Of a stretch of 64,000 nt of DNA, positions 1-64,000 are shown one piece after another. Origin of the DNA: a virus (lineage: Duplodnaviria > Heunggongvirae > Uroviricota > Caudoviricetes); IMG/VR virus record IMGVR_UViG_3300023184_000028, positions 118,551 through 182,550 of that record. One strand, written 5' to 3'. The position numbers were made by a program, and so were the translations under genes. Position 1 is the stretch's first letter. Each line of letters begins with the position of its first letter. The notes beneath the pieces are model-generated. The model was not told the origin of the DNA and made no database searches. It worked only from the letters and a program-made list of their open reading frames with translations.

Positions 1-410
1 TTTCGGTAGAAAGCGCCGAAGTTATTGATTTGGGAATTGATTTATCAATAGTATTGGATGCTAGTCAAAATCAGGGTGTAATTGTTTCTTCAATTATAAA
101 TCAAATATCCACTTATTTTAATCCTGCAACAAGACAATTAGGACAAAATGTTAATGTGTCAGAACTTAATAGAATATTACAATCACAAAATGGTGTTATA
201 TCCGTAACTAGCTTACAAATTTTTAACAAAGTTGGCGGACAATACTCATCATCTCAAACATCTATGTCTTATATTGATTCTGAAACAAAAGAAATTGGCG
301 TAGTTGATGGTACTATATTTGCAATGCCTAATCAAATATATCAAATACGATTTGCGAATAAAGATATTAGGGTTAAAGTCAAGAATCTCCAATCAGTAAG
401 TATTAGTTAA
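1..410 (+). CDS. Virion structural protein, C-terminal fragment (5' end lies upstream of window; possibly baseplate J/gp6-like)
   Basis: Frame 3 is open from nt 3 with no stop until TAA at 408-410; the TTG at nt 30 in the ORF track is not a real start. Heads the structural block. Confidence 0.45.
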   Translation, partial: SVESAEVIDLGIDLSIVLDASQNQGVIVSSIINQISTYFNPATRQLGQNVNVSELNRILQSQNGVISVTSLQIFNKVGGQYSSSQTSMSYIDSETKEIGVVDGTIFAMPNQIYQIRFANKDIRVKVKNLQSVSIS

Positions 411-481
411 TAATTTATTTATTTAATAAACAAGTTATGTTTATAACGAGTGTATTTTTTCTTTTGGAAAAATACCCCATC

Positions 482-493
482 AACTATTTATTA
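482..493 (+). promoter_or_regulatory. AACTATTTATTA motif upstream of a structural gene (candidate late promoter element)
   Basis: Identical 12-mer at 9507-9518, at the same distance (12-15 nt) from a structural-gene ATG. Related TATTTAT cores occur upstream of the 18182, 23691 and 25939 starts. Confidence 0.3.
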
Positions 494-505
494 TAAAGGT
501 TATTA

Positions 506-3500
506 ATGGGTCAATCATATAGAATAAGAACAACGCCGGGGGATGACAAAAATATTGTTATTAAAGTAGAACAAGATTTTGAGCAATTGGAAGTTCTATC
601 TTTAAAAATAAGACAATCTGATGTTTATACTAGGATGTGTTCTGATTATGGGGTTATTGCCGGAAGAGTCTTCGCAAATAACGGATATGGTATTCCAAAT
701 GCCAAACTTTCAATTTTTATTCCAATAAAACCCGAAGATGAGGATAATCCTGTAATATCTTCAATATACCCTTATAAGAATTTAGAACAAACTAATGAAG
801 ATGGATATAGGTATAATTTATTACCATATATCCCATCTTACAGTACTCACGTACCAACAGGTACGTTTCCAACAAGATTAGATGCTTTAGTAAATCAAAC
901 AGTTGTAGAACTTTATGACAAGTATTATAAATATACTGTTACAACCAACGATAGTGGTGACTTTTTAATTTTTGGTGTTCCTGTTGGAACTCAAACAATT
1001 GTGATGAATGTTGATTTATCAGACATTGGTGAATTTTCATTAACTCCTCAAGATTTAATAAGGATGGGTGTTGCAACTGAAGAACAGTTTGATGGTGTAA
1101 AATTTAAATCATCATCTAATTTCAATCAATTACCACAAATTATTGTAATTAATAAAACAATTGAAATTGTTCCATTTTGGGGTGAAAAAGATGTTTGTCA
1201 AATTGGTATAACAAGAAGTGATTTTGATTTAACCAACGAGGCGAATATTAATATACAACCGACATCAATTTTCATGGGTTCTTTAATGAGTTCAAATGAA
1301 AAATCGGCGGTTAAATCAAACGGTATTGCGCAAAAAGCGACGGGTGATTTGTGTAAGTTAATTACAGGTCCTGGTGAAATTATTGGATTAACACAATCAA
1401 TTTATAGAGATTCTAATGGGTTACCTATTATAGAAAGGGCTGATTTACCAAATGGTGGTAAGTTAATAGATTCCGCGGGTGCTTGGTTATTTGATTTACC
1501 AATGAATCAGGATTATGTGTATACAAATGAATTTGGACAACAAGTTTTATCTAATGACCCGTCAGTAGGTGTCCCAACAAAGGCTAAGTATAGATTCAAG
1601 ATTAAATGGCAACAAAGTACAAGTGTTTCAGAAGATTATAAAAGAGGTTATTACTTAGTCCCTAATGTTAAAGAACGTGGGTGGAACGGAGGATTTGACC
1701 CAACTGTTATTCAATTTGTTAATCCAAATTATCAAACTGACCCCGATTGGTTGGATTTCCAAAAATCGTATGCGTTTAGTTTAGATTGGTCGGCATATAC
1801 TAACGGTAGTTTAAGTATCAGTAATCCTGATATTCAAGACATAATAAATTGTGAAGATTATTTTTATGAATTTGATTATAATAAAGTTTATACGGTATCT
1901 TCATTTATTGATAATTACAAAATTGCTGATAATAAAGAAAAATTTATTGGTATTAAAAGGATTGATGATGATACTTGTGAAGATGTTGCTAATAGATACC
2001 CTGTAAATGACGGAGTTTTTCATACAAGTTTAATTTGGAGAGTTTTTAATTTTTTATTAGTTATTTTTGGTATTATTGGACTACCTCTACTTATTATATA
2101 TAGTTTTTTTGCATATCTTTGGAAGTGGTTAAAAGTACCATTTTTTATTTTTTTAGAATTTTGGGCCGGATATAATATAATTCAATCAACTGCGGGAATA
2201 ATTGCTGCCGCAACACCATCAGTAGGGTTTGGTGCTACAGTATGGATTGCGGGTGTTATATATTATTCGGTAATGTTGGGACTATGGTTAGCGGTTGCGA
2301 TTGCACTTATTATTGTTTTTAGAAAATTAAAGGATTATGATTTTCCACCATTGAGATTACCAATGATAACATATCCGGACTGTGATGTCTGTGATTGTAA
2401 AGGTGATGATAGTGAAGGTACTTCGTTATCATCATCTGATTCATCAGCGGCAAGTGCTGGAAATTCTGGAGGGCTATTAGTCAATTTGACAAATTTAGGG
2501 GCATATGGAGATGTTTTGGACGTTAAATTTGATACTGATTTTCCGGCGTTTCATAAAGAAAACCCGCCCAATGGTAACGGATGTTTCTACAAAGATTATG
2601 ATTATCTTCAAGTACTTCAATTATTAACAGGTAATTCTTATAAGGCTAAAGATAATAATGGTTCAAATTATGGGGTACAATTGTATTCAACATTTGATAT
2701 TGGTGCGGATGATTATTACTCGGCTATGTATACTAGAAGTATGCCTTTTGGAGAGAGATTAAATCAATTTAATACAAAGGCTAATTACTATAATGGAAGT
2801 AATCAAATATCTGTACAGATAGAACCAAATATACCAACAAATAGTGGTAAACAACATTTAGATAATGTCATTGTGTTTATTGGTCAACCCGGAACTTACG
2901 GTGATTTAGGAGCTGGCTCTATGTTTAGCTTTGTAGGTCCAAAAAATTCTAAAGACCCAAATATAACAGGAGGAACAAGAAATAGTTTTGGTACTAAGTC
3001 TATTACAGGTACAACAGATACGGGTAAAACTTCAGTAAGTATAATTTATGGTAATCCGAGTAGTAGATTTGGTAATTTAGTACCTGTAACATATGCTCTA
3101 ACTGCAAGTGCGAGTACAGATGAAAAAACTTATCAATATCCTAGTGATATTGAATACTTCCAAGTTGTTACGGGAATGACAATCACACAATTTAGAGCTT
3201 TACATGCGTCTAATCCATTTGCAAATTCATTGGCTGATATTATAGAAAGTAAAACAGTTATAACAAAAAGAACTTGGTATCATAATAGTGATTGTTGGCC
3301 AGGATGGGAAAAATTATTTACCTGTCCATATCCTGCGAAAAACATAGATTATATGGATAATAATTCAATAATTTATATTGCTCAAAGAGGGGTTGACCCA
3401 TATTCACCACAATATCCAACAAGAGTAGGTTTAGGAAAACTTTTAGGGTCTAATAATATAAATAATGTCCAAGTGGATGTTCCACTTAGATTAAACATAC

Positions 3501-5791
3501 CGATTAGAAATATTGACCCAGCTAATGGTGGTACAATTGGTAATGAATTATGTTATATACATAATATAGCTCCAGATAATTCAATACCAAATAATGGACA
3601 AAAACTTTGGAACCCATCGTATTTTTTCACACCAGGTAATCAGTATACAGGATATACCACAAATTTAACAAGGTATTATTCTGCTTTAGATAGTACTACT
3701 TTGAGTTATGTGATTGACTCAACACATGCGGCGAATACAAGTATTAGTAATAGGGCAATACCTCAATCAAATATTAATGGGTCTAGAGATGTATTTTCTA
3801 ACGCGAATAATTTTTTATTTTATGCGAGTCCTAATATACCTCAAATGTATTCAGCGCAAGAGTCTTTAGTCGGAGGTACTTTTATGTATATGACTCCACC
3901 AGGGATTTATAATGTGTCTAACGGATGTTATTATGGTAATTATAGTTATGGTATTAATCAAGCACCACCCGAAGAATATTATTTTAGTTTCATATATCCA
4001 ACGGGATATACTACAAGTATGTCAGATAAAACTAATATTGTTATGAGGTCTGATAGATTACCATCATCGGATGGGTTATTAAGATTTTCTACCGCAAATA
4101 CAGGAAATACGGTTTATACAAATGTTGCAATGATGAACCAAAATCCAGCACAAAATATGTATGTATTTTCAGATGGAGGTGTTTTGACTATTGGTGGCGG
4201 GATTAGTTCTCCACAGTATAATGCTGGTGATTTTCTATCAGGAAACAACGTATTTTATGGGACAGTTTTAAATACTTTTGATTGTGCGGGAATGGTTCAG
4301 TTTAATTGTTATTCAGGGGATGGGGTACATTTTGGTGTTAGTAGTAACTGTACAAATACAGATGCGGTTGAAAATGGTTGTTATGTATTTGTTAGAGACC
4401 CGTTAAATGGTTTATTTAAACCAAGGTCGGACAATGATATTACAAGATGGTCTGAATATGTTTTAAGATTTAGATTTTTTTATGCTTTGTGTCAAGGTGT
4501 TTTATCTAACGTATTTGTTAATAATTGGGTTAATGGTAATTTATATGCGTTTCCTTTTAAGGTTGATACGTATTATAATAAATTAAATCAGGTTTATAAA
4601 CGTAAGTTTCCTTTTGAAACAGTTATGTTACAATACGAAACAAATAATTTTTATTATCGTTCATCTCCTGCAATAAAATTTTTAAATACATATAAATTTG
4701 TTGGTGCTCAATCTAATGGGGACCCTACAAAAGGTGCTAATAATTCTGACATAAAAACTCCTACAACAATAATGAATTTAGGACCAAGAGACGAATTCTT
4801 AAAAGAAATTATTTTAAGTCCTAACTATTACGGATATAATATGAAAAAAATATCTCAAACATCATATACTGACTTATCGGACATGATAAACTTTTTTTCA
4901 ATTATTAGAATAATAGATATTAATTTTTGGCGTTCATTATTGAGTAGTGATATGATTAAAAAACTTTTTAGTCGTGGCGGTACAGGGTATAGAGTTGATG
5001 CAGATTTTGCGCAATCTGCGGCAATTAATAGTCAAATAGGTGTGATACCATTTGATTCTGATTATTATGATAGTAGTGGTCCTAATCCGGCATTAATTGC
5101 TGCAGGAGTCGGGGCTAGCAATATAATGATGGGAATTTATTTTGAATCTACAGCCGAAGACATGCAAGTGAGAGATTTTATTTCCCCGATGAGAATAATC
5201 AGATATAATACAAATACAAATTCTTTTGTTTATGATTATATTTCAAACAAATCTCAAATTGTTCCAAATTATAAATGGAGAATACAAAGTGGTGGATACT
5301 CCATGTTTGGTAAACAAAATAATGATTGGGCGACAACGCCTCCTGTTAATGGGTTTTACGCTGAAAGGTATCAATCGTTGGATAGATTAACGAGTGATTA
5401 TCCTAGAGCTGGTTCATTATCACCTAATGAATATAACGCTAGAGGTTATATATTTGCTCAATCAGCCGCAATTACTTTGACAGTAGGAACTCCGTTAATA
5501 GTTGGTAATGTTTATACAATTGTTAATTATGTTAGTCCTGATAGTTTTTTAAATGTTGGAGCAACCGCAAACACAAATGACGTTACTTTTATTGCAACAG
5601 GGACAACACCATCAAGTTGGTTTAATTCAACAATAGAGGGGGCACCTATTTATTTAACGGGAGTGACAATAAATCCAAATCCTGCATTAGCGGGAGCTCC
5701 TTGGTATTTTTATTTTGGATTAAAGAAAGGAGAGACGGCAATAAATAAATTTTACACCAAATACATAGGTGAAACTATATTAAATGAGTGA
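506..5791 (+). CDS. Giant virion/tail-associated protein (1761 aa): N-terminal carboxypeptidase-regulatory-like beta-sandwich, internal cluster of ~4 transmembrane helices (aa ~505-610), CDVCDC Cys cluster
   Basis: Uninterrupted 5.3-kb ORF in an AT-rich genome. Motif GVIAGRVFANNGYGIPNAKLSIFIP. Hydrophobic stretch LIWRVFNFLLVIFGIIGLPLLIIYSFFAYLW...AGVIYYSVMLGLWLAVAIALIIVF. N/S/T/Y-rich composition typical of Flavobacteria-phage fibre proteins. Confidence 0.75.
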   Translation: MGQSYRIRTTPGDDKNIVIKVEQDFEQLEVLSLKIRQSDVYTRMCSDYGVIAGRVFANNGYGIPNAKLSIFIPIKPEDEDNPVISSIYPYKNLEQTNEDGYRYNLLPYIPSYSTHVPTGTFPTRLDALVNQTVVELYDKYYKYTVTTNDSGDFLIFGVPVGTQTIVMNVDLSDIGEFSLTPQDLIRMGVATEEQFDGVKFKSSSNFNQLPQIIVINKTIEIVPFWGEKDVCQIGITRSDFDLTNEANINIQPTSIFMGSLMSSNEKSAVKSNGIAQKATGDLCKLITGPGEIIGLTQSIYRDSNGLPIIERADLPNGGKLIDSAGAWLFDLPMNQDYVYTNEFGQQVLSNDPSVGVPTKAKYRFKIKWQQSTSVSEDYKRGYYLVPNVKERGWNGGFDPTVIQFVNPNYQTDPDWLDFQKSYAFSLDWSAYTNGSLSISNPDIQDIINCEDYFYEFDYNKVYTVSSFIDNYKIADNKEKFIGIKRIDDDTCEDVANRYPVNDGVFHTSLIWRVFNFLLVIFGIIGLPLLIIYSFFAYLWKWLKVPFFIFLEFWAGYNIIQSTAGIIAAATPSVGFGATVWIAGVIYYSVMLGLWLAVAIALIIVFRKLKDYDFPPLRLPMITYPDCDVCDCKGDDSEGTSLSSSDSSAASAGNSGGLLVNLTNLGAYGDVLDVKFDTDFPAFHKENPPNGNGCFYKDYDYLQVLQLLTGNSYKAKDNNGSNYGVQLYSTFDIGADDYYSAMYTRSMPFGERLNQFNTKANYYNGSNQISVQIEPNIPTNSGKQHLDNVIVFIGQPGTYGDLGAGSMFSFVGPKNSKDPNITGGTRNSFGTKSITGTTDTGKTSVSIIYGNPSSRFGNLVPVTYALTASASTDEKTYQYPSDIEYFQVVTGMTITQFRALHASNPFANSLADIIESKTVITKRTWYHNSDCWPGWEKLFTCPYPAKNIDYMDNNSIIYIAQRGVDPYSPQYPTRVGLGKLLGSNNINNVQVDVPLRLNIPIRNIDPANGGTIGNELCYIHNIAPDNSIPNNGQKLWNPSYFFTPGNQYTGYTTNLTRYYSALDSTTLSYVIDSTHAANTSISNRAIPQSNINGSRDVFSNANNFLFYASPNIPQMYSAQESLVGGTFMYMTPPGIYNVSNGCYYGNYSYGINQAPPEEYYFSFIYPTGYTTSMSDKTNIVMRSDRLPSSDGLLRFSTANTGNTVYTNVAMMNQNPAQNMYVFSDGGVLTIGGGISSPQYNAGDFLSGNNVFYGTVLNTFDCAGMVQFNCYSGDGVHFGVSSNCTNTDAVENGCYVFVRDPLNGLFKPRSDNDITRWSEYVLRFRFFYALCQGVLSNVFVNNWVNGNLYAFPFKVDTYYNKLNQVYKRKFPFETVMLQYETNNFYYRSSPAIKFLNTYKFVGAQSNGDPTKGANNSDIKTPTTIMNLGPRDEFLKEIILSPNYYGYNMKKISQTSYTDLSDMINFFSIIRIIDINFWRSLLSSDMIKKLFSRGGTGYRVDADFAQSAAINSQIGVIPFDSDYYDSSGPNPALIAAGVGASNIMMGIYFESTAEDMQVRDFISPMRIIRYNTNTNSFVYDYISNKSQIVPNYKWRIQSGGYSMFGKQNNDWATTPPVNGFYAERYQSLDRLTSDYPRAGSLSPNEYNARGYIFAQSAAITLTVGTPLIVGNVYTIVNYVSPDSFLNVGATANTNDVTFIATGTTPSSWFNSTIEGAPIYLTGVTINPNPALAGAPWYFYFGLKKGETAINKFYTKYIGETILNE

Positions 5792-7532
5792 TATTAATAC
5801 AACCATAGTACTGGGTTCTAAAAGATATAAGTCGGCGATAAATACTGATTTAAGTATTGAGGTACCTTTAGTTAATACTCAAAAAGAAATTGATGAGTTT
5901 GACAGAAGTGATACTGTTGATTTAAGTCAAATATTTGATGATGAAAGACAGGAATCTAAGATTTTTAGATTGACTGCTAGTATTGATTTATTATTTTACA
6001 ACGCCTATAGTGGAACAACGGGGGCTTTTGGGTATGTTCCATTTAGAAATAATCTGTATTATGTTAATAGTGAATCTTCATTCAATACTAATAATTGGTT
6101 TGGATATCCCCAATATTATGAATTTGACTTTATAAGAAATGATAATAATGTTTCTGGTTATACTATAAATTCAGGTACAACTTCACCACATATTAGTTTT
6201 ATTAATAAAAGTGCATCAACATATAATTGGACTCAATATGTGAGTTATGCGTATGAGAATGAGTCTAATAAAGTATTACAATATAATTTAAACTCAGCAA
6301 CAACTCTAACGTGGGTATGTGGTACTGGAATTCCTTTTTATGTTGTTAATCCATTTAATTACGAAGGTAGAAATTTGATATCTTTTGTTTGTCCTGTTGA
6401 ACATAATTTGAGTGTTGGTGAGTTTGTGATAATAGAGTTTAACTTTGGTTGGACTGGATATAATGGGAGTAAAGTTTTTCAAGTATATTCGTTAGGTAAT
6501 TATGGGTATAATTCAGATAAATATATTTTTAACTTATATAATAATGGATTTACAGGGAATACGTTTTTTAATTCGGCTCAAGGGACCTTTAAAAGAATTA
6601 TTGATATTAATAATTCTGCAGAAACAATGTCTAAATATTACGTTAGAAAACATAAAATAATAACTAATGTTAGTGATTCAATTCTAACGAAATGTGGATT
6701 TGAACAAAATATTTTTAATGTTAAAAGGCAATATGAATTTGGTACATTAACACCCGATAAAGTTTCTAGAATAACACAAAAAGAAGGGTCTCAATCGTAT
6801 CTATTGTCATTCTCAAGTGATATTGATATATCAGAATATAGAGATAATTTGAATAGACCATTATCGGAATTGTTTATTACTATTATAAATAATGGTTATT
6901 TTGGATGGATGAATAAACCAATTGCAAATAATATCTCAATTAGAGAAGGTTATCAATACAATTTGGGTCCATCAGTATCATCATACTGGGATTACACTAA
7001 TTCTAGTGTTAATTTAACTACAATACCAACAGCGTCATATACTAAACCAGGTGGATTTACCTTTTATTATAATCAAAATTTAAAAAGTGGTGATACAATA
7101 AATGGTGATTATTGTGAGTTTAATCAATTTGAACAAAAAGAAAGAATTATTTCTCAGTTGTATCATAAGATATCATTTAATGACAATTTATTTATAATTC
7201 AATCGGCAACAACAAATCCAAACGGATATTATTATAAACCGCATAATTTAATACAATTAAGGGTTTATTCTGATTATTTAGAGGAGGGTTCATTAAAAGA
7301 GGTTGATAACATACCATATTATTCATATTACTCAAATTACAAAAATAGTTTTATTTGGAGAGACATGTATACTTACGGATTTATTGATGAGTCAGGAAAA
7401 GGGGTTAATTATCCTTTTTTAAATGGGACTCATTATCCATCAACCAAGATTATATTTAGACTAATTCCTGAAGGAAATGTTGGTCAAAATATATCTACAA
7501 TAGCAGACCCGATTACTGATGATTGTGAATAA
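5784..7532 (+). CDS. Virion structural protein (582 aa)
   Basis: Long ORF overlapping upstream stop by 8 nt; N/Y/S/T-rich beta-type composition. Confidence 0.7.
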   Translation: MSDINTTIVLGSKRYKSAINTDLSIEVPLVNTQKEIDEFDRSDTVDLSQIFDDERQESKIFRLTASIDLLFYNAYSGTTGAFGYVPFRNNLYYVNSESSFNTNNWFGYPQYYEFDFIRNDNNVSGYTINSGTTSPHISFINKSASTYNWTQYVSYAYENESNKVLQYNLNSATTLTWVCGTGIPFYVVNPFNYEGRNLISFVCPVEHNLSVGEFVIIEFNFGWTGYNGSKVFQVYSLGNYGYNSDKYIFNLYNNGFTGNTFFNSAQGTFKRIIDINNSAETMSKYYVRKHKIITNVSDSILTKCGFEQNIFNVKRQYEFGTLTPDKVSRITQKEGSQSYLLSFSSDIDISEYRDNLNRPLSELFITIINNGYFGWMNKPIANNISIREGYQYNLGPSVSSYWDYTNSSVNLTTIPTASYTKPGGFTFYYNQNLKSGDTINGDYCEFNQFEQKERIISQLYHKISFNDNLFIIQSATTNPNGYYYKPHNLIQLRVYSDYLEEGSLKEVDNIPYYSYYSNYKNSFIWRDMYTYGFIDESGKGVNYPFLNGTHYPSTKIIFRLIPEGNVGQNISTIADPITDDCE

Positions 7533-8325
7533 ATATAAAATATTATTATCTACAACAAATACAGATAAAGAAATCAATATACCAATTGAAATGAATTGGG
7601 ATTTGCTTGATAGAAGTGACTCTTTGGTTGAATATGAAGAACAAACAATTAAAAGTGTTATCAATCAAGATAAAGATTTTGAAGTTGCAAGATTTGAACA
7701 TTCTCAGAATGTAAATTCATTGACTACAGATATTAATTATGAATTTTATTTTGCTCCATCAGGTGCTACCAGCGCAAATACACTTTGGTTAACATCATAT
7801 CCTGTACAAGGATTTACTCCTACGGAAATTTATTACTATAGTAATTCTTTTAAAAAGTCATTTTTTAAATTAGATTTATATGATACTACTGATTTAACTA
7901 AACAAACCAACTATGTTACCTTAATATTACCAACACAACAAGGAGTTACATCCGCAACGACAGTCGGATATACAGTGAATGATATTAAAACTCCTGTAAT
8001 GAAATTGGATTTTGTTGGTGATAAAGAAGGGTTTTTTATTTACTGGTTAAAAAATACATCATTTTTAAATATTAATACTTTTTATATGACCGCAAAGTTT
8101 TTTGATGCGAAGACAGGGATTTTTATTAAAATGATGAATAGACCACAATCAACATTAACAGGTATTAATAAATTTAATTTTCCCCAAGAAAAATATTTTT
8201 ATTATAAAGTAATTTTAGATTATACTAATTATACATATAAGGTTTATGATATAAACACGGGGTACGATGTCTTAATTGGAGATAGTTCTAACCCAATAAA
8301 ATGGTATGAATATATTAATCCGTAA
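7519..8325 (+). CDS. Virion structural protein (268 aa)
   Basis: ORF in operon-like tight spacing with neighbours. Confidence 0.65.
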   Translation: MIVNKYKILLSTTNTDKEINIPIEMNWDLLDRSDSLVEYEEQTIKSVINQDKDFEVARFEHSQNVNSLTTDINYEFYFAPSGATSANTLWLTSYPVQGFTPTEIYYYSNSFKKSFFKLDLYDTTDLTKQTNYVTLILPTQQGVTSATTVGYTVNDIKTPVMKLDFVGDKEGFFIYWLKNTSFLNINTFYMTAKFFDAKTGIFIKMMNRPQSTLTGINKFNFPQEKYFYYKVILDYTNYTYKVYDINTGYDVLIGDSSNPIKWYEYINP

Positions 8326-9494
8326 TGAACGAAGATTATTACTATATAAAAATATCCCATGAAAATGTATTAAATGACATTTTTCCTGAACCGTATACCG
8401 CATATACGTATGTAATAACGGGTATAACAGGAACTTGTTGTTATATATCATCAATATCAAGTGACACGGTTTATGTTACGGGACTAACCTACGTTTATTC
8501 GTCTATGACTGATATATTAAGTGGAGGTACTAATGGTGATTCTTTATTGACAGGATTAACAATCCCAATACTGTTTAGAGAGACAGCTGTGGATATGGGA
8601 TACTATTCTGTTTTTGATGGGGCGATTATGCAGGCAGATGTAGTTAAAAACTTTGTCTTTTCAGCAACAACATCATTACCTAAAAGATATTATTTTTATA
8701 ATACGTCAGAAACACAGTTGAGAACCTTTTTACAACTATCCACATATTCAGTTGATTGGGGTGACTCCTCACCGATACAAACAATTACAACCACATCACC
8801 AAATTTTATTTATCATGATTACATAAATAATGGTAGTTATTTAATTACATTAATACAGAATACACCTTGGGGAAGAAATACTGTAAAGAAAACAGTAGTG
8901 GTTCCGTTTACAGGAACAACAATTCAAAACCCTAATGGTTCTGCATACTTTACTCCGAATATAGGGTCTTGGTCTGCAACATCAATATCGTATGATTTTA
9001 TATTCTCAGGTGACTCGGATAATCATATTTCGGCACAAACATCAAATAATTATGTTTCCGTTCCATTTTCAATCAGTGGATATACAACATCAAGAATAAA
9101 TGAATTATCTCAATATGGGGTAACAAAATATCCTTTATATGTCCCAACAATAAAAAATGGACAACAATTTGGAGTCATAACAACAATGAGTTCAAGTTAT
9201 ACAGGATATACTATAGAGGGTGTTCAGTATTTAGATTTTCCTGATAAAACGACGATATATGTTTTTGATAGTTCTGGATTAACATCTGATTGGATGGTTC
9301 AATCTGCAATAACAAAAAATGAATCTCTTATGAATATAGTTAATGACCCTGAAGTACAATCAGATGTTTTTGTAGAAAGAGGTAAGAATAGCGCATTGGA
9401 AAGAGTTGAAAGATTAGGTGAGATTGATAATATTGGGGATTTAGAAAACTATGGATACGGATTTTTTAATTTTGTTAATCAAAGTAATTTTTAA
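8325..9494 (+). CDS. Virion structural protein (389 aa)
   Basis: ORF; start overlaps previous stop (ATGA-type junction). Confidence 0.65.
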   Translation: MNEDYYYIKISHENVLNDIFPEPYTAYTYVITGITGTCCYISSISSDTVYVTGLTYVYSSMTDILSGGTNGDSLLTGLTIPILFRETAVDMGYYSVFDGAIMQADVVKNFVFSATTSLPKRYYFYNTSETQLRTFLQLSTYSVDWGDSSPIQTITTTSPNFIYHDYINNGSYLITLIQNTPWGRNTVKKTVVVPFTGTTIQNPNGSAYFTPNIGSWSATSISYDFIFSGDSDNHISAQTSNNYVSVPFSISGYTTSRINELSQYGVTKYPLYVPTIKNGQQFGVITTMSSSYTGYTIEGVQYLDFPDKTTIYVFDSSGLTSDWMVQSAITKNESLMNIVNDPEVQSDVFVERGKNSALERVERLGEIDNIGDLENYGYGFFNFVNQSNF

Positions 9495-9506
9495 AAAAGA
9501 GTAATA

Positions 9507-9518
9507 AACTATTTATTA
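9507..9518 (+). promoter_or_regulatory. AACTATTTATTA motif, second copy
   Basis: See 482-493. Confidence 0.3.
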
Positions 9519-9532
9519 AATAAAAGAATAAA

Positions 9533-10441
9533 ATGGCAATAGGAACCTACGGAACAATAAGACCTTCTGACGTATCACCTGAAGATGTTGAAATAATATT
9601 AAATTATACTCCTTCTAGGGATGTTACAGATAATTTTATATTAAAAAAGTTAGATACGTTAAATATATTGAGGCCATATTATAATAATAGTAATACTGGC
9701 GGTAATGCCAATATTGAAATATTAGGTGGTCTTTATAATTTAAGATTACCGGCAAATGAGTTTAATAAAATTGGTATTTACACTTTATATGTTAAGCCCG
9801 CTCAAATAAGAACGGAAATTACTGATTGTGGTGTATTATCGGCGCTACCTAACGTTAAAGGTATTGTAATTGATTTAAATAATGTACCGACACAATATAG
9901 AAATAAATTTGTATCACAAGGACTTGTTGGATTTAGGGTTGAATACTTAAATAGTGACGGTACTAAAATACCTAACTTTTTTAGAATAGTAACTTCTAAC
10001 TTTTTTTGTGAACCTGTTTTACAAAATTTAACAAATACATCTCAAAAGGCAATTAGATATAGATATGTTGATGCGGTCACAAATTTAATATTTTGTACAT
10101 TAACACCATCATCATCGCCGACAAACAAACCAAATGCAACTCCATTTATAGGACAACCCGCACAAAAGATAATAATAACTAATACTTTTTTTAATCCAAT
10201 TACGATAGATATTGAAATTGTTGAACACGATATATCAACATTAGCGTTGGCTTTGTATGGTAATCAAACTAAATCAATGCAAGATGGTATATATACTATT
10301 TATGACTCAAATAATAATATCTACAAACAATATAACTTGTATGAAATTAGAGACCAATCTAATTCTTTGTTATATGAGGTTAGACAAGACAGAGGAAATA
10401 ATATAGATTATAGTAAAAACTTTACAAACATAACTCAATAA
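9533..10441 (+). CDS. Virion structural protein (302 aa)
   Basis: ORF preceded by AACTATTTATTA motif (9507-9518). Confidence 0.65.
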   Translation: MAIGTYGTIRPSDVSPEDVEIILNYTPSRDVTDNFILKKLDTLNILRPYYNNSNTGGNANIEILGGLYNLRLPANEFNKIGIYTLYVKPAQIRTEITDCGVLSALPNVKGIVIDLNNVPTQYRNKFVSQGLVGFRVEYLNSDGTKIPNFFRIVTSNFFCEPVLQNLTNTSQKAIRYRYVDAVTNLIFCTLTPSSSPTNKPNATPFIGQPAQKIIITNTFFNPITIDIEIVEHDISTLALALYGNQTKSMQDGIYTIYDSNNNIYKQYNLYEIRDQSNSLLYEVRQDRGNNIDYSKNFTNITQ

Positions 10442-13392
10442 TGGGTAAAACGATTATTAAATATCCTGACGGTGCTAATGGTAGACCTTTTTCAGATGAT
10501 TTAGTTGGATTTCAATTAGTCCAAGGAGGTGGTTTAACGCAAGGTAATTTTCAATTCACAACAACTATAACAGAAAAAGTTAATAGAGAGTTTAATATTG
10601 GTTCTTTTTCTGAACCAATTACTTTAGACACATTAAATGTTTCTAATATTTTAGAATCTAAAGCTATTATTGCTAAAGAATTTAGAGTTTATCCTAATTT
10701 TGATTTAAGTGAGATAACTAAATTTAATATTTATGGTCCGTTATCTAAAAGAATGTCAACATCAGTTCAAAAAATTATAAATTATTTTCCTTCGGCATTA
10801 GAAGTATATAATCTTAATTCTGATTTTACTACTGACAATACCGCGATTGATATTGATTATGATAATATTGAAGATGTTACTTCATTTAAAATTGATGTAA
10901 CTAAATTGACAAATCCTTTTGGAATTGATTATTCGGTTAATGCGACTAGAAATATTTCATTAAAAGAATTTGAGGTATCTCCATTAAGAAATTTAACTGT
11001 TGAGTATAATAAGTTTTCTTTATTTTTAGGAGATAAAGAATTCCCTATTTATCATTTTACTCCATCAGATAGTTTATATTCAGGTTTTATAGAAATTATT
11101 GTTTTTGGTCAACCATTTTCAGGAAAAATAGAAACAACCGAAACTTTAGTTATTAGACCAAATACTTTTTATGCAGATAAATCGTTAATAGAACCGTTTG
11201 ATGAGGTTGAAAAGTTTTTATTAAATAGAATGATTGTCCCTAAATACACGGCAACATTCCAGGTACCAAAACAATCGGATGATGGTGTTTTATTTACTAG
11301 TTTTGTTAATGTAACTTGGCCAATAGATGGGATTTGGAATTTAGATATTAGGACAAGATTATTTGATAATTATTTAAATTCTTTAAATGAGATTGCGGTT
11401 GCATTTGATGAATCAAAAACAAATTTAATAACAAGATTTTTAACTACTGAATCGTTTAAAGAATTTGATACTGAAGACCAAAGGGTTCAAAAAATATTAA
11501 GTATCTATGGTAGAAGTTTTGATGAGGTTAAAAAGTTTATAGATGGATTGGCTTATATGAATTCTGTAAATTATACGGTTAAAAATGATATACCATCACA
11601 ATTACTTAAAAATTTGGCAGAAACAATTGGGTGGAAAATAAATGTTTCCCCAATTACTAATGAAAATTTCTTAGGCTCAGTTTTTGGTAATAATAGTAAA
11701 ATTGAATTTGAGGGATATTCTAGAGCGTCAACGCCAACAGAGTTAAATTATCAATTTTATAGAAATTTAATTTTAAATTCGGCTTATTTGTTTAAGTCAA
11801 AAGGTACGAGAAAGTCTATAGAATTTTTACTAAGACTTATTGGTGCTCCTGAGGCTTTAATAGAATTTAATGAAAATATATATATTGCAGGTCAGAAAAT
11901 TAACATGGCGGATTTTAATATGAGATATGCTCAAATATCTGGTGGTACATATGTTGAAGAGATACCCGTATTTGATACTACAACATTTACTATTTATGGT
12001 AATGTATATTCTGCTTTTACAACACAAACTACGATAACTGATGTTGATGTGACATTGGCGGATTTTCCTGTAGATTCTTATGGTTATCCGAAGTCGCCTG
12101 AAGATACTCAAGATTATTTCTTTCAGAAAGGGGCGGGATGGTTTGAACTAGTTAAAGACCACCAAAGTCCTCAAAAAATTAATTATACTAATAGTGTATT
12201 TACTGGGCAAAATTTTAATGTTCAAACTGAGTTTGAGCAATTTACTTATGGACAAAAATATTTGGATAGATATAGATATTTTCCATATTTGAATACAGGT
12301 TATAGACTTTTAAGAATACCCGATAATAAAAAAAGCTGGCCTGTGACAGACACAGGACTTAGAGTCGGTAATGGAGGCTCTAAATATGATGCTTATTATT
12401 TTGTTGATAATGAAAAATTTGTATTAAATGTTAAGAATATTGATTTATTTTTAAATCCTGCTCAAGGATTGGTGTATGATGTTTGGTATATGTCAAGAAA
12501 GTATGATTATCCAATACCTAGTACTGGTTTAACTTCCCCTTATCCACAACCAGGAGGAATTGATTCAACATTTATTAATCCACAACCAAATAAAAAATCG
12601 TTCTTTGAATTTGCCCAAACATTTTGGAATAACATGATAAATGTTAGAGATAGACAATTTAGTTCTGATGGTAAAACAAGTGGGTATTTAACATTACAGT
12701 CTATATTTTGGAATTATTTACAATCACAAGAAACTGTTGGAATACCAAACAATAATTTTAATTATCGTTCAATGATGGGTTATGTTAATGGATTGGGTGA
12801 TTATTGGATTAGATTGGTTGAACAAATGATACCAGCGACCACAATATGGTTAGCCGGAGTTAAGTATGAAAATTCTATATTTCATAGACAAAAATTCGTT
12901 TATAGAATTCAAAGGGGATGTGCAATATTGCCAGTACCTTGTGTACCTTGTACATTAAATGGGAATTTATTTTTATATAATTGTATTGATGAGACGATTG
13001 AATGTCCTATTTATCCTTGGGATGGAGGGTCATCAACAGTACAATCATTCCAAGATATATTAAATCAAACTGTAACAAATTATGTTACGTCTAATTCATT
13101 GACATGTGATTTAAATTCTTTAGTTACTGACTGGTATATTGATTTAAGATTGGATAGTACTGTTTTATTACAACAAAAATTCTTTACAGGATATGGAACA
13201 TTACAAACACCAACTAATTCTCAATGGAGCGGTGCAGTACAAACTTATGTGACAAATTTAACTGATGCTGACTTAACGTATTTCCTTAGTGGAAATACTT
13301 TGTATGTTTCTAATTCAGGATGCGAACCTAAATTTACAAATAAACAAATCCAATTAAACGTTGGATTGAATTTTACAATTAGTTGTAGTTAA
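10441..13392 (+). CDS. Large structural protein (983 aa) with Cys-rich C-terminal segment
   Basis: 3-kb ORF; CAILPVPCVPC...CIDETIECP cluster; ATGA overlaps with both neighbours. Confidence 0.7.
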   Translation: MGKTIIKYPDGANGRPFSDDLVGFQLVQGGGLTQGNFQFTTTITEKVNREFNIGSFSEPITLDTLNVSNILESKAIIAKEFRVYPNFDLSEITKFNIYGPLSKRMSTSVQKIINYFPSALEVYNLNSDFTTDNTAIDIDYDNIEDVTSFKIDVTKLTNPFGIDYSVNATRNISLKEFEVSPLRNLTVEYNKFSLFLGDKEFPIYHFTPSDSLYSGFIEIIVFGQPFSGKIETTETLVIRPNTFYADKSLIEPFDEVEKFLLNRMIVPKYTATFQVPKQSDDGVLFTSFVNVTWPIDGIWNLDIRTRLFDNYLNSLNEIAVAFDESKTNLITRFLTTESFKEFDTEDQRVQKILSIYGRSFDEVKKFIDGLAYMNSVNYTVKNDIPSQLLKNLAETIGWKINVSPITNENFLGSVFGNNSKIEFEGYSRASTPTELNYQFYRNLILNSAYLFKSKGTRKSIEFLLRLIGAPEALIEFNENIYIAGQKINMADFNMRYAQISGGTYVEEIPVFDTTTFTIYGNVYSAFTTQTTITDVDVTLADFPVDSYGYPKSPEDTQDYFFQKGAGWFELVKDHQSPQKINYTNSVFTGQNFNVQTEFEQFTYGQKYLDRYRYFPYLNTGYRLLRIPDNKKSWPVTDTGLRVGNGGSKYDAYYFVDNEKFVLNVKNIDLFLNPAQGLVYDVWYMSRKYDYPIPSTGLTSPYPQPGGIDSTFINPQPNKKSFFEFAQTFWNNMINVRDRQFSSDGKTSGYLTLQSIFWNYLQSQETVGIPNNNFNYRSMMGYVNGLGDYWIRLVEQMIPATTIWLAGVKYENSIFHRQKFVYRIQRGCAILPVPCVPCTLNGNLFLYNCIDETIECPIYPWDGGSSTVQSFQDILNQTVTNYVTSNSLTCDLNSLVTDWYIDLRLDSTVLLQQKFFTGYGTLQTPTNSQWSGAVQTYVTNLTDADLTYFLSGNTLYVSNSGCEPKFTNKQIQLNVGLNFTISCS

Positions 13393-16300
13393 TGCCTATT
13401 AATTATATTATAACAACAGTTACTGGTGATTGCCTAAACATAGGTACAGGTGCTTTATATATAGAACCAATTGATGGACAATCGCCATATATTATTGATT
13501 GGCAAATACCTAATTTAGGGACAGACGTTTCTTTTACATCATCAACTAGAACTGGTTTATCGGTAGGTACTTATCAAATATTAGTTACAGACTCTTCAGT
13601 TTCACCACAAGAACAACCGGTTTTATTAACCATATCTTCAGGAATTTGTTTAGAAACAAGTGTAGTAAATTCAACTTGTGGATTACCAAACGGGGTTTTA
13701 ACCGCAACCGCAACAACATCAGTTAATATAGTTGATTATTATTTATATAGTAATACTAATGGATATGTAACTTCAGGTACTTCCTCTGTCGGATTTTATC
13801 CTTTTGTTCAACTGTCTGCAGATACATATTATGTGGAGGCGATTGATGCTGGTGGATGTAGCGGACGTTCATCTACTAATGTTGTTTTGGATTCAGGACA
13901 GTTAGATTATGGGTTTTTTGTTGTTAATAATTCAAGATGTTCAGGTCCTGCTGGAAAAATATATATTACAGGTCAAACAGGAGTTTCACCATATACTTAT
14001 TTATGGAGTAATAATGAAACAACTTCATCTATTAGCGGTTTAACTGCGGGTGTTTATACTGTAACAGTACTTGATTCTGGAGGATGTTCTGTCACTAAAC
14101 AAGCAACAGTTATAGATGTTGAACCCCCAGGTATAACTAATTTATTACCTGTTTCTCCAAGTTGCTTTCAGGCAGACGGACAAATCACGGTTTATTTGAG
14201 TGGAGGAACTGCACCATTTTATTATGTTTTATCAAATGGGGATACAAAAATTGACTTTTCAAATAATACAACATTTACCGGACTATCATCAGGAATATAT
14301 AATGTAACGGTTACTGACGCAGGGTTATGTACCACATCAGGAACAATAACACTATCAAGCCCAAATGCATTTACATTTGTTGCTGCATCATCGGTTCCTT
14401 CTGTATGTGGAAGTAGTAATGGAATTATTAATGTGTCTGTTCAAGGGGGTTCAACTCCTTATACATATACATTAACAGATACTTCAGGTAATACTAGAGT
14501 TATTTCTATAAATTCTAATGCTCAATTTAATAACTTACCAACAGGTACATATCATATTAAAATAACAAACCCAAGTACTTGTAGTTATGAGACCGACATT
14601 ACCGTTATTAACGAAGATGCTTTTACAATTAGTACAACGTATATTGATACAACATGTGGGTTATCAAACGGTTCTATTAGAGTTGAGACAAGTGCTAACG
14701 GTACATACACCTATGAAATACCGGGACAATCAATTACCTTAAATTCTACTGCATATACGTTTAATAATTTATCAAGTGGATTATACGCAGTTTCAGTTAC
14801 TGATGTTAATGGTTGCAAACAAACAAAATCAGTTAGTATAAAAAGTAGTGACTTGGTACAGTTTAGTTTAATAGATACAAGTTGTGGTGGTACAGGTAAT
14901 GAGGGTACAATAACTGCGGTTATTACTAATGGAACCCCTCCATTTGCGATATCTTGGTCATCTAATGTTGGTTCTCAACATGGTATATATGTTACAGGAC
15001 TTACAGCTGGAACATATTCTGTAACAGTTACTGATAGTAATGACTGTAGTTTAACTAAAACAACTCAAATAATTTGTGGAACTTCAAATACGTCATATCA
15101 GATTTTCAATATTTGTGATGATATTTTTACAGAAAGACCTGGTACAAAAACAGGGTTTCCACAAATGTTAAATCAGGGTTATCAAGATTTAACCTCAGGT
15201 GAGACAAATTGTAAATTAACGTTGGCTCAATTTAATTTGTTATTAAATGTTGGTAGTTCGGCGTTCACTAGTAACTTTTTTGCTACAACATCTTTATCTG
15301 TATATCCTACAGACCAACAATATGTGGATGAATTAAATACTTTATTAAGTGGAGTTCCTGGTATTGGTTCAATAGTTCTAAATGCAAATACGAATTCAAT
15401 TAGTTTAAATACGGATTGTGCTAGAACACTATCTGCGGATACTGTTAGTGTTGCAATTAGAATTGATTATGACATTTGTTGTTATGGGGTACCATCACCG
15501 TCAGCTACGCCAACAGTTACACCAACTCCTACGATAACTCCAGAAAATACTCCAACACCAACAGTAACTATTACACCAACTATAACAGTAACACCTACTA
15601 TTACTCCGACACCAACAATTCCGTTAGAACCATTTATAATGTCCGCATATAGTTTAAGTTCTATAACAATAACAGCTTTAAATTCAAATGTTTATCCATA
15701 TGTTGTAGATTGGGGTGACGGTAATTCCGATATCTACGCACCAGGAAATCACTCTCCTAACCATACTTATAGTTCTTCATTCACTGGAATTATAACAATT
15801 AGTTCACAACATTTATCAGATATAGATTCTTTTAGTATAACTAGTACCTTAACAGGTAGTACAACCCCTCTAATTTCTATTAGCACATCAGAATACACAA
15901 AATTAAGTGGAGTATTAAATAGTTATTTCGGATATAAAGTTTTACTTGATGGATTAATTTCTCAAATACCAAGATTTATTACATATTTGGTAATATCATC
16001 ATCAAGCATAACTGGAAATACAACAGATTTACCATCAACATTAACAAATATTCAAATGTTTAATAATAATGATAATACAGTATTAAGTGGTAATACTTAT
16101 GGATTACCTGCAGGGTTAGAATATGTTTCAATTTATGATAATACTATTGGAGGTAACATAAGTGGAATACCTTCAGGTTTAACTTATTTAAATTTACTTG
16201 GTGATAACACGGTTAGTGGTGATATAGGTGGATTACCTTCAGGATTAGGTACTATGACAATATTTGGTAAAAACACATTAAGTGGAAATGTGTCATCATT

Positions 16301-16943
16301 ACCATCAGGTTTAACAACTTGTCAAATATCATCATTGGATGGTTATATAGGGGCTAAAAATACAATAAGTGGAAATGTTTCTGGATTACCGAGAGGACTA
16401 ACTAATATTTTATTTGGTGGTGATAATACTATTAGTGGTGACACTACAGGATTACCATCAGGATTAACTTATTGTAATATAACAGGTCAGAATACAATTG
16501 GTGGAGATACAAGTGGATTCCCAACGGGATTAAAAGATTTGTATTTAGTAGGTTCAGGTACAACCGCAGGAACATATATATCCGGAAATGTAACAGGATT
16601 ACCAATAGTATTGTCATCATGTACAATCACAGGATATAACACAATTGATGGTAGTTTCTCAGATTTTTCACCAAACTTAGTTTTTATTGCGATTGAAGGT
16701 AATAATACAATTACGGGATATACTTTTAGTCATGTTTGGCCAACAACAATGAGACAATTAACTGTTCTTGGGAATGCCACAGTGAGCACACCAAATATTA
16801 ACAATATTTTATCTGATTTAGCGACTTATTCAACAACTTGGATTGGTGCTGCCAAATTAATTAAATTAAAAGGAACTCAAACCAATCCTGGTGCGGTGGC
16901 AATATTAACGGGAAGAACTGTTACGGTTACAATAACACCGTAA
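13392..16943 (+). CDS. Tail-fibre/adhesin-like protein: multiple SprB-type repeats, Pro/Thr linker, C-terminal leucine-rich-like ~24-aa tandem repeats
   Basis: Repeated modules C..G..G.I.V..SGGT.PY.Y.W (e.g. SCFQADGQITVYLSGGTAPFYYVLSNG; VCGSSNGIINVSVQGGSTPYTYTLTD). PTVTPTPTITPENTPTPT linker. Repeats GLPSGLTYLNLLGDNTVSGDIGG. Confidence 0.8.
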   Translation: MPINYIITTVTGDCLNIGTGALYIEPIDGQSPYIIDWQIPNLGTDVSFTSSTRTGLSVGTYQILVTDSSVSPQEQPVLLTISSGICLETSVVNSTCGLPNGVLTATATTSVNIVDYYLYSNTNGYVTSGTSSVGFYPFVQLSADTYYVEAIDAGGCSGRSSTNVVLDSGQLDYGFFVVNNSRCSGPAGKIYITGQTGVSPYTYLWSNNETTSSISGLTAGVYTVTVLDSGGCSVTKQATVIDVEPPGITNLLPVSPSCFQADGQITVYLSGGTAPFYYVLSNGDTKIDFSNNTTFTGLSSGIYNVTVTDAGLCTTSGTITLSSPNAFTFVAASSVPSVCGSSNGIINVSVQGGSTPYTYTLTDTSGNTRVISINSNAQFNNLPTGTYHIKITNPSTCSYETDITVINEDAFTISTTYIDTTCGLSNGSIRVETSANGTYTYEIPGQSITLNSTAYTFNNLSSGLYAVSVTDVNGCKQTKSVSIKSSDLVQFSLIDTSCGGTGNEGTITAVITNGTPPFAISWSSNVGSQHGIYVTGLTAGTYSVTVTDSNDCSLTKTTQIICGTSNTSYQIFNICDDIFTERPGTKTGFPQMLNQGYQDLTSGETNCKLTLAQFNLLLNVGSSAFTSNFFATTSLSVYPTDQQYVDELNTLLSGVPGIGSIVLNANTNSISLNTDCARTLSADTVSVAIRIDYDICCYGVPSPSATPTVTPTPTITPENTPTPTVTITPTITVTPTITPTPTIPLEPFIMSAYSLSSITITALNSNVYPYVVDWGDGNSDIYAPGNHSPNHTYSSSFTGIITISSQHLSDIDSFSITSTLTGSTTPLISISTSEYTKLSGVLNSYFGYKVLLDGLISQIPRFITYLVISSSSITGNTTDLPSTLTNIQMFNNNDNTVLSGNTYGLPAGLEYVSIYDNTIGGNISGIPSGLTYLNLLGDNTVSGDIGGLPSGLGTMTIFGKNTLSGNVSSLPSGLTTCQISSLDGYIGAKNTISGNVSGLPRGLTNILFGGDNTISGDTTGLPSGLTYCNITGQNTIGGDTSGFPTGLKDLYLVGSGTTAGTYISGNVTGLPIVLSSCTITGYNTIDGSFSDFSPNLVFIAIEGNNTITGYTFSHVWPTTMRQLTVLGNATVSTPNINNILSDLATYSTTWIGAAKLIKLKGTQTNPGAVAILTGRTVTVTITP
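16020..16680 (+). repeat. Array of ~72-nt coding repeats (leucine-rich-like ~24-aa units) at the 3' end of the SprB-repeat fibre gene
   Basis: GLPSGLT....N(T)(IV)SG(ND) recurs about 8 times in the protein. Confidence 0.5.
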
Positions 16944-16944
16944 T

Positions 16945-17115
16945 TTATTTTTTATCTTTACTGATTTTGTTGACCTTCTCCATCAACTTTAGAGTATCTG
17001 TGTAGTTTTTTTCCAATCTTTTGATAGTTCTTTCGTCTGCGCATCTATCACATGCTGAATAGTAATCTTTTTCAGATTCTTCTACTAGTCTTTGTATTGT
17101 TTTAATTAGTTTCAT
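16945..17115 (-). CDS. Small hypothetical protein (56 aa, MKLIKTIQRLVEESEKDYYSACDRCADERTIKRLEKNYTDTLKLMEKVNKISKDKK)
   Basis: Minus-strand ORF found by eye between convergent/divergent plus genes; below the ORF-track size cutoff. Confidence 0.3.
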   Translation of the reverse strand: MKLIKTIQRLVEESEKDYYSACDRCADERTIKRLEKNYTDTLKLMEKVNKISKDKK

Positions 17116-17187
17116 ATGTATATAAATATATCCAAATTTGTTCTATTTAAAAAAAGATATAAATCCTTATAATTATTTAAAAAAGAA

Positions 17188-18165
17188 ATGTCAGAATTGT
17201 TATTTGTTACTGCACAACCAGATGTCCCTTATTTTCATTGGCAATGTGAAGTATATTGTCATAATTTTGTTGAGAAAGGTATAAAACCATCTCAAATACA
17301 TATTATATTAGGTATGTTTAATGGCGGTACAGTACCATCAGAAAACGGGTTAAAGTTAAGAGAAAAAGGTTATAATGTCCATTTTTATAGTGATGAAAGA
17401 GATAAGAGACATTACATACCTAGTATTAAGCCATACTTAATTTCTAAATGGTTAGAAGAATTTCCTGAAAATGGTGAATTGTTTTTTCTGCATGATGCAG
17501 ATATTATACTGAGAGAGTTACCTGATTTAGAAAAGTATTTAACAGACGATGTCTGTTATATGGCGGATACCAAGGGATATATAGGTCATGATTATATTAT
17601 GAGTTGTTGTCAAAGATATGAATCGGAACACCCAACATCTGAGAAAAATCAATTAATGCAGGAGATGTGTGACATTGTTGGAATAAATATTGAATGTTTA
17701 AAGAACAATCAAGAAAGTTCTGGAGGGGGACAATATATTATTAAAAAAACCACATCAAAAAATTGGTATGACATATACAATGATTCCAACAATTTGTACG
17801 ACCAGATGCATAATTATCAAAAAAGATTTCCAATAAATCATGGGCAAATACAATTTTGGACGGCTGAGATGTGGTCGTTACTTTGGAACTTGTGGTGTTT
17901 AGAAAAAGATACAAAAATTATAAATGAATTAAATTTTTGTTGGGCGACAGATAGTGTTGATAATTATGAAAAAAAATATATACTCCATATGGCTGGGGTA
18001 TTAGACGGAATGAAAACAACTAAATTTTATAAAGGTGATTATATTAACTCAAGCCCATTAGAAAAATTAAAAGAAAATGAAAACTATTTTGATTTTGTTG
18101 ATGAGAATAGTGCAACAATAAAATATGTTGAAGTTATGAAATCATTAGTTAAAAAAAACAAATAA
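17188..18165 (+). CDS. Hypothetical protein (325 aa), possible glycosyltransferase-like (FLHDADII DxD-type motif)
   Basis: ORF; the DxD motif is the only weak functional hint. Confidence 0.55.
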   Translation: MSELLFVTAQPDVPYFHWQCEVYCHNFVEKGIKPSQIHIILGMFNGGTVPSENGLKLREKGYNVHFYSDERDKRHYIPSIKPYLISKWLEEFPENGELFFLHDADIILRELPDLEKYLTDDVCYMADTKGYIGHDYIMSCCQRYESEHPTSEKNQLMQEMCDIVGINIECLKNNQESSGGGQYIIKKTTSKNWYDIYNDSNNLYDQMHNYQKRFPINHGQIQFWTAEMWSLLWNLWCLEKDTKIINELNFCWATDSVDNYEKKYILHMAGVLDGMKTTKFYKGDYINSSPLEKLKENENYFDFVDENSATIKYVEVMKSLVKKNK

Positions 18166-18181
18166 TTGATTATTTATAGAT

Positions 18182-19537
18182 ATGGCTTGTAATGCAATAG
18201 TTTTATCATCAGGGGCAACATTTAATGAATCGGTAACATCTTCTACGTTCACTACGTATTATATGGATACTAGCACTTTTGATGTAGGAACTACTTTATT
18301 TTATGGTACACCTTGTGTACTTTCAGTACCGGGAACACCGGGAAATGAAGTTGCGGATGGGTATTATTATTATACAGGAGGAACATCACCTACTGTTGGA
18401 TATGTTTATAGAGATATTTATGGCGACGGGTATGTTTATTATACCCAAGCAATAACAAGTTTTGAAGATTGTTGTGACTCAAGAAATGTGTTTAATGTTG
18501 CTCATGATACGGGCACATTTAATTTAGGTGAAATATATTATTTACAAACAACCTCATTCACTGGATGTGCGACTGTAGTAACTTATGATATTTTACAACC
18601 AATTTATGTTTCAACATTAAGTACTGGAAGTTATGATGGATGTACAAATTGTTTAACCGGCAACTCATTAAGTTGTAGCGGAACAACACCCACACCTACA
18701 CCAACAAAAACACCTACAAATACTCCAACACCAACAAAAACACCTACAAATACTCCAACACCAACAAAAACACCTGCAATAACTCCAACACCTAGCTCAA
18801 CACCGGCCTATCCTGGGTTATGTCCAATTGCCGAATATTGTTTAGATACGGGTGGAATTTATGCTTATGATGGAACGTTTTATCATGTTGGGACTTATCT
18901 TTCACATGACTACTACGTTGGAAATGGAATATCAACAGGTTATTTATTTTTTGATGGTATAAAGTGGTGTTTGTCAGATACATTAGGTGGAGATTGTATT
19001 CTTTTTGGTAGAATACCTTGTGCAACTGAGTGTCCTGATATAAATGGATTAACTCCTGGTTCTTGTGCAACAACAACTACAACAACAAATCCTTGTGATA
19101 TTGTTGATTTTGATGCGATATTTAATTGTGATGTTGAGTTTTCACCATCACAAACGCCAACACCTACACAAACTCCGTCACCAACTCCGTCACCAACACC
19201 TGGATTATCACCTACACCAACGCCTACCGTTACGCCTACAACAGGATTATCACCAACGCCTACACCTACACCAACAATTACACCAACTAAAACTGTAACA
19301 CCAACACCAGGATTATCACCGACTACAACGCCAACAACAACTCCAACAATTACACCAACAACAACACAACTTTGTTATGGTACTAGTATGACATTAAGTT
19401 CAACTACGTTACCAGGTGAAAGTCCCACACCTACACCAACACCAAGTGCAACACCATTAAATAGAGATAAATGTTTTACTGGTGACGCAACATTTGATAT
19501 AATGAATGAAGATTTTACTTGTTTACCAATAATATAA
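18182..19537 (+). CDS. Fibre-like protein with conserved MACN N-terminal domain and several Pro/Thr linkers (451 aa)
   Basis: N-terminus alignable with the 19769 gene product (MACN..I.L....YY.D....LG..L...TPC....A..GYY). TPTPTKTPTN x3 linker. Confidence 0.7.
   Translation: MACNAIVLSSGATFNESVTSSTFTTYYMDTSTFDVGTTLFYGTPCVLSVPGTPGNEVADGYYYYTGGTSPTVGYVYRDIYGDGYVYYTQAITSFEDCCDSRNVFNVAHDTGTFNLGEIYYLQTTSFTGCATVVTYDILQPIYVSTLSTGSYDGCTNCLTGNSLSCSGTTPTPTPTKTPTNTPTPTKTPTNTPTPTKTPAITPTPSSTPAYPGLCPIAEYCLDTGGIYAYDGTFYHVGTYLSHDYYVGNGISTGYLFFDGIKWCLSDTLGGDCILFGRIPCATECPDINGLTPGSCATTTTTTNPCDIVDFDAIFNCDVEFSPSQTPTPTQTPSPTPSPTPGLSPTPTPTVTPTTGLSPTPTPTPTITPTKTVTPTPGLSPTTTPTTTPTITPTTTQLCYGTSMTLSSTTLPGESPTPTPTPSATPLNRDKCFTGDATFDIMNEDFTCLPII
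18701..18790 (+). repeat. 30-nt tandem repeat x3 (CCAACAAAAACACCTACAAATACTCCAACA) encoding a TPTPTKTPTN linker
   Basis: Units 18701-18730 and 18731-18760 are identical; the third has 3 substitutions. Confidence 0.85.
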
Positions 19538-19541
19538 AATT

Positions 19542-19763
19542 ATGATAACGAAACAAATAACGATAGATACATTAGTGGGCGTGGAGCCGTATTATGTGTA
19601 TTTATGTGATAATACTAATTTTTGTATGTATATTAATACGATATATAATTCAGATATTCCTTATCCGTTTTTGGTACCTAATAATTTTTTATCACAATCT
19701 CAAGTTACGGTGAAGGTAATTGATAGTAATGGATGTAATATAATAAACACGGTTAATATATAA
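19542..19763 (+). CDS. Small hypothetical protein (73 aa)
   Basis: ORF between two paralogous fibre genes. Confidence 0.4.
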   Translation: MITKQITIDTLVGVEPYYVYLCDNTNFCMYINTIYNSDIPYPFLVPNNFLSQSQVTVKVIDSNGCNIINTVNI

Positions 19764-19768
19764 AATAA

Positions 19769-22324
19769 ATGGCATGTAATCCTATATTATTATATTATTT
19801 TGGAATAAGTAGTGCTAATATTTGTACTCAAGTTTTTCAGGATAATACTCTGTATTATATTGACGGAGACCCTACAACATTAGGTAGTTATTTACATACA
19901 TCAACACCTTGTACAGGTGCAAATTTAGCAACTAGTGGTTATTATGCTTATATTGATAATGGAATTATTCATTATTTCAGTATAGATAGAAATGGTGCAT
20001 TAAACAAATTAGACCAGTGTAATAATTGTGCGGTCGGAAGCGTTAAAAATTTAACGCTAGTAACTTACACCGATTGTTGTGGAAATTATACGGAATTAAC
20101 ACCAACAGTTAATGACCAATTATTTGTCTATGACCCTAATTATCCTGTGACTGGTTTATATAGTTTTTATTCGGTGACTCCTAGAACTATATGTCCTTCA
20201 AATTCTCCAACACCAACACATACACCAACACCAACTTTAACGCCAACACCTACACCAACACCAAAATCAATATATGTTTCAGGGTGTTGCGACGGTAAAA
20301 TATATAGGTTATTATCTGGTATCAAACAACCAATAGGGAATGTTATAAGAGTGGCACCTTTTAATTTTTGTTATACGGTTATTACTCAACCAATTATATT
20401 ACCAACAAATACGTTAAATGATAATTTGGGTGTTTCAATAGTTGAAGAAGATTGTTATGACATAAGTTGTCAGCCATGTCCAAGTTCAACACCAACACCA
20501 ACACCTACTCAAACGCCGGGAAATACACCAACACCAACACCTGCACCTAATCTACCACCGATACCTGCTGCAGGTTCGGTTGGCAGTGAATGTAAAATTA
20601 TTACAATAGAAAACTTTGAGATAAGTTGTAGCGGTACTAATCCAACAACATATGCTTCTTTAGATGGTAGTTTAACTGCAATTGTATCAGGAGGAACCGC
20701 ACCTTATTATTATATTTGGAGTGGGCCAAATAGTAGTTATTATACTAGTAAAACAATAACGAATATACCTTCGGGTGATTATATTTTAACAGTATATGAT
20801 TATTTTAGAGATTTTACTGCAACAACTACTTGTACGATTACGGGACCTAAAGATTGTGAGTTTGGTGCATCGTATTTTGAGTTTTTACCTCCTAGTCCTT
20901 CACCAACGCCTACATTAACTCCTACGCCTGCAACATCAATACCTCTATGTGCGGTGTTATTTGTTAATAATATAGATGGTAAGGTTTATACTTACAATGT
21001 AGCGACAAATGCGTCAGTACTACTTACAATACCTTCACTTACTTTCTTCGCTGATGATATTGCGCATACCGCAAACAAACTTTGGATACCTTCAGGTTCT
21101 ACGCAATTCCTTGAGTGGGATATAACATTATCTCCATTTACTGCGGTATTTAATCGTGCAATACCATATCCTGTTGGATATCTGCCATCTTTTGGATTAG
21201 GTGCTATTGACGATACTACAATTTTGGCCGTAAATACATCAACAACACCACATAGTGTTGTTGAGATAGATGTTTCAGGTCCTAGTGCGGTTATGAATAC
21301 TCAGTTTTCATTACTTAGTAACAGAAGAGTAACGGGTGATTTCTTTAAGACAACTAATAACAAATTTATTGTATCGGTAAGAACAATAACACCGCCAGTT
21401 CAAAACTACGTAAATCAGTACGATTATATAACGCATTTACTTGATGTTGAAATACTTTTATCCTCGGTATTAACCAATGCCTTTGGTATATTTGAAGATA
21501 GTGGAAATATCTATTTAGGTAGAGGTACATCACAAAATGGTGATATATATAGAATAGACACTAATTATCCGTATTTAACAACATTTGTTAATAACAGTGG
21601 AATATATGTTGCTGGCGCTTCTCAGGTACCTAGTTGTTTAACGGCTGATTTTAGCCCTGCACCAACGCCAACCCCAACGGTTACGGTTACCTCAAGTAGT
21701 GGAATTATACCACCATCACCAAGTGTGACAAAAACACCTACAGTTACTCCTACTATTACAAAAACACCAACTGCTACACCAACAATGACACCAACTGTAA
21801 CAAGAAGCGGAATACCGGCGCCAGTATATAGTCAATCATATGAGGCTAATGTGTTTCGTTGTAGACCTACACCTCAATGTGGAATGGGATATACGATAAC
21901 GACAATTACGGTTCAAAATCCATATACTTTATCTTTAGGTAAATTCTATAGAAGTAGTGACCCATACGATACCAATGTATATGAGCCATATACTACAGTA
22001 TCAACGCCAGCGGCAGTTATTGTTAGTTACGGTTCTGAGACCACTAGTTGTAATTTAGCTTGTGCTGCTTTACCAACGTATAGATATTATTTAGCGGATA
22101 AATATAGTTGTTCTAATTGTACATTAGTAGAAAGTGGAGTGGAAGTGGCGGTTGCAAATTGGACATTAAATGTGGGTAAGTGGTATAGTAATACTCAGGG
22201 TGTTTTTTCATATTATATAACTTCCGGACCAATAACATCATCACCAGCAGGACAGATAATATTATTTGATTATACCATATCAAATAATTGCGCAGATGCT
22301 TGTGTTGCGGAACCACCACCATAA
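19769..22324 (+). CDS. Fibre-like protein (851 aa): MACN N-domain paralog, PT linkers, SprB-type repeat
   Basis: SCSGTNPTTYASLDGSLTAIVSGGTAPYYYIWSGPNSSYYTS matches the SprB repeat pattern. Multiple TPTPTPT linkers. Confidence 0.75.
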   Translation: MACNPILLYYFGISSANICTQVFQDNTLYYIDGDPTTLGSYLHTSTPCTGANLATSGYYAYIDNGIIHYFSIDRNGALNKLDQCNNCAVGSVKNLTLVTYTDCCGNYTELTPTVNDQLFVYDPNYPVTGLYSFYSVTPRTICPSNSPTPTHTPTPTLTPTPTPTPKSIYVSGCCDGKIYRLLSGIKQPIGNVIRVAPFNFCYTVITQPIILPTNTLNDNLGVSIVEEDCYDISCQPCPSSTPTPTPTQTPGNTPTPTPAPNLPPIPAAGSVGSECKIITIENFEISCSGTNPTTYASLDGSLTAIVSGGTAPYYYIWSGPNSSYYTSKTITNIPSGDYILTVYDYFRDFTATTTCTITGPKDCEFGASYFEFLPPSPSPTPTLTPTPATSIPLCAVLFVNNIDGKVYTYNVATNASVLLTIPSLTFFADDIAHTANKLWIPSGSTQFLEWDITLSPFTAVFNRAIPYPVGYLPSFGLGAIDDTTILAVNTSTTPHSVVEIDVSGPSAVMNTQFSLLSNRRVTGDFFKTTNNKFIVSVRTITPPVQNYVNQYDYITHLLDVEILLSSVLTNAFGIFEDSGNIYLGRGTSQNGDIYRIDTNYPYLTTFVNNSGIYVAGASQVPSCLTADFSPAPTPTPTVTVTSSSGIIPPSPSVTKTPTVTPTITKTPTATPTMTPTVTRSGIPAPVYSQSYEANVFRCRPTPQCGMGYTITTITVQNPYTLSLGKFYRSSDPYDTNVYEPYTTVSTPAAVIVSYGSETTSCNLACAALPTYRYYLADKYSCSNCTLVESGVEVAVANWTLNVGKWYSNTQGVFSYYITSGPITSSPAGQIILFDYTISNNCADACVAEPPP

Positions 22325-22365
22325 AATGTGTGTTAAAAAATGAGTATTAAAAAAAATAATAAAAA

Positions 22366-23682
22366 ATGAGTAGCTATTTTACTATATATATTAATTCAGG
22401 GACATCTCCAGGCCCATATAATGTTTATTATAACACTATTGGCTCAGGTAATATTGCAACGGTATATCCGACAGGGTTACCTGCAACTAATTTAACTTTA
22501 AATCAGCTACTGGTGGGAGTTACAGTTTATGCTCCTGTGGATATTCTTGATTTATATTTATATAATCAACTATGTGAAACTAATCAAAAGCTCCAAATAG
22601 CACCTAAACCAATAGTTTATCCTGAAATATGTATTACTGTTCAAAATAAAGAAGAATTAATAAATGAGCAATATCAGTTTTTATATAATTATAATACGGT
22701 TAATGGTAAACCAGAATATGAAACATTTGATGGTTATTTGTTAAATTGGAATACAAATGGATATTGGGAATTCATAACATACCCTGGTTCTGTTAGATTA
22801 CAATCAAATGATGCTGATAATATACCTGATAGTAATTGGAATGCTTTAGGACCCGGAGGAAGTTTATATATAATAACCGCTCAACAAGGATTTTGTTTTA
22901 CACTTAAAAATCCAAATAATTTAAATATTACATATAGTGACCCAACTTGTTATGGAAATACAAACGGTTCAATAAATGCGGTTGCGATTGGAGGTGCTGG
23001 TGGTTGGGTATATTCGTTGGATAATATTATGTATAACAATTCAGTAGGTATATTTACATCGTTAGGTTCAGGACAATATACAGTATACGCTAAAGATTTA
23101 AGCGGAGATGTGATTAGTCAAACAGTTACATTAACCGCACAACCAGTTAATAATTTTACAATAACTGGTGTTAGAAGTGTTACAAACTTACCTACTGTTG
23201 GGAACATGAATTATTATTTAGTAACAATAAATTATGATACATCACAAATACCTACGGGAGGGGTTGTATTTGATTATGAGATGGTTTATAATTTATCATA
23301 CACTGGACCTGGGTCGGCAATTTTTGATACCACACAACATTATTTAACTATAAATGGAAATCCATTGGTAATTAATTCTGCATTTACAAACACATTGACC
23401 GCTACAACAGTATCATCTTGTAATCCTATATATAGTCAATATGACGGTTCTAATGGTTATGTTTCAACAGGAATTAGTTTATTAAATGGTGACGTATTTA
23501 CTGCTAATATTATTTATGGTATTGATACAAAAACAAATGGTGTTTTTGATGGGGTATGTTATACTAAAAGTTCTGTTATACTTAATCTAATCTTGGGTAA
23601 TGTTAAACTTTATTGTGATTGTTGTAATATAAACAATACGATAATTAATATTTCAGAACCAATACAAATTTACCAACCTTAA
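22366..23682 (+). CDS. Structural protein with SprB-type repeat (438 aa)
   Basis: DPTCYGNTNGSINAVAIGGAGGWVYSLDN...GSGQYTVYAKDLSGD. Confidence 0.7.
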   Translation: MSSYFTIYINSGTSPGPYNVYYNTIGSGNIATVYPTGLPATNLTLNQLLVGVTVYAPVDILDLYLYNQLCETNQKLQIAPKPIVYPEICITVQNKEELINEQYQFLYNYNTVNGKPEYETFDGYLLNWNTNGYWEFITYPGSVRLQSNDADNIPDSNWNALGPGGSLYIITAQQGFCFTLKNPNNLNITYSDPTCYGNTNGSINAVAIGGAGGWVYSLDNIMYNNSVGIFTSLGSGQYTVYAKDLSGDVISQTVTLTAQPVNNFTITGVRSVTNLPTVGNMNYYLVTINYDTSQIPTGGVVFDYEMVYNLSYTGPGSAIFDTTQHYLTINGNPLVINSAFTNTLTATTVSSCNPIYSQYDGSNGYVSTGISLLNGDVFTANIIYGIDTKTNGVFDGVCYTKSSVILNLILGNVKLYCDCCNINNTIINISEPIQIYQP

Positions 23683-23690
23683 AATATTTA

Positions 23691-25910
23691 TTGATTATGG
23701 GTTATATTATTAAAAATACTTCGGCATTAGTTAACACTAGATTTACAGATGCGGGAAGAAGAAAATTATCACAAGGAAATCTAAATATAAGGTATTTCCA
23801 AGTCGGAGATAGCGAAGTTTTTTATAATAAAATATCGGGTTATAATCAATCTGATTGTTATGTTCTTCAACCACCTTATAACGCTCAAAATATAAGTCAA
23901 CAACCTCAAACCAATAAAGGTAATGTTAAATACCCTTATTATGTAAAAGGAAGTAGTGGTAATACTTATGGGATTGCAATTGAACAATCAGTGATATCTC
24001 CAATATATAACTCAGCGGGACTAAAAGGATTTTTTAGTGGTAGTCAATATCCTTGGTCAGTTCAGATAACTAGCGGATATACACTAAGTCCAAATTATAT
24101 AATGAATACTTGTAATTTCTGTAGTGATTCTAGTGTATATTTTGATAATAATCCTTGTACGTCTGAAACTTATACCCCCCGAATTGGTGATATTGCTATG
24201 ATTTATTTTAAGGGAGACGATAGTTGTGGTACGTTTAGTACCGATTTTCCTGTTTTTACATATAGAATACAAGATATTATTGGTAATATTTTATTTTTTG
24301 ATAGAAAAGTTCCTGATTTTCAGGGAATGAATAGTGGATTAATTGATTGTTGTGCTGACCATAGAATTTATATTTACCCGTCAGGAATGACGGTATTATA
24401 TGATACTAAAACACCGCTTGGGTATGTCCCACCAACAGTGTTAAATTTTGAGACAATTTGTTATTTGGGATATGGTGATGTTAATGTTTGGAATATGAAT
24501 ATTCCTTGGTCTGTAAGTCCTGCAGGGTTAATATCAACACTAAATGAGGATTATACTAAATTTGGTTCGGTTAATTATCTTGGGACAAAAGAATATTTGG
24601 GATATCAAGAAAGTACAGGGCAAACATTTTTTATTAGTAATACTTTAAGTGCTGAAACTACTGACACTTATTATTATAATTCTTATAGTGAAATAATTAA
24701 AGTTCAACCTGAAGACCAAAAGGCGATTGCTATTGTTCACTACACTAATAATTTAATTGATACAATATACGGCGAAAAATTCGCATTAGAACCATTTGAT
24801 ATAAAGGCTACTGACCAAACAGGTTTTGCAAGAAATTTTGAGGTTACAATACCAACACTTATGTGGCATAAGTCAAATACGGGATTAATGGGTGAAACAT
24901 TTTATGTTGACCCCAATGTAGGAACTGCTGATTTCTTTGATGTTAGATATATGCAATCCTCAAAAAATATGGATATGAATGACCCTGGTTTAAGATATTA
25001 CCATTTATGGGACACGTATCTTAATACTGATGGAATGCCGAGTAGAGTTGGTAAAGTTTTTCCTGACTTGAAAATGGTTGTGTTTGATGATGATGAGATT
25101 ATAGCGGCAATGTCTTATAAGGCAAATAGAAACTGGACATTACCAGCACCTAAACTATCTTTGATAGTACCAAACGCTTTAGATAATGTAAATGATGATT
25201 TTGGATTGTTGGGTAATGAAAATGAATATTTGTATTTGACATATAGATTTAATTCAAGTGCTTTTACAAATTCTTTACATTGTAATTATTATACAAAGAT
25301 ACAAGGGCCTCAAACTTGTTTTACAACACAAAGACAAGACGTTGCGGTTAAATTTGGAGGAGGATTTAATTTTATGAAGGAGTGTTGTTTCCAAGGGTAT
25401 AGTGCTAATGAATTTTATATATTAGCACAAGTTGTAACTGGTTCAACAACTCAACCAAATCCTGCGTCATGGAAAATTATTAATTTTACAGACCAAATGA
25501 GTGCGACAACAAGTAATGGATATATAACTTCAGACGGAATGACGGGTTCTACATTTATTGTTAGATATAATCAATATACTACAGCACCTACTTATAATTT
25601 GGATGATTATATTGATTTACCTTTACCGACAGGTGAAGAAAGTAAGTTAACTTTTGGTGATGAGTATTTCTTTTATGGTAATATTGAAACGGATATTGAG
25701 GCGACAATATATGAAATGAAATATTTGTGTAATCTGAGTTCCCAACAATTTACTAATAGTAGTAATCCAACTTGGATATCAGGTGCTACGTCATATATGA
25801 CTGAAGTAGGGTTGTTTGACGAAGACAAAGATTTACTTATTATAAGTAAATTCCAGTCACCTGTTTTAAGACAAGGAACACAACAAGTATCAATTAATAT
25901 TGACTTCTAA
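23691..25910 (+). CDS. Large virion structural protein (739 aa)
   Basis: Last long ORF of the structural block. Confidence 0.7.
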   Translation: MIMGYIIKNTSALVNTRFTDAGRRKLSQGNLNIRYFQVGDSEVFYNKISGYNQSDCYVLQPPYNAQNISQQPQTNKGNVKYPYYVKGSSGNTYGIAIEQSVISPIYNSAGLKGFFSGSQYPWSVQITSGYTLSPNYIMNTCNFCSDSSVYFDNNPCTSETYTPRIGDIAMIYFKGDDSCGTFSTDFPVFTYRIQDIIGNILFFDRKVPDFQGMNSGLIDCCADHRIYIYPSGMTVLYDTKTPLGYVPPTVLNFETICYLGYGDVNVWNMNIPWSVSPAGLISTLNEDYTKFGSVNYLGTKEYLGYQESTGQTFFISNTLSAETTDTYYYNSYSEIIKVQPEDQKAIAIVHYTNNLIDTIYGEKFALEPFDIKATDQTGFARNFEVTIPTLMWHKSNTGLMGETFYVDPNVGTADFFDVRYMQSSKNMDMNDPGLRYYHLWDTYLNTDGMPSRVGKVFPDLKMVVFDDDEIIAAMSYKANRNWTLPAPKLSLIVPNALDNVNDDFGLLGNENEYLYLTYRFNSSAFTNSLHCNYYTKIQGPQTCFTTQRQDVAVKFGGGFNFMKECCFQGYSANEFYILAQVVTGSTTQPNPASWKIINFTDQMSATTSNGYITSDGMTGSTFIVRYNQYTTAPTYNLDDYIDLPLPTGEESKLTFGDEYFFYGNIETDIEATIYEMKYLCNLSSQQFTNSSNPTWISGATSYMTEVGLFDEDKDLLIISKFQSPVLRQGTQQVSINIDF

Positions 25911-25938
25911 TCTTATTGATTTATTTTCATTATAATTT

Positions 25939-26538
25939 ATGGCTAAAGAAATAGAAAATAACCCAAAAGTTTTGGCATTGGATATATCCACCAAAACCAT
26001 CGGAATCGCTTTGTTTGATATAACAACCAGAGAATTATTGGAATTAACTCACGTATCTCCTGTCCCCAAGCCAAAGAGGGATAATAAGATGGAGGAGTTA
26101 TTGATTAAAGCGGAGATGGTTCGTTCCAAGATTGATAATTACAAAAACTTAAATGTTACGGAAGTAGTTATTGAGGAGCCATTGTTGGGTTCTAATAATA
26201 TTTATACAATCCAAACGTTATTAAGATTTAATACTTTAGTATTTAAGGACATTTACGAACAATTGGGAATTGTTCCTGAATTTATTTCTACATACAATGC
26301 ACGTAAGTTTGCATTTCCCCATCTTGTCCAACCAAATGACAAGGGTAAATTTGTTTTGTTTGGAGGTTTTCCAAGAGACATAGACAAAAAAACTATAATA
26401 TGGGAGTTGGTTGCCAAGAGGGAACCACAAATCACTTGGAACTACACCAAGAATAATACGCTTAAGAAAGAGAATTTTGACTCGTCTGATGCTTATACTG
26501 CTGGTCTTGGGTATATGAGGATGAAACAGATTTGGTAA
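25939..26538 (+). CDS. RuvC-like Holliday junction resolvase (RNase H fold)
   Basis: VLALDISTKTIGIALFD (cf RuvC ILGIDPG..TG). VVIEEPLL (catalytic Glu). DSSDAYTAGLGY (C-terminal Asp pair). Confidence 0.6.
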   Translation: MAKEIENNPKVLALDISTKTIGIALFDITTRELLELTHVSPVPKPKRDNKMEELLIKAEMVRSKIDNYKNLNVTEVVIEEPLLGSNNIYTIQTLLRFNTLVFKDIYEQLGIVPEFISTYNARKFAFPHLVQPNDKGKFVLFGGFPRDIDKKTIIWELVAKREPQITWNYTKNNTLKKENFDSSDAYTAGLGYMRMKQIW

Positions 26539-26561
26539 TCCATTAATTTTTATTATATTTG
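26531..26561 (+). promoter_or_regulatory. Bacteroidetes sigma-A type promoter (-33 TTTG, 19 nt spacer, -7 TATATTTG) for primase; only 4 nt before the ATG
   Basis: TTTGGtaatccattaatttttatTATATTTGtcctATG. Confidence 0.5.
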
Positions 26562-26565
26562 TCCT

Positions 26566-27465
26566 ATGGACGAAGAAATTGAGGTAATCACGGAATTGCT
26601 GGTTGATGTATTGGGGGAACCCAAGAAATCATATAAGGGAAGTACGCAGGTATCTTTCAACTGTCCCGTATGTGATGAAGGGAAGGGTAAGGGTAATTTT
26701 GAGGTTAATATTGAGAAATCTGTTTATCATTGTTGGAGTTGTGGAGATAGTGAGGGAACACATGGGCCTTTAGGTAAATTCTTTGATAAGTTTGGAACCA
26801 AGAAACAGAAGAAGTTATATCTATTGGTTCGTCCCGAAGAGAGACAGGAGAAGAGGTCGTTTATACCCAAGGTTAAATTACCTGATGGGTTCACCAAGAT
26901 ATTAGATTGTAATAAGATTTATCCCCCATATAGGGAAGGTATTAACTATCTCAAGAGTAGGGGCATAACTGATGAGATGTGTGAGAAGTATGGTATTGGG
27001 TTGACTAGTATTGGTAGTTTTGCTGGTAGGGTTGTTATTCCGTCATATGATAAGGGTGGGGACTTAAATTATTTTGTTGCTCGTTCTTGGAATCCGAGGG
27101 CTAAACAAAAGTATATGAATCCTAAGGCTGAGAAGGATAAGATTATCTTTAATGAGAACTTGATTGATTGGGAGAAGGACATTTATGTTTGTGAGGGAAT
27201 GTTTGATGCGATATTTTTGCCTAATGCCGTTCCAATGCTTGGTAAACATTTATCTGAGTTATTATTCACGACGATATATGAAAAGGCTAAGGGTGATGTG
27301 ATTATATGTTTGGATGGGGATGCGTATGAGAGTAGTATTAAATTATATCACACATTAAATGGGGGTGTTCTTTATAATAGAATAAAGATGGTTAGATTGC
27401 CGGTGGATAAGGATGTGTGTGATTTGAGGGGTGAAATAAACGATTATTATATAACAATTAAATAA
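26566..27465 (+). CDS. DNA primase (zinc ribbon + Toprim; DnaG/T4 gp61-like)
   Basis: CPVCDEG...HCWSCG zinc ribbon; EGMFDAIF and LDGDAYE Toprim acidic motifs. Confidence 0.7.
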   Translation: MDEEIEVITELLVDVLGEPKKSYKGSTQVSFNCPVCDEGKGKGNFEVNIEKSVYHCWSCGDSEGTHGPLGKFFDKFGTKKQKKLYLLVRPEERQEKRSFIPKVKLPDGFTKILDCNKIYPPYREGINYLKSRGITDEMCEKYGIGLTSIGSFAGRVVIPSYDKGGDLNYFVARSWNPRAKQKYMNPKAEKDKIIFNENLIDWEKDIYVCEGMFDAIFLPNAVPMLGKHLSELLFTTIYEKAKGDVIICLDGDAYESSIKLYHTLNGGVLYNRIKMVRLPVDKDVCDLRGEINDYYITIK

Positions 27466-27468
27466 AAT

Positions 27469-27681
27469 ATGAAAGAAACAAAATTAGGTTCAGACATTAC
27501 ACCTGATGAAAAGGTGTGTTATAACTGCAAACATCTCGCTTGGATGATTGGAATAGGACAGGGGTTAAGATGTATTCATCCAAAGAAGGGGAACTCGGAG
27601 ATGATACCGAGTAGCAAACACACATGCGAATTATTTGAGAAAAATCCAAAATTGGAAAAACCCGATAAAAATGAATTATGA
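27469..27681 (+). CDS. Small Cys-containing protein (70 aa)
   Basis: ORF; CYNC...C..C. Confidence 0.45.
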   Translation: MKETKLGSDITPDEKVCYNCKHLAWMIGIGQGLRCIHPKKGNSEMIPSSKHTCELFEKNPKLEKPDKNEL

Positions 27682-27965
27682 AAAAGTTATTTACAATAAT
27701 TTTATTATTGTTCTGCATCAATACGAATGCTCAAATTTTAGAAGTTAAAACACAAAGTGTAACTCAAGAATACATTAACTTTTATAATAAAAAGTTGGAT
27801 TCTTTATCTAAACTATATAATAAAAAAGTTTTTGGATATCAAAGGACTATTACCGTTGGGGAAAAAGTTAGGGAAACATGTGTTATTTTTTACACGTCAA
27901 ATAAAGAAACGAGAGACAGTATAGTTTGGGTTAAAGAACTCATTGTTGAAAAAAAACCAAAATAA
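27678..27965 (+). CDS. Small secreted protein (95 aa; signal peptide MKKLFTIILLLFCINTNAQ)
   Basis: ORF with N-terminal hydrophobic signal-like segment. Confidence 0.5.
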   Translation: MKKLFTIILLLFCINTNAQILEVKTQSVTQEYINFYNKKLDSLSKLYNKKVFGYQRTITVGEKVRETCVIFYTSNKETRDSIVWVKELIVEKKPK

Positions 27966-27966
27966 T

Positions 27967-27997
27967 TTTGGCGGTATTGAAATTAGTTTTATATTTG
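27967..27997 (+). promoter_or_regulatory. Bacteroidetes-type promoter (-33 TTTG / -7 TATATTTG)
   Basis: TTTTGGCGG...19 nt...TATATTTG; ATG 20 nt downstream. Confidence 0.5.
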
Positions 27998-28016
27998 TGT
28001 TCTAAAACAAAAATAT

Positions 28017-28181
28017 ATGGCAGGAGTTATCAATTTTGACATACCAACTTATCAAAGATTAAAAAAAGAATATCAACGCTCTGTTGATAATAAAGTTGAG
28101 GTATTTGTGTTTGAGGGACATGAGTTATTGACTGAATATGCCAAGTATTTGATTGAGTATTTAACCACGAAATTTAATTAA
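28017..28181 (+). CDS. Small hypothetical protein (54 aa)
   Basis: ORF found by eye, 20 nt downstream of a consensus promoter; below ORF-track cutoff. Confidence 0.35.
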   Translation: MAGVINFDIPTYQRLKKEYQRSVDNKVEVFVFEGHELLTEYAKYLIEYLTTKFN

Positions 28182-28287
28182 TAAGATATGAACAGACAGA
28201 CAAACGAAAGAACGACATATCCACTTTTTATTGGTGCGATTGTTATTTTTATTTTATTGGTTGTATTAATGAAATTAACTTAAAATT

Positions 28288-28713
28288 ATGAAAGGGACAT
28301 TAAATAAAACAGAACAAGGGTGGGTGGTAAGATATGGAGATATGCAGTTTCTTCCATTACATCCCGAATATCAAACTATTTTACCATTAGATTTAGATTT
28401 GGAAGGTAAAGAAATTGAATTTGATTGGTGCGTTATAGTAGAGCATTATACTGGTAAAGGTATAGAATATGCTAAACTAATAGATAAAAAAGTAATATGT
28501 GAGTATAGTGGTTTACCATCAGTGACATCATATACTACATCCGAATATCCTGAACTTGAAGGAACATTAGAGTTATGTAATGATAAGGTGTGGGATGATA
28601 TATATGAAGAATATTCTATGGAACAATATCCGGCATTTGGTGGGCCATTTACGGACTCAATATCATTTATAGATTGGTTAAAATTATACTATAAATCACC
28701 CGAAAAAAAATAA
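28288..28713 (+). CDS. Hypothetical protein (141 aa)
   Basis: ORF. Confidence 0.55.
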   Translation: MKGTLNKTEQGWVVRYGDMQFLPLHPEYQTILPLDLDLEGKEIEFDWCVIVEHYTGKGIEYAKLIDKKVICEYSGLPSVTSYTTSEYPELEGTLELCNDKVWDDIYEEYSMEQYPAFGGPFTDSISFIDWLKLYYKSPEKK

Positions 28714-28724
28714 TTAAAAAAAGT

Positions 28725-28756
28725 TTTGGCTGGTAAATAATTACCCTTTATCTTTG
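28725..28756 (+). promoter_or_regulatory. Bacteroidetes-type promoter (-33 TTTG / -7 TATCTTTG), copy A of a duplicated 65-bp cassette
   Basis: TTTTGGCTGG...20 nt...TATCTTTGTATTCACAAAACAATCAAAGATATG. Confidence 0.55.
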
Positions 28757-28778
28757 TATTCACAAAACAATCAAAGAT

Positions 28779-28955
28779 ATGTCCAAAACAATTTCATTCA
28801 AAAAAGGAACAACAGTAAGAGTTTTAGATGGTGAACATTCAGGACAATTGGCAGTGGTTATTAGAAGTACTAAATTTCATGTGGTTTGTCAATCACCCAA
28901 TCAACTTTATCAATGGTGTTACCTTAAAACTCAACTTGAGAAAGTGGAAAGTTAA
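28779..28955 (+). CDS. Small hypothetical protein (58 aa, MSKTISFKKGTTVRVLDGEHSGQLAVV...)
   Basis: ORF found by eye, 23 nt downstream of a consensus promoter. Overlaps ORF-track ORF 28828 in another frame. Confidence 0.5.
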   Translation: MSKTISFKKGTTVRVLDGEHSGQLAVVIRSTKFHVVCQSPNQLYQWCYLKTQLEKVES

Positions 28956-28962
28956 AAAAACT

Positions 28963-28994
28963 TTTGGCAGAACCAAAATAACCCCTTATCTTTG
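28963..28994 (+). promoter_or_regulatory. Bacteroidetes-type promoter, copy B of the duplicated cassette
   Basis: TTTTGGCAG...20 nt...TATCTTTGTATTCACAAAACAATCAAATATATG. Confidence 0.55.
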
Positions 28995-29016
28995 TATTCA
29001 CAAAACAATCAAATAT

Positions 29017-29493
29017 ATGACAACAACTACCACCACCCCAACAACAACAGTAATTAACCTTACAACTGGCACAATGGCTGGCGACGTATTCTACGGAACG
29101 TACAATACAATCGTTAAAGGTAAATCTCAAAAAGTAATGGTTTCCAACCACCTTAAAGAAAACAAGGAGTATGAGTTCCGTATTGCTAACAAATGTCAGG
29201 CAGGATTCATCAATATCTCTGATTGGACTACAACACCGAAAGAAATGATTTCAGGTTTTGGTAAAAACACTTTGGTTAATATCCAAGTGAAACATACCTA
29301 CGATAACGGAAAAATTACTTGGATGAATGTATTCACAACCAAAGGTGGCAAATGGTATTCTATTGATAAAGGATTTTTGGATGTGTTGACTGTGGGTGAT
29401 ATGAGACAATCATTTCCTGATATGTGTGATATGGAATTGTGGGGTAGAATGGGTGCTAATACTTGGGCGGACAAGGCGTTCGTTCAGAACTAA
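29017..29493 (+). CDS. Hypothetical protein (158 aa; poly-Thr N-terminus MTTTTTPTTT)
   Basis: ATG 23 nt downstream of the second copy of the consensus promoter. The upstream part of the ORF-track ORF (28828-29016) contains the promoter, so it is taken as non-coding. Confidence 0.6.
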   Translation: MTTTTTTPTTTVINLTTGTMAGDVFYGTYNTIVKGKSQKVMVSNHLKENKEYEFRIANKCQAGFINISDWTTTPKEMISGFGKNTLVNIQVKHTYDNGKITWMNVFTTKGGKWYSIDKGFLDVLTVGDMRQSFPDMCDMELWGRMGANTWADKAFVQN

Positions 29494-29499
29494 AAATAT

Positions 29500-29605
29500 A
29501 GTCAGGTGGCGGAATAGAGCAGACGCTAAAATAACGAGTGGACAGCGTGCCATTGGGGAAGAGCCATAAAAGTTACGCATACAGGTTCAAATCCTGTCCT
29601 GACTA
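29500..29605 (+). ncRNA. tRNA-like structured RNA: perfect 7-bp acceptor stem plus canonical T-arm (ACAGG-TTCAAAT-CCTGT), no anticodon arm, 106 nt
   Basis: AGTCAGG (29500-06) pairs with CCTGACT (29598-604). GGTTCAAATCC T-loop consensus. Local GC-rich island. No 5-bp/7-nt anticodon stem-loop can be formed in the 74-nt interior. Confidence 0.4.
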
Positions 29606-29620
29606 CAAAAAATAAAAGAT

Positions 29621-29710
29621 ATGAAGATAGTATTAATAATAATCGGAGTGATGTTAATTGTTAAATTAGCCTTTTTTATGGCTGATGTTCACGGAAAAAG
29701 TCCTAAATAA
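29621..29710 (+). CDS. Small hydrophobic peptide (29 aa, MKIVLIIIGVMLIVKLAFFMADVHGKSPK), type I toxin-like / small membrane peptide
   Basis: ATG 15 nt after the tRNA-like element; paralog of the 29968 peptide. Confidence 0.4.
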   Translation: MKIVLIIIGVMLIVKLAFFMADVHGKSPK

Positions 29711-29717
29711 AAAAATT

Positions 29718-29819
29718 ATGAGAAATTTTGATAAAGAATTGAAAGATTGGAAATCTGATATGATAGGGTTTTTATTGGCAGGTTTCATCTTGGGAGTTTG
29801 TTTTGGAATATTAATATAG
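29718..29819 (+). CDS. Small membrane peptide (33 aa, MRNFDKELKDWKSDMIGFLLAGFILGVCFGILI)
   Basis: Its stop codon TAG overlaps the first 2 nt of the second tRNA-like element. Confidence 0.35.
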   Translation: MRNFDKELKDWKSDMIGFLLAGFILGVCFGILI

Positions 29820-29951
29820 TCAGGTGGGCGTAATGAGGGAGTGGTTCCCGAATCCCCAAGATTGGCGGTTACCGACACTAGGGTGGCCGTTGCGTCGTAA
29901 GGTTGTCTAATCCGTCTTGAACGGTATCCGGTTCGAGTCCGACCCTGGCTA
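29818..29951 (+). ncRNA. Second tRNA-like structured RNA (same 5' AGTCAGGTGG, GGTTCGAGTCC T-loop, acceptor 3' strand CCTGGCT), 134 nt, no anticodon arm
   Basis: Shares ends with the element at 29500. 7-bp acceptor pairing with one G-U. T-stem only 3 bp. Interior differs and contains a second GGTTCCCGAATCC segment. Confidence 0.3.
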
Positions 29952-29967
29952 CAAAAAATAAAAAATT

Positions 29968-30063
29968 ATGAATATAGTATTAATCATTTTAGTTGTTATG
30001 ATTTTTTTAACTTTTTTTGGGGTTAAAATAACAATACACGACAAAGACAAAAAAAACATATAA
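29968..30063 (+). CDS. Small hydrophobic peptide (31 aa, MNIVLIILVVMIFLTFFGVKITIHDKDKKNI)
   Basis: Paralog of the 29621 peptide, in the same position relative to the tRNA-like element (spacer CAAAAAATAAAA). Confidence 0.4.
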   Translation: MNIVLIILVVMIFLTFFGVKITIHDKDKKNI

Positions 30064-30064
30064 T

Positions 30065-30406
30065 ATGAAAGAAAAACAAGTAATACTGGCAAAGACAGAG
30101 TACGATGCAATGGAAGCCGAATTGACTGACTTGAGAACCATAGTCAACAGCAGAACCATACTCCAAATAGTAGAAGAGGCATCTTATTGGTTCAGGGTTC
30201 GCTATGCGGCAAGTGGCACACGAATCAAATACATATTAGGAACTGAAAGTGATGAGGATAAAATGAAAGTATTATCAGAACATATTGGGGACTTATACAA
30301 TAAGTTAGCGAAGATGGAAGAAGATTTGGGTATAAGGCAGGATGAAATCAACAGATTAAAGAAACTGACGTGGTATCAAAAAATATTCAGTAGAAAAAAC
30401 ATATAA
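30065..30406 (+). CDS. Hypothetical coiled-coil protein (113 aa)
   Basis: ORF; start context AAAAAACATATAATATG. Confidence 0.55.
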   Translation: MKEKQVILAKTEYDAMEAELTDLRTIVNSRTILQIVEEASYWFRVRYAASGTRIKYILGTESDEDKMKVLSEHIGDLYNKLAKMEEDLGIRQDEINRLKKLTWYQKIFSRKNI

Positions 30407-30407
30407 T

Positions 30408-30608
30408 ATGGAAATAGGAGATTGGATTGAATATCCCGAACACGATAAGGCTTGGATTGGGTGGGAAACGACAAGCTCATATCTAATCTACAGGATTAAA
30501 AATGTCCTCAATGAGGAAGGTAAAACCTCGCGTGGTTGGTTATTTAGTCAATTAGAATTAGAGTGGATATTAAAAACTGATTTTAATTATAAAACAAAAA
30601 ACATATAA
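30408..30608 (+). CDS. Hypothetical protein (66 aa)
   Basis: ORF; identical start context AAAAAACATATAATATG. Confidence 0.5.
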   Translation: MEIGDWIEYPEHDKAWIGWETTSSYLIYRIKNVLNEEGKTSRGWLFSQLELEWILKTDFNYKTKNI

Positions 30609-30609
30609 T

Positions 30610-30894
30610 ATGGAACAAAAATTAACACCAACAGAAAGAGTAATTGCAATTGTGTTATTCACAATCGTATTCCTTGCATTGTTGTCGGGACTTGTGAGTT
30701 GTAGCCAACCGGTACTTAATAAGAATGAATATGTTATAGTAGATACGTTAAATGTGTCGCGTAATGGATTTGGAAAGGTTCTTGAATATGAAGTAATTGT
30801 TGAGATTGATAGTTCTTATCATTATGGGACTATTAACGGAGATGGAGAACTAACGCATATTAATATAAAAAAGATTAAAAAAGAAATAAAATAA
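30610..30894 (+). CDS. Small membrane protein (94 aa, one TM)
   Basis: ORF; identical start context; TM segment VIAIVLFTIVFLALLSGLV. Confidence 0.55.
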   Translation: MEQKLTPTERVIAIVLFTIVFLALLSGLVSCSQPVLNKNEYVIVDTLNVSRNGFGKVLEYEVIVEIDSSYHYGTINGDGELTHINIKKIKKEIK

Positions 30895-30896
30895 AT

Positions 30897-30927
30897 TTTG
30901 GCAGAACCAAAATTATCTTTATCTTTG
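30897..30927 (+). promoter_or_regulatory. Bacteroidetes-type promoter (-33 TTTG / -7 TATCTTTG)
   Basis: TTTTGGCAGAACCAAAAT...TATCTTTG; ATG 18 nt downstream. Confidence 0.55.
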
Positions 30928-30944
30928 TAATCTAAATTAAAAAA

Positions 30945-31319
30945 ATGGAAAAAGAATTTATACCATATCAACAAGCATTAGATTTAAAAGAATTAGGATT
31001 TGATGGTACAAATTGTATGAGATTTTATAATGCTGAACTTTCATTAGAAAACACTTTTTTATATTCTGGAAATGTGGGCGCACCCCTATACCAACAGGCT
31101 TTCCGTTGGTTTAGAGAGAAGTATAATTTAGAATATCAAATAATAAAATCAACAAATGGTAATTATTCTGCGGTTATTCATTTGAATACTCAAGAATACT
31201 TAAATAAAATATCAACATTACCTAATGCTTGTGTTGATGAGGTTGTGGATTGTTATTCATACGAAGAAGCAGAACTTGCTTGTTTAAATAAATTAATAGA
31301 AATAGTAAAAAACAAATAA
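30945..31319 (+). CDS. Hypothetical protein (124 aa)
   Basis: ORF 18 nt downstream of a consensus promoter. Confidence 0.6.
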   Translation: MEKEFIPYQQALDLKELGFDGTNCMRFYNAELSLENTFLYSGNVGAPLYQQAFRWFREKYNLEYQIIKSTNGNYSAVIHLNTQEYLNKISTLPNACVDEVVDCYSYEEAELACLNKLIEIVKNK

Positions 31320-31322
31320 CAT

Positions 31323-31523
31323 ATGAAACTCGCATTAAAATTTATCTTATTACTTTTGCACCTTATAATATCAGGAGTTATAATGTATTATATTGCCGAT
31401 TATATTTCTCAACCTGTCAGCCTTGGATTTGTAATTGCCGGTGGTTTGATTTACTTGGGGATTATGATTACAATTAGCTTACACACCTATCAATTTTTGT
31501 CATCAATTAAAAACCAAATATAG
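31323..31523 (+). CDS. Small 2-TM membrane protein (66 aa), possible partner of the downstream SPFH protein
   Basis: Two hydrophobic helices; immediately upstream of the SPFH gene. Confidence 0.5.
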   Translation: MKLALKFILLLLHLIISGVIMYYIADYISQPVSLGFVIAGGLIYLGIMITISLHTYQFLSSIKNQI

Positions 31524-31526
31524 ATT

Positions 31527-32480
31527 ATGATTTTTTTATTAACATTTATTTTAGCGATGCTTATTCTAGGAACAAGCTTCGGAGTATTTAACTTCAAAAA
31601 CTACACCTCAAAGGTGGAAACAAAGTATGGTTCGGAAACCAAAACCAACACAGGATTAATTATTAAAGCAGTTGTTGTTGTATTAGCATCAATCATTTTA
31701 GGAACGGTAAATCCAATTACAGTAGAACGTATTGACGTTGGTAATGTTGGACTTAAAGTAAACAACACTGGTGATGAACGAGGAGTCAGCAAAACGGCTT
31801 ACGTTACGGGTTGGGTGTTTTACAATAATTGGTTGTCTCGTATTAAGGAGTTCCCTGTAACACAACAACACATTGATTATGAGGAAGCTGCGATTATCAC
31901 AAGAGGTGGATTCCAAGCGGTAATCAAACCAAGTTTTAACTGGTCTGTTAATCCGGGAAACGCCGCTGATATGTACCAGAACTTAAAACAGGACGTAGAC
32001 CAAATCAAGGACACTTGGCTTAAAAACGCAATCATCGGGGCAGTTAATGATATTGCCAACTTATATACCGTAGATAGTATTTTTAACCACAGGGCTGAGT
32101 TTGAAGCGGACATTGTTAAAGAGTGTAACAAACGTGTAAGTAAGTGGTTTAATGTGTCTCAATTGAGAACAAACATCGTTCCACCGAAGGAGATTACACA
32201 AGCGATTAACGCCAAGACAGCCGCAGTTCAGGAGGCACAAGCGGCAATACAACAAAAGATAGTTGCTGAAGCACAGGCACAAACACAGATTGCAAAGGCA
32301 AAAGGTGATTCCGCTCAGGCAGTTATATCCGCATCAGGTAGGGCTGAAGCCGTTAAGAAAGAACAACAATACTTAACACCTATGTATATTGAATATATCC
32401 GAGCTCAAAGATGGGATGGTAAATATCCTACAACAATGTTAGGTGGTAACACATCTACTTTATTGAACCTCAACAAGTAA
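31527..32480 (+). CDS. SPFH/band-7 (stomatin/prohibitin/HflC-like) membrane protein
   Basis: N-terminal TM; SPFH-like core; C-terminal Ala/Gln-rich coiled coil QEAQAAIQQKIVAEAQAQTQIAKAKGDSAQAV typical of band-7 proteins. Confidence 0.6.
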   Translation: MIFLLTFILAMLILGTSFGVFNFKNYTSKVETKYGSETKTNTGLIIKAVVVVLASIILGTVNPITVERIDVGNVGLKVNNTGDERGVSKTAYVTGWVFYNNWLSRIKEFPVTQQHIDYEEAAIITRGGFQAVIKPSFNWSVNPGNAADMYQNLKQDVDQIKDTWLKNAIIGAVNDIANLYTVDSIFNHRAEFEADIVKECNKRVSKWFNVSQLRTNIVPPKEITQAINAKTAAVQEAQAAIQQKIVAEAQAQTQIAKAKGDSAQAVISASGRAEAVKKEQQYLTPMYIEYIRAQRWDGKYPTTMLGGNTSTLLNLNK

Positions 32481-32511
32481 TAATCCCGTAAGGGTGGAGC
32501 CACGGCAAAGA

Positions 32512-32536
32512 CCTCATCTTAGGATGGGGTTTTTTA
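32512..32536 (+). terminator. Rho-independent terminator after the SPFH gene
   Basis: CCTCATC-ttag-GATGGGG stem (one G-U) followed by TTTTTT. Confidence 0.55.
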
Positions 32537-32558
32537 TTTATAACGATATTTATATCAT

Positions 32559-32888
32559 ATGAAGATTTTAATAACGGAGAATCAGTTAAGGAAAGTTCAG
32601 TTTAAGTATTTGGATTACTTATTTGATGGGATGTATGAGATTAAATCCGCAAAATATCCTGATTCCAAAATTTGGAAAAAAGATGATGAAGTGGTGTTAG
32701 AATGGTCAACAACAGGTCAGTTGAGAGTTATACATTCAATTTGGAGTAATATTTCCAATATGTTTTCTTTGGAATATGATGAAACTGAACAACTTATAAA
32801 AGATTGGGCGGAACAACATTTAGAAGTAGAAAGAATTACTTCTTTGTATAGAACACAATTTTATCATTCCAGGTGGAACAACGTTTAA
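32559..32888 (+). CDS. Hypothetical protein (109 aa); N-terminus MKILITENQLRKV paralogous to the next gene
   Basis: ORF. Confidence 0.5.
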   Translation: MKILITENQLRKVQFKYLDYLFDGMYEIKSAKYPDSKIWKKDDEVVLEWSTTGQLRVIHSIWSNISNMFSLEYDETEQLIKDWAEQHLEVERITSLYRTQFYHSRWNNV

Positions 32889-32899
32889 TATAAAAAAAT

Positions 32900-33127
32900 A
32901 TGAAGATTTTAATAACAGAAGAACAATTAAAAAAGATTAAAGGTGAGATGGAAGAGGCGTTGGGAGTTCCCGAAGGAATACTTGAAGCCGGTGAAGAGAT
33001 ATATGATTTGATACTCCAAGAGTTGGATAATTTTAATGGTGATATTGACGACCTTAATAAAGACGGGTTTGAGATAGATAAAGAATTTACAGTAGGAGGG
33101 CACACCTTTAATAAGATAACCGTTTAG
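32900..33127 (+). CDS. Hypothetical acidic protein (75 aa); N-terminus MKILITEEQLKKI
   Basis: ORF. Confidence 0.45.
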   Translation: MKILITEEQLKKIKGEMEEALGVPEGILEAGEEIYDLILQELDNFNGDIDDLNKDGFEIDKEFTVGGHTFNKITV

Positions 33128-33148
33128 TTTGATGTTGAAGAACACCCG

Positions 33149-34018
33149 ATGGCAAAAAATGCTGATATGGTTGGGATGAGTTCGGAGAATGATTCAGAAC
33201 TTGACGATAGATTGGTGTTCAGGAGCATTAGAGACCCACAAGAAATTGTTATAGGGTTCAAGTTCTTTATTGGTTCAGGAAAGGGAATTGAGGTTATTAA
33301 AAACTATCTTAATAAACATAGAAACGAAGACATACCATCACTATCTCACGAAATAAAACATGCGTTTAGAGATGTTAAACAAAAGACGGAACCGATGCAC
33401 CAAAGGGTTGGATATGGTGCAATACAACAACAAAAAGAGTTTTTTGGTTTTATTCCTGAACTTAATGAATTTTTATTTAACTCATATTATATCCATGCAC
33501 TTGAGAATGTTGTAAGACCAACAGAACTTGCCGCAGAAATGAGAATTAATAATGTGTCAAGAAAAGAGTTCTTAAAGTTTTTCTTAAACTCCGAAATGAT
33601 TAAAAGATTAAAAGAAATACAAAATTTTAGTTATGAGGACTTTATAGAAAAAATGCATTCAACCGAAAACGTCAGTAAGATAAAAAAAATGTTGGATGCT
33701 GTTGGAGTTGATTATGAAGGTGAAGATGATTATGAGGTTGTTGATAAATTTTTGAAGATGTTTATTGTTAGTTTAACAAATAAAAAAAATGAGTTAATGA
33801 ATAGGTTTTTAACATCTAACGCAATGGAAGCTATATTAGGGTTAAGAGGTGTTAAAGATAAATTTTTCAAGAAGTATGTTGCTCAAACAACAAAATATGG
33901 TTATGACTACGACTCCTTCTTTGAGAATGAAGAGAACAATTTCCACCGAGTCGCCACGATGATGTTTAAGAAACTCGCAAAACTATACGCAATGGCTAAA
34001 AACACCCCTCCTGAATAG
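33149..34018 (+). CDS. Hypothetical protein (289 aa)
   Basis: ORF followed by a strong terminator. Confidence 0.6.
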   Translation: MAKNADMVGMSSENDSELDDRLVFRSIRDPQEIVIGFKFFIGSGKGIEVIKNYLNKHRNEDIPSLSHEIKHAFRDVKQKTEPMHQRVGYGAIQQQKEFFGFIPELNEFLFNSYYIHALENVVRPTELAAEMRINNVSRKEFLKFFLNSEMIKRLKEIQNFSYEDFIEKMHSTENVSKIKKMLDAVGVDYEGEDDYEVVDKFLKMFIVSLTNKKNELMNRFLTSNAMEAILGLRGVKDKFFKKYVAQTTKYGYDYDSFFENEENNFHRVATMMFKKLAKLYAMAKNTPPE

Positions 34019-34030
34019 AGGGGTTTTTTA
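34005..34030 (+). terminator. Rho-independent terminator
   Basis: CCCCTC-ctgaata-GAGGGG followed by TTTTTTATTTT; the stop codon lies in the loop. Confidence 0.7.
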
Positions 34031-34042
34031 TTTTATAAAATA

Positions 34043-34074
34043 TTTGGCTGATAATTTATTATTTCTTATTTTTG
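34043..34074 (+). promoter_or_regulatory. Bacteroidetes-type promoter (-33 TTTG / -7 TATTTTTG)
   Basis: TATTTGGctg...20 nt...TATTTTTG; located just after the terminator 34005-34030. Confidence 0.45.
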
Positions 34075-34094
34075 TATTTCTAATAACAATTATT

Positions 34095-34340
34095 ATGACA
34101 CCAAAAGAAAAAGCGAGAGAATTAGTACATATATTTTACATTTCCTTACCAAACAATGGTGGATTTACAGGGTTAAATAACGTTAATAGTAGATGGAATG
34201 AGGGAAAAAATTGTGCGTTGATTGCGGTAAATGTCATGTTAAAAAACATGATGTTCTATGAGGAACAATTTGATACGGGAAAACCTGAACATCATAGAAC
34301 ATATTGGGTAGAAGTTAAAACAGAAATTGAAAAAATATGA
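34095..34340 (+). CDS. Hypothetical protein (81 aa; start revised to ATG 34095)
   Basis: The consensus promoter at 34043-34074 lies inside the ORF-track N-terminus (TTG 34044). First ATG is 20 nt after the -7 box. Confidence 0.5.
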   Translation: MTPKEKARELVHIFYISLPNNGGFTGLNNVNSRWNEGKNCALIAVNVMLKNMMFYEEQFDTGKPEHHRTYWVEVKTEIEKI

Positions 34341-35200
34341 ATCTAAAAGATATAGCCCAAGAAATAAGGGATGTTATTTCACAGAAACAATTAGAGTTAG
34401 GATTGGAGTTCTTTGAGGAGGAGCACAAATACCTTATGAAAGATGTTGATGGTAAAGTTAGAAATGACTTCCCATCTGTATCAAAGGTGTTAAAGTGTTT
34501 TTACGATGAGTTCCCAACGGAGGAAGCCGCCTATAAGAAATCAGGTGGAGACCCACAAGAACAAGAAAGATTGATTAAAGAGTGGGCGGATGCTGGTGAT
34601 TACGCAACCAATATGGGTAGTAGAACTCACTTTATATTGGAGAAGAAATCTCTTGATATGTTTGGAATAAACAAGGAGGTAAGACAACCTGTGTTTGATT
34701 GTGATATACTCCAAATACAGAAGAGTGATAGTATGGTTCAGGCGGGTGAGAAATACCTTAAATTGATGGAACAGAGAGGTGCGGTATTAATTGATACCGA
34801 GATGGTATTGGGACATCCTGAATTGTCTTACGTAGGTCAGCCGGATAAATTTTGGTTGATGGAGAATAAAGAGAAAACAGGTTATGGGTTGGTTATAAGC
34901 GATTGGAAAACTAATAAAATTAAGAATTTCCAAACAACAAGGTATACCAAGAAAATGAAAACACCATATCACTTTGTGGATGATTTCGCCTTGGGACATT
35001 ATTATATACAATTACCTTTGTATTGTAAGTTATTCCTGAAGATGTTGGAGGGTAGTAAGTACGAAGGGTTAAACCTGTATGGTGGTGTTGTAGTCCTATT
35101 AAAGGATGACTCCGATTACGTGGAGTATAGAATACCAAAGGAGGTTATTGCAACCACTATGGAAATGAATGTAAAAAATTATTTAACCAAGAAAAAATAA
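34337..35200 (+). CDS. Hypothetical protein (287 aa), weak PD-(D/E)XK nuclease-like motifs (LIDTE ... ISDWKTNK)
   Basis: ORF; motif resemblance only. Confidence 0.55.
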   Translation: MNLKDIAQEIRDVISQKQLELGLEFFEEEHKYLMKDVDGKVRNDFPSVSKVLKCFYDEFPTEEAAYKKSGGDPQEQERLIKEWADAGDYATNMGSRTHFILEKKSLDMFGINKEVRQPVFDCDILQIQKSDSMVQAGEKYLKLMEQRGAVLIDTEMVLGHPELSYVGQPDKFWLMENKEKTGYGLVISDWKTNKIKNFQTTRYTKKMKTPYHFVDDFALGHYYIQLPLYCKLFLKMLEGSKYEGLNLYGGVVVLLKDDSDYVEYRIPKEVIATTMEMNVKNYLTKKK

Positions 35201-35203
35201 ACT

Positions 35204-36064
35204 ATGTCTAAAGTAGATGAATTAAGGGCAAAGTATCCAAAAATGACTGCCGCAACATTTAACAAATTTGCCACTGAGGATAAAACAAAAACAAAAAAGT
35301 ATTTGGAATATTTCTGTAAGGTGTGGTCAGCAAAATACGAATATAATTTCCCTGGTACATCATCGGAGTTGATTTATATTGTTAAGGAGTTTGACGCTCA
35401 CCTCCCTTATATTGAGAATAAAGACATTTATAGTGATTATTACACTAATGTTAAAAATCTATATAGTGCAGTTGAAACCGCCACAGAATTAAAAGAAGAA
35501 AAAACTTTTGTTAAGGAAGGTAATGTTGAGATATTGGAGGAGAATGACAGTTATATCTTATTAAGACCTTTGACTCATAGAGCCTCCGTTAAGTATGGTG
35601 CCAATACCAAATGGTGCACCTCAGGAAAAAACGCTGAATCATTATTTAACAATTACATAAGAAAAGGATATTTGGTTTATCTTATTTCTAAAAACGTAAT
35701 GCAGAATAAAGATTATCAGAAGGTTGCTTTTTATATGGAAGGTGCAAATGCCTTGTTTGGTAGTATTGATACCTATGATGCTATGGATAGGAATTTTAGG
35801 GATGAACAAATGATTAAAAATGGTTGGAAACCAGATGAGGTATATAGAATAACAACAAGAATTAGAGGTGAGTATTATAATTGGAAAACACTTAAACAGG
35901 CAAAAGATAAGATATATAGAGCAATGACAAATCTTACCTCAATTGACTTTGACGAATTAAAAGAACATATAGAAGTAGTTGAGAAATCAAAAGATTTTGA
36001 TTATATTTCAAGTGTTAAAGAAACTATAAACGAATTTGTAAAAAAATTAGAATTACAACTATGA
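35204..36064 (+). CDS. Hypothetical protein (286 aa)
   Basis: ORF. Confidence 0.6.
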   Translation: MSKVDELRAKYPKMTAATFNKFATEDKTKTKKYLEYFCKVWSAKYEYNFPGTSSELIYIVKEFDAHLPYIENKDIYSDYYTNVKNLYSAVETATELKEEKTFVKEGNVEILEENDSYILLRPLTHRASVKYGANTKWCTSGKNAESLFNNYIRKGYLVYLISKNVMQNKDYQKVAFYMEGANALFGSIDTYDAMDRNFRDEQMIKNGWKPDEVYRITTRIRGEYYNWKTLKQAKDKIYRAMTNLTSIDFDELKEHIEVVEKSKDFDYISSVKETINEFVKKLELQL

Positions 36065-36300
36065 GTGATTTATTAAAACCAAAAATTGATTTAAGAGAAC
36101 AACCAACCATTATCTGTGAAAATTGCCAAGGGGAATATTTCAAGGAGGTTGTGGTACTTAAAAAAGTATCAAGATTATTAACAGGGTCATCCGATGATAC
36201 CATCGTTCCATTCCCAACTTACATGTGTAATAGTTGCGGACACGTTAACGAAGAGTTTAGATTGTTTGATGTTCCAAAACCTGACATTGAATTGTCGTAA
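36061..36300 (+). CDS. Small zinc-ribbon protein (79 aa; CENCQG...CNSCGH)
   Basis: Two CxxC pairs. Confidence 0.5.
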   Translation: MSDLLKPKIDLREQPTIICENCQGEYFKEVVVLKKVSRLLTGSSDDTIVPFPTYMCNSCGHVNEEFRLFDVPKPDIELS

Positions 36301-36306
36301 CAATTT

Positions 36307-36525
36307 ATGAAAATAGAAGTTGGAAAAATATATGAATGTTTTGGTTCCTTTGTATTATGTACTGGAACCAAACAATCAACCTTTTGGATTAACAATATTT
36401 TTCAAGGTGTTATCGTAAAAACTGATGGCACCGAAGGAAATTATTTAGGACAATACTCTGACACTTGGAGTTCAGACCAATTTAAGGAAACAAACAAAAA
36501 AATTAAATTAAAGGATAATGATTAA
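36307..36525 (+). CDS. Small hypothetical protein (72 aa)
   Basis: ORF. Confidence 0.4.
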   Translation: MKIEVGKIYECFGSFVLCTGTKQSTFWINNIFQGVIVKTDGTEGNYLGQYSDTWSSDQFKETNKKIKLKDND

Positions 36526-37297
36526 TAAACTAATACACTTTTCGGATTTACACATCAGATTGTTCAAAGACCACGATTTGTATAAGAAGATACTTAACCA
36601 AGCATTCTCTGAGTGGAGAGACCTTGCCCCTGATAGAATCGTGTTCACAGGAGACCTTGTTCATTCCAAAAACCAAATGACACCGGAACTTATTGAGTTT
36701 GTTGCTTGGGTATTAAACGAATGTTCCAAGATTGCAAAAACCGTTGTTATCATTGGTAATCATGACTTCCTTGAAAACAATATGTCAAGATTGGATGCGT
36801 TAACACCGATTGTGGAGTCATTACAGAACGAAAACGTGGTTTATTATAAGGACAGAGGAGTTTACCAAGACCAGAACATTGATTGGTGTGTATACTCTCT
36901 AATGGAACATAACATACCACCTGATATGACTAAAAATGGTAATACCAAGATTGGTTTATTCCATGGTCCTGTTCAGGGATTAACCACCGATATCGGTTAT
37001 AAATTTGAAGAAGGATTTGATGTTGATAAGTTCAGAGGATGTGATTTGGTGTTATGTGGCGATATTCATAAGAGACAAGTGTTTGATATTCCGAATGGTA
37101 AGAAGGCATATATGATTGGCTCCACCGTTCAACAGAACTTTGGTGAAACGGTTAAGAATCATGGTTATGGTATTTATGATGTTGAAAAAAATGATTATCA
37201 GTTTGTAGATATTGATAACCCAAAACCGTTCTTGGCGTTCAAGATAAACTCAATAGAAGATTTAGTAAATGGAAAAGAATTACTCATTAATTATTAA
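36518..37297 (+). CDS. sbcD: SbcD/Mre11-like nuclease (T4 gp47-like calcineurin-type phosphoesterase)
   Basis: HFSDLHI (motif I), FTGDLVH (motif II), IGNHDF (motif III); sits 1.1 kb upstream of the SbcC-like ATPase. Confidence 0.8.
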   Translation: MINKLIHFSDLHIRLFKDHDLYKKILNQAFSEWRDLAPDRIVFTGDLVHSKNQMTPELIEFVAWVLNECSKIAKTVVIIGNHDFLENNMSRLDALTPIVESLQNENVVYYKDRGVYQDQNIDWCVYSLMEHNIPPDMTKNGNTKIGLFHGPVQGLTTDIGYKFEEGFDVDKFRGCDLVLCGDIHKRQVFDIPNGKKAYMIGSTVQQNFGETVKNHGYGIYDVEKNDYQFVDIDNPKPFLAFKINSIEDLVNGKELLINY

Positions 37298-37835
37298 TAA
37301 GGAACTACATGATGATGTGGTGGCATATTGTAAACTCAATAACGTTGATGACGTTGAGAAGTTTAAGTCCGTATGTTTTGTTAAAGGATATAATGTTGAA
37401 AAATACGGATTATTCGGAGACGAAAGGGAGATAAATGTTATTGAACATGAAAAATCTGTTGAGGTAGTAAAAGAAGTAATAAAGGAAGTTCCGGTTGAAG
37501 TTATCCGAGAGGTGATTAAAGAAGTTCCGGTTGAAGTAATCAAAGAAGTTGAGAAAATTGTATATGATAACTCCAAGATTGAGGAGATTGAGAATAAATT
37601 TAAGGAAGAAAAAGAAGAGTTATTAACAAGAATTGAAAAAATGAGGATTGAAGGTACAGGACCTACAGACAAAGAAAAAATGTTATCCGATACACTGCAA
37701 ACTTTAAGAACACAAATAAACGAAAAAGATATAAAAATAAAAGGGTTGGAAGATAAGATAGCATATCTCAGTAATCTTATCCAAAATAAACTTGCGACCT
37801 ATCACCCTGGGTCAAACTTAAAAGATAAAATATGA
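37269..37835 (+). CDS. Coiled-coil protein with tandem 12-aa repeats (KEVPVEVIREVI/KEVPVEVIKEVE)
   Basis: 36-nt periodic repeat at ~37459-37554; C-terminal heptad-rich region. Confidence 0.55.
   Translation: MEKNYSLIINKELHDDVVAYCKLNNVDDVEKFKSVCFVKGYNVEKYGLFGDEREINVIEHEKSVEVVKEVIKEVPVEVIREVIKEVPVEVIKEVEKIVYDNSKIEEIENKFKEEKEELLTRIEKMRIEGTGPTDKEKMLSDTLQTLRTQINEKDIKIKGLEDKIAYLSNLIQNKLATYHPGSNLKDKI
37459..37554 (+). repeat. 36-nt periodic coding repeat (AA(A/G)GAAGTTCCGGTTGAAGT(T/A)ATC...)
   Basis: Encodes KEVPVEVI(R/K)EV(I/E) units. Confidence 0.6.
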
Positions 37836-38239
37836 CACAATTAGTAGTATGGATTTTAATGATTTATGGAGCATGTAACATTGGTGTATATGGTTCCATA
37901 TTAAACGGATTTAGAAACACAATTGAATCTTGGGGAAACAATCCAAAATTTCCACTTAATAAATTTTTCCATTTTGTTAGAGAAATGATGAGGTGTATGA
38001 TGTGTCTACCAACGTGGATTGGGTTCTTAATTGGAATTTTCTTATATTCTCCAATACATGAGTTATTAAATGTTAATTCGGGTATTTCTTGGTTCTTTGA
38101 TGGATGTCTTGCTTCAGGAACAACTTGGATTATCAATTCAATAGTAGAATGGTTTGAAGAAAATAGACCAAGAAATAATCATCAAACAGAAATTAAATTT
38201 CTTGAAGATGAATCAGTTAATGAAACTATATTAGATTAA
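37832..38239 (+). CDS. Membrane protein (135 aa, 3 TM)
   Basis: Hydrophobic helices; CMMC motif. Confidence 0.55.
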   Translation: MTQLVVWILMIYGACNIGVYGSILNGFRNTIESWGNNPKFPLNKFFHFVREMMRCMMCLPTWIGFLIGIFLYSPIHELLNVNSGISWFFDGCLASGTTWIINSIVEWFEENRPRNNHQTEIKFLEDESVNETILD

Positions 38240-38252
38240 AAAAAAACAAAAT

Positions 38253-38474
38253 ATGCCAAAATCAAAAAAAAGGGGTGGAGAAAAAGCCCACAGAAAAAGA
38301 GTTAAACTGAACACAGTTAACGCAAAAAAACAAGTTGCAAAGGCACAGAAGATGTTCCAAGATGCAATGATGGAACAAATTGAAGCTATGAAACAAGCAT
38401 CATCAGGAGAAACAGAAAACAAAGAAACCACAAATGAGCCAACTGGATTTGTTCAATCCGCCGAAAACCTTTAA
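38253..38474 (+). CDS. Small basic protein (73 aa, K/R-rich N-terminus)
   Basis: ORF. Confidence 0.4.
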   Translation: MPKSKKRGGEKAHRKRVKLNTVNAKKQVAKAQKMFQDAMMEQIEAMKQASSGETENKETTNEPTGFVQSAENL

Positions 38475-38484
38475 TTACCAAATT

Positions 38485-40818
38485 ATGACAAAAAAATTAG
38501 ACGTTCAGAAACTGGATAACCCCTACGTGCAAGTTATTTGGGAAGACACCCAAGAGAACTTCACACAGGAAAAAATCAAAAGTGTTAAACAATATTTCCA
38601 AAAGAAATATATGTCAACCAATGTTAATGTCATCACCAAGGCAAAGATGTCAGAGGAAGATGGTATGCAGACGGTAGATGTTTCACTTAACATCATGGAT
38701 AAGAATTATCAGGTGGAAATGGTTAAGAATTATCTTAACGCCAAGAAATATGATAATGTCGTTGACAGAATCATGGAGTTAGATAGAGCGGTTGAGAACA
38801 AAATAATTTCAGAGTCAGAGGAGGTAGCCACATTCCAAAAGTGGTATATCAAAAGGATTGAGTTTAGTAATTTCTTATCCTATGGTGAGAATCAAGTAAT
38901 TGATTTTGACAAGTGTAATGGTGTAGTTGTGGTTGAGTCAGACCCCCCTAATTTTGGTGGTAAGACAGTATTAACCGTGGACTTATTGATGTTCTTATTT
39001 TTTAACACGACAACAAAGACACAGAAAGCGGAAGAAATCTTTAATAGATTTACGGATAAAGATAAGGTGTCAGTTCGTGGGGAAATAACCATTGATGGGG
39101 AAGATTACATCATTGCCAGAACCATTGAGAGAAAGAAAGCCAAGTCAGGGGAATGGAATGTTAAAACCGATTTGGACTTCTTTAAGAAATTGGCGGATGG
39201 TCAATTACAGAATTTCACAGGGGAACAAAGAAGGGAAACCGAGAAGTTCATTAAGAACTCAATTGGGGAACAAGAGGATTTCTTAACCACCATTTTAACC
39301 ACCGCAACGAACCTTGAAGATTTGTTGGAATCAAAACCAACGGCAAGGGGTCAGGTGTTAACCAAGTTCTTGGGGTTGGAGTTCCTTAAAAAGAAAGAGG
39401 AAACAGGTAAAGAATTGTATTCTGAGTTCTCAAAGGGGATGTTATCAAATGTCTATAACACCGAAGCTCTAAAGCAACAAATTACGGATTCCGAATTGGA
39501 AATCCAAAGATTAGAGGGAGAGGTAGAAACGGCAAACAATAACATCACTGATGTATCAAATAGATTAACTACAGGACAAGAATACAAGGAGAACCTGTTG
39601 AAATCCAAACACACCGATATCCCACAAGAGTTAATCATCATGAATCCTAGCACCATTGAGTTGGAAATACAAGGGTTGGTTAATGATAATAGTAAGGTAA
39701 AGAAACAAATTGATGATGTTGATGTATCAGAACCAAAGGAGTATTATCACGAAGATAATCACGATGAGGTTAAAGATAAACTCATGAACACCAAGATTGA
39801 GAAAAACAGGGCTTGGGATAAGGTTGAGGATATATCTGATATGGTTAACAAGTATGGTGATGGTATGCAGTGTCAACATTGCGGTATTAAACTCATGGAG
39901 GCGGAACTAACCAAAAAGAAAGTTGCGGAACTAGATGAATGGAAAGAAAAACTCAACACATTAACGGATGATGTAGTTAAACTTGAGACCACAGAAAAGA
40001 AATTTATTGAGTTAAAAAATGATTTTGACAGGTATGAAAAAAACAAACTTGTTATGGGTAAGTTGGAGCTCACATTGGAATCAAATGATTTGAAGAGGTC
40101 AAAACTTGATGACAAACTACAAAGGTATTTTGAGGCTCAGGAGAAGATTAAAAAGAACAATGAGATTGATGAAAAAATTATCAAGGCGACACTTAGAATT
40201 GAACAACTTGAGATTGAAAAAAGAGCATATGAGAAAACCATAACCTCAAATAGCGTTACCATCGGTAATCTCAAAGATAAAATTGAAAAGAATAACGATT
40301 ATATCAAAAAGATTGCCGAAGAATTTGAAAGAGAAAAGGTTTATAAAATCTATGCTGAAATATTCGGTAAGAACGGAATATCAAAAATCATTATGAAAAC
40401 AATGATGCCGTTTATCAACTCCGAACTACAAAGATTGTTGATGGATAGTTGCTACTTCAGAATGGAAATTAGAATCTCAGATAAAAATGAGGTTGAGTTC
40501 TGGATGATTGATAACTCCACCGGTATTGAGAAACTGATGGTATCAGGTTCAGGGTATGAAAGAACGATAGCGTCACTTGCGCTCAGAGCGGTTCTTAGTA
40601 AGGTATGTTCATTACCAAAACCAAACATCATCGTAATGGATGAAGTGTTCGGAAAGATATCTAATGAGAACTTGGATATGGTTGGGGAATTTTTTATGAA
40701 GATTAAAGATTACTTTGAGAAAATATTTGTAATTTCGCATAATCCATTAATAAGTAACTGGGCGAACAGTGTGGTTAAAATTAACAAAATAGATAACATT
40801 AGTAGAGTAACACAATAA
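38485..40818 (+). CDS. sbcC: SbcC/Rad50-like ATPase (T4 gp46-like); start may be ATG 38434
   Basis: N-terminal P-loop-like PNFGGKTVL. Long central coiled coil. C-terminal MVSGSGYERTIASLAL (signature-like), IIVMDEVFG (Walker B), VISHN (H-loop). 38485 chosen to avoid a 41-nt overlap with the upstream small gene. Confidence 0.72.
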   Translation: MTKKLDVQKLDNPYVQVIWEDTQENFTQEKIKSVKQYFQKKYMSTNVNVITKAKMSEEDGMQTVDVSLNIMDKNYQVEMVKNYLNAKKYDNVVDRIMELDRAVENKIISESEEVATFQKWYIKRIEFSNFLSYGENQVIDFDKCNGVVVVESDPPNFGGKTVLTVDLLMFLFFNTTTKTQKAEEIFNRFTDKDKVSVRGEITIDGEDYIIARTIERKKAKSGEWNVKTDLDFFKKLADGQLQNFTGEQRRETEKFIKNSIGEQEDFLTTILTTATNLEDLLESKPTARGQVLTKFLGLEFLKKKEETGKELYSEFSKGMLSNVYNTEALKQQITDSELEIQRLEGEVETANNNITDVSNRLTTGQEYKENLLKSKHTDIPQELIIMNPSTIELEIQGLVNDNSKVKKQIDDVDVSEPKEYYHEDNHDEVKDKLMNTKIEKNRAWDKVEDISDMVNKYGDGMQCQHCGIKLMEAELTKKKVAELDEWKEKLNTLTDDVVKLETTEKKFIELKNDFDRYEKNKLVMGKLELTLESNDLKRSKLDDKLQRYFEAQEKIKKNNEIDEKIIKATLRIEQLEIEKRAYEKTITSNSVTIGNLKDKIEKNNDYIKKIAEEFEREKVYKIYAEIFGKNGISKIIMKTMMPFINSELQRLLMDSCYFRMEIRISDKNEVEFWMIDNSTGIEKLMVSGSGYERTIASLALRAVLSKVCSLPKPNIIVMDEVFGKISNENLDMVGEFFMKIKDYFEKIFVISHNPLISNWANSVVKINKIDNISRVTQ

Positions 40819-40828
40819 AAAATAAAAA

Positions 40829-41299
40829 ATGGGAACACTAAACAAAAATCAACTCATTAAGATTGAGGAAACTATGAATGATTTTAAATGTCTTTTAAAT
40901 AGGTATTTAGAATTAAAAAATGATGATGAAAAATTAAAATTATTTTTTACTAGAAATAGAAATCCTATTTGGGATATTACAAATACTAAGTTTTTTAAAA
41001 CTGGATTAAAATCGGAAAGAAGTCAAAATCTCCTAAATAAAGATTTAGTTGATGACCACTTTATACAAAGAAGCAAATCATTGAAATTTATTTTTTCGGA
41101 AATGGAAAAAAATATAGATATGGATTTAGACACATTCATTATTTTAGTTAAAAAATTGTGTTCAACTGTTAAATTAACAAAAGATGAACATAGTATTGTT
41201 ACTCAATTTGCTAAAAAAAATCCAACATATCTTAATTATGAAACTTATTTAGCTTGTAATATTAAAATTGATGGATTATCAGATTTTATTTTAAAATAA
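40829..41299 (+). CDS. Hypothetical protein (156 aa)
   Basis: ORF. Confidence 0.55.
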   Translation: MGTLNKNQLIKIEETMNDFKCLLNRYLELKNDDEKLKLFFTRNRNPIWDITNTKFFKTGLKSERSQNLLNKDLVDDHFIQRSKSLKFIFSEMEKNIDMDLDTFIILVKKLCSTVKLTKDEHSIVTQFAKKNPTYLNYETYLACNIKIDGLSDFILK

Positions 41300-41358
41300 T
41301 TTTAAAGTCTAAAATAATTTAATTATCTTCGTTCTTTAATTAACAAAAATAAAAAAAA

Positions 41359-41907
41359 ATGAAAAAATATTTCTTATTTGCATTTGGAGATTTTACAGAC
41401 ATTGCAAAATCTCAGTATATGGTTGATATTATTGCAGAAGTAACGTATTCAAAATTTTGTAAAAATAAAATTTCAAAACAAAGTATTATTATTAATTTCG
41501 CATATTCAGAAGATTTTGATAATCTATCAAAATATATTAAAAATAAAATATCCAATTTTGTTGATTACTACATTTTGACAGAACATACTGACAATATGTC
41601 ATTAATGTTACCTAACAATGAGTTGGAATATTTTTTGTCATTAGATGAAAATGATGATGAAAAAAACATAGATTTGATGATTGAAGAATATATTTTAGAT
41701 GAATTAACAATTAAAGGTGTTGATTTACTGAAAGAGTATATGTTATCGGAACAAATTGAAGAAGATGATGAGGATGAGGATATTTTAATTAAACAATCTG
41801 TAAAAAAAGAATATAATCTTGACGATATTTTGGACAAGATTAATGAAAAAGGAGTATCTTCGCTCACCAAAGAAGAAAATGAATACTTAAAAAACCTGTC
41901 AAAATAA
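41359..41907 (+). CDS. Acidic hypothetical protein (182 aa; EEDDEDED tract)
   Basis: ORF immediately upstream of the sigma factor gene. Confidence 0.55.
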   Translation: MKKYFLFAFGDFTDIAKSQYMVDIIAEVTYSKFCKNKISKQSIIINFAYSEDFDNLSKYIKNKISNFVDYYILTEHTDNMSLMLPNNELEYFLSLDENDDEKNIDLMIEEYILDELTIKGVDLLKEYMLSEQIEEDDEDEDILIKQSVKKEYNLDDILDKINEKGVSSLTKEENEYLKNLSK

Positions 41908-41908
41908 T

Positions 41909-42709
41909 ATGAAAGAAAAATCAGAAGGAATTCCTATAAATCAGGAAGAGATTTACTCGTATCTTAAAGATATCCGTAAAATTAAAGTGATGACCCCCGA
42001 AAGAGAGAGGGACTTGTCAAAGATGATGTCATCAGGAAGATTGGATGGAAACCAAAAAGTATCAATAGAGCAAGAACTCATTGAGGGTAATCTAAGGTTT
42101 GTAATCACAGTAGCAAAACAATATCAAAATCAAGGATTAGATTTAGCTGATTTAATCGCTGAAGGTAATTTTGGTTTAATTAAAGCAATCAAAAGTTTTG
42201 ATTGGAGTAAAAACTTAAGATTTATTTCTTATGCTGTGTGGTGGGTTAGACAATCTATCTTACAATCATTAAATGAACATGCGAGAACAATCCGACTTCC
42301 CGTAAATATTGTTCAGGAGTTACATAAAGAGAAGAAAGCGGTTGAAAAGGGGATTTCTGAATTATCTGATAAATTTGCCACATTACCGTCAATAATACAA
42401 ATTGATAACACAATTAATGAAGATGGAGATACTCTTATGGACGTGGTTGTTAATCCAAATGCGTTAATGCCTGATGAATCCTTTAATGGGAAAGATTTGT
42501 TAAAGGAAAAACTAATTGATGTGTTAGGTGTGTTGGATGATAGAGAACGAGTTATCATTGAGGATTATTTCGGATTAACGGGTAATACAAGAACATTGGA
42601 AGACATCGGAACCGACTTTGACTTAACTAAGGAGAGGGTAAGACAAATTAAAGAGAAGGCGTTACGAAAGTTACGGAACGAAGGGTCAGTACTATTTGAC
42701 TATATCTAA
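41909..42709 (+). CDS. Sigma-70 family RNA polymerase sigma factor (regions 2 and 4 present)
   Basis: DLIAEGNFGLIKAIKSFDWSKNLRFISYAVWWVRQSI (region 2.1-2.4). TLEDIGTDFDLTKERVRQIKEKALRKLR (region 4.2 HTH). Confidence 0.9.
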   Translation: MKEKSEGIPINQEEIYSYLKDIRKIKVMTPERERDLSKMMSSGRLDGNQKVSIEQELIEGNLRFVITVAKQYQNQGLDLADLIAEGNFGLIKAIKSFDWSKNLRFISYAVWWVRQSILQSLNEHARTIRLPVNIVQELHKEKKAVEKGISELSDKFATLPSIIQIDNTINEDGDTLMDVVVNPNALMPDESFNGKDLLKEKLIDVLGVLDDRERVIIEDYFGLTGNTRTLEDIGTDFDLTKERVRQIKEKALRKLRNEGSVLFDYI

Positions 42710-42716
42710 ATTACAT

Positions 42717-42750
42717 AAATGGACTATTTATAATAGTCCATTTATTTTTT
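42717..42750 (+). terminator. Rho-independent terminator after the sigma factor gene
   Basis: AAATGGACTA-tttataa-TAGTCCATTT (10-bp perfect stem) followed by ATTTTTT. Confidence 0.7.
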
Positions 42751-42785
42751 ACATGGATTTTTTAAGTTTATTAAAATAAATTATT

Positions 42786-43070
42786 ATGAAAAATTTTATT
42801 AAAAACAATTTTACAACAATTGTATTGGTAATCTCTTTATTGGCATTTTTAAAAAGTTGTAATGACACAAGAAAAATATCTGAAATCCAAAAAGAAATTA
42901 AAGCAATTAACGACTCAACGTACACTAAAACTGAATTAGGTATTCAGTTAAAAATCTCAGGGCTGGAAGCGGAAAAAAGAATGATTCAAGCTACAGATAG
43001 AAAAATGTTGGATGTACAAAGACAAACTCAGATTGAGGAAGAAATAAAACAATTAAAATCAGGTAAATAA
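42786..43070 (+). CDS. Small membrane/coiled-coil protein (94 aa, N-terminal TM)
   Basis: ORF after a strong terminator; may belong to a lysis cassette. Confidence 0.5.
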   Translation: MKNFIKNNFTTIVLVISLLAFLKSCNDTRKISEIQKEIKAINDSTYTKTELGIQLKISGLEAEKRMIQATDRKMLDVQRQTQIEEEIKQLKSGK

Positions 43071-43927
43071 TGAATTGGTTTCAAAGAAATTTTAAGACGA
43101 TTATTTATGTTTCGTTTTTAGTACCAATATTAACGGTTGCATTTGTATCAATATCTCACGTAACTAAATGGTATGGATTATCTAATCCTGTTAGTTGGGC
43201 GATATATCTTTCAGTTGGTATTGAGATTGCGGCGTTGTCGGCATTGGCGGCGATATCGGCAAAGATGGGAAAGAAAGTTTATTTCCCATTTGGCATCGTG
43301 ACGTTAATTCAATTTATAGGTAATATCTTTTTTGCTTATCAGTATATTGATATTAATAGTCAAACATTTAAAGATTGGGTGGATTTGGTAAATCCCCTCG
43401 TTAGTTTTTTAGGTGTTGACGCTGGTGATATGGTGGGACATAAAAGGTTCTTAGCGTTATTTGCAGGAGGTATGTTACCACTTATTTCTTTATCATTTTT
43501 ACATATGTTGGTAAAGTTTGAGGAAGAAGAAAAGAAAAAAGATATTGAAGTATTACCAGTTCCTGTTATTGATATTGATAAGTTAAGTATTCAGGCTGGA
43601 AAACAGGAAGCAGAAAATCAAGAGGACGTTAAATTACCTACACAAGAGGATTTAGATAAAATTCAAGAAGTTCTTGATAGAATCCATAAGGAAAAATATG
43701 GTGAAAATATAGAACCCTCAAGTACACCACAAAACGCATCTGAGATGATGATTACGACTGATGAAGATATTATCAATTCAATACCTCCTGACGATGAAAT
43801 ATCTGATTGGGATTCAACATTGATGGATGGTTTAGAAGAAGAAATTTCTGAACCAATTATAACTTTTGGTGATGCGGCAGAGAAACCAAGAATAAATAGA
43901 TTAACATATACAAAGGTAAATGGTTAA
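43070..43927 (+). CDS. Multi-TM membrane protein with acidic C-terminal tail (285 aa), holin-like candidate
   Basis: ~4 hydrophobic helices in the N-terminal half; directly upstream of the amidase gene. Confidence 0.55.
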   Translation: MNWFQRNFKTIIYVSFLVPILTVAFVSISHVTKWYGLSNPVSWAIYLSVGIEIAALSALAAISAKMGKKVYFPFGIVTLIQFIGNIFFAYQYIDINSQTFKDWVDLVNPLVSFLGVDAGDMVGHKRFLALFAGGMLPLISLSFLHMLVKFEEEEKKKDIEVLPVPVIDIDKLSIQAGKQEAENQEDVKLPTQEDLDKIQEVLDRIHKEKYGENIEPSSTPQNASEMMITTDEDIINSIPPDDEISDWDSTLMDGLEEEISEPIITFGDAAEKPRINRLTYTKVNG

Positions 43928-44525
43928 TATTATAGAAAATATTAATTTGAAGTGTGTCGGAAAACAAAAGAAGAAAAAACAAATAATTTTAACAAATACC
44001 GGAAGAAATATAAATGACTACATTGCTTCTTTAAAATACAGATACAACGGAAAATATGACAAAGTCCCTAACTTTATTATAAGTAGGGACGGTTTTGTTT
44101 ATAAAGGACTACCTGAGATAGGGTTCTCCAATTATTTTAAGAATCCAAATGTTAATAGGAATTCAATAATTATTTCTTTGGAAAATTTAGGTTGGCTGGA
44201 AAAAAGACCTTTGACAGACTATTACGTTAACTGGATTGATGATATTTATAAAGGAGAGATTTATGAAAAAAAGTGGAGGGATTATTTTTTTTGGCAACCA
44301 TATAGTGAAAAACAAATAGAAGTTTGTGCGGAACTATGTAAGTCACTAATGATTGATTACTCCATAGATAAAAAATGTGTTGGACATAATACTAAGATTG
44401 ATGGAATTGAAAGATATGAAGGAATTGTATCTAGAAGTAATTTTAATTCCAAATATACTGATTTAAGTCCGGCTTTTAACTTTGAAAAATTTTTAAAATA
44501 TATAGAAAATGAGCAACTCGTATGA
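43920..44525 (+). CDS. N-acetylmuramoyl-L-alanine amidase-type endolysin (amidase_2/PGRP, T7-lysozyme-like)
   Basis: NFIISRDGFVY (cf YHFIIKRDGTV). NVNRNSIIISLENLGW (cf YNHNSIGVCLVG). CVGHN later in the sequence. Confidence 0.55.
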   Translation: MVNIIENINLKCVGKQKKKKQIILTNTGRNINDYIASLKYRYNGKYDKVPNFIISRDGFVYKGLPEIGFSNYFKNPNVNRNSIIISLENLGWLEKRPLTDYYVNWIDDIYKGEIYEKKWRDYFFWQPYSEKQIEVCAELCKSLMIDYSIDKKCVGHNTKIDGIERYEGIVSRSNFNSKYTDLSPAFNFEKFLKYIENEQLV

Positions 44526-45093
44526 TGAAATAAAAAAACTTTTAAATGCATCTAATAAAATGTTAAATCGTAATATCAACGAAGATATTAAGAAAAAATA
44601 TGGTATTTTAAAAGAACAAGATGATATTAACAATAAGATTAACCCAATAAAGGATACTGAAGAGGCGATTGAAGATGAAAAAAATCCTACTAAAGATAAA
44701 CAACAAGGATATAGAATATCGGGTGGAGTCATGACTTTACATGGTAAGGATAATAGTGAATTGGAATTAACCACAGATGAAAAGGTTGCCTTCCAAGAAA
44801 CTATGGATGAATTTATTGAGCAGGTTTCTGATTTGGTTGATTTCCAATCATTAAATGTATATCAGAATGATGTTGAATGGGGAGGGAAAATAATTGATTT
44901 TGATATTGAATTTTATTTTGCAATAGGTGAAAATAATGGTATTTATATCAATGGGGATATGGTTAAAGTTGATGAAAACTTTTTAGACATGATTACAAAA
45001 TTACGTACATATTATGAAAAATTTAAATCAAAGTGGGCTAAAGTATTAGCTAGTCGTAAAAAAACAACACCAAATATTAAAAATGAAGGGTAA
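44509..45093 (+). CDS. Hypothetical protein (194 aa)
   Basis: ORF. Confidence 0.55.
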   Translation: MSNSYDEIKKLLNASNKMLNRNINEDIKKKYGILKEQDDINNKINPIKDTEEAIEDEKNPTKDKQQGYRISGGVMTLHGKDNSELELTTDEKVAFQETMDEFIEQVSDLVDFQSLNVYQNDVEWGGKIIDFDIEFYFAIGENNGIYINGDMVKVDENFLDMITKLRTYYEKFKSKWAKVLASRKKTTPNIKNEG

Positions 45094-45706
45094 TTTTCAA
45101 AATATATTAATCATTCTTTTAGTAGTTGTAATATTACTAATGAAGATGTGTTCACCTGCAGGTAAATCTAAACCGGGAGAAATTATAAAGGTTGATGGAA
45201 AAAAATATGAGGTTATCAAAAGAATAACGGATACTCAATATATTCCGCATATAGAAAAAATTTATAGGCCTGGTGAAACAATAATAAAAGATACTACAAT
45301 TTATGTTTCAGTACCTCAAAATGTTGATACTAATGTTATATTACAAGATTATTATAATAAATTGGTTTATTTTGATACGTTACATTTAAAAGATAGTTTA
45401 GGTTTTATTTCTATAATTGATACAATACAAAGAAATACTATATTAGGAAGAAATTGGTATGCCAAAGTTAATCAAAAAATTATTAAAGATAGTGTTATTG
45501 TTAAAGAATTACCAAGAGGTCAAGTATATGTTGGAGGTAATATAGGATATGATAAGAGTTATGGATTTAATTATGTTGGAGGAACTGTATTATATAAAGA
45601 TAAAAATGATAAGATGTATAGTTTAGGTGTTGGAACAAATAGTATTACTAAATCAGCAATGGCTCAAGTAGGTGTATACATAAAAATAAGAGTTAAAAAA
45701 GATTAA
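45083..45706 (+). CDS. Hypothetical protein with N-terminal TM/signal (207 aa)
   Basis: ORF. Confidence 0.55.
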   Translation: MKGNFQNILIILLVVVILLMKMCSPAGKSKPGEIIKVDGKKYEVIKRITDTQYIPHIEKIYRPGETIIKDTTIYVSVPQNVDTNVILQDYYNKLVYFDTLHLKDSLGFISIIDTIQRNTILGRNWYAKVNQKIIKDSVIVKELPRGQVYVGGNIGYDKSYGFNYVGGTVLYKDKNDKMYSLGVGTNSITKSAMAQVGVYIKIRVKKD

Positions 45707-45710
45707 AATT

Positions 45711-46373
45711 ATGGGTGAATTTACAGATTCGTTAAAGAGTGAATTAGGGAAACAATTTTCCGCTAAAAATGCATTCCAAGGAGAAGGATTAGATGTATAT
45801 ACTAAACTTAAAAGTTCATTACCTGAGTCTAATGAATTAGACGAAAAATGGAGTGAAGAGTATAAAAAAAGTATTGATTGTAAAAACCCTAAAGGATTTA
45901 GTCAGAGAGCTCATTGTCAAGGGAAGAAGAAAAAATCGGAAACCAAAGAAGCGACAGGAACTGGTGGTGCTAGTGGGGCATTTGAAGCACCCCTTGCATT
46001 TAAAAACAGTAAGTTCGTTGAAAGAAGTTTTGCCGAAACCCCAAAAAAAGTTGAAACCAAAGAAGCTACAGGCTCAGGTTCTTCAGGTTCTTATGAGACT
46101 CCAGCGGCATGGGCTAAATCAACAAAAAAGAAAGATTGGAGAGGAAAGTCAAAAACTCAAATACCCGGAGGTAAATTCGTGACAATAAAAAAGAAGTGTA
46201 AAAGTTTTCCATATTGTAATCAGGGAGACATTAATGCTCTTAAGATATATGAGAATGATGTGGTCAAGAGAGTTATTAAAAAAATAAGTTTAGAGCATAA
46301 TATCAATGAAAATGTTATTAAGGCAATAATTCAACATGAAATTGAAAATTATAAGAACAAAACGATTAATTAA
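45711..46373 (+). CDS. Hypothetical protein with internal duplicated ETKEATG..S..E.P.A segment (220 aa)
   Basis: ORF; duplicated 20-nt GAAACCAAAGAAGCxACAGG at ~45940 and ~46054. Confidence 0.55.
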   Translation: MGEFTDSLKSELGKQFSAKNAFQGEGLDVYTKLKSSLPESNELDEKWSEEYKKSIDCKNPKGFSQRAHCQGKKKKSETKEATGTGGASGAFEAPLAFKNSKFVERSFAETPKKVETKEATGSGSSGSYETPAAWAKSTKKKDWRGKSKTQIPGGKFVTIKKKCKSFPYCNQGDINALKIYENDVVKRVIKKISLEHNINENVIKAIIQHEIENYKNKTIN

Positions 46374-46399
46374 AATATTTATAAATTAAATAAGTTAAC

Positions 46400-47992
46400 A
46401 TGAGAAAAAATATAGATAAATTGGTAAAAAAAATAATTAGGGAATCCTTGGAAGGTAAAGCCGGAGAGTTGGAGAACAAAATTAGTATGGATGAATGGAC
46501 GCCTCAAGAACCTCTTACTTTGAGTGGGGTTGGTGTAACGGAAGAAGATGAAACAGACGATTATGTTATGGATAAGATTAAAAGAGAGTGTGTTGATAAT
46601 CCAAGTTCTGAATCATGTTTGAAGCACAAAAAGTATGCTGGTATGAGTGGTAGTGATGAGTTAGATGAGATTAGTGCTAAAGATTTGGTTAAAGGTAAAA
46701 AATATAAGATGAAAACACCTTCATTTGAAGATGAAATTGAGTATGATAGTGAAATGGAATACCCTGAAGGAAAACCAATGTATGGTTTTAAGGGTAAAAA
46801 GGCTCACCATGCTATGGGAGATACTCATATAGAGGATTATTTATCAGATATTGATGAAGAATTAATTGGAGGACAAAAAAAATTAGATAAAAATAAAAAT
46901 AATAAATTAGATAGTGAGGATTTCAAAATGTTAAGAGGTGATGTTGAGGAAGGGTTTGGTGATTTTTTTGATGATGACTATGAAGATATACATGGTTACT
47001 TAGGTGGTGATGAGGAAGAACGTTTCCATCCGTTAAAAAATATTAAAGGAGAAAAAGATACTGCAATGAGTAGAATGAGAAGAGGTAAAGGAGATGTTGA
47101 AGATATTGATTTTGAAGAAATGGATGAAGAAATGGAAGAAGGTAATGCTTTTACAGGTGCTTTAGCAAAAACTAAAAAAGGTGATAAATTTAATTTAGGC
47201 GGTAAATCATATACTGATAGGTCTAATTTAGAGGAGGTTGAGAAGCTTATTCAGAAGGTTTATGAGGGTGTTAAACATAAGAAAAAAAGTGTTAAAGAAT
47301 CGTTACAATTGACAGAATCTGAGATGATTGATTTAATTGAAAAAATAGTTATGGAACAAAAGAAAGCTAAAGGTATGGCGGAAACTGAAAAAGTTTTATC
47401 TGCAAATAAAAAAGAAAATGAGGATGCAATCAAAGCAGTTACTAAAAAAATGAAAGAATATCTTAAAGATGGTTCTAAAGGTGAATATAGTATGGAACCT
47501 AAAATATTCCCAAAAGGTAATGGAGAATTAGCTAAAATGGATAAAATGGCTTACAAAGCAAACAAACCTACAGATGAATATATTGAGAATTTTACTGCAG
47601 CTGGTTTGGAAAATTTAGTTTATGATGAAATTCATCCTGATGAGAAATGGGTTGATGATAATATTGAAGGTTCTTCAAGAACAGGTAATAATCCTGAATG
47701 GGCAAATGCGGTTGATAATGGGGTGAATAAAAAACGTAATAAGATTAGAAAAGATAATTTATTAGGTGCGGTTAAAGCTATTGCATATAATAAAGCACCA
47801 CAACCTGTTACAGATGATACTAAATCAGGACCGGCAGGAAAATTCCAAAAAAACTTTGGAAAAGATTCAGGAAAAAAGGCTACAAAAATATTGAATCAGT
47901 TAGAATCTAAAGAAGATAAATCTGAAAAATTAATTAGTGAGGAATTTGATAAGATAAAACATCTTATGGGTTATAACAAAAATACTCAATAA
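46400..47992 (+). CDS. Large acidic hypothetical protein (530 aa)
   Basis: ORF; E/D/K-rich. Confidence 0.65.
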   Translation: MRKNIDKLVKKIIRESLEGKAGELENKISMDEWTPQEPLTLSGVGVTEEDETDDYVMDKIKRECVDNPSSESCLKHKKYAGMSGSDELDEISAKDLVKGKKYKMKTPSFEDEIEYDSEMEYPEGKPMYGFKGKKAHHAMGDTHIEDYLSDIDEELIGGQKKLDKNKNNKLDSEDFKMLRGDVEEGFGDFFDDDYEDIHGYLGGDEEERFHPLKNIKGEKDTAMSRMRRGKGDVEDIDFEEMDEEMEEGNAFTGALAKTKKGDKFNLGGKSYTDRSNLEEVEKLIQKVYEGVKHKKKSVKESLQLTESEMIDLIEKIVMEQKKAKGMAETEKVLSANKKENEDAIKAVTKKMKEYLKDGSKGEYSMEPKIFPKGNGELAKMDKMAYKANKPTDEYIENFTAAGLENLVYDEIHPDEKWVDDNIEGSSRTGNNPEWANAVDNGVNKKRNKIRKDNLLGAVKAIAYNKAPQPVTDDTKSGPAGKFQKNFGKDSGKKATKILNQLESKEDKSEKLISEEFDKIKHLMGYNKNTQ

Positions 47993-48020
47993 TATTCAAT
48001 TTACTTAAACTTATATTATA

Positions 48021-48057
48021 TTCTCCATAGAAAGAAACGTCTATGGAGAATTTTTTT
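48021..48057 (+). terminator. Rho-independent terminator
   Basis: TTCTCCATAG-aaagaaacgt-CTATGGAGAA (10-bp perfect stem) followed by TTTTTTT. Confidence 0.75.
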
Positions 48058-48063
48058 AATTGG

Positions 48064-48507
48064 ATGACCAAACCTATGATGAATGACGAGGTTGAGGTTT
48101 GGTTTAATATGAATAATATAATACCTGAGAAAGGTGAATTATATTATGATTTCTGTTTATCTTTATTTGCATTAATTAAGGACACTTATTTAGGTGAGGA
48201 AACAAAACATAATGAAACCAAAATATCGTTAACTGAGGAAGATAAATTAAAACATTTTGAGTGGTGTTGGAATGCTACGGTAGAAAATTTTAGAAAGGAA
48301 AATATAAAATTTAATTTTAAGGGAGAACATTATAACTACTTCAGCTCCTTCTTTATGGAGATATTTTATAATCAGAAAAATATTAGTGTTCGTAATTCAA
48401 TAGATACTTTCTTAAAAGATTTATTTGATAGAGACACACCATTTACAAAATCCGACTTAGATTTATATACTGAGCTATACAAGTTATTAGATAGAAACAT
48501 TACATAA
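48064..48507 (+). CDS. Hypothetical protein (start revised from 48043 to 48064)
   Basis: The first ATG lies inside the stem of the terminator 48021-48057; the next in-frame ATG is 48064. Confidence 0.5.
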   Translation: MTKPMMNDEVEVWFNMNNIIPEKGELYYDFCLSLFALIKDTYLGEETKHNETKISLTEEDKLKHFEWCWNATVENFRKENIKFNFKGEHYNYFSSFFMEIFYNQKNISVRNSIDTFLKDLFDRDTPFTKSDLDLYTELYKLLDRNIT

Positions 48508-48583
48508 TTAACTAGTAATTTATTTACTTGTCAAATGTAAATTTTATTATTATGTTTAATAAATAAAATAAAAAATTAAAAAA

Positions 48584-48775
48584 ATGGAAGAGTTAACAAC
48601 AATTGAAGAAATTAAGGCTAAAGTTGAAGAACTTTCAACAGACACTTTGAAATTTAATAAAGGTAATAAAAGTGCTGGTACTAGAGCTAGAAAAACAGCT
48701 CAAGAATTGAAAAGTTTATTGCAAAAATTAAGAGCCGAAATTTTAGAAAATAGAAAAACAGAAACTAATGCTTAA
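48584..48775 (+). CDS. Small basic/helical protein (63 aa)
   Basis: ORF. Confidence 0.45.
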   Translation: MEELTTIEEIKAKVEELSTDTLKFNKGNKSAGTRARKTAQELKSLLQKLRAEILENRKTETNA

Positions 48776-48959
48776 TTATAATACAATTTTTTTGTTTGTA
48801 TTTGTTTTTTCTATATTAACCAATTTAAGATTGGTTATAAAATTTGTAAGTGCCCTATTACAAACACCACCTAAAAAAATGGTTTTAAGTAATAGGGAAC
48901 TTATTTTTAACGGATTAATGTTATCTTATTTGATAACTTATATTATAAATTTAATTTAA
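48768..48959 (+). CDS. Small hydrophobic protein (63 aa)
   Basis: ORF. Confidence 0.35.
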   Translation: MLNYNTIFLFVFVFSILTNLRLVIKFVSALLQTPPKKMVLSNRELIFNGLMLSYLITYIINLI

Positions 48960-49394
48960 ATGAATCTATATAAAGAATTAATAAACATATTCCCTTATCT
49001 GGTTTCAATCAGAAAGTTAGAGAATTATGTGTCAATAGATATTGAATTCCCAAAGACTTGGAAGTATCCTAAAAAATATGTGGATGAAAAAACTATTATA
49101 GAACAGAAGGCTCAAAAAGAGGACGTTAGATTTTTTTCATTCGCAACGGCATTTGATGAGACTTCATTGAATGTTCTTTTCACAAATATAAATGGTATTG
49201 TTAAATACAATAAGGAAAGAGAAGAAAAAGAGTTTTTACTTGATGAGAAAATGAAACAGTTACGAAGTTTTTTTGAACAAAATAAATTAGACGATTTAAA
49301 ATCGTTAGAATTTAATATTAAATCAGGGTTTAATCTAAAATTAGAAGATGATGGACAATCAGAAGATATTGGATTGGTATCAGAAGGAGCTTGA
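48960..49394 (+). CDS. Hypothetical protein (144 aa)
   Basis: ORF. Confidence 0.55.
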   Translation: MNLYKELINIFPYLVSIRKLENYVSIDIEFPKTWKYPKKYVDEKTIIEQKAQKEDVRFFSFATAFDETSLNVLFTNINGIVKYNKEREEKEFLLDEKMKQLRSFFEQNKLDDLKSLEFNIKSGFNLKLEDDGQSEDIGLVSEGA

Positions 49395-49539
49395 AAAGGA
49401 TAGTCTCCAAATACAAAATGAAAAAAATAAATTTGCCAACTCAATTAAAAAATTAAAAAAACAGGATATTTTTGTACCTGAAAAAGTTGAAAAACTAACC
49501 ATATGGAAGAGAATCAAGAAGGTTTTAATGGGTATTTAG
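49348..49539 (+). CDS. Small hypothetical protein (63 aa; start uncertain)
   Basis: ORF overlapping the previous gene by 47 nt. Confidence 0.3.
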   Translation: MMDNQKILDWYQKELEKDSLQIQNEKNKFANSIKKLKKQDIFVPEKVEKLTIWKRIKKVLMGI

Positions 49540-49724
49540 AAAGATTGGCATTAATTTGTGAAGGAATTGATATATTACATGCCGGTAAAAAGGCGGTTGT
49601 TTTTCAGTTAAATAGGGAAGAGTTTCTCCAAGTTAGGGATTCCTTAAAAAGTGTTGGAGACGATAAAACTGAGTTTAAGATTGATATATCAGGTATTGAA
49701 TTTATTTATCTTTTAAGTGAGTAG
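49503..49724 (+). CDS. Small hypothetical protein (73 aa)
   Basis: ORF. Confidence 0.4.
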   Translation: MEENQEGFNGYLERLALICEGIDILHAGKKAVVFQLNREEFLQVRDSLKSVGDDKTEFKIDISGIEFIYLLSE

Positions 49725-50349
49725 TTGATGTTCTGTATAACATACTTTTATTATATCCCAAATTAGTTAATATCTCATAGAGATATTTTTTTTGCTCTCT
49801 ACTACTGTCTTTTACAATCAAACAATTACTTTTATTATTTAACATCATATATTTTTCCAAATTAATTAAAAATCTATCGGCATCGTATATTGATTTTAAT
49901 GAAAATAAATTATAGATATCTTCATCTTGAATTATAATTTTATTATTTAGTTTGGAAACAAGTTTTAATGAGTTGCCCCTCAAGTAGGTATTAATTAATT
50001 TTTCTGAAGATATTTTTTGTTTTTTGGATATATGGAATACTTTTTCAGGTATATTGTATTTTTCTATTTTAATTATTGCATAGTTTGGGTCATTTAATTG
50101 TACCGGTATATTCCTGCCCATTTCATCTGTTCTATAAATTGGAAATAATTTTTCGGAGGTTTTTTCAATTAGTGCTATTTCATAATTAACATCTCTGCCG
50201 TTTTCTGTCTGAACATCAAAAACTACTTCATTACTTTCTTTTACTTTTGAGTTAAAGAAGGGCAATGCATTTTTATAAGTTTTATAATTCTTTATTATTT
50301 TGTATCTTTCTTTATTCTTAAATAAAATTATTGTATAATTGTTATTCAT
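49702..50349 (-). CDS. Hypothetical protein (215 aa), divergent from and abutting dnaJ
   Basis: Long minus-strand ORF, rare by chance at this AT content. Its start-codon complement (50347-50349) directly abuts the dnaJ ATG (50350). Confidence 0.6.
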   Translation of the reverse strand: MNNNYTIILFKNKERYKIIKNYKTYKNALPFFNSKVKESNEVVFDVQTENGRDVNYEIALIEKTSEKLFPIYRTDEMGRNIPVQLNDPNYAIIKIEKYNIPEKVFHISKKQKISSEKLINTYLRGNSLKLVSKLNNKIIIQDEDIYNLFSLKSIYDADRFLINLEKYMMLNNKSNCLIVKDSSREQKKYLYEILTNLGYNKSMLYRTSTTHLKDK

Positions 50350-51309
50350 ATGAAGAATTATTACGAAATTTTAGGGGTAAGTAAAGACGCAAGTCAAGAA
50401 GATATTAAAAAGGCCTATAGAAAGTTGGCCTTACAACACCATCCTGATAAAGGGGGTGATGAATCTTTGTTTAAAGAAATTAGTGTTGCATACGAGAATG
50501 TGGGTGATGAGAATAAAAGGAGGGAGTATAACCATAAGTTAGATAATCCCATGGCTGGTATGTTTGGCGGAGGTAGAAATCCTTTTGGTGATGGAAATAT
50601 TGATGATATATTAAATCAAATGTTTAGTGGAGGATTTGGTGGAAGACAACAGCAACAACAAAGACGAACTCCCGAGAAACTGGTTGATGTTGAACTTAGT
50701 GTGGTTGATTCGTTCAAGGGTGTTGATAAGGAAATTACTTATTCTAGAAAGACAGATTGTAATGGATGTGGTGGAAGTGGTGGACAAAGGTCGGGTTGCG
50801 TGACTTGTGGAGGACAAGGATTTGTGATGCAGAGAGCAGGAACCGGAATGTTTACACAAGTAATTAGAACAGTGTGTAACCAATGTAATGGTAATGGTTA
50901 TGTATTGATTAACAAATGTAACACATGTTTTGGCTCAGGAGGTAAGGATATAGTTGAGAAAATACGAGTTACGATACCAAGAGGAGTTGAAAGTGGACAA
51001 ATGCTAAGACTCTCTCAAAAGGGTGATTTTATTCAAGGGATGATGGGTGATTTAATATTAAGAATTAATTTGGTTAATAAAGATGGGTTTGAGAAGAATG
51101 GTAATGATTTAATATATAATGCGTTCTTCACTTTGGATGACCTAAAGAATAATGATTTTGAGATACCACATCCTGATGGTAATGTTTCGGTTAAATTTCC
51201 TAAAGACTTTAATACTCAAATACCTTTAAGATTGAGAGCAGAAGGTTTTACGACACATATGACTGGTGATTTGTACGTTAAGATGAATGTTAAATATACA
51301 AGAAGTTAG
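50350..51309 (+). CDS. dnaJ: DnaJ-like co-chaperone (J domain + four CxxCxGxG zinc-finger repeats + C-terminal domain)
   Basis: DYYEILGVSKDASQEDIKKAYRKLALQHHPDK (HPD motif). CNGCGGSG, CVTCGGQG, CNQCNGNG, CNTCFGSG. Confidence 0.9.
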   Translation: MKNYYEILGVSKDASQEDIKKAYRKLALQHHPDKGGDESLFKEISVAYENVGDENKRREYNHKLDNPMAGMFGGGRNPFGDGNIDDILNQMFSGGFGGRQQQQQRRTPEKLVDVELSVVDSFKGVDKEITYSRKTDCNGCGGSGGQRSGCVTCGGQGFVMQRAGTGMFTQVIRTVCNQCNGNGYVLINKCNTCFGSGGKDIVEKIRVTIPRGVESGQMLRLSQKGDFIQGMMGDLILRINLVNKDGFEKNGNDLIYNAFFTLDDLKNNDFEIPHPDGNVSVKFPKDFNTQIPLRLRAEGFTTHMTGDLYVKMNVKYTRS

Positions 51310-51518
51310 AACAAACTTATAATGTATTTGACAATTTGTACTTGACCTATGATTGCAAGTAATAATACGTATAGGGATAAATAAATCCACCAAGAGAATT
51401 TTTTCTTTGCTCGTTTGCAAAAATTACAACCTTTTTTTTGTTCCATAATCTTAAATATAATCATCAATAATATTTTATAAATAATTTGCCTTTCTGATTT
51501 TTTTTATTATAATTAGGT

Positions 51519-52358
51519 ATGTTAAGTTATATTGGAGGTAAATCAAAAATTGGTAAATGGATTGTGGATTTGTATCCACAAGATATGGAAGTGTATTTAG
51601 AGACATTTGGAGGTATGTTCTGGTGTTTTTATAATATGGACTTATCCAAGTACCCAAATCTAAAGAAAGTCGTTTATAATGACTTTAACCCACTAAATTA
51701 TAATCTCTTTAAGTGTGTTCAGAATCCATCTGAATTACAAAGAGCGTTAGATGGTATAGAAGTTCAACAATTGGGGGTGTCCCAAGCTTCTGATTTATTA
51801 AAGGAGCAGTTTACCACATTCCAAACAGAAGTATTTGGTTCAGGATTTACTACAAACGTACCCGATTATTATACTGCAGCAAAGTATGTTTATGTATTAA
51901 CACAGGTGTTTAGTGGTAGTAAGCCCGAGACATCATCATTTATTGATTTGAAGGGCAAGTATCGTTCCAAGTATCTATCGTTTAGAGATAAGTTAAGTAA
52001 ACCTGATTGGATAGAACACTTCCTTAAAATAACTGATGTTGAGAATATGGATTTTGGGGATGTTATTGCCAAATATGATTCTGAAAAAACGTATATCTAT
52101 TTAGACCCCCCATATTGGAAGACCGAGAATTACTATTCCAACCATGATTTTGATAGGGAAGACCACCAAAGGTTAGCTAATGAGTTAAAACATGTTAAGG
52201 GTAAATTTAGTTTATCGTATTATGATTTTCCTTTATTACATGATTGGTTCCCTGATAATATCTATAGGTGGGAACGTAAATCTTTTGCTAAAGCGGCTGC
52301 GGCTAAAAAAGGTGTAAAACAAAATTTGGCGGAAGAGTTGTTAATTATGAATTATTAA
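51519..52358 (+). CDS. dam: Dam-family N6-adenine DNA methyltransferase
   Basis: SYIGGKSKIGKWI (cf Dam KWAGGKYPLL), ETFGGMF (AdoMet-binding FxGxG-like), YLDPPYW (DPPY catalytic motif). Confidence 0.88.
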   Translation: MLSYIGGKSKIGKWIVDLYPQDMEVYLETFGGMFWCFYNMDLSKYPNLKKVVYNDFNPLNYNLFKCVQNPSELQRALDGIEVQQLGVSQASDLLKEQFTTFQTEVFGSGFTTNVPDYYTAAKYVYVLTQVFSGSKPETSSFIDLKGKYRSKYLSFRDKLSKPDWIEHFLKITDVENMDFGDVIAKYDSEKTYIYLDPPYWKTENYYSNHDFDREDHQRLANELKHVKGKFSLSYYDFPLLHDWFPDNIYRWERKSFAKAAAAKKGVKQNLAEELLIMNY

Positions 52359-52405
52359 TGTATTTTTGCTTCGTTAAGATATTTATAAGAGTAAAAAATA
52401 TATAA

Positions 52406-53797
52406 ATGAAAGTATTAAACATAATTAAAAAAGTTATTTTAGAACAATCAAGATTTGAGGTCTTGATGGATAAGTATACAACGATTAAGAAAAATAAAGA
52501 AGGTAAGAAGGTTAACCCTTTATTAGATATCACCAAATTTGCTCAAATTATATTTGCTGACCCAACGACAAAAAAACCTGCAGATTTTGATACAACAAAT
52601 TTAAGTCCTGAGAATTTATCTAAAGTTCAGCCAGGGGCATATACTAATTGGTTGTTAAAGTGTTATGAGAATCCCCAATTAGACCCTGATACTGCTGAAA
52701 TGACAGAACCGGGTACCGCATCTTATAAGAAAGCAATTGCTGATGCTAGAGGGTTGTTTATGGAAGATTTGTTCAAGGCGACAGATGATTTAAAAAAGTT
52801 TACAAAATACAAACAATATTTCCCTCTTGATAAAAGGGATATCAATAAGTTCAGTAGTCCTGATGAGTTATTTAGATTCTTAAATGCGTTCCAACTTCCT
52901 GAAAAGAAAAAGAAGGAGTTGGAAAAAAAGGATTTAAAGAAAGAGATTAGGAAGGAAAGAAAAGGATATAGTCATCCTGGTGCTACTGTAGAGATAGAAA
53001 CGCCTACTTGGACTGTGGTTAAGATTTCTGACTTGGGTCCTAAAGGTCAAGAGGCTGCAAGTTGGTATGGTGGTTATTATGATTATAATAACGGAGAATC
53101 AAGATGGTGTACTTCACCTCCGGATTCTTCATACTATAAGGGATATGCTAAAGATGGTCCACTATACGTGATACTTGCAAATGATGATAAAGGATTAGTT
53201 GGTGGTAGAACAGGATTACCTCAAGAGAGATTCCAATTCCATTTCCCTTCTAATCAGTTTATGGATAGATTAGACCATAGAATAGAATTGATTGAGTTTT
53301 TAAATGGTCAAGGTTCTGAATTAAAAGAATACTTCAAACCGGAGTTTGCTAAAGGATTAACAACTTCAGGTGGTAAAAAAGTAGAGATAGAGTATCCTAA
53401 TAGTTCTGCTGCTAAGTTCATTGCTTTATATGGTTTTGATGAGTTCTTCGGTAGTTTACCTGATGATATTACAAACCTATTGTTTAATAACAAATCAAAC
53501 GAGAATATTGCATTGGATGTACCGCCAACATTGGGTAGATTTACAAACTTGGAAGCGTTGTTGTTGATGAACTGTGTAAAATCATTACCAGATGAGATTG
53601 GCAATCTTAAAAGATTATCGTTCTTAGCGTTACCAAACAATCCATCATTAAAACACATACCTGATTCAGTATTAGGATTACCTAATTTGTCATTTATGAA
53701 TCTTAATGGTACAAAACCAAAATTAACACCTAAATTTATTGAGGTGTTTGGTGAGGAAGGTCAGGGAGGAACCGGATTTTTTAGTAAGAAAAAATAA
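52406..53797 (+). CDS. Hypothetical protein with C-terminal leucine-rich repeats (463 aa)
   Basis: FTNLEALLLMNCVKSLPDEIGNLKRLSFLALPNNPSLKHIPDSVLGLPNLSFMNLNG. Confidence 0.65.
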   Translation: MKVLNIIKKVILEQSRFEVLMDKYTTIKKNKEGKKVNPLLDITKFAQIIFADPTTKKPADFDTTNLSPENLSKVQPGAYTNWLLKCYENPQLDPDTAEMTEPGTASYKKAIADARGLFMEDLFKATDDLKKFTKYKQYFPLDKRDINKFSSPDELFRFLNAFQLPEKKKKELEKKDLKKEIRKERKGYSHPGATVEIETPTWTVVKISDLGPKGQEAASWYGGYYDYNNGESRWCTSPPDSSYYKGYAKDGPLYVILANDDKGLVGGRTGLPQERFQFHFPSNQFMDRLDHRIELIEFLNGQGSELKEYFKPEFAKGLTTSGGKKVEIEYPNSSAAKFIALYGFDEFFGSLPDDITNLLFNNKSNENIALDVPPTLGRFTNLEALLLMNCVKSLPDEIGNLKRLSFLALPNNPSLKHIPDSVLGLPNLSFMNLNGTKPKLTPKFIEVFGEEGQGGTGFFSKKK

Positions 53798-53803
53798 TAA
53801 AAT

Positions 53804-54094
53804 ATGAAAAGTATGAGCAACGTAGATATTGATATCTATATTAGTCAGATAATTAGTTTTTTTGAGAAAAACCCCAATGAGTTATTTATCTTGATTGGGG
53901 ATTTGGATAAGGACTATTTCTTTAAGATGATTAAAGAGGTTGCTCAGGAAAACCACGATAAGGGTGAGGATGTAAACTTAACCAGAAGTCAGATGATAGA
54001 TATTGTGGTTAAAATGAATAAAGAGATTAAGGAACAGAGGGTGGTTAATGTTCCCTTCATGGAAACCCCCTATGGAGATATTTGTTTAAATTAA
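53804..54094 (+). CDS. Hypothetical protein (96 aa)
   Basis: ORF. Confidence 0.5.
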   Translation: MKSMSNVDIDIYISQIISFFEKNPNELFILIGDLDKDYFFKMIKEVAQENHDKGEDVNLTRSQMIDIVVKMNKEIKEQRVVNVPFMETPYGDICLN

Positions 54095-54105
54095 TTAAAA
54101 ATATT

Positions 54106-54136
54106 TTTGGTAGTTCGGAATTATTGTTTATCTTTG
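54106..54136 (+). promoter_or_regulatory. Bacteroidetes-type promoter (-33 TTTG / -7 TATCTTTG) for the DUF932-like gene
   Basis: TTTTTGGTAG...19 nt...TATCTTTG; ATG 27 nt downstream. Confidence 0.55.
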
Positions 54137-54162
54137 TGTTCTAATCACAAAAACAATAACAT

Positions 54163-54921
54163 ATGTCAACAATCATTTCACTTGAGAACTTGAAACAAAC
54201 AGTTCCATCAGTATTCGCAACCGAAGCTTCTAACAGCAGAACCAGTAAGTATGTATTTGTCCCTACCACGGAAATCTTGGAGAACTTCCAAAAGGAAGGT
54301 TGGGAAGTGTCTTCGGCAAGACAAATGGGAAAAAGTATGTATTCAACCCATGAAGTTCGTTTACGTAATGGTCAGATGCCAAAAGTCGGAGATTGTTTCT
54401 TGGAGGCAATTATCCGTAATTCCCACAACGGATTAAGTTCGTTAAGGATTACCGCTGGTCTCCACCGCTTAATTTGTAGCAATGGTCTTACGGTTCCTGA
54501 ATCAGTTAGTCAGTCGTTCGCAGTTCGTCATTCTTATCTTGACTATGATATGGTTAAGAGTTTTACAGACGAATTTGCCAACAATCTGACTACAATTGAG
54601 AATTCTATTGGTAAGATGAGTTCAAGGGTTCTTACTGAAGGGGAACAAGTTGGTTATGTTAAATCTGCGGCACACGTTAGATGGAAAGAAGGTAAAATGC
54701 CCGAGTCAATTAAAATTGAGGACATCCTTAATCCACTTCGTGATGGTGACAGAGGGAATGACATGTGGACTACTTTTAACGTGGTTCAAGAGAAGTTCAC
54801 AAGGGGTGGTATCGGTTATAAGGCCGGAAAAAGACACACCTCTATGAGAGAACTGAAGAACATTGTCAGTACTAATAAAATTAATACTGAACTTTGGGAG
54901 TTGGCTGAGAGTTATTGTTAA
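54163..54921 (+). CDS. DUF932-like (phage/plasmid-like protein family) protein
   Basis: Core HEVRLRNG...[27 protein letters not shown] resembles the DUF932 signature from memory. Own promoter (54106-54136) and terminator (54931-54957). Confidence 0.5.
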
Positions 54922-54930
54922 TCTTAAATT

Positions 54931-54957
54931 TGGGGGGACTTTTCCCCCCATTTTTTC
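54931..54957 (+). terminator. Rho-independent terminator after the DUF932-like gene
   Basis: TGGGGGGA-cttt-TCCCCCCA followed by TTTTTT; the only G/C homopolymer stem in the window. Confidence 0.8.
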
Positions 54958-54968
54958 TAAAATTTTAT

Positions 54969-54976
54969 TATCTTTG
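54969..54976 (+). promoter_or_regulatory. -7 TATCTTTG box (no clear -33) 5 nt upstream of ATG 54981
   Basis: ttatTATCTTTGtcatATG immediately after the terminator hairpin. Confidence 0.35.
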
Positions 54977-54980
54977 TCAT

Positions 54981-56672
54981 ATGGAAGAATTATTTAAAAA
55001 AAAATACGAGACATTTAGTACAATATATCATAAGGATTTTTGTGACCTACCGGAAAAAATTAGAAGAATTAAAGGTCATAAACCTGAGTTAGATGTTATT
55101 ACTGACGACTCTTTTGGATATTGTGAAAAACCTTTAGGTAGCGAAAAACACCCACAATTTAATTATAGTCATTCAACGGATACAGAAGAAGATTTTGAGA
55201 AGAATTATGGTAATCCTTTGTGTACTGTTAGTGTCACTAGAATGACTCTTGTGGTTGAGAAAAATGAGGAAAAGGTATCTTTAAAGTTATATTGGTTTGG
55301 TAAAGTAAGACAAGCGGGAAAAGTGTATTTCGCAAAAAGTACAATGTTGTATTTTGTTACTTACAGTTATAAGACTAATGATTTATATTCTGGTACCATT
55401 AGAAACTCATTTAAGAAACGTAAATTTATTAGCAGATTAAGAAAAAACTATTTTGCATCAAAACCTGTTAGTATATTACATGCTAATTTTCATAATAATT
55501 TTAGTCATTTTAAGAAAAATCTGAAACTGAATGAAACCTCTTTGGATGTTTGGTTACCGGCAATTAATGCTTTCACTAATAATATACCAAACTATAAGTT
55601 TGATTTTATGTTAAATACGGATGAGAATTTGTATCAACATTATATGATAACGAGGGGAATTAAATACCCTGATAATTTTACCACCTTTATTGGAATGGTT
55701 CCGTTGGCTAGTAAGAGGGTATTAAAAAAGTGTGGATATAAGTTGGTGGAATCGTTTATGATGAACAATAAACTAACAGGTGATAAAATCAGAAGAGTAT
55801 TACAAAAGGCGGAATTTATTAATGAAAAATTTTACAAACAGGTTGAGGGGTTTTTTGGTGAAAAGTTTTTGAGACATCAGAGTGATGAGGTATTAAAATC
55901 TATATTTGAATTTAAGCATGGGTATCAGATACCAAGTGATAACAACCTGATGAGTGAGACGGAAAAGAAAAATGCTTTTGAGGTTTTTAAGTCGGTAATA
56001 AATCGTGTGGGTACTTTACAAACATTTATAGACCATATTAATTTTTATGTGTTATTAAGACAATTTGAAGTTATAAGATGGAGGTCAAATAATGTTAGTT
56101 CCTTTAATAAGGAACATAGCCAATGGAGTGATAAGTGGTCTCATTACACCACCGGAACTTACACAAGGTACTATTCGGATACCTTCGTTAATGGTATTCA
56201 AGAAAAGATTACAAATAATAATGGTGTTGAGTATTACCCTGTGGTACTAACCAAATCATCCGAGTATAACATGGAATCTGGTATGCAAAGTAATTGTGTT
56301 AAAACCTACATAAATCGGGCAGAGTCACTTATAATTTCATTAAGGGAAGGTTCGGAATACTCAACAGAAAGAGCGACATTGGAATATAAAATTAAGAAGG
56401 GGAATAAGAATAATGTGGTAATACAAAGAGGTCAAAGTTTGGGTAGATTTAATCAATCCTTAACAGATAAATGGAATACGGTATTAATTGAATTGGATAA
56501 GAAAGTTGATAAGATGATTAAAGAGTTTAAGCTACCAAAGGTTAAAGTTGAGGTGGGTAATAACACAATTGAATCTGAAAGTGATTTTATTAAAGACAAT
56601 TATTTAGATTGGGTTAGTCAATATATTAATAATTTTAAATCAAATTATGGTATACTGAATTTGGATTTATAA
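54981..56672 (+). CDS. Hypothetical protein (563 aa; start revised to ATG 54981)
   Basis: The ORF-track N-terminus (54915-54980) contains the upstream terminator hairpin and a -7 TATCTTTG box; MEELFKKK is the likely start. Confidence 0.6.
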
Positions 56673-56690
56673 AACCAGATACTTATAATT

Positions 56691-57026
56691 ATGGCGGAGA
56701 GGTTTATGAAGTTAAATAGTTTTTTGGAGACGCTAAAGGGGGATATTTATTCCGTAATGGACATTGATTTTTCAGTGGACTTAATGACACCTGTCAATTT
56801 ACTGAATAATGAGAAGTTTGAGGCGAGGTATAAACCTATTTATCTTAACTCAAAATATGGAAAGGAAATATATCATATTGAAGGTATATTTTTACATACA
56901 TCAGGATTCTATGTTTATTTGAGTAGGTTTGATGGTGAAGTGTCATTTAACATAAAAGTTATTTATAAAGTAGAACAATACGAAGAAATAAAAATTTATA
57001 TAAACAGTTTAAAAAAATTAAAATAA
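56691..57026 (+). CDS. Hypothetical protein (111 aa)
   Basis: ORF. Confidence 0.5.
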   Translation: MAERFMKLNSFLETLKGDIYSVMDIDFSVDLMTPVNLLNNEKFEARYKPIYLNSKYGKEIYHIEGIFLHTSGFYVYLSRFDGEVSFNIKVIYKVEQYEEIKIYINSLKKLK

Positions 57027-57027
57027 G

Positions 57028-57345
57028 ATGGAGATTACAGCAACTGAATTAAGACAAAAAATTAAAAATGGTGAAAAAATGGTCATTGACTTTTGGGCTA
57101 GCTGGTGCGGGCCTTGTAAAGCAATGAAACCAATGTTTGAGCAAGCGAGTAAAACACTTAAAGAACAAAACTCTGATGTTAATTTGTATACATTAAACAT
57201 TGAGAATGATAGAGAATTGATTTCTGAATTAGGAATTCGTAGCGTACCAACAATTAAAGGATTTTCTGCGGGTAAAGAAGTATTAAGTGAAGTTGGTTTA
57301 AGACAAACAAACGCAATAATGGATTTAAGTAAAAAAGTTATTTAA
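57028..57345 (+). CDS. trxA: Thioredoxin
   Basis: WASWCGPCK active-site motif; thioredoxin-fold length. Confidence 0.9.
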   Translation: MEITATELRQKIKNGEKMVIDFWASWCGPCKAMKPMFEQASKTLKEQNSDVNLYTLNIENDRELISELGIRSVPTIKGFSAGKEVLSEVGLRQTNAIMDLSKKVI

Positions 57346-57346
57346 C

Positions 57347-57646
57347 ATGGTGGAACAATTAATCATTTTATATACGATGAAAGGATGTCCCTTTTGTGTG
57401 ATGATGAAAGAACAACTTGAATCACAAAATATCCCTTTTATAGTAAGGGATATTGATAAAGAAAAAGAGGAATATGATTTATTTGTTGAAGCAGTTGATG
57501 GTAATGAATTTGTTCCGGCTTTCATGATTGTTGAAACCGACGGAGAAAAACACAAAACAAAATTCTTTGCTCCCGAAAGAGATTATAATGAAATTGAAGA
57601 TGGTGTTAATATCATCAAAGAACATTATGAAAGATTTACACTCTAA
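57347..57646 (+). CDS. Glutaredoxin-like protein (NrdH/T4 NrdC-like)
   Basis: LYTMKGCPFCVMMK CPFC active site. Confidence 0.8.
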   Translation: MVEQLIILYTMKGCPFCVMMKEQLESQNIPFIVRDIDKEKEEYDLFVEAVDGNEFVPAFMIVETDGEKHKTKFFAPERDYNEIEDGVNIIKEHYERFTL

Positions 57647-58473
57647 AATATAGTTAAATCTACAGGATTTACATCTTTAACCAACCAAGGCTTACTTTCG
57701 GTTGGTTTTTTTATGTCATCACATATGTCATAATCTTCCATATTTTTATTAAACAATTCAAAATTAAAATCAAAAATATCTAATACCATTGATTTTATCT
57801 GTTGATTAGATAAAAATGATTTATGACAATCAATTATAATGTCTTGTTCGTCATTGCTATCAATATTTGTTGTTAAAAGGATTGATAATTTATTACATAT
57901 AACCGATGATAGGATATTGTGTGCAATGTATTCAGAATAGTATAAAAGTGTTCTACCCATAGAATAACTATAACCATGTGGGAATTCAGATGTTATTTGT
58001 AATGGTGATTGATAAAATCCTCTAACTAATGATTTATAACCTCTTTTTGTTTCATAGGTGAAATCATATTCGTAGTTAACGGAATATAAGTAATTTTCTG
58101 AGAATTTATATTCCGTTAAAATTGGATGATATAAATTTCTTTCTGAATCGTAAAAATCACACTCAACTGAGGTTTCTTTTTCAATTTTGTCATCGTACTT
58201 AATTAAGTCCATAATACTTAAATTCTCACCATATCCAACGTTCTTGAGTAAGTCCTGATATTCAGAAATAAACTCATCCTTGACCACAGAAAGGTCTAAT
58301 ATGGTGGTTGTATTTGTTATACCATTGACAATAAAGAAATGGTTAAAATCCGTCACCTGTATAATGGTTTCAGATTGTTTATCAAATCTTTTGAGTATGT
58401 AATCGGCAAATAAGTTTACAACGCCTTTTTTAGAATTTAAATTAATTAATTTCATTATCTGTATTTTTCTCAA
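57643..58473 (-). CDS. Hypothetical protein (276 aa), minus-strand island
   Basis: Long minus ORF; converges on and overlaps the glutaredoxin gene by 4 nt. Confidence 0.6.
   Translation of the reverse strand: MRKIQIMKLINLNSKKGVVNLFADYILKRFDKQSETIIQVTDFNHFFIVNGITNTTTILDLSVVKDEFISEYQDLLKNVGYGENLSIMDLIKYDDKIEKETSVECDFYDSERNLYHPILTEYKFSENYLYSVNYEYDFTYETKRGYKSLVRGFYQSPLQITSEFPHGYSYSMGRTLLYYSEYIAHNILSSVICNKLSILLTTNIDSNDEQDIIIDCHKSFLSNQQIKSMVLDIFDFNFELFNKNMEDYDICDDIKKPTESKPWLVKDVNPVDLTIF
57679..57712 (+). terminator. Terminator-like hairpin after glutaredoxin, located inside the convergent minus-strand ORF
   Basis: AACCAACC-13 nt loop-GGTTGGTT followed by TTTTTT. Confidence 0.45.
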
Positions 58474-58496
58474 GAATAGAAAAACGATATGAAATG

Positions 58497-59330
58497 TTAA
58501 ATAGATTTTTCTAAGTTTTCTTTAATATTTTGAACTTCAGCATGAAGAGTTGATAAAAATCTCTTCCAAATAGTGGGGTCGTATTTTTTAATAAGTTCAA
58601 TATATCCAATGTAATAGGGTGGTTTATTATGTTTTGGAGTAAATTCTGATGTTTGTGGATATTCTATAATCATATCCTGAAGTAGTTTTGCAATTTTAGT
58701 ATCCTGAGGAACTAATCCTGACATTCCTTCTAAAATATCATAAGATAATTTAGATAACGGGATTCCTTTGGCAAAGTATTCTAAAATATTATCAGCGGAT
58801 TTAATTAAATATTTTAAGTTATCTACATTCTTAAGTCTTTTCTTTCTTAGCTGAAATTCGTTTCTTAAACCCTCAATGAATTCGTTTGTACTGGCCCTGA
58901 ACTCAATAGGATGTGCCCAGTATTTTTCATCAATCTCAGGGTCATAATCTTTCCAATACTTTTCAGTGTACTTGGTTGTATAACCTGGGTCAGTCGCATG
59001 CATTATTTCGTGATATAGAGTAAGGTATAAATTCTTTTTACTTGTGATTTTACTTGGGTTGAGAGTTAAAATAAAATCATTAGGGTCTTTACTATCTTCC
59101 ACTTTTTGGTCTAACAATCCAAAATACTCCAATTCTGGGTCAACAGCAATCTCAACAGTACCAGGAGTACCATCCTGAACAACTATTGGTATGGAGGTTA
59201 TGGGTGTATATGACTTAAATCCTGTGTTTCTTTTTTTATAAATGATATCGGCAACTCTATGTATTAGAGCGTTCACTTCAGGTTCTAACTTAATTCTTTT
59301 ACCTTCGCTAACGATATTCAGTAGTTTCAT
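58497..59330 (-). CDS. Putative zinc metallopeptidase (HExxH: LYHEIMHATDP)
   Basis: Single HEIMH motif in a 277-aa minus-strand ORF. Confidence 0.55.
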   Translation of the reverse strand: MKLLNIVSEGKRIKLEPEVNALIHRVADIIYKKRNTGFKSYTPITSIPIVVQDGTPGTVEIAVDPELEYFGLLDQKVEDSKDPNDFILTLNPSKITSKKNLYLTLYHEIMHATDPGYTTKYTEKYWKDYDPEIDEKYWAHPIEFRASTNEFIEGLRNEFQLRKKRLKNVDNLKYLIKSADNILEYFAKGIPLSKLSYDILEGMSGLVPQDTKIAKLLQDMIIEYPQTSEFTPKHNKPPYYIGYIELIKKYDPTIWKRFLSTLHAEVQNIKENLEKSI

Positions 59331-59400
59331 TATCTATAAATATTAAAAAAAGGGAAAAGCATACTTCTCCCTTTTACTAACTTAAATTGATTTAGTTGTA

Positions 59401-59556
59401 TTAGTTTTTCTTAACAGTATAATACTTTTCAATTACTTTTTTAATAGTTTCTTGAACGTTATTATTTGTTTGTTGAGTTTGTTGGTTTGGTTGAGGAGCC
59501 TGCTGAGGTTTAGGGGCTTGACTCTCATTTGCTTTATTTTTACATCCGCATCCCAT
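59401..59556 (-). CDS. Small Q/P-rich peptide (51 aa, MGCGCKNK...)
   Basis: Minus ORF found by eye upstream of the HExxH gene. Confidence 0.3.
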   Translation of the reverse strand: MGCGCKNKANESQAPKPQQAPQPNQQTQQTNNNVQETIKKVIEKYYTVKKN

Positions 59557-59668
59557 TGTTAAATTATTTAAAGGTTCGTTTATTAGATTATTTATATAAA
59601 TATCTCCAAAAAAACAATATTGTAAATAATTTGGTTTAATTTTGTTTAAAACTTTATATTTATAGGTA

Positions 59669-61060
59669 ATGAAAAAAGTGATTAAATTAAAAGAAAGTGA
59701 TATACATAATATAGTTAGTATTCTATTGGAACAGGATGATGATGAGTGGGTTAAAGTTAGTCCCGAAAGATATCTTGAGTTAATGCAGTATGCAGGTTAT
59801 TATGCTCCTGGTATTGCCAATCTACCGGAGTTCAGAGGTAAGAATATATGGATTACAGGTAATCTTAATATAAGCTCAACACCAACCAAATCTTTAGATG
59901 GTGTTAAACGTGTTGATGGTAGATTAGATATTGGAGGTACGGAAATATCAAGTATTGAAGGTATAAATGTCACAGGGTATGTGAATGATTGGAATACACC
60001 ATTAAGTAGGGCTAAAGCAAAAAAAATTAAGGATAAGAAGATTGCAGACGCTAATGTTAGGAGAGAAGATGATGAGTGGAGATTGGATACGGGATATGGT
60101 AAGGCGGATGACGTTGCTTACGGGGCACATGCGGTTTTAGAGTATATTACAGATAATCATCGTAATAGTATTGAGATGATGACAGATAATGATTCCAAAA
60201 GATTAGTTGAGTTAAACGAATTATTGGAGAATCTGAGACAGAAAGAAACTGAATATGAAGAACAGGGTAGGGATTTAACTGATGTTCATGCGGATATAGA
60301 TGTGGCTGAAGATGAGATTGAGGAGATTGGAAATAAAATGGATATATACCATTTGATACCTGATGGAAGACATTTTGGAATGCCAAGATTTGAGGTTATT
60401 GGTATTGATGAAGTGGATGGTGAAGTATATTGTGCGGGAACGCCAGGTGAAATGGAAGATGCGGCATATGACTATGTTAAAGACCAAATTAGTAGTGATG
60501 GTTATGGTAATTTTAACTCTAGTTTTGTTCAGGACCATATAGATGAGGATGAGGTTGTTGACTATTTTAGGGATGTATATGAGAATGATGTAAGAGATAG
60601 TCCAGATAGTTATTTTAGTGAAGGTGACTATAAGTTATCTGACGAACAAGAAGCAAGGATTGATGAGATTAATACTGAGATTGAGGAATTAGAGGAAAGA
60701 CAAAGTAATATAGAAAATGAGGTTGAGGAACCCGATGAATTAAGCCGACTATATGATGAAATCCAAGACCAAATTGATGCACTTGAAAGTGAAAGAGATA
60801 AAATTGAGAGTGATGCTCAAGAAGTTACGGAAGAAATGATTGAGGAAAAGGTTGATGATTTACTTGATGATGTTAGAAGAGACCCGATAAATGCATTACA
60901 AAACTTTGGAATTGATGATTATGATAATTTTATTAATGAAAGAGATTTCATTGAGGCGGTTGTTGAGGCGGATGGTATCGGTATTATTAATAGTTATGAT
61001 GGTTCATATGACACTTACTATGTAAATGGCGAGGAATATTATGTAATGAGAATAGAATAA
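59669..61060 (+). CDS. Acidic protein with N-terminal LRR-like segment (463 aa)
   Basis: LPEFRGKNIWITGNLNISSTPTKSLDGVKRVDGRLDIGGTEISSIEGINVTGY. Very D/E-rich C-terminal half. Confidence 0.65.
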   Translation: MKKVIKLKESDIHNIVSILLEQDDDEWVKVSPERYLELMQYAGYYAPGIANLPEFRGKNIWITGNLNISSTPTKSLDGVKRVDGRLDIGGTEISSIEGINVTGYVNDWNTPLSRAKAKKIKDKKIADANVRREDDEWRLDTGYGKADDVAYGAHAVLEYITDNHRNSIEMMTDNDSKRLVELNELLENLRQKETEYEEQGRDLTDVHADIDVAEDEIEEIGNKMDIYHLIPDGRHFGMPRFEVIGIDEVDGEVYCAGTPGEMEDAAYDYVKDQISSDGYGNFNSSFVQDHIDEDEVVDYFRDVYENDVRDSPDSYFSEGDYKLSDEQEARIDEINTEIEELEERQSNIENEVEEPDELSRLYDEIQDQIDALESERDKIESDAQEVTEEMIEEKVDDLLDDVRRDPINALQNFGIDDYDNFINERDFIEAVVEADGIGIINSYDGSYDTYYVNGEEYYVMRIE

Positions 61061-61105
61061 CTACAACTTTATATATAATCTATTATATTTTAGAAAACGG
61101 TATGA

Positions 61106-61885
61106 ATGGAGATTACAGAAAACATAGAAAGCAAAGTAAAATTTATGATGGAAACCGATTGGGTGTTCCAAGAACCAATTGATTTTGAGCATAAGAAGTA
61201 TGTCCTATTGGCTTATTTTAAGAAGGTAGATGATTTATTATTACAGAATAAAATATATCCAACATTTATTGAGTTATCATTGCATCTAGCAAGTTTACAA
61301 ACCTTAGTGAAAGAGAAAGTTATATTATCTACAAATAAGACATTCTTATCTTGTGATGACGAGGTATTATTGAAAGAATTAACTGCTAAATCAATACCTG
61401 AATTAAATACCGATGAAAAAATAGAACTTCAGAAAATAGTTCATCATAGTGCAACACAGTTTTTAGATTATTTTAGTGTGGTTAAATCATATTGGGCAAC
61501 AATATACGAGTCCATAGATATGACAATTAAAAGGAATAGAAAGTATTTAACCAAACCAAAAGGTTATATTGTTTATACTCATACAAATCATAATCATATT
61601 CATGTTTGGGAATATCAAATAAATGAACTAGCACCAAATATTGATGAATATAATATTAAAATTAATTTGATATACGAAGGTAATAAGAAAGAATTATCAC
61701 TAAATAAGGTTATTGAAGAATATTCATCATTCACAGAGAGAGAAAGTAAAATCGCACCTGTATTTGATTTTAAGTCCACAAAGGAATATCCAATTGATGA
61801 AACATTACTACCACTATTTAAGAGGAGGTTATTAGCACATATCTACCAAAGCAAAAAGGTTGTGCCCGTAAAAAAATTAAACTAA
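61106..61885 (+). CDS. Hypothetical protein (259 aa)
   Basis: ORF. Confidence 0.6.
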   Translation: MEITENIESKVKFMMETDWVFQEPIDFEHKKYVLLAYFKKVDDLLLQNKIYPTFIELSLHLASLQTLVKEKVILSTNKTFLSCDDEVLLKELTAKSIPELNTDEKIELQKIVHHSATQFLDYFSVVKSYWATIYESIDMTIKRNRKYLTKPKGYIVYTHTNHNHIHVWEYQINELAPNIDEYNIKINLIYEGNKKELSLNKVIEEYSSFTERESKIAPVFDFKSTKEYPIDETLLPLFKRRLLAHIYQSKKVVPVKKLN

Positions 61886-61923
61886 CTACTTTGATTTACC
61901 AAAAATAGTTTTTATATTTTGGT

Positions 61924-62115
61924 ATGGGATTTCACAAAAGAATAATTGATAAAGAAATTATACTCAAATATCTTGAGTTAAAGAAACCATTGAAGGATTT
62001 ATTCAGGGCAGACGCAATAGTTTTTGACGGTAATATAGCGTCAAAAGTATATGAACTACACGAACAAGGATTAACAGATAATCAAATTAAAATAATAATT
62101 AATGAAGACAATTAG
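61924..62115 (+). CDS. Small hypothetical protein (63 aa)
   Basis: ORF. Confidence 0.4.
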   Translation: MGFHKRIIDKEIILKYLELKKPLKDLFRADAIVFDGNIASKVYELHEQGLTDNQIKIIINEDN

Positions 62116-62332
62116 AAACAAAAAGAGTGGAGAAATCCAAAGAGTTGAAGACAAAATTGCTAACAACATGGTAGGAAATAGTTGGGAGTATTGTCCAAAG
62201 TCAGAATACAAAAAGAACAGAGAAGTACCAACTCATAAACAAAAGGTTGATGATTCCAAAAAGGAAAAAACAGTTTCCAAGAAACAAGAATCAAGAATGA
62301 AAATAAAAGAAAAACAAAGACAATATGAGTAA
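62102..62332 (+). CDS. Small basic protein (76 aa)
   Basis: ORF. Confidence 0.4.
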   Translation: MKTIRNKKSGEIQRVEDKIANNMVGNSWEYCPKSEYKKNREVPTHKQKVDDSKKEKTVSKKQESRMKIKEKQRQYE

Positions 62333-62558
62333 AGAAATGGTATCTCATCCCAATCATTATGGGGGTGCTGAAAATCAATATGAAGTCATAAAAGTTTGTG
62401 AAGCTTGGGGTATGGATAAAGACGCTTATCTATTTAATGTCATCAAGTATGTTGCGAGGGCGGGAAAAAAAGATGAGGCAAAAGAATTGGAAGACTTAAA
62501 GAAAGCTGCGTTCTATTTATATCGTAAAATTAAAAACTTAGAAGGAAATGGAAATTGA
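62325..62558 (+). CDS. Small hypothetical protein (77 aa)
   Basis: ORF. Confidence 0.45.
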   Translation: MSKEMVSHPNHYGGAENQYEVIKVCEAWGMDKDAYLFNVIKYVARAGKKDEAKELEDLKKAAFYLYRKIKNLEGNGN

Positions 62559-62841
62559 TTTAGATGAAATGGCCGAAGGTGCCGTATTATTAGATGGATT
62601 AGAAACTGCCATCATAGGAATTGTAGAAGAATTTGGTAATGGGCATAGAGTATTATACTCTAAAGATATTATTATTGATATTCTTTGTCGTAGAGATGAA
62701 ATGACCGAAGAAGAAGCTGAAGAGTTCTATAGTTTTAATATACTTGGATTACATGCTGGCGAGCAGAACGCAGTGTTTTTAACAACTAAACTATTACCAT
62801 TCAGGAATCCTGAAGATAAAATGGAGTACCACATATTATGA
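62548..62841 (+). CDS. Small hypothetical protein (97 aa)
   Basis: ORF. Confidence 0.45.
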   Translation: MEIDLDEMAEGAVLLDGLETAIIGIVEEFGNGHRVLYSKDIIIDILCRRDEMTEEEAEEFYSFNILGLHAGEQNAVFLTTKLLPFRNPEDKMEYHIL

Positions 62842-63689
62842 TAGAGACAAACAAAATAATAAATGGTGATTGTATTGATGTGATGTCAACAATGCCTGAG
62901 GGGTGTATTGATTTAATTGTCACGTCACCACCCTACGGAGTAGGAATCAATTATGATACTCACGATGATGACATGGAGTTCAGTGATTATAAAGAATTTA
63001 GTAAAGATTGGTTAACCCAAGCTTATAAGGTTCTTAAAGATGATGGTAGAATTGCGGTAAACATCCCATATGAAATCAACAGACAATCAAAAGGAGGTAG
63101 AATCTTTATGGTTGCTGAGATGTGGAAGATAATGCAAGATATAGGGTTTGGATTTTTCGGGGTAGTTGATTTAGAAGAAGATAGTCCCCACAGAAGTAAG
63201 ACCACGGCTTGGGGTTCTTGGATGAGTCCATCATCACCATATATCTATAATCCAAAGGAATGTGTTATTCTTGCTTACAAGAAACAACATATTAAGAAAG
63301 TTAAGGGTGTCCCACAATGGGTCGGTGTTCCTACGGATATTGAAATGGAAGATGGTACAACCAAGAAGAAAGTTGTTTATCAGGATGATGATAAGAAAGA
63401 CTTTATGGAGTTAGTATTCGGTCAGTGGAAGTATCTTAATGATACCAAACAAATGACTAAAGCAACGTTCTCAATGGATATTCCTACCAAAGCAATAAAG
63501 ATACTCACTTATAAAAATGATATAGTCCTTGACCCATTTGCAGGTAGTGGAACAAGTTTGGTTGCTGCGGAAGTATTGGACAGACGATGGATAGGTATTG
63601 AATTATCACCGAACTATACGGAGGTTGCAAGAAAACGGGTTAATTTGTTTGTAGAACAGAAAAAACAAACGGAATTAGAATTAAATTAA
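62838..63689 (+). CDS. Beta-class amino-DNA methyltransferase with SPPY motif (N4-cytosine or N6-adenine)
   Basis: NGDCIDVM...IDLIVTSPPYGVGINYD (motif IV first). C-terminal LDPFAGSGTSLVAA (motif I FxGxG). Permuted beta-class order. Confidence 0.85.
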   Translation: MIETNKIINGDCIDVMSTMPEGCIDLIVTSPPYGVGINYDTHDDDMEFSDYKEFSKDWLTQAYKVLKDDGRIAVNIPYEINRQSKGGRIFMVAEMWKIMQDIGFGFFGVVDLEEDSPHRSKTTAWGSWMSPSSPYIYNPKECVILAYKKQHIKKVKGVPQWVGVPTDIEMEDGTTKKKVVYQDDDKKDFMELVFGQWKYLNDTKQMTKATFSMDIPTKAIKILTYKNDIVLDPFAGSGTSLVAAEVLDRRWIGIELSPNYTEVARKRVNLFVEQKKQTELELN

Positions 63690-63712
63690 GAGGTTTTTAC
63701 CTCTTTTTTTGT
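63688..63712 (+). terminator. Rho-independent terminator after the methyltransferase
   Basis: AAGAGGT-tttt-ACCTCTT followed by TTTTTTTG. Confidence 0.65.
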
Positions 63713-63740
63713 TTTATAGATATTTATAAATAAAATAATT

Positions 63741-64000
63741 ATGAATAAAAGAATATTAGTATCACAAGAAGAAAAAAACTCAATATTGAGTATGCACGAA
63801 TCTTTTAAGAATAGAGGAGTTATTAAAGAAGATGAAATGGCTGATATGTCGGCTAAAAAATGTACTGTTAAAGTAACTAAAAAATTCACAGTAAGAACTT
63901 TGGATACTGGGGCAACAGTAAATGGTAAAAACATTACTAAAGGAATGACTTTAAATCCAGGTGATACCGTATCATTGATATCAGGTAAAAGTATTTATAG
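63741..64000 (+). CDS. Hypothetical protein, 3'-truncated at window end
   Basis: ORF open to nt 64000. Confidence 0.5.
   Translation, partial: MNKRILVSQEEKNSILSMHESFKNRGVIKEDEMADMSAKKCTVKVTKKFTVRTLDTGATVNGKNITKGMTLNPGDTVSLISGKSIY

Follow-up and report, generated by a model that had tools for sequence, protein, structure and literature searches.

Membrane-grade helices form a conserved internal cluster in a giant protein from a widespread, unnamed family of uncultured phages

Gene neighborhood of the giant ORF

The window analyzed here is a 64,000-nucleotide stretch of a Caudoviricetes genome (IMG/VR record IMGVR_UViG_3300023184_000028, positions 118,551 to 182,550). It begins inside a gp6/J-like baseplate wedge gene, of which the C-terminal end lies at 30..410 on the + strand (phrog_6 "baseplate wedge subunit," E 3.4e-7). 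Downstream of this gene is a giant ORF of 1761 aa with an ATG start at 506..5791 (+), and ORF calling reproduced exactly the length and position given for it in a preliminary description of this DNA. The stop of the giant gene overlaps the start of the next gene, the first of five co-oriented genes that abut or overlap (582, 268, 389, 302, and 983 aa; 5784..13392, +). Their order and sizes are kept in two related loci, L001 and L002, and the first four have similar-sized counterparts in a third locus, L003; in more distant relatives their synteny with the giant gene is partial. Profile searches of PHROG, Pfam, and NCBIfam gave no family matches for these five genes. The block ends with a 1183-aa SprB-repeat protein (13392..16943, +; PF13573 SprB, 60.6 bits versus a cutoff of 28), which is probably a fiber or adhesin. 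SprB repeats above the Pfam threshold are also found near the C-termini of some members of the giant protein's own family. No tRNA and no Rfam family was found in the window, and a T4-type late promoter, TATAAATA, was rejected as not enriched (26 observed versus 18.8 ± 4.5 expected).

The upstream context was seen in other contigs. In L001 and L002, the full 613-aa gp6-like gene matches phrog_219 (E 3.7e-21) and is preceded by a PF04965 gp25-like gene. The order gp25-like, gp6-like (~610 aa), giant gene was found in all examined loci that extend upstream, on contigs of 22 to 320 kb, the largest being 250 to 320 kb; in L003, a 110-aa ORF lies between the gp6-like and giant genes. The giant gene is thus found in the slot of gp7 in T4, where genes 6 and 7 are likewise adjacent. 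It is gene order alone that points to the presence of the giant protein in the virion. Its assignment to the baseplate likewise follows from synteny alone, since neither homology nor a shared fold links the protein to gp7, TssG, Afp12, or any baseplate protein of solved structure.

A large unnamed protein family

The 1761-aa protein belongs to a large family with at least 3802 matches at 90% clustering and 1068 clusters at 50% identity, and the database names of its members are "hypothetical protein" throughout. Members are 1600 to 1900 aa long and strongly conserved end to end, and representatives of the 50% clusters share 40 to 69% identity in the N-terminal domain. Searches of Pfam, PHROG, and NCBIfam with the 1761-aa protein found no family match. 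The PDB gave no match by sequence, and a profile search of it returned nothing at E ≤ 10. In tblastn searches of 50,697 phage genomes, the whole protein had no match at E ≤ 1e-5, and the N-terminal domain alone had none even at E ≤ 1. None of these 50,697 genomes represents an isolate of the lineage. The source is probably an uncultured large (jumbo) myophage of Bacteroidota.

Domains outside the helical cluster

The N-terminal domain (aa 1-505; 506..2020, +) is the best-conserved part of the family, with dozens of invariant columns, and is aligned in 95 to 99% of 259 relatives. It contains a transthyretin-like or carboxypeptidase-regulatory-like beta-sandwich at aa 48-170 (647..1015, +). A carboxypeptidase-regulatory fold had already been suspected at the N terminus, correctly, as the seven-strand fold superposes on solved members. 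The PF13620 (CarboxypepD_reg) match to the 1761-aa protein scores 17.1 bits (E 0.007), below the 32.3-bit gathering cutoff, and the same model recurs below threshold in 18 of 27 family members (best E 1.6e-4). The AlphaFold2 model of the N-terminal part is poor overall (pLDDT 60.5).

The predicted secondary structure outside aa 509-608 is mostly beta. Beyond the helices, a Ser-rich low-complexity linker, also listed in the preliminary description, is present at aa 636-655 (2411..2470, +); it is evident in the sequence, modeled at pLDDT <50, and variable among homologues. A mostly beta domain follows at aa 741-1190 (2723..4075, +); its model is confident, and no solved fold is recognizable in it. 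The C-terminal domain at aa 1280-1640 (4343..5425, +) is again conserved, being aligned in 90 to 96% of the 259 relatives with invariant NNW.NG, PTT, and D.D.AQ motifs. Finally, an insertion of ~60 aa at aa 1655-1715 (5468..5650, +) is confined to a subclade; within alignment A1, only the window protein and the relatives nearest to it have the insertion. This insertion is a small module common to other uncultured phage proteins, and it is probably the source of the matches in BFVD, a library of predicted viral structures (58 to 77 columns, 28 to 38% identity).

Hydrophobic helical cluster

Between the N-terminal domain and the linker lies a hydrophobic helical cluster at aa 509-605 (2030..2320, +), which was delimited with the Kyte-Doolittle (KD) and Wimley-White scales, shuffled sequences, AlphaFold2, and homologues. 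The ~100 hydrophobic residues earlier placed in the middle of the ORF at nt 2020-2340 are therefore real, and all three of the strings quoted for them are present. Segments were regarded as membrane helices when they had at least 19 residues, KD > 1.6, a Wimley-White octanol sum < 0, and predicted helicity, and the cluster falls within all of these thresholds. Over 19-residue windows, its KD reaches maxima of 2.76 at aa 513 and 2.53 at aa 587, with octanol sums of -15.2 and -11.8 kcal/mol, whereas the rest of the protein never falls below -6.9. Only 4 of the 97 residues are charged, compared to 16.5% protein-wide. The mean KD over aa 509-605 is 1.65. In shuffled sequences, the best 97-residue stretch averages 0.51 ± 0.14, and 0 of 5000 shuffles reached the observed value; the best single 19-residue window is less exceptional, being equaled in 20 of 5000. 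Within the structural block (nt 1-26,000), no protein other than the 1761-aa one has a membrane-grade segment; in the whole window, 4 of the 52 ORFs have one.

In helix 1 (aa 509-539), a Gly-x-Pro in the middle of the helix and His/Ser533 are both conserved. The final helix spans aa 587-605, and one or two weaker helices lie before it, after helix 1. AlphaFold2 modeled aa 509-569 and aa 581-608 as helical (pLDDT 78 to 92), drawing two long helices rather than four of membrane length. The "four-helix" cluster of the preliminary description accordingly stands as two unambiguous membrane-grade segments with ~45 moderately hydrophobic residues between them; a count of four is not established. Taken as a sequence, the cluster shows every property of membrane helices.

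The flanks of the cluster are distinctive in charge and in cysteine content. Directly after the last helix is a K/R-rich flank (aa 606-618; 2321..2359, +), defined by charge counts in 96 homologues, in which aa 606-620 have a mean of 3.45 K+R versus 0.80 D+E. The short loop following helix 1 is almost uncharged. This charge asymmetry around the cluster has the form of a positive-inside signature. Cys491 (1976..1978, +), 18 residues before the cluster, is Cys in 254 of 256 aligned members and invariant in alignments A1, A2, and A4. On the other side, the motif PMITYPDCDVCDC at aa 619-631 (2360..2398, +) contributes Cys626, Cys629, and Cys631. The CDVCDC cluster noted earlier is part of this motif, at aa 626-631 (nt 2381-2398). 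Close homologues show no variation at P624, C626, or C629 and keep C631 in 99%; among the 256 members, C626 and C629 are found in 254 and C631 in 233. As four conserved ligands, Cys491 and Cys626/629/631 may form a zinc-ribbon-like clamp, closed by a metal or a disulfide, that bridges the base of the helical excursion, a suggestion drawn from their conservation, in a region modeled at pLDDT below 50.

Conservation of the cluster across the family

A helical insert of 53 to 153 aa is present at this position in 256 of 256 full-length relatives. The maximal 19-residue KD (KD19) is at least 2.0 in 246 of the 256 members (96%) and below 1.6 in none, and the charged fraction is near zero in most cluster columns of the 96 homologues. 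Across the family, hydrophobicity is constant while sequence and length vary, which argues for lipid-facing helices rather than a packed core. The variation is concentrated after the first helix, where both sequence and length change freely among homologues. Helix 1 itself is conserved in sequence, including the polar residues Asn/Ser515, Gln519, Gln522, and His533, and its conservation has a near-helical periodicity, suggesting specific helix-helix packing. A greedy window count gave 1 to 5 hydrophobic segments per member, with 2 strong and 1 or 2 weak segments in the window protein. The count is crude, and odd numbers, if real, would contradict a simple topology with both ends inside.

In ten divergent members, the insert position is occupied by amphipathic, charged helices with a KD19 of 1.6 to 2.0 and up to 22 charges, indicating that membrane spanning is not essential to the core role of the family. 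The giant protein of L003 is likewise merely amphipathic in its own helices, and the 110-aa ORF upstream of it encodes a single-pass transmembrane (TM) protein with only two homologues in 5.8 billion proteins. A TM module supplied in trans was nevertheless rejected as a general rule, as this ORF is missing from three other divergent loci. The family, widespread and unnamed, has no cultured or solved relative, and its cysteine-flanked internal membrane-grade cluster is conserved.

Comparison with known systems

By its position directly after a gp6-like gene, the giant gene resembles those for the third conserved wedge component (T4 gp7, P2 gpI, Mu gp48, TssG, and Afp12). T4 gp7 is likewise large (1032 aa versus 1761 aa here), and its GenBank entry notes that the "C-terminus is predicted integral membrane domain." However, the hydrophobic element of T4 gp7 is one C-terminal stretch with a KD19 of 2.07, whereas that of the giant protein is internal, multi-helix, and ~100 residues long, with KD values up to 2.8. 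Alignment of the family profile with T4 gp7 in hhalign gave a probability of 0.1%, and no gp7-like family in Pfam, PHROGs, or NCBIfam matched the giant family. The nearest isolate is Flavobacterium phage immuto, through its gp6-like protein (27% identity). The gp7-slot neighbors in immuto (369 aa and 1265 aa) were rejected as homologues, having no similarity to the giant family, and none of the neighbors of the immuto gp6-like gene is hydrophobic.

Membrane-associated components are known from contractile machines. In the thylakoid-anchored contractile injection system (tCIS) of Anabaena, Cis13 is a baseplate-bound fiber-like protein with a TM helix that anchors the whole machine to the thylakoid, and Cis12, which has the gp7 position, carries a large extension with a putative amphipathic membrane-facing helix (PMC8894136). 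In its site at the baseplate periphery, its baseplate-binding N-terminal domain, and its anchor in a membrane of the producing cell, Cis13 (PMC8894136) resembles what is predicted for the giant protein, a likeness that is functional and architectural. The amphipathic helix of Cis12 recalls the amphipathic helices of the divergent giant-family members. The differences are that tCIS is a cellular machine and not a phage and that Cis13 is small with a single helix on its C-terminal side (aa 122-154), whereas the anchor of the giant protein would be internal, with several helices and conserved flanking cysteines. In Streptomyces, CisA links the contractile injection system to the cytoplasmic membrane (PMC12237407); it is separate, small, single-pass (bitopic), and outside the assembled particle, whereas the putative membrane element described here is an internal part of a giant structural-module protein. 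Tape measures with predicted TM helices (phiCD508 gp59) or a hydrophobic stretch (T4 gp29) are tail-associated proteins with a proposed action on the membrane of the host as infection begins (PMC11948020). Unlike the mostly beta giant protein encoded after a gp6-like gene, tape measures are long and helical, lie within the tube, and have their genes close to those for the tube/chaperone and hub. Together with T4 gp7 and Cis13 (PMC8894136), such TM tape measures (PMC11948020) make the preliminary statement that tail proteins are normally soluble too strong.

Possible roles of the giant protein

We tentatively favor a reading that we regard as plausible rather than probable, in which the giant protein is a truly membrane-integrated structural protein of the baseplate module, with its large domains on the same side, that tethers the baseplate to the cytoplasmic membrane during assembly. 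The gp6-like/gp25-like wedge is the probable docking site of the N-terminal domain (aa 1-505), while the C-terminal 1100 residues probably make up the outer region of the baseplate. Separating the two, aa 509-605 would form a true integral-membrane excursion of two to four helices that, on leaving the ribosome, would enter the infected cell's cytoplasmic membrane in the form of one or more hairpins. The large domains on either side would remain cytoplasmic, with the K/R-rich flank at the inner face and the cysteine clamp closing the base of the excursion. Insertion would tether the baseplate and the assembling tail to the membrane, as do the anchors of type VI secretion systems (T6SS) and tCIS at the baseplate periphery. 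This reading is consistent with the hydrophobicity of the cluster, its family-wide conservation, the charge asymmetry, the baseplate context, and the precedents. The preliminary description had offered envelope penetration or a membrane-anchored assembly intermediate, and the evidence leans toward the latter, i.e., lipid insertion in the producing cell, because of the K/R-rich flank and the poor conservation of the later helices in sequence and length. Channel formation during DNA delivery, proposed alongside, finds no specific support, the gene being at a wedge/periphery position and not at that of a hub or tape measure. Against tethering, a baseplate with 6 × (2 to 4) membrane helices must detach at lysis, and a release mechanism is not visible.

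The helices might instead act at infection. Hairpins hidden in the baseplate, e.g., in a self-shielding bundle of at least six copies, would be freed on host binding and baseplate rearrangement and would then insert into the host envelope, where they would fix the baseplate to the cell or assist penetration. We consider such a virion-borne insertion device possible but on balance unlikely; it would be compatible with tethering if the virion keeps its helices. A hairpin is the natural geometry for one-sided insertion, the periodic conservation of helix 1 extends to its polar residues and Gly-x-Pro, and the C-terminal SprB repeats of some members, being of the adhesin type, suggest that the host surface is contacted. 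That tail proteins can enter membranes also has an accepted precedent in the TM-helix tape measures (PMC11948020). However, the freely varying helices 2 to 4 fit poorly with tight shielding in a protein assembly, and a K/R-rich flank is typical of biosynthetic insertion. The wedge/periphery gene position would moreover put the protein at the outer-membrane surface, and insertion of an alpha-helix through the lipopolysaccharide leaflet is unfavorable. Nor is the hairpin surrounded by amphipathic helices, unlike in pore-forming toxins: the flanks are mostly beta, and a toxin-like buried hairpin was rejected because no such shell is seen in the AlphaFold2 model and the predicted secondary structure. 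A combined form, in which a baseplate built on the cytoplasmic membrane is released with its helices kept as a small lipid patch or as a lipid-free bundle able to re-insert into the envelope of the next host, the cysteine clamp holding the N- and C-terminal domains together, seems to us quite unlikely. If true, it would mean that a tailed phage has a baseplate component embedded in a membrane, paralleling on the phage side the way in which T6SS and tCIS baseplates are membrane docked.

The remaining readings give up either the lipid or the virion. The helices could be a buried hydrophobic oligomerization core or coiled bundle of the baseplate that never meets lipid. The divergent members, with amphipathic, charged helices at this position, suggest that the ancestral hairpin may have been a protein-protein element. 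T4 gp7, with its predicted integral membrane segment, is nonetheless annotated as a structural wedge protein of the virion, and the two long helices drawn by AlphaFold2 in place of four membrane-length ones fit a core as well. However, no ordinary core comes close to ~97 near-charge-free residues with Wimley-White energies of -12 to -15 kcal/mol over 19 residues, and packed cores keep length and residues, whereas this insert, at 53 to 153 aa, keeps only hydrophobicity. A segment of this hydrophobicity leaving the ribosome is also expected to be captured by the membrane-targeting machinery, which counts against a buried core, and we doubt this reading strongly. A membrane-resident protein outside the virion, e.g., a platform or scaffold for assembly that stays behind in the membrane, or a late-infection actor on the host envelope, would solve the release problem, and this reading gains from the fact that only gene order places the protein in the virion. 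CisA offers a parallel, being a membrane adaptor that a contractile machine needs without its being part of it (PMC12237407). Such a role is nevertheless very unlikely, given 1600 to 1900 aa with strong conservation along the whole length and a gene set between wedge and fiber-like genes with overlapping stop and start codons; the SprB or Ig-like adhesin modules of some members also suit an exposed virion protein and not a cytoplasmic scaffold. A divergent tape measure has a negligible chance of being correct. Such proteins are long and often have TM helices (PMC11948020), and none was found in the moraphages, a jumbo Bacteroidota phage lineage (PMC12619734). The moraphages may include the source phage. 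However, the giant protein starts with a globular beta-sandwich and is mostly beta outside the cluster rather than built of long helices, and its gene comes after a gp6-like gene, whereas a tape measure gene would sit between those for the tube/chaperone and the hub. The tape measure reading was dropped on this secondary structure and gene position.

Implications

Whatever its role, the family provides a clean marker for a large uncultured jumbo-phage lineage, probably of Bacteroidota, and includes a confidently predicted domain of ~450 residues without a solved structural relative. The baseplates of tailed phages are regarded as soluble, and membrane anchoring of the baseplate is a hallmark of T6SS, tCIS, and the Streptomyces contractile injection system. 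If the tethered-baseplate reading is true, it would pose the concrete problem of how a membrane-tethered virion is released, or whether it carries lipid. An integral membrane protein in the gp7 slot would blur the line between phages and cell-bound machines and would provide a phage-side model for the origin of membrane-docked contractile machines.

Hydrophobic cluster of the giant protein

The ORF at 506..5791 (+) begins with ATG and encodes 1,761 amino acids, as the preliminary description stated, and the hydrophobic strings quoted there are found in this giant protein, as are the CDVCDC cluster (aa 626 to 631) and the Ser-rich linker (aa 636 to 655). The cluster at aa 509 to 605 (nt 2030 to 2320) contains 4 charged residues; 16.5% of the residues of the whole protein are charged. 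Kyte-Doolittle 19-residue averages (KD19) peaked at 2.76 (aa 513) and 2.53 (aa 587), and the best 19-residue windows on the Wimley-White octanol scale were -15.2 and -11.8 kcal/mol, with the next best in the whole protein at -6.9. The mean Kyte-Doolittle value of the cluster is 1.65, which none of 5,000 shuffles attained in their best 97-residue window (0.51 ± 0.14). The four helices originally proposed were over-precise: two segments are unambiguous, and the intervening stretch of approximately 45 residues is of moderate hydrophobicity and might hold one or two further helices. An AlphaFold2 model of the N-terminal part, based on a 96-sequence alignment, was poor outside the cluster helices (mean pLDDT, 60.5), but aa 509 to 569 and 581 to 608 were modelled as helices with a pLDDT of 78 to 92. 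No other protein of the structural block (nt 1 to 26,000) has a membrane-grade segment, and 4 of the 52 ORFs of the whole window have one.

Conservation across the family

The N-domain (aa 1 to 505) and the C-terminal domain (aa 1280 to 1640) were aligned in 90 to 99% of 259 relatives, and the middle is more variable. An insert of 53 to 153 aa (median, 114) lies between the N-domain and a YPDC motif in all 256 full-length members; its best KD19 is at least 2.0 in 246 of them and 1.6 to 2.0 in the other 10. The sequence of helix 1 is conserved (rough consensus, F.IL.QIIQLIG.PLLI.YH..AFLWN), with polar residues, a mid-helix Gly-x-Pro, and conservation of near-helical periodicity. The helices that follow vary freely in sequence and number, and some members have one, with a Cys-rich stretch behind it. 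Hardly any charge is found in the loop after helix 1, and the 15 residues after the last helix average 3.45 K+R versus 0.80 D+E. Of the cysteines on either side of the insert, Cys491 (N-terminal side) and Cys626 and Cys629 (C-terminal side) occur in 254 of 256 members, and Cys631 (also C-terminal side) occurs in 233. A metal or disulfide clamp is suggested by this set of four cysteines around the excursion.

At the insert position, the helices of 10 divergent members are amphipathic and charged; the helical hairpin is therefore probably ancestral, and extreme hydrophobicity is a trait of the main clade. SprB repeats (above the Pfam threshold) or, in some, an Ig-like domain occur near the C termini of some divergent members, in keeping with a distal end that is exposed and faces the host. 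The window protein and its closest relatives alone carry an insertion of approximately 60 aa (aa 1655 to 1715; nt 5468 to 5650), with the motif L..G..YTI.NYV.GD.F.NVGA...G..F.A.G. This insertion resembles a small, mobile surface module and probably accounts for the only BFVD matches of the giant protein (uncharacterised proteins of uncultured Caudovirales, 28 to 38% identity).

On the contig of one divergent member (P0290), whose own helices are merely amphipathic, a 110-aa ORF (3999-4331 of the contig) separates the gp6-like gene from the giant gene, whose start it overlaps. Its product is a single-pass transmembrane protein (KD19, 3.13) with an N-terminal CxxC and an acidic tail. Such an ORF was absent from three other divergent loci, and the protein has only two homologues in a 5.8-billion-protein database.

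Relatives of the giant protein comprise at least 3,802 clusters at 90% identity (1,580 to 1,900 aa, on contigs of up to 320 kb), all unnamed or named "hypothetical." An exhaustive search with aa 1 to 640 gave 1,068 clusters at 50% identity, and 808 had an E value of ≤1e-30. The 50,697 sequenced phage genomes contained no match, and relaxing the E value to ≤1 gave none either. Four of seven relatives binned in MAGs were labelled Bacteroidota (Flavobacteriaceae, Lishizhenia, Paludibacteraceae, and "Bacteroidetes bacterium"). The lineage resembles, and may belong to, the moraphages, a group of jumbo phages for which Bacteroidota hosts are predicted and which have DnaJ/DnaK and no tape measure gene found (PMC12619734).

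Genomic neighborhood

The truncated ORF that precedes the giant gene (30..410, +; phrog_6) codes for the last part of a gp6/J-like baseplate wedge protein. The order gp25-like (PF04965), gp6-like (~610 aa), giant gene was seen in all five relatives' loci that reach upstream (contigs of 22 to 320 kb); a sixth, cut just upstream of the giant gene, has a 520-aa gene fragment there. In T4, this position is occupied by gene 7. The stop of the giant gene overlaps the start of the next gene, and co-oriented genes for products of 582, 268, 389, 302, and 983 aa follow, none with a family match. Beyond these lie large proteins with SprB repeats, a gliding-adhesin repeat of Bacteroidota, at 13392-16943, 19769-22324, and 22366-23682; only the first passed the Pfam threshold, and it also has weak Por_Secre_tail/Ig-like matches. 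The three are probably tail fibres made of host-type adhesin modules. Among these fibre-like genes, a 325-aa protein (17188-18165) matches phrog_4417 (unknown function; E value, 4e-69) and shares 33 to 38% identity with proteins of Enterococcus, Lactobacillus, Staphylococcus, Clostridium, and Chryseobacterium phages, a distribution that is unusually broad for such a location.

The remaining genes include RuvC, a primase, an SbcCD-like nuclease, DnaJ, an SPFH protein, and a methyltransferase, nearly all on one strand (G+C, ~31%); by gene content and strand, the window appears to derive from a large lytic myophage. Three sizeable minus-strand ORFs (49702-50349, 57643-58473, and 58497-59330) in an otherwise plus-strand window may be small inserted cassettes. 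The full-length DnaJ (50350-51309), with J, CXXCXGXG zinc-finger, and C-terminal domains all above Pfam thresholds, matches the DnaJ/DnaK of moraphages (PMC12619734) and might assist in handling very large or hydrophobic structural proteins. The SPFH/Band 7 protein (31527-32480; PF01145, 75.8 bits) has an N-terminal membrane-grade helix (KD19, 2.52 at aa 43). Two ORFs of unknown function, 43070-43927 (no match in a PHROG search) and 45083-45706, have N-terminal membrane-grade segments (KD19, 2.31 and 2.71 at aa 8 to 10), either signal peptides or membrane anchors.

Possible role of the giant protein

Membrane-grade hydrophobicity, its retention while sequence and length vary, the K/R-rich downstream flank (a positive-inside signature), and the confidently predicted helices favour, at the level of sequence, genuine contact with lipid over burial in a protein core. 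A buried oligomerisation bundle is improbable. With cytoplasmic synthesis and no N-terminal signal, the simplest outcome would be insertion into the cytoplasmic membrane as one or more hairpins, leaving both large domains in the cytoplasm, the compartment of baseplate assembly. We tentatively favour a structural protein of the baseplate module that serves as a membrane tether for baseplate and tail assembly, which would require release at lysis as a further step. Deployment of the helices into the envelope of the next host is compatible with this tether and is a weaker possibility. We consider a non-virion membrane platform slightly less probable than the buried bundle. Tape measure proteins with transmembrane helices are known (PMC11948020); such an identity for the giant protein is very improbable.

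Membrane-associated baseplates were reportedly observed in older T4 work. By gene position the giant protein is an analogue of T4 gp7, but every homology test made was negative, and membership in the gp7 family was set aside. The old RefSeq note on gp7 (3061-6159 of the T4 record), "C-terminus is predicted integral membrane domain," parallels the helical cluster; the predicted segment is aa 882 to 906 (FVHPVGFGFIAITLLTMFINVGLTL; KD19, 2.07). The proposed working mode would be like that of Cis13, the membrane-anchoring, baseplate-periphery protein of the thylakoid-anchored contractile injection system (PMC8894136), and CisA is a looser parallel (PMC12237407).

Transmembrane helices are also known in anchors of cell-bound contractile systems. 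We know of no internal multihelix transmembrane cluster in a phage wedge-position protein. We infer both virion membership and membrane insertion of the giant protein; the hydrophobic feature itself is real, conserved, and widespread.

Follow-up and report, generated by a model that had tools for sequence, protein, structure and literature searches.

A conserved stalk of SprB-type modules and a variable leucine-rich tip in a candidate receptor-binding protein of an uncultured phage family

Introduction

Why should a tailed phage encode proteins that resemble the gliding adhesins of Bacteroidota, and do such proteins betray its host? The window analysed here, 64,000 nucleotides of the IMG/VR virus record IMGVR_UViG_3300023184_000028 (positions 118,551 to 182,550), carries three genes, 13392-16943, 19769-22324 and 22366-23682 (proteins 1, 2 and 3), whose ORF coordinates proved exact. 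According to the original prediction these are structural genes containing SprB repeats joined by Pro/Thr (P/T) linkers in the style of host cell-surface proteins, one of them ending in about eight leucine-rich-like repeats of 24 aa; from this it derived a capture of domains from the adhesins of the host, and a host pinned to Flavobacteriia-like Bacteroidetes. The modules and the leucine-rich repeats were found largely as described, and the origin and the host were not. All features of the window given below with coordinates lie on the plus strand.

Results and Discussion

The baseplate cluster and the phage family

The window opens with the 3' end of a Baseplate J (gp6-like) wedge gene (3..407). 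Its product is 97% identical to the final 135 aa encoded by L034:8064-9905, a gene assigned to Pfam Baseplate_J at 31.8 bits (cutoff 21.1) and also to phrog_219, with a gp25-like gene (PF04965, 49.6 bits) just upstream. This gene end identifies the module as the baseplate cluster of a contractile tail. Six conserved and tightly packed genes follow (506..13392), encoding 1761, 582, 268, 389, 302 and 983 aa; nearly all of the 30 related IMG/VR loci have them in this order. Start and stop codons overlap at three of their junctions, as they do between the last gene and that of protein 1. None of the six gave a Pfam, PHROG or PDB sequence match. The 983-aa protein has a weak match in Microcystis phage Mel-JY01, to a 1336-aa protein encoded in the fibre region. 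The protein 1 gene forms the distal end of this gp25/gp6-type cluster, and proteins 1-3 are encoded downstream of its baseplate genes, in the tail-fibre region, in agreement with their predicted structural nature. In Flavobacterium phage immuto the genes at the equivalent positions carry the annotations tail fibre and tail spike, with a primase next, as in the window.

At least 599 stretches in IMG/VR match this family, on contigs of up to 309 kb; it has no cultured member, and nearly all of its structural genes are unannotated. The phage is most likely a large, uncultured, contractile-tailed one from a family abundant in environmental viromes.

A stalk of seven SprB-type modules and a family-specific knob

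Protein 1 (1183 aa; 13392..16943) is a putative SprB-array adhesin or fibre with a leucine-rich repeat (LRR) tip. It matches Pfam SprB (PF13573) in 4 stretches with 60.6 bits (E=1.1e-16), well above the gathering cutoff of 28 bits, and an HMM built from its own modules resolves seven tandem modules of ~80 aa between aa 8 and 571 (13413..15104), each scoring 69-95 bits. These are predicted Ig-like beta-sandwiches, module 7 having been modelled as such, and they are only 22-37% identical to one another. Pfam SprB is matched by 44 of 45 family members, and exactly seven modules were found in 18 orthologues of protein 1.

The array is followed by a family-specific alpha/beta domain, the knob (aa 572-700; 15105..15491; AF2 pLDDT 81-93), which is 62-77% identical among phage homologues and forms the C-terminus of minimal orthologues of 705-717 aa. 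It also occurs in a 714-aa BFVD protein labelled 'SprB repeat [uncultured Caudovirales phage]', and found no match in cellular SprB proteins. A fold search of the PDB gave no confident match for the knob; weak matches were to CBM and Ig-like adhesin domains.

Protein 1 lacks a C-terminal T9SS sorting domain, be it type A (TIGR04183) or type B, the sole match of that search being an internal cross-match in module 5 (aa 344-394), with none at any C-terminus. A signal peptide was not seen on inspection, the N-termini showing neither a basic n-region nor a hydrophobic h-region. Proteins 1-3 match no tail-fibre PHROG or Pfam family; apart from a weak tblastn match (E=1e-4) to the tail fibre of a Salmonella phage, the searches gave no sign of a fibre. 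They revealed neither a domain known to anchor or trimerise fibres nor a trimeric beta-helix, a coiled coil or any other known fibre domain. Classical fibres are trimers, whereas arrays of Ig-like domains and LRR solenoids are as a rule monomeric, which runs counter to a fibre reading.

The P/T linker, the PKD-like domain and the LRR tip

A 43-aa P/T linker (15498..15626) marks the left edge of a variable cassette. Nine P/T segments exist in the whole window, all of them in this region (one in protein 1, five in protein 2 and three in the protein encoded by g18182); the predicted linkers are present in proteins 1 and 2, and also in g18182, which the original prediction had not named, but protein 3 has none. 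The first linker begins at aa 699-720 in 31 of the 37 linker-bearing phage homologues. Next comes a predicted beta-sandwich (aa 746-820; 15627..15851; AF2 strands with pLDDT 85-93) carrying a WGDG...HTY motif, of which WGDG is invariant in the alignment of this domain. No match to Pfam PF00801 or PF18911 appeared even at E<=1, so its likeness to PKD domains derives solely from the motif and the predicted sandwich.

The C-terminal part (15918..16826) consists of LRR units of the type LPxGLxxLxLxGxNTISGxxxG, with ~11-13 rungs and a C-terminal helix cap. Units measure 21-29 aa, mostly 22 aa (a DNA period of 66 nt), so that the repeats themselves hold up while their predicted number and length do not. 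Pfam LRR_4 stays sub-threshold on the tip (13.9 bits, cutoff 27), but phmmer matches it to the LRR domain of SlrP in the PDB (E=7e-8), and the orthologues P0011, P0012 and P0014 carry LRR_4 and LRR_8. The AF2 model (pLDDT 78.7, pTM 0.74) has ~12 beta rungs, and Foldseek aligned it to BRI1, RGFR1, InlA and CroV FNIP at probability 1.0. Sequence and model together indicate that the tip is a real LRR solenoid. Mapped onto the LRR register, substitutions were not distributed in a way that sets the concave face apart. Identity as an NEL/IpaH-SlrP effector was considered and rejected: the NEL E3 ligase domain is missing, and NCBIfam SlrP (NF011897) reaches 34 bits where 1113 are required, the LRR part alone aligning (aa 853-980).

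The genes between protein 1 and g23691

The variable cassette block is opened by g17188 (17188..18165), which encodes a conserved 325-aa protein of phrog_4417 (E=4e-69) with homologues adjoining tail genes in Firmicutes phages and a Chryseobacterium phage. In some relatives the whole stretch from g17188 to RuvC lies inverted, g17188 travelling with the cassette, and proteins 2 and 3 may therefore be transcribed apart from the baseplate operon. The next gene, g18182 (18182..19537), encodes a Cys-rich protein of 451 aa resembling beads on a P/T string, with three linkers, no SprB module and no significant similarity to protein 2; it is followed by a 73-aa ORF (19542..19763), likewise not named in the original prediction, that carries a degenerate stand-alone SprB-like module (module HMM E=4e-5).

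Protein 2 (851 aa; 19769..22324) comprises five globular domains joined by five P/T linkers. It contains an SprB module (20606-20854; module HMM aa 296-345, E=1e-6) and a 240-aa beta-propeller-like insert (~20939-21661), bordered by P/T linkers on both sides. The relatives of this insert are proteins in their own right, and a related phage encodes one of them. Protein 3 (438 aa; 22366..23682) belongs to a conserved family of ~440 aa and has one embedded SprB module (22924-23157; module HMM aa ~190-260, E=6e-7). An exhaustive search with protein 3 reached giant multi-repeat proteins through aa ~170-275 only, in up to 58 stretches per protein, and its module matches 2888 proteins. Proteins 2 and 3 remain under the Pfam SprB cutoff (19.1 and 25.2 bits), so that the Pfam check succeeded for protein 1 alone. 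The module HMM, for which the best unrelated ORF in the six-frame window scored E=0.16, and BLAST matches to cellular SprB modules (E~1e-12) nevertheless confirm at sequence level one genuine SprB-type module in each, and with it the occurrence of such repeats in all three genes.

The region is closed by g23691 (23691..25910; 739 aa), whose C-terminal ~75 aa are common to consecutive fibre-region proteins of Mel-JY01 and one immuto protein.

A conserved stalk and an exchanged tip among relatives

Every related IMG/VR locus that reaches that far has the protein 1 gene in synteny, always with seven modules. The orthologues of protein 1 are collinear over the N-terminal ~700 aa at 36-56% identity, and range from 705 to 1819 aa in length. 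Comparison with L001, a relative whose neighbouring genes are 97-100% identical to those of the window, shows modules 1-5 at 98-100% identity and the linker at 96%, against 52% for the PKD-like domain and 64-78% for the LRR; at the DNA level identity drops from 97% to 58-65% straight after the P/T linker, with the breakpoint at ~15,600, the linker end. Compared with the near-identical relative, protein 2 has gained the 240-aa domain between linkers. The LRR cassette is also found in 133 proteins whose N-termini are unrelated; in these it forms the very C-terminal part and is preceded by a P/T linker, a poly-T linker or an SprB module. One of the proteins occupies the equivalent cassette position in a 236-kb phage contig. 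The identity drop and the gain in protein 2 fit an exchange of the putative receptor-binding tip within the phage gene pool, although the divergence of the tip could reflect relaxed constraint instead of adaptation to receptors.

Origin of the modules and the host

Homology of the modules with the SprB repeats of Bacteroidota adhesins is supported by their sequences, and the organism-named cellular homologues of the array are all Bacteroidota (Chitinophagales, Saprospiraceae, Flavobacteriales, Crocinitomicaceae and others). Whether SprB/RemA-type repeats, linkers and LRRs were captured directly from a current Flavobacteriia-like host is another matter. Each module of protein 1 has a positional phage orthologue 54-72% identical to it, compared with 32-53% for the best cellular module, and the 47-53% identity that the best single modules reach with cellular ones, which would speak for capture, has to be set against an array whose modules are orthologous position by position and number seven throughout the family, with the low identity between modules noted above. 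A P/T linker occurs in none of 56 cellular SprB homologues and in 37 of 64 phage homologues, contrary to a host style of linker. The knob has no identifiable source in cellular adhesins, nor have the LRR cassette and the protein 2 insert, whose relatives are almost only unnamed metagenomic or phage proteins; the one named cellular LRR homologue is located in a toxin locus. The fixed syntenic array, its closer phage orthologues and the low inter-module identity make any transfer ancient, and its direction is not shown. The SprB array is an old conserved trait of a widespread phage family and not a recent acquisition from the host; capture from the host is weakly supported, and we consider recent capture of the kind originally predicted unlikely.

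The host evidence is similarly divided. The G+C content of the window (31%) is within the range of Flavobacteriia, and among deposited phages such arrays otherwise occur only in ~640-kb megaphages, reportedly predicted to infect Bacteroidetes; both would also favour capture. The nearest cultured relatives (27-33% identity), however, infect Flavobacterium and, equally close, the cyanobacterium Microcystis, and the search for host clues gave neither a tRNA nor a genome-assembly match. Bacteroidota are by inference the most likely host, which is not pinned as had been claimed, and domain type alone is a poor ground for naming a host.

A proposed role for protein 1 and its alternatives

Protein 1 combines a conserved N-terminal part with a variable C-terminal tip, as receptor-binding proteins do. 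We propose that it is probably a baseplate-attached adhesin or fibre with an exchangeable tip that sets host range, gene order alone placing it on the virion. The N-terminal 700 aa, with the seven Ig-like modules and the knob, form a stalk of fixed length, and a flexible P/T hinge would connect it to an exchangeable cassette of PKD-like sandwich and LRR solenoid, which may bind a ligand on the host surface. Proteins 2 and 3, g18182 and the 73-aa ORF would belong to an accessory cassette, variable in content and flanked by protein 1 and g23691, that reuses the same building blocks, namely SprB modules in single copy, P/T linkers and small domains rich in Cys. New specificities could arise by the swap or gain of whole domains at low-complexity P/T-linker DNA, with the phage family itself as donor pool. 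The SprB-type modules, which share ancestry with the repeats of Bacteroidota gliding adhesins, would long have been inherited vertically in the phage lineage. Such a stalk with an exchangeable LRR tip behind a P/T hinge is a concrete candidate for a host-range determinant, aa 746-1183 being a defined fragment with which to fish for the host, and the case points to P/T-linker DNA as the place where phage adhesins exchange domains.

On phage virions, Ig-like domains are commonly accessory carbohydrate binders, and protein 1 might likewise be a Hoc/BAM-like decoration that raises the encounter rate by binding non-specifically to glycans on particles, exopolymers or capsules, leaving true receptor binding to another gene such as g23691 or that of the 983-aa protein. 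The weak fold matches to CBM and Ig-like adhesin domains, the closest precedent (PMC6949934) and the orthologues of 705-717 aa, in which the tip is evidently dispensable, are compatible with this; we nevertheless rate it as improbable, given that the strict count of seven, the tight synteny and the start/stop overlap with the last baseplate gene mark an integrated structural part, and that a sharp identity drop limited to the tip is typical of host-range determinants. It is much less probable still that the proteins are not virion components at all and are displayed or released during infection, altering adhesion or motility of the host or excluding superinfecting phages by mimicking or masking a host SprB receptor. 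In F. johnsoniae, SprB and RemA are regarded as phage receptors (PMC9804748), and the orientation of the cassette block can be opposite to that of the baseplate operon; yet the proteins show no N-terminal signal peptide on inspection and no C-terminal T9SS sorting domain, and the protein 1 gene overlaps the preceding baseplate-cluster gene. A more speculative and rather doubtful variant sees a distinct class of receptor-binding appendage, probably monomeric 'tentacles', with a seven-module stalk mimicking the gliding adhesin, a P/T hinge and an LRR tip. Its modules might engage SprB/RemA filaments or surface tracks of the host, so that the phage would be carried along the motility machinery to the cell body and the LRR tip would provide strain specificity.

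Comparison with known systems

The T4 gp37/gp38-type and lactococcal receptor-binding proteins follow the logic of a conserved N-terminus and an exchangeable C-terminal tip. Protein 1 as the proposed host-range adhesin shares with such modular proteins the syntenic conserved N-terminus, the hypervariable tip, the sharp recombination boundary and the adjacent variable accessory cassette; it differs in its low-complexity P/T junction, its LRR solenoid tip and its lack of any known fibre domain. A literature search found no paper on an LRR phage receptor-binding protein. The tip resembles bacterial LPX-type LRRs (SlrP, SspH1, IpaH, YopM) in its 20-22-aa 'LPxxL...N' repeat, and in fold also the solenoids of internalins, plant receptor kinases and CroV FNIP repeats, but unlike the LPX-type effectors it has no NEL ligase or effector domain and stands at the C-terminus behind a PKD-like sandwich.

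Compared with the SprB and RemA gliding adhesins of Flavobacterium johnsoniae and related Bacteroidota, with which they share the ~80-aa module, the phage proteins are without signal peptide or T9SS C-terminal sorting domain, have seven modules or one instead of dozens, contain P/T linkers that the cellular homologues lack, and are encoded inside a baseplate cluster. In crAss-like phages, tandem BACON-domain repeats in tail-associated proteins have been proposed to bind the host (de Jonge et al. 2019, PMC6949934). There too a surface or carbohydrate-binding domain typical of Bacteroidota forms an array that is characteristic of the phage lineage and distinct from bacterial copies; here, by contrast, the domain is SprB (PF13573) with a count fixed at seven, followed by knob, P/T hinge and exchangeable LRR tip, and the phages are large contractile-tailed ones from environmental metagenomes instead of gut podophages.

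Three UniProt/BFVD entries, A0A6J5LD72, A0A6J5LDA4 and A0A6J5MUM3, bear the label of the 714-aa protein mentioned above by automatic annotation only, and the literature search found no published analysis of them. A0A6J5LD72, which is that 714-aa protein, matches module 7 and the knob (E=1e-19, 30% identity) and, judged by its sequence, is a minimal-form member of the protein 1 family, ending without an LRR tip.

SprB-type modules in three phage genes

The three genes predicted to carry SprB-type modules have exactly the coordinates originally given and all lie on the + strand: protein 1 (1183 aa) is encoded by the ORF at 13392-16943, protein 2 (851 aa) by that at 19769-22324, and protein 3 (438 aa) by that at 22366-23682. 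The Pfam SprB repeat profile (PF13573, cutoff 28 bits) matched protein 1 with 60.6 bits (E=1.1e-16), while proteins 2 and 3 stayed under the cutoff with 19.1 and 25.2 bits, so that the repeat was recognised in all three and the cutoff was passed by protein 1 only. A module HMM was built from protein 1, split into seven modules of ~80 aa (aa 8-571), all of which it recovered with 69-95 bits each. Run against the window's ORFs in all six frames, it matched protein 3 at aa ~190-260 (E=6e-7), protein 2 at aa 296-345 (E=1e-6), and a degenerate stand-alone SprB-like module in a 73-aa ORF (19542-19763, +; E=4e-5); the best score beyond these four ORFs (E=0.16) was noise. The lone modules in proteins 2 and 3 also matched cellular SprB modules (E~1e-12), and an exhaustive search with protein 3 returned 2888 proteins at E<=1e-3, including giants of up to 7302 aa with up to 58 matches each, always via residues ~170-275 of protein 3. 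Together with the Pfam result for protein 1, these matches show that the SprB pattern is real in all three genes and not an artefact of composition.

The 73-aa ORF, absent from the original prediction, is located between gene g18182 and protein 2; its module (G.EPYYVY ... VTVKVIDSNGC) has no leading Cys. Separate Pfam scans of the non-SprB domains (the PKD-like domain and knob of protein 1, the protein 2 insert, the N- and C-terminal domains of proteins 2 and 3, and the 73-aa ORF) gave no meaningful match.

Genomic neighbourhood of the putative fibre genes

The 5' end of the window falls within a Baseplate J (gp6-like) gene; a 97%-identical relative has a gp25-like wedge gene just ahead of this gene (Pfam GPW_gp25 49.6 bits; Baseplate_J 31.8 bits). 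Six tightly packed genes come next, encoding proteins of 1761, 582, 268, 389, 302 and 983 aa, with overlapping start and stop codons at three junctions, and with the 983-aa gene also overlapping the protein 1 start codon. This gene order is kept in nearly all of 30 related IMG/VR loci, and contigs of up to 309 kb hold at least 599 stretches that match the family. The nearest cultured and deposited relatives are Flavobacterium phage vB_FspM_immuto, Microcystis phage Mel-JY01 and an uncultured megaphage (~27% identity for Baseplate J, 31-33% for the primase). Genes at the equivalent positions in immuto carry tail fibre and tail spike annotations, with the primase coming next as in the window, and the last ~75 aa of gene g23691 (25680-25910) recur at the C-termini of four consecutive Mel-JY01 fibre-region proteins and of one immuto protein. 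Based on this synteny, the immuto annotation and the shared C-terminus, proteins 1-3 lie in the tail-fibre region of a contractile-tailed phage, and we infer that they are present in the virion.

Megablast and tblastn searches with the region and the 983-aa protein found no match among 50,697 deposited phages, and the SprB array matched only two uncultured megaphages plus, weakly, one Salmonella phage fibre. Sequence searches of the PDB gave no match for the 983-aa, 739-aa or 1761-aa protein. A promoter and terminator scan was uninformative on operon limits, since promoter-like sites occurred at shuffled expectation and no terminator was predicted at gene boundaries.

Several features of this neighbourhood deserve mention. 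The 1761-aa protein (506-5791, +) is only 87% identical to its orthologue in the relative L001, its neighbours being 97-100% identical, and contains a strongly hydrophobic stretch of ~100 aa (aa ~505-620; ~2018-2366) that looks like several membrane-spanning segments, which is unusual in a baseplate-cluster protein. In the most distant relatives (L024, 9977-19465; L027, 9980-19279; 44-45% identity) the 983-aa homologue forms the N-terminus of an ORF of 3099-3162 aa, and no separate SprB-array gene was detected in either locus. The Mel-JY01 proteins that share the g23691-type C-terminal domain are encoded at ~30.9-37.9 kb of that phage's locus. The 97%-identical relative L034 encodes upstream of its baseplate cluster a tandem PAS-domain protein (1439-2554, +; PAS_3 82.7 and PAS_9 79 bits), a sensor-type domain that is unusual in phages.

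Conservation and age of the stalk

The phage homologues of protein 1 are collinear over their N-terminal ~700 aa with 36-56% identity, and range in length from 705 to 1819 aa. Exactly seven modules were found in eighteen orthologues; one orthologue has an eighth, located in the C-terminal extension, and two others are truncated where their contigs end. Module 7 is followed by an alpha/beta domain of ~125 aa (the knob; pLDDT 81-93), which is 62-77% identical among phage homologues, has no counterpart in cellular SprB proteins, and terminates the minimal orthologues (705-717 aa). PDB matches for the knob were weak (Ig-like, CBM or adhesin; E>=3e-3) and driven by module 7, and no function was assigned to it. 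Module 7 and the knob match a 714-aa BFVD entry named 'SprB repeat [uncultured Caudovirales phage]' (E=1e-19), so family members are already present in databases under such an automatic name; literature searches for 'SprB repeat' in phages gave one unrelated paper, and no discussion of these proteins was found.

Positional orthologues of the modules in other phages are 54-72% identical, versus 32-53% for the best cellular module per protein 1 module, and modules inside the array share only 22-37% identity. The seven-module array is therefore ancient in the phage lineage, and the product of neither recent capture nor recent internal duplication, which speaks against the domain capture from the host initially proposed. 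The repeat module is common to the phage proteins and the SprB/RemA adhesins, but the phage proteins stand outside that adhesin class: no T9SS sorting domain was found at any C-terminus (the single match being an internal cross-match in module 5), and no signal peptide was seen by inspection.

The PKD-like and LRR tip of protein 1

The C-terminal repeats of protein 1 are mostly 22 aa long (range 21-29 aa), with the consensus LPxGLxxLxLxGxNTISGxxxG and a 66-nt period at the DNA level. Pfam LRR_4 remained sub-threshold (13.9 bits); a phmmer search of the PDB matched the LRR domain of Salmonella SlrP (E=7e-8), and the alignment to the NCBIfam SlrP model covers the same stretch. In an AlphaFold2 model of aa 732-1183 (pLDDT 78.7, pTM 0.74), a predicted PKD-like beta-sandwich (aa ~746-818) with an invariant WGDG...HTY motif and no Pfam PKD match is followed by a solenoid of ~12 beta rungs and a closing helix cap; Foldseek grouped this model with LRR proteins (BRI1, RGFR1, internalin A and CroV FNIP repeats) with probability 1.0. 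The SlrP matches and the fold thus confirm the LRR assignment where the Pfam profile did not, with ~11-13 units of 22 aa instead of about eight of 24 aa. A test for a concentration of substitutions on the concave face, covering only nine repeats and three sequences, showed the scaffold residues P2, G12, N, T and G to be conserved and the variable positions to be spread over strand and loop.

A second LRR-like protein (52406-53797, +; phrog_6688) with sub-threshold Pfam LRR_14 and LRR_13 matches at aa 376-437 is encoded far from the structural block, amid replication and other non-structural genes.

Linkers and swappable cassettes

Nine Pro/Thr-rich (P/T) segments were found across the window, all inside the fibre region: one in protein 1 (15498-15626), five in protein 2, and three in g18182 (18182-19537), a gene that had not been listed before. 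Protein 3 contains no such segment. At the DNA level the linkers are dispersed ACN-CCN low-complexity sequence. Such linkers were found in 37 of 64 phage homologues, the first one starting at aa 699-720, right behind the knob, in 31 of these 37, versus 0 of 56 cellular SprB homologues (together 107,414 aa), which speaks against their description as host-style. A shared N-terminal docking domain of g18182 and protein 2, which both start with 'MACN', was considered and rejected (BLASTP E=0.88).

When comparing protein 1 with its L001 orthologue, whose neighbouring genes are 97-100% identical to those of the window, we found 98-100% identity for modules 1-5, 94% for module 6, 88% for module 7, 95% for the knob and 96% for the linker, and beyond the linker 52% for the PKD-like domain and 64-78% for the LRR. 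DNA identity falls from 97% to 58-65% at ~15,600, where the linker ends, and has recovered to 97% by 16,951. To judge from these alignments, the tip of protein 1 is a swappable cassette. The same PKD-like plus LRR cassette forms the extreme C-terminus of 133 proteins, mostly of 450-780 aa, with unrelated N-termini (FN3, FNIP, SprB) and placed behind P/T or poly-T linkers or immediately behind an SprB module; one of them occupies the same cassette position on a 236-kb phage contig. The only organism-named homologue is a hypothetical protein in an Epilithonimonas toxin locus (sp. GCA_041913745.1; 8001-9590 of L115), a chromosomal locus with ADP-ribosyltransferase and Tox-MPTase4 genes, suggesting a further use of such LRR modules in toxin or contact-dependent systems of bacteria.

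A similar pattern is seen in protein 2, which, relative to its counterpart in L001, has an additional domain of ~240 aa (aa ~391-631) inserted exactly between two P/T linkers. One source automatically named a homologue BamB-like, suggesting a beta-propeller. Only 29 homologues were found among 5.8 billion proteins, all unnamed metagenomic sequences of 187-431 aa; one adjoins primase and SbcCD genes like those of the window, which indicates its origin from a related phage. Given these metagenomic and phage relatives of both cassette and insert, new modules appear to be drawn from within the phage family itself.

The variable cassette always begins with g17188 in this family (17188-18165, +), a member of phrog_4417 (PHROG E=4e-69), which has no known function; homologues with 33-38% identity adjoin tail genes in Enterococcus, Lactobacillus, Staphylococcus and Clostridium phages and in Chryseobacterium phage MA9V-3. 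In some relatives (L018, L028 and L030; ~15.5-23 kb each) g17188 through RuvC lie, as one block, in the opposite orientation to the baseplate operon; this block spans g17188, two small proteins (233-241 aa, one SprB module each), a g23691-like gene and RuvC.

Putative role of the modular proteins

The seven-module Ig-like stalk and the knob may form an arm of fixed length at the baseplate periphery, to which the P/T hinge would add reach and flexibility, while the LRR tip would determine specificity by binding a surface ligand. Further adhesive or adaptor parts could come from the accessory cassette (g17188, g18182, the 73-aa ORF, and proteins 2 and 3), which is presumably reshuffled at linker DNA. 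The closest precedent is the tandem BACON array on tail-associated proteins of crAss-like phages (PMC6949934). The arrangement is of a known kind, host-phylum-typical domain arrays on phage tail proteins, here combined with modular receptor-binding tips, and it offers a candidate host-range determinant, open to testing, in a phage family that is abundant but uncultured. A literature search combining LRR with phage receptor-binding proteins gave no relevant paper.

A non-specific adhesin of the Hoc/BAM type, which a module array could also represent, is unlikely for a protein with so variable a tip. Direct capture from a host would account for the shared repeat module and is, given the age of the array, somewhat less probable again, and non-virion proteins would be very surprising in this gene neighbourhood. 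The reading of proteins 1-3 as modular tail-fibre components is moderately preferred; the original observation stands with the corrections made here, and its interpretation in part. In F. johnsoniae, SprB and RemA are regarded as phage receptors (PMC9804748), which leaves room for the speculation that the phage stalk engages host gliding adhesins.

Host

Several observations favour a host in the Bacteroidota: all organism-named cellular homologues of the SprB array belong to that phylum, the G+C content of the window is 31%, and one of the nearest cultured relatives infects Flavobacterium. In addition, such arrays are otherwise found among deposited phages only in megaphages of ~640 kb, which are reportedly predicted to infect Bacteroidetes. 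An equally close cultured relative infects Microcystis. The host search found no tRNA genes, and the scan of genome assemblies gave one spurious match to an Akkermansia MAG and no link to a host. Because of the equally close Microcystis relative, the missing tRNA and assembly links and the old homology, the host phylum is not pinned, contrary to the original assignment to Flavobacteriia-like Bacteroidetes; Bacteroidota is moderately favoured.

Elsewhere, the window encodes an SPFH/Band 7 family protein (31527-32480, +; 75.8 bits) and a 319-aa protein (50350-51309, +; phrog_14336, E=2e-66), whose phage homologues are annotated as DnaJ chaperone and which is common to the ~640-kb megaphages LR756502 and LR745206 and to the Prevotella Lak megaphages.

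Follow-up and report, generated by a model that had tools for sequence, protein, structure and literature searches.

The primary sigma factor of the Bacteroidota (sigma-ABfr) is known from Bacteroides fragilis and Flavobacterium to recognize promoters with a -33 TTTG and a -7 TAnnTTTG element (Bayley 2000 and Vingadassalom 2005, as cited in PMC6847099 and PMC12641261). In Flavobacterium johnsoniae, the -7 element was refined to TAHHTTTG with a G at -5, the -33 element is barely visible in the promoter set, and 87% of the predicted transcripts carry a leader of more than 10 nt (PMC6847099). The promoter type itself is ordinary and already known.

Two groups of phage systems are also relevant. 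In T4-type phages, short repeated cassettes (PeSLs) contain a strong host-type early promoter of the sigma-70 consensus together with a stem-loop; they cluster among small genes of unknown function, insertions, deletions and replacements between close relatives end in them, and recombination between them yields excised mini-circles (Arbiol 2010, PMC2839356; Comeau 2014, PMC4122927). Phage sigma cascades, such as those of SPO1, phiEco32/7-11 and T4, combine host-type early promoters with a sigma-70-family factor of the phage's own, and their structural genes are preceded by a distinct motif that has a single element. The cascade of SPO1 uses gp28 and gp33/34, and the T4 late promoter has the consensus TATAAATA. 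This promoter lacks a -35 element and is read by gp55 (PMC6024815), and the phage sigma of phiEco32 and 7-11 is gp36 (PMC8948821).

Here we analyzed a 64,000-nt stretch of phage DNA, referred to as the window. We consider it probable, at about 75%, that eight sites in it are functional Bacteroidota primary-sigma promoters, which head early and replication units and are read by the host sigma-A.

Promoter sites in the window

The original prediction named eight plus-strand promoters, seven with both elements and one with a -7 box only, and all of them were found where it had placed them (here P1–P8, together class I). Starts were predicted with the published rule that the final G of the -7 box is at -5 (PMC6847099), which puts the expected 5' end 5 nt after this G and not about 7 nt past the box as had been proposed. 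P1 (26531..26561) is composed of TTTG at 26531-26534, which overlaps the last codons of a RuvC-like gene, a 19-nt spacer and TATATTTG at 26554-26561, and its predicted start at 26566 is the A of the primase ATG. P2 (27967..27997, TTTG-N19-TATATTTG, predicted start 28002) precedes a gene at 28017-28181 (54 aa), P3 (28725..28756, TTTG-N20-TATCTTTG, predicted start 28761) one at 28779-28955 (58 aa), and P4 (28963..28994, TTTG-N20-TATCTTTG, predicted start 28999) one at 29017-29493 (158 aa). P5 (30897..30927, TTTG-N19-TATCTTTG, predicted start 30932) is followed by a gene at 30945-31319 (124 aa), and P6 (34043..34074, TTTG-N20-TATTTTTG, predicted start 34079) by one at 34095-34340 (81 aa), downstream of which exonuclease and recombination genes are located. 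P7 (54106..54136, TTTG-N19-TATCTTTG, predicted start 54141) faces the DUF932 gene at 54163-54921, and P8 is the lone box TATCTTTG at 54969..54976, whose predicted start, 54981, is the A of the ATG of a 563-aa gene.

The sites are almost certainly promoters of the sigma-A type of Bacteroidota. Their boxes fit both TTTG/TANNTTTG and the stricter TAHHTTTG of F. johnsoniae, in line with the claim that they follow the host housekeeping-sigma consensus. The spacers of P1–P7 (19, 19, 20, 20, 19, 20 and 19 nt, respectively) all lie in the proposed range of 19-20 nt, and the -7 boxes comprise five copies of TATCTTTG, the identical five already pointed out, two of TATATTTG and one of TATTTTTG. No G occurs at the variable -7 positions of any site, an AT-rich stretch is present near -18, and the sites are intergenic and face genes, with short leaders lacking a Shine-Dalgarno sequence. 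Unlike the known promoters, they are carried by a phage; their -33 element reads TTTGG at seven of eight sites, which is far stricter than in the host; a T always follows the final G; and two sites stand 4 nt from the ATG. From P1 to P8 the gap between final G and ATG is 4, 19, 22, 22, 17, 20, 26 and 4 nt, so that the placement before start codons was correctly described but the upper bound is 26 nt and not 27 nt.

A search of the window with the full pattern TTTG-N18-21-TANNTTTG gave 10 matches, compared with 3.72±1.87 in 100 dinucleotide shuffles of the window (maximum 9; none reached 10). The matches are concentrated outside genes, not spread over coding regions: seven of the eight on the plus strand fall within non-coding DNA, which is about 2,550 nt or 4% of the window (binomial probability ~1e-9). 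All seven matches of the TTTGG type are non-coding and point at an ATG 4-26 nt off. Three further full matches (27188 on the plus strand, 28772 and 51853 on the minus strand) lie within or antisense to coding sequence, a number that fits the background. Taken alone, the -7 box shows no enrichment over the whole window (120 versus 108±11), and 12 of the 46 plus-strand TAHHTTTG boxes fall in non-coding DNA. The sites are therefore non-random because of their location and because the -33 element accompanies the -7 box, not because of the -7 box by itself. Sites of the E. coli type (TTGACA/TATAAT) showed no excess. The structural block (1-26,000) contains no full match and no intergenic -7 box, so its predicted lack of such promoters is true of the window, and it is mirrored in 15 relatives. 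The original prediction had missed two -7 boxes that stand alone, one at 52361-52368 and one at 59637-59644.

Gene starts, leaders and terminators

Three gene starts were corrected, all as originally suggested. For 29017 instead of 28828, the closest relative (L001) has no DNA for the upstream extension and its ORF begins at the equivalent ATG. For 34095 instead of 34044, the alignment of the 81-aa product with phrog_21441 runs end to end, and the TTG at 34044 belongs to P6 as a piece of its -33 TTTG. For 54981 instead of 54915, a change in a hairpin loop of another relative (L022) puts an in-frame TAA in the 54915 ORF. This strong terminator hairpin (54931..54950, plus strand; GGGGGG-loop-CCCCCC, then T6) retains its stem in L022 while the loop ACTTTT has become ATAATA. 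It ends the DUF932 unit and occupies the -33 position of P8, where no TTTG is present 18-21 nt upstream of the box. An intrinsic-terminator-like hairpin with a T run (34004..34024, plus strand) is located directly upstream of P6, and a terminator at 32507-32534 further upstream. Thus hairpins are clear at P6 and P8 and weak before P7, with A-tracts instead at P1–P5; those at 34004-34024 and 54931-54950 would close transcription units.

Host RNA polymerase with the host sigma-A would bind both boxes and start 5 nt past the final G. Six sites would then yield a short, A-rich leader that spans about 12-21 nt and lacks a Shine-Dalgarno sequence. Across 396 genes a Shine-Dalgarno signal is absent, with G at 7-12% from -20 to -1, and start codons without this signal are as in Bacteroidota. 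At P1 and P8, which precede the primase gene and the 563-aa gene, the A of AUG is the predicted first nucleotide of the transcript, which would be leaderless. The 4-nt gap between final G and ATG recurs in relatives, where the predicted start falls on this A at several class I sites and at many sites of a second motif, class II (see below). The cI mRNA of lambda is an example of a leaderless mRNA. Such mRNAs are common in Actinobacteria (PMC4633059, as cited by another paper). Unlike these, the leaderless mRNAs of the phage are predictions from promoter geometry, and they are predicted unusually often for a Bacteroidota system, in which leaders mostly run to more than 10 nt.

Conservation and repeated cassettes

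The family set consisted of the window and 15 non-redundant IMG/VR relatives, with 11.8 kb of oriented upstream DNA. In this DNA we found 38 -7 boxes versus 7.3±2.7 in mononucleotide shuffles, about 5-fold enrichment, while the reverse complement gave 14 and permuted words 4-6. The distance from box to ATG has one maximum at 4 nt and another at 14-30 nt. In the orthologous promoters of three closer relatives (L001, L020 and L022), substitutions spare the fixed positions of the -7 box as well as the TTTG at -33. P2 is identical in L001, with substitutions in the leader downstream; P4 in L020 has a diverged spacer but keeps both elements (-33 TTTGG and -7 box) and its UTR; and P7 in L022 shows two changes in all, both in the spacer. 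P6 forms a conserved island in L020, with one spacer change and a -7 box changed to TATCTTTG, between diverged flanks and before a diverged gene. More distant relatives retain the boxes and their spacing while the spacer and flanks differ. P1 is missing in L001, which has an insert of about 875 nt at that point, and the primase genes of L011 and L012 are preceded by a -7 box with a 4-nt gap, as at P1.

Some promoters are parts of longer repeats of 45-76 nt, and the repeat families D1 and D2 both hold the host-type promoter. P3 lies within a 76-nt repeat of D1 (28714-28789; 83% identity), and P3 and P4 are near-identical in the -7 box and 5'UTR, with one mismatch just before the ATG. L001 has a single P3/P4 hybrid and no 58-aa gene. 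At P5, L001 matches the window without change up to TATCTTTGTA; beyond it, a UTR of the P3/P4 type leads into the orthologue of 31323, and the 124-aa gene is absent. The breakpoints between the window and L001 are seen at P1, P3/P4 and P5; other junctions are at the 32507-32534 terminator and a tRNA-like region.

Judged from these sequences, the promoters are repeated promoter/5'UTR cassettes at breakpoints of gene gain and loss, much like the PeSLs of T4. In both systems the cassettes are short and repeated, hold a strong host-type early promoter and gather among small genes whose function is unknown, and the insertions, deletions and replacements between close relatives end in them. However, a stem-loop belongs to each PeSL but to two or three of the eight sites here, the consensus is sigma-70 there and of the Bacteroidota type here, and the phages are unrelated. 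Promoter copies, some including the 5'UTR, serve as homology patches for gaining, losing or swapping small early genes between related phages. The sites show that exchange of small early genes via promoter homology is not confined to T4-type coliphages but takes place as well in a phage that is unrelated to them and whose promoters follow another grammar.

A phage sigma factor and the reading of class I promoters

The window encodes a sigma-70-family factor of 266 aa (41909..42709, plus strand) with regions 1.2, 2 and 4, which matches phrog_351 at 1.6e-51 and Pfam Sigma70_r2, r4 and r1_2; about 24 aa of region 3 are missing. A terminator-like hairpin after the gene (42715..42745, plus strand) is conserved in relatives. 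The phage sigma is closest to Bacteroidota rpoD, the best match (44%) being in genome bins of freshwater Flavobacteriia and Crocinitomicaceae. It has FISYAVWW, VAKQYQNQ and ERVRQIKEKA in common with a sigma of about 287 aa that is found almost only in Bacteroidota genomes. Region 2.4 (FISYAVWWVRQSILQ) is the same in phage and host-type sigmas and region 4.2 (ERVRQIKEKA) is near-identical, whereas region 2.3 reads DWSKNLR in the phage sigma and DETKGFK in host sigmas. The phage group is abundant and contains more than 120 sigma clusters at at least 71% identity, on contigs of up to 320 kb.

The sigma gene forms an operon with a DUF6576 gene, and the operon's own site in the window is degenerate (41300..41331, plus strand; TTTT-N20-TATCTTCG). 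This site was also absent from the original prediction. At the same position a perfect TTTG-N19-TATCTTTG is present in L103, and also in L002 and L003, and TATCTTTA is found in L107/L108. In the former three relatives, a class I promoter would drive the phage sigma operon, which speaks for class I having to be read first by the host sigma.

The host is probably a member of the Bacteroidota, of the freshwater Flavobacteriales. The phylum is suggested by the motif itself, the missing Shine-Dalgarno signal, the kinship of the phage sigma and distant protein matches to Chryseobacterium and Flavobacterium phages; no CRISPR or prophage link came to light. The promoter sites speak for the assignment to Bacteroidota without any need of homology to cultured phages.

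It is unlikely, though not negligibly so, that the sites are real promoters read mainly by the phage sigma, which would make them middle-class promoters and not early units of the host sigma. In regions 2.4 and 4.2, which hold the determinants for recognizing the -7 'TA' and the -33 element, the phage sigma looks the same as the host's, and the -33 TTTGG of the phage is unusually strict while the element is weak in F. johnsoniae. However, the perfect class I site before the sigma operon of relatives means that the class is readable before any phage sigma is made, the second motif, with different downstream bases, is open to the phage sigma, and this factor has a deviating region 2.3 and an incomplete region 3 compared with host sigmas. 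Reading by the host sigma-A is preferred, and the activity, start sites, timing and sigma assignment that it implies are predictions from sequence.

We regard it as quite improbable that the 45-76-nt repeats serve mainly for recombination, as boundaries or as binding sites of a phage regulator, with promoter likeness secondary. Near-identical copies do reach past both boxes, as in D1, and breakpoints of gain and loss coincide with the repeats; but distant relatives keep the boxes and spacing alone, orientation and distance to the start codon are fixed, and in T4-type PeSLs a role as recombination substrate is compatible with promoter function (PMC2839356). Chance matches in AT-rich intergenic DNA, to which the unenriched -7 box and the three background-level full matches might point, are refuted as the origin of the sites by the shuffles, the concentration in non-coding DNA, the excess upstream of family genes and the retention in relatives.

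A second upstream motif

TATTTAT(A/T) is an undescribed upstream motif (class II). TATTTAT occurs 53 times versus 11.6±3.3 expected in the family-wide statistics. It shares the 12-nt geometry of class I, has no -33 element and is located mainly on the structural side. The two classes are nearly mutually exclusive, with both in 2 of 164 regions. In the relatives, 3 class I sites are upstream of primase and 21 at or after it, compared with 27 class II sites upstream and 14 after (Fisher p = 3e-5).

Class II may be the late promoter of the phage sigma. We tentatively suggest, at somewhat less than even odds, a two-step programme: the host sigma-A would read TTTG/TAHHTTTG promoters, one of which drives the sigma operon, and the phage sigma, a shortened sigma-ABfr paralogue with an altered region 2.3, would then read the -33-less TATTTAT(A/T) before structural and other genes, giving mostly leaderless mRNAs. 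This programme resembles the phage sigma cascades described above in its host-type early promoters, its phage-encoded sigma-70-family factor and its single-element motif upstream of structural genes. It differs in that the factor is a near-full-length copy of a host-type primary sigma, not a diverged minimal factor, and in that the second motif retains the host's -7 geometry and first two bases; the pairing of sigma and motif is inferred. Such a programme, if true, would be the first phage sigma switch to be described for Bacteroidota, and its late mRNAs would be leaderless on a wide scale.

The data supply a testable transcription map for uncultured, widespread phages, with eight predicted starts (two leaderless), terminators and unit boundaries. 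The phage copy of an unusual primary sigma and its partner motif would offer a natural system in which to examine how the -7 element is read by sigma-ABfr, and the class I sites are candidate strong, compact promoters for the genetics of Flavobacterium and Bacteroides.

In the window, an example of class II is located at 18171..18177 on the plus strand and precedes the ATG at 18182 by 11 nt. Further copies begin at 485, 9510, 23685, 32535, 32547, 46376, 52380 and 59657 on the plus strand and at 59342, 51483 and 17128 on the minus strand.

Class I sites and their placement

We confirmed the observation of eight TTTG/TAHHTTTG sites, here together referred to as class I (Bacteroidota sigma-A/sigma-ABfr type). 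A pattern search of the window recovered seven full sites exactly where the original prediction had placed them, namely P1 (26531–26561), P2 (27967–27997), P3 (28725–28756), P4 (28963–28994), P5 (30897–30927), P6 (34043–34074) and P7 (54106–54136), with measured spacers of 19–20 nt as claimed, and a lone TATCTTTG was found at 54969–54976 (P8), which had been described as a −7 box only. The −7 box is TATCTTTG in five sites, TATATTTG in two and TATTTTTG in one, and TAHHTTTG is matched by all eight. Proximity to an ATG also held, although the distance from the final G to the ATG measured 4–26 nt rather than 4–27 nt. As predicted, the structural block is free of sites (no match in 1–26,000). In addition to the consensus, alignment of the sites revealed conservation of TTTGG at −33, of upstream A-tracts and of a T following the final G.

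The pattern TTTG-N18-21-TANNTTTG occurs 10 times in the window, against 3.72±1.87 expected from 100 dinucleotide-preserving shuffles, none of which gave 10 matches. The three further matches (27188 on the plus strand, 28772 and 51853 on the minus strand) are within or antisense to coding sequence and equal the expected background. The −7 box by itself is not enriched (120 versus 108±11 expected over the whole window); the class I signal resides in the −33/−7 combination and in its placement. According to a simple gene map, about 2,550 nt (4%) of the window are non-coding, and it is there that seven of the eight full matches on the plus strand are found, along with 12 of the 46 TAHHTTTG boxes on that strand. 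The −33 TTTG of both P7 and P2 doubles as the last four bases of a further TAnnTTTG box, TATTTTTG at 54102–54109 and TAATTTTG at 27963–27970, respectively. The box before P7 is itself preceded by a TTTG at a distance of 17 nt and may form a tandem promoter.

Nearly all genes of the window lie on the plus strand, and about 31% of its bases are G or C. The structural side, 1–26 kb, is taken up by very large ORFs that yield few family matches; one of them, of 1,761 aa (506–5791, plus strand), has no PHROG match and is preceded by TATTTAT at 485. From 25.9 kb there follow a RuvC-like resolvase, a primase, an exonuclease, a phosphoesterase and an SbcC-like ATPase, together with a Dam-type methylase, a DUF932 protein and a full-length DnaJ homologue with J, zinc-finger and C-terminal domains (50350–51309, plus strand). 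Megablast of 26–46 kb against cultured phages gave no DNA-level match, and the best protein matches, to Chryseobacterium phage MA9V-3 and Flavobacterium phage immuto, are distant. We collected 19 IMG/VR relatives via the primase and three closer ones via other routes: L001 (primase identity 93%), L020 (nucleotide identity 72–86%) and L022 (nucleotide identity 94% over 51.6–60 kb).

Class I sites as probable Bacteroidota-type promoters

Published work gives the consensus as −33 TTTG / −7 TANNTTTG. For F. johnsoniae the −7 element is refined to TAHHTTTG, with fixed T-12, A-11, T-8, T-7, T-6 and G-5 and transcription starting 5 nt after the G; promoters of this species also show AT-rich motifs around −18 and −28 and a weak −33 element (PMC6847099). 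In 11.8 kb of oriented upstream DNA from the window and 15 non-redundant relatives we counted 38 −7 boxes. Mononucleotide shuffles of the same regions gave 7.3±2.7 (at most 16 in 500 shuffles), the reverse complement 14 and permuted words 4–6. Moreover, no substitution in orthologous promoters touches the −33 TTTG or a fixed −7 position. P7 differs from its L022 counterpart by two altered spacer bases; P6 is a conserved island in L020, where both flanks and the downstream gene have diverged; and the spacer of P4 has diverged in L020, where its TTTGG, −7 box and UTR are retained. Terminator-like hairpins stand directly before P6 (34004–34024) and P8 (54931–54950), the latter having the same stem and an altered loop in L022. 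The interpretation as Bacteroidota-type promoters is supported, and their activity as promoters, start positions, timing and cognate sigma are predictions from sequence.

E. coli-type sigma-70 sites were also considered and rejected, as they are not enriched (63 versus 55±8 and 114 versus 107±11). In the window and relatives, G is flat at 7–12% from −20 to −1 ahead of 396 start codons, and therefore these starts carry no Shine-Dalgarno signal, as is likewise the case in Bacteroidota. We found nothing relevant on promoters of this type in the Flavobacterium-phage literature. Host-type promoters on a phage are an already known kind of thing; what is added here are predicted leaderless starts, cassette-mediated gene exchange, a phage copy of sigma-ABfr and a second motif.

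Gene starts and predicted leaderless mRNAs

Three gene starts had been redefined from the promoter positions, and each revision held up. For 29017 instead of 28828, the stretch 28790–28951 is wholly missing in L001, whose ORF begins at the equivalent ATG. For 34095 instead of 34044, the 81-aa product aligns over residues 1–81 with positions 1–75 of the 75-position phrog_21441, and the alternative TTG at 34044 belongs to the −33 TTTG of P6. For 54981 instead of 54915, the loop change in L022 creates an in-frame TAA in the 54915 ORF.

The final G of P1 is at 26561 and that of P8 at 54976; with this G at −5, the predicted transcription starts, 26566 and 54981, fall on the A of the respective ATG, so that leaderless mRNAs are predicted for both. 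A 4-nt gap between −7 box and ATG is the commonest single spacing in the phage family (7 cases), and it also stands ahead of the primase in two relatives (L011 and L012). In F. johnsoniae, leaders of ≤10 nt occur in only 13% of predicted transcripts (PMC6847099).

Promoter copies and gene exchange

P3 and P4 are copies of each other (76 nt, 83% identical); their −7 boxes and 5′UTRs are nearly identical, with a single mismatch immediately ahead of the ATG. A second repeat pair consists of P2 and P5. In place of P3 and P4, L001 carries a single hybrid promoter, matching P3 in its upstream half and P4 on its downstream side, and the 58-aa gene at 28779–28955 is missing there. At P5 the window and L001 are identical as far as TATCTTTGTA, after which the window has a 124-aa gene absent from L001 and L001 has a P3/P4-type UTR fused to the next gene. 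At the P1 locus L001 contains an insert of about 875 nt and has lost the −7 box. Further junctions between the two lie at the 32507–32534 terminator and in a tRNA-like region. The promoter copies act as recombination patches like the promoter-early stem-loop (PeSL) cassettes of T4-type phages; unlike in those cassettes, the stem-loop is missing at most sites here (PMC2839356).

Another breakpoint is not on a class I promoter: about 670 nt of L022 (5418–6090) are absent from the window at 57026/57028, between two small genes. Directly after the 32507–32534 terminator are tandem paralogous small genes with near-identical starts, two in the window (32559–32888 and 32900–33127) and four in L001 (17996–19344).

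The tRNA-like region, which differs between the window and L001, contains two plus-strand elements (29500–29605 and 29817–29953). They have in common a T-arm and the acceptor stem AGTCAGG/CCTGACT, which in the second copy shows G-U compensation; they contain inserts of about 45–70 nt and are each followed by a small hydrophobic ORF (MKIVLIIIGVM / MNIVLIILVVM). Window-wide tRNA and Rfam gathering scans gave no matches, ARAGORN called no tRNA on either element, and the folding stability of both was not above that of shuffles; the first copy scored 31.5 bits against the Rfam tRNA model in a focused search only.

A phage copy of the sigma factor

A 266-aa RpoD/RpoS-like protein of the sigma-70 family, with regions 1.2, 2 and 4, is encoded at 41909–42709 on the plus strand. 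It is very common in metagenomes, with more than 120 clusters at ≥71% identity on contigs of up to 320 kb, and cultured phages gave no homologue above 38% identity. Its closest cellular relatives are sigmas of about 286–289 aa beginning MRQLKITK, whose taxonomy was taken from a genome scan, as a cluster look-up supplied neither names nor accessions: the best 80 genomic matches of one such sigma (P0218, about 287 aa) are Bacteroidota, except two "bacterium" bins and one contig that was probably mis-binned. FISYAVWW(V/I)RQSILQ, VAKQYQNQ and ERVRQIKEKA are common to the phage and Bacteroidota proteins, and ordinary SigA proteins have FSTYATWWIRQAITRA and RERIRQIEAKA at corresponding places. Compared with the Bacteroidota sigmas, the phage protein reads DWSKNLR versus DETKGFK in region 2.3 and is without about 24 residues of region 3. 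A search of solved structures turned up no Bacteroidota sigma-A from which single-base contacts might be read. Literature searches on phage sigma factors in Flavobacterium phages yielded nothing relevant.

In three relatives (L103, L002 and L003) the DUF6576 and sigma operon is preceded by a perfect TTTG-N19-TATCTTTG, of which the window has a degenerate copy at 41300–41331. This perfect site before the sigma operon argues that class I would be read first by the host sigma-A.

The TATTTAT(A/T) motif

TATTTAT is the 7-mer most enriched in upstream DNA of 15 relatives, a set that leaves out the window (p = 2.5e-49): 53 of 199 occurrences fall within 8.4 kb of upstream DNA, against 11.6±3.3 in shuffles and 18 in the reverse complement. 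We sought an accompanying upstream element, such as −33, and found none. Among 164 upstream regions this class II motif is present in 50, class I in 22 and both in 2. Of 24 class I cases, 21 are at the primase or beyond it, compared with 27 before it, on the structural side, and 14 after for class II (Fisher p = 3e-5), and the genes behind class II are larger (median 336 aa versus 161 aa).

In the window, class II motifs start at 485, 9510, 18171, 23685, 32535, 32547, 46376, 52380 and 59657 on the plus strand, with genes behind them starting at 506, 9533, 18182, 23697, 32559, 46400, 52406 and 59669, and at 59342, 51483 and 17128 on the minus strand, where the motif also lies ahead of three genes. 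Copies were also seen in relatives L002–L020. For the ORF listed from TTG 23691, the motif start is 12 nt before ATG 23697, which is probably the true start.

We infer that class II is a candidate class of late or middle promoters, with the phage sigma as the most likely factor reading them. A translation signal is a less likely reading of the motif, because its start-to-ATG distances are bimodal as in class I, with a peak at 12–13 nt and a second group at 19–28 nt; the 12-nt distance is what the leaderless class I arrangement gives (an 8-nt box and a further 4 nt). Literature searches for TATTTAT offered nothing relevant. As a control without a sigma gene, the upstream DNA of Chryseobacterium phage MA9V-3 has no TATTTAT; it also has nearly no class I sites, and the conclusion from this control is confined to TATTTAT not being a general feature of Flavobacteriia phages. 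This unrelated phage (PV245944.1) uses another motif, CTGTTGTCT, which is its most enriched upstream word, with six of seven genome copies upstream, and which suggests a different, phage-specific promoter.
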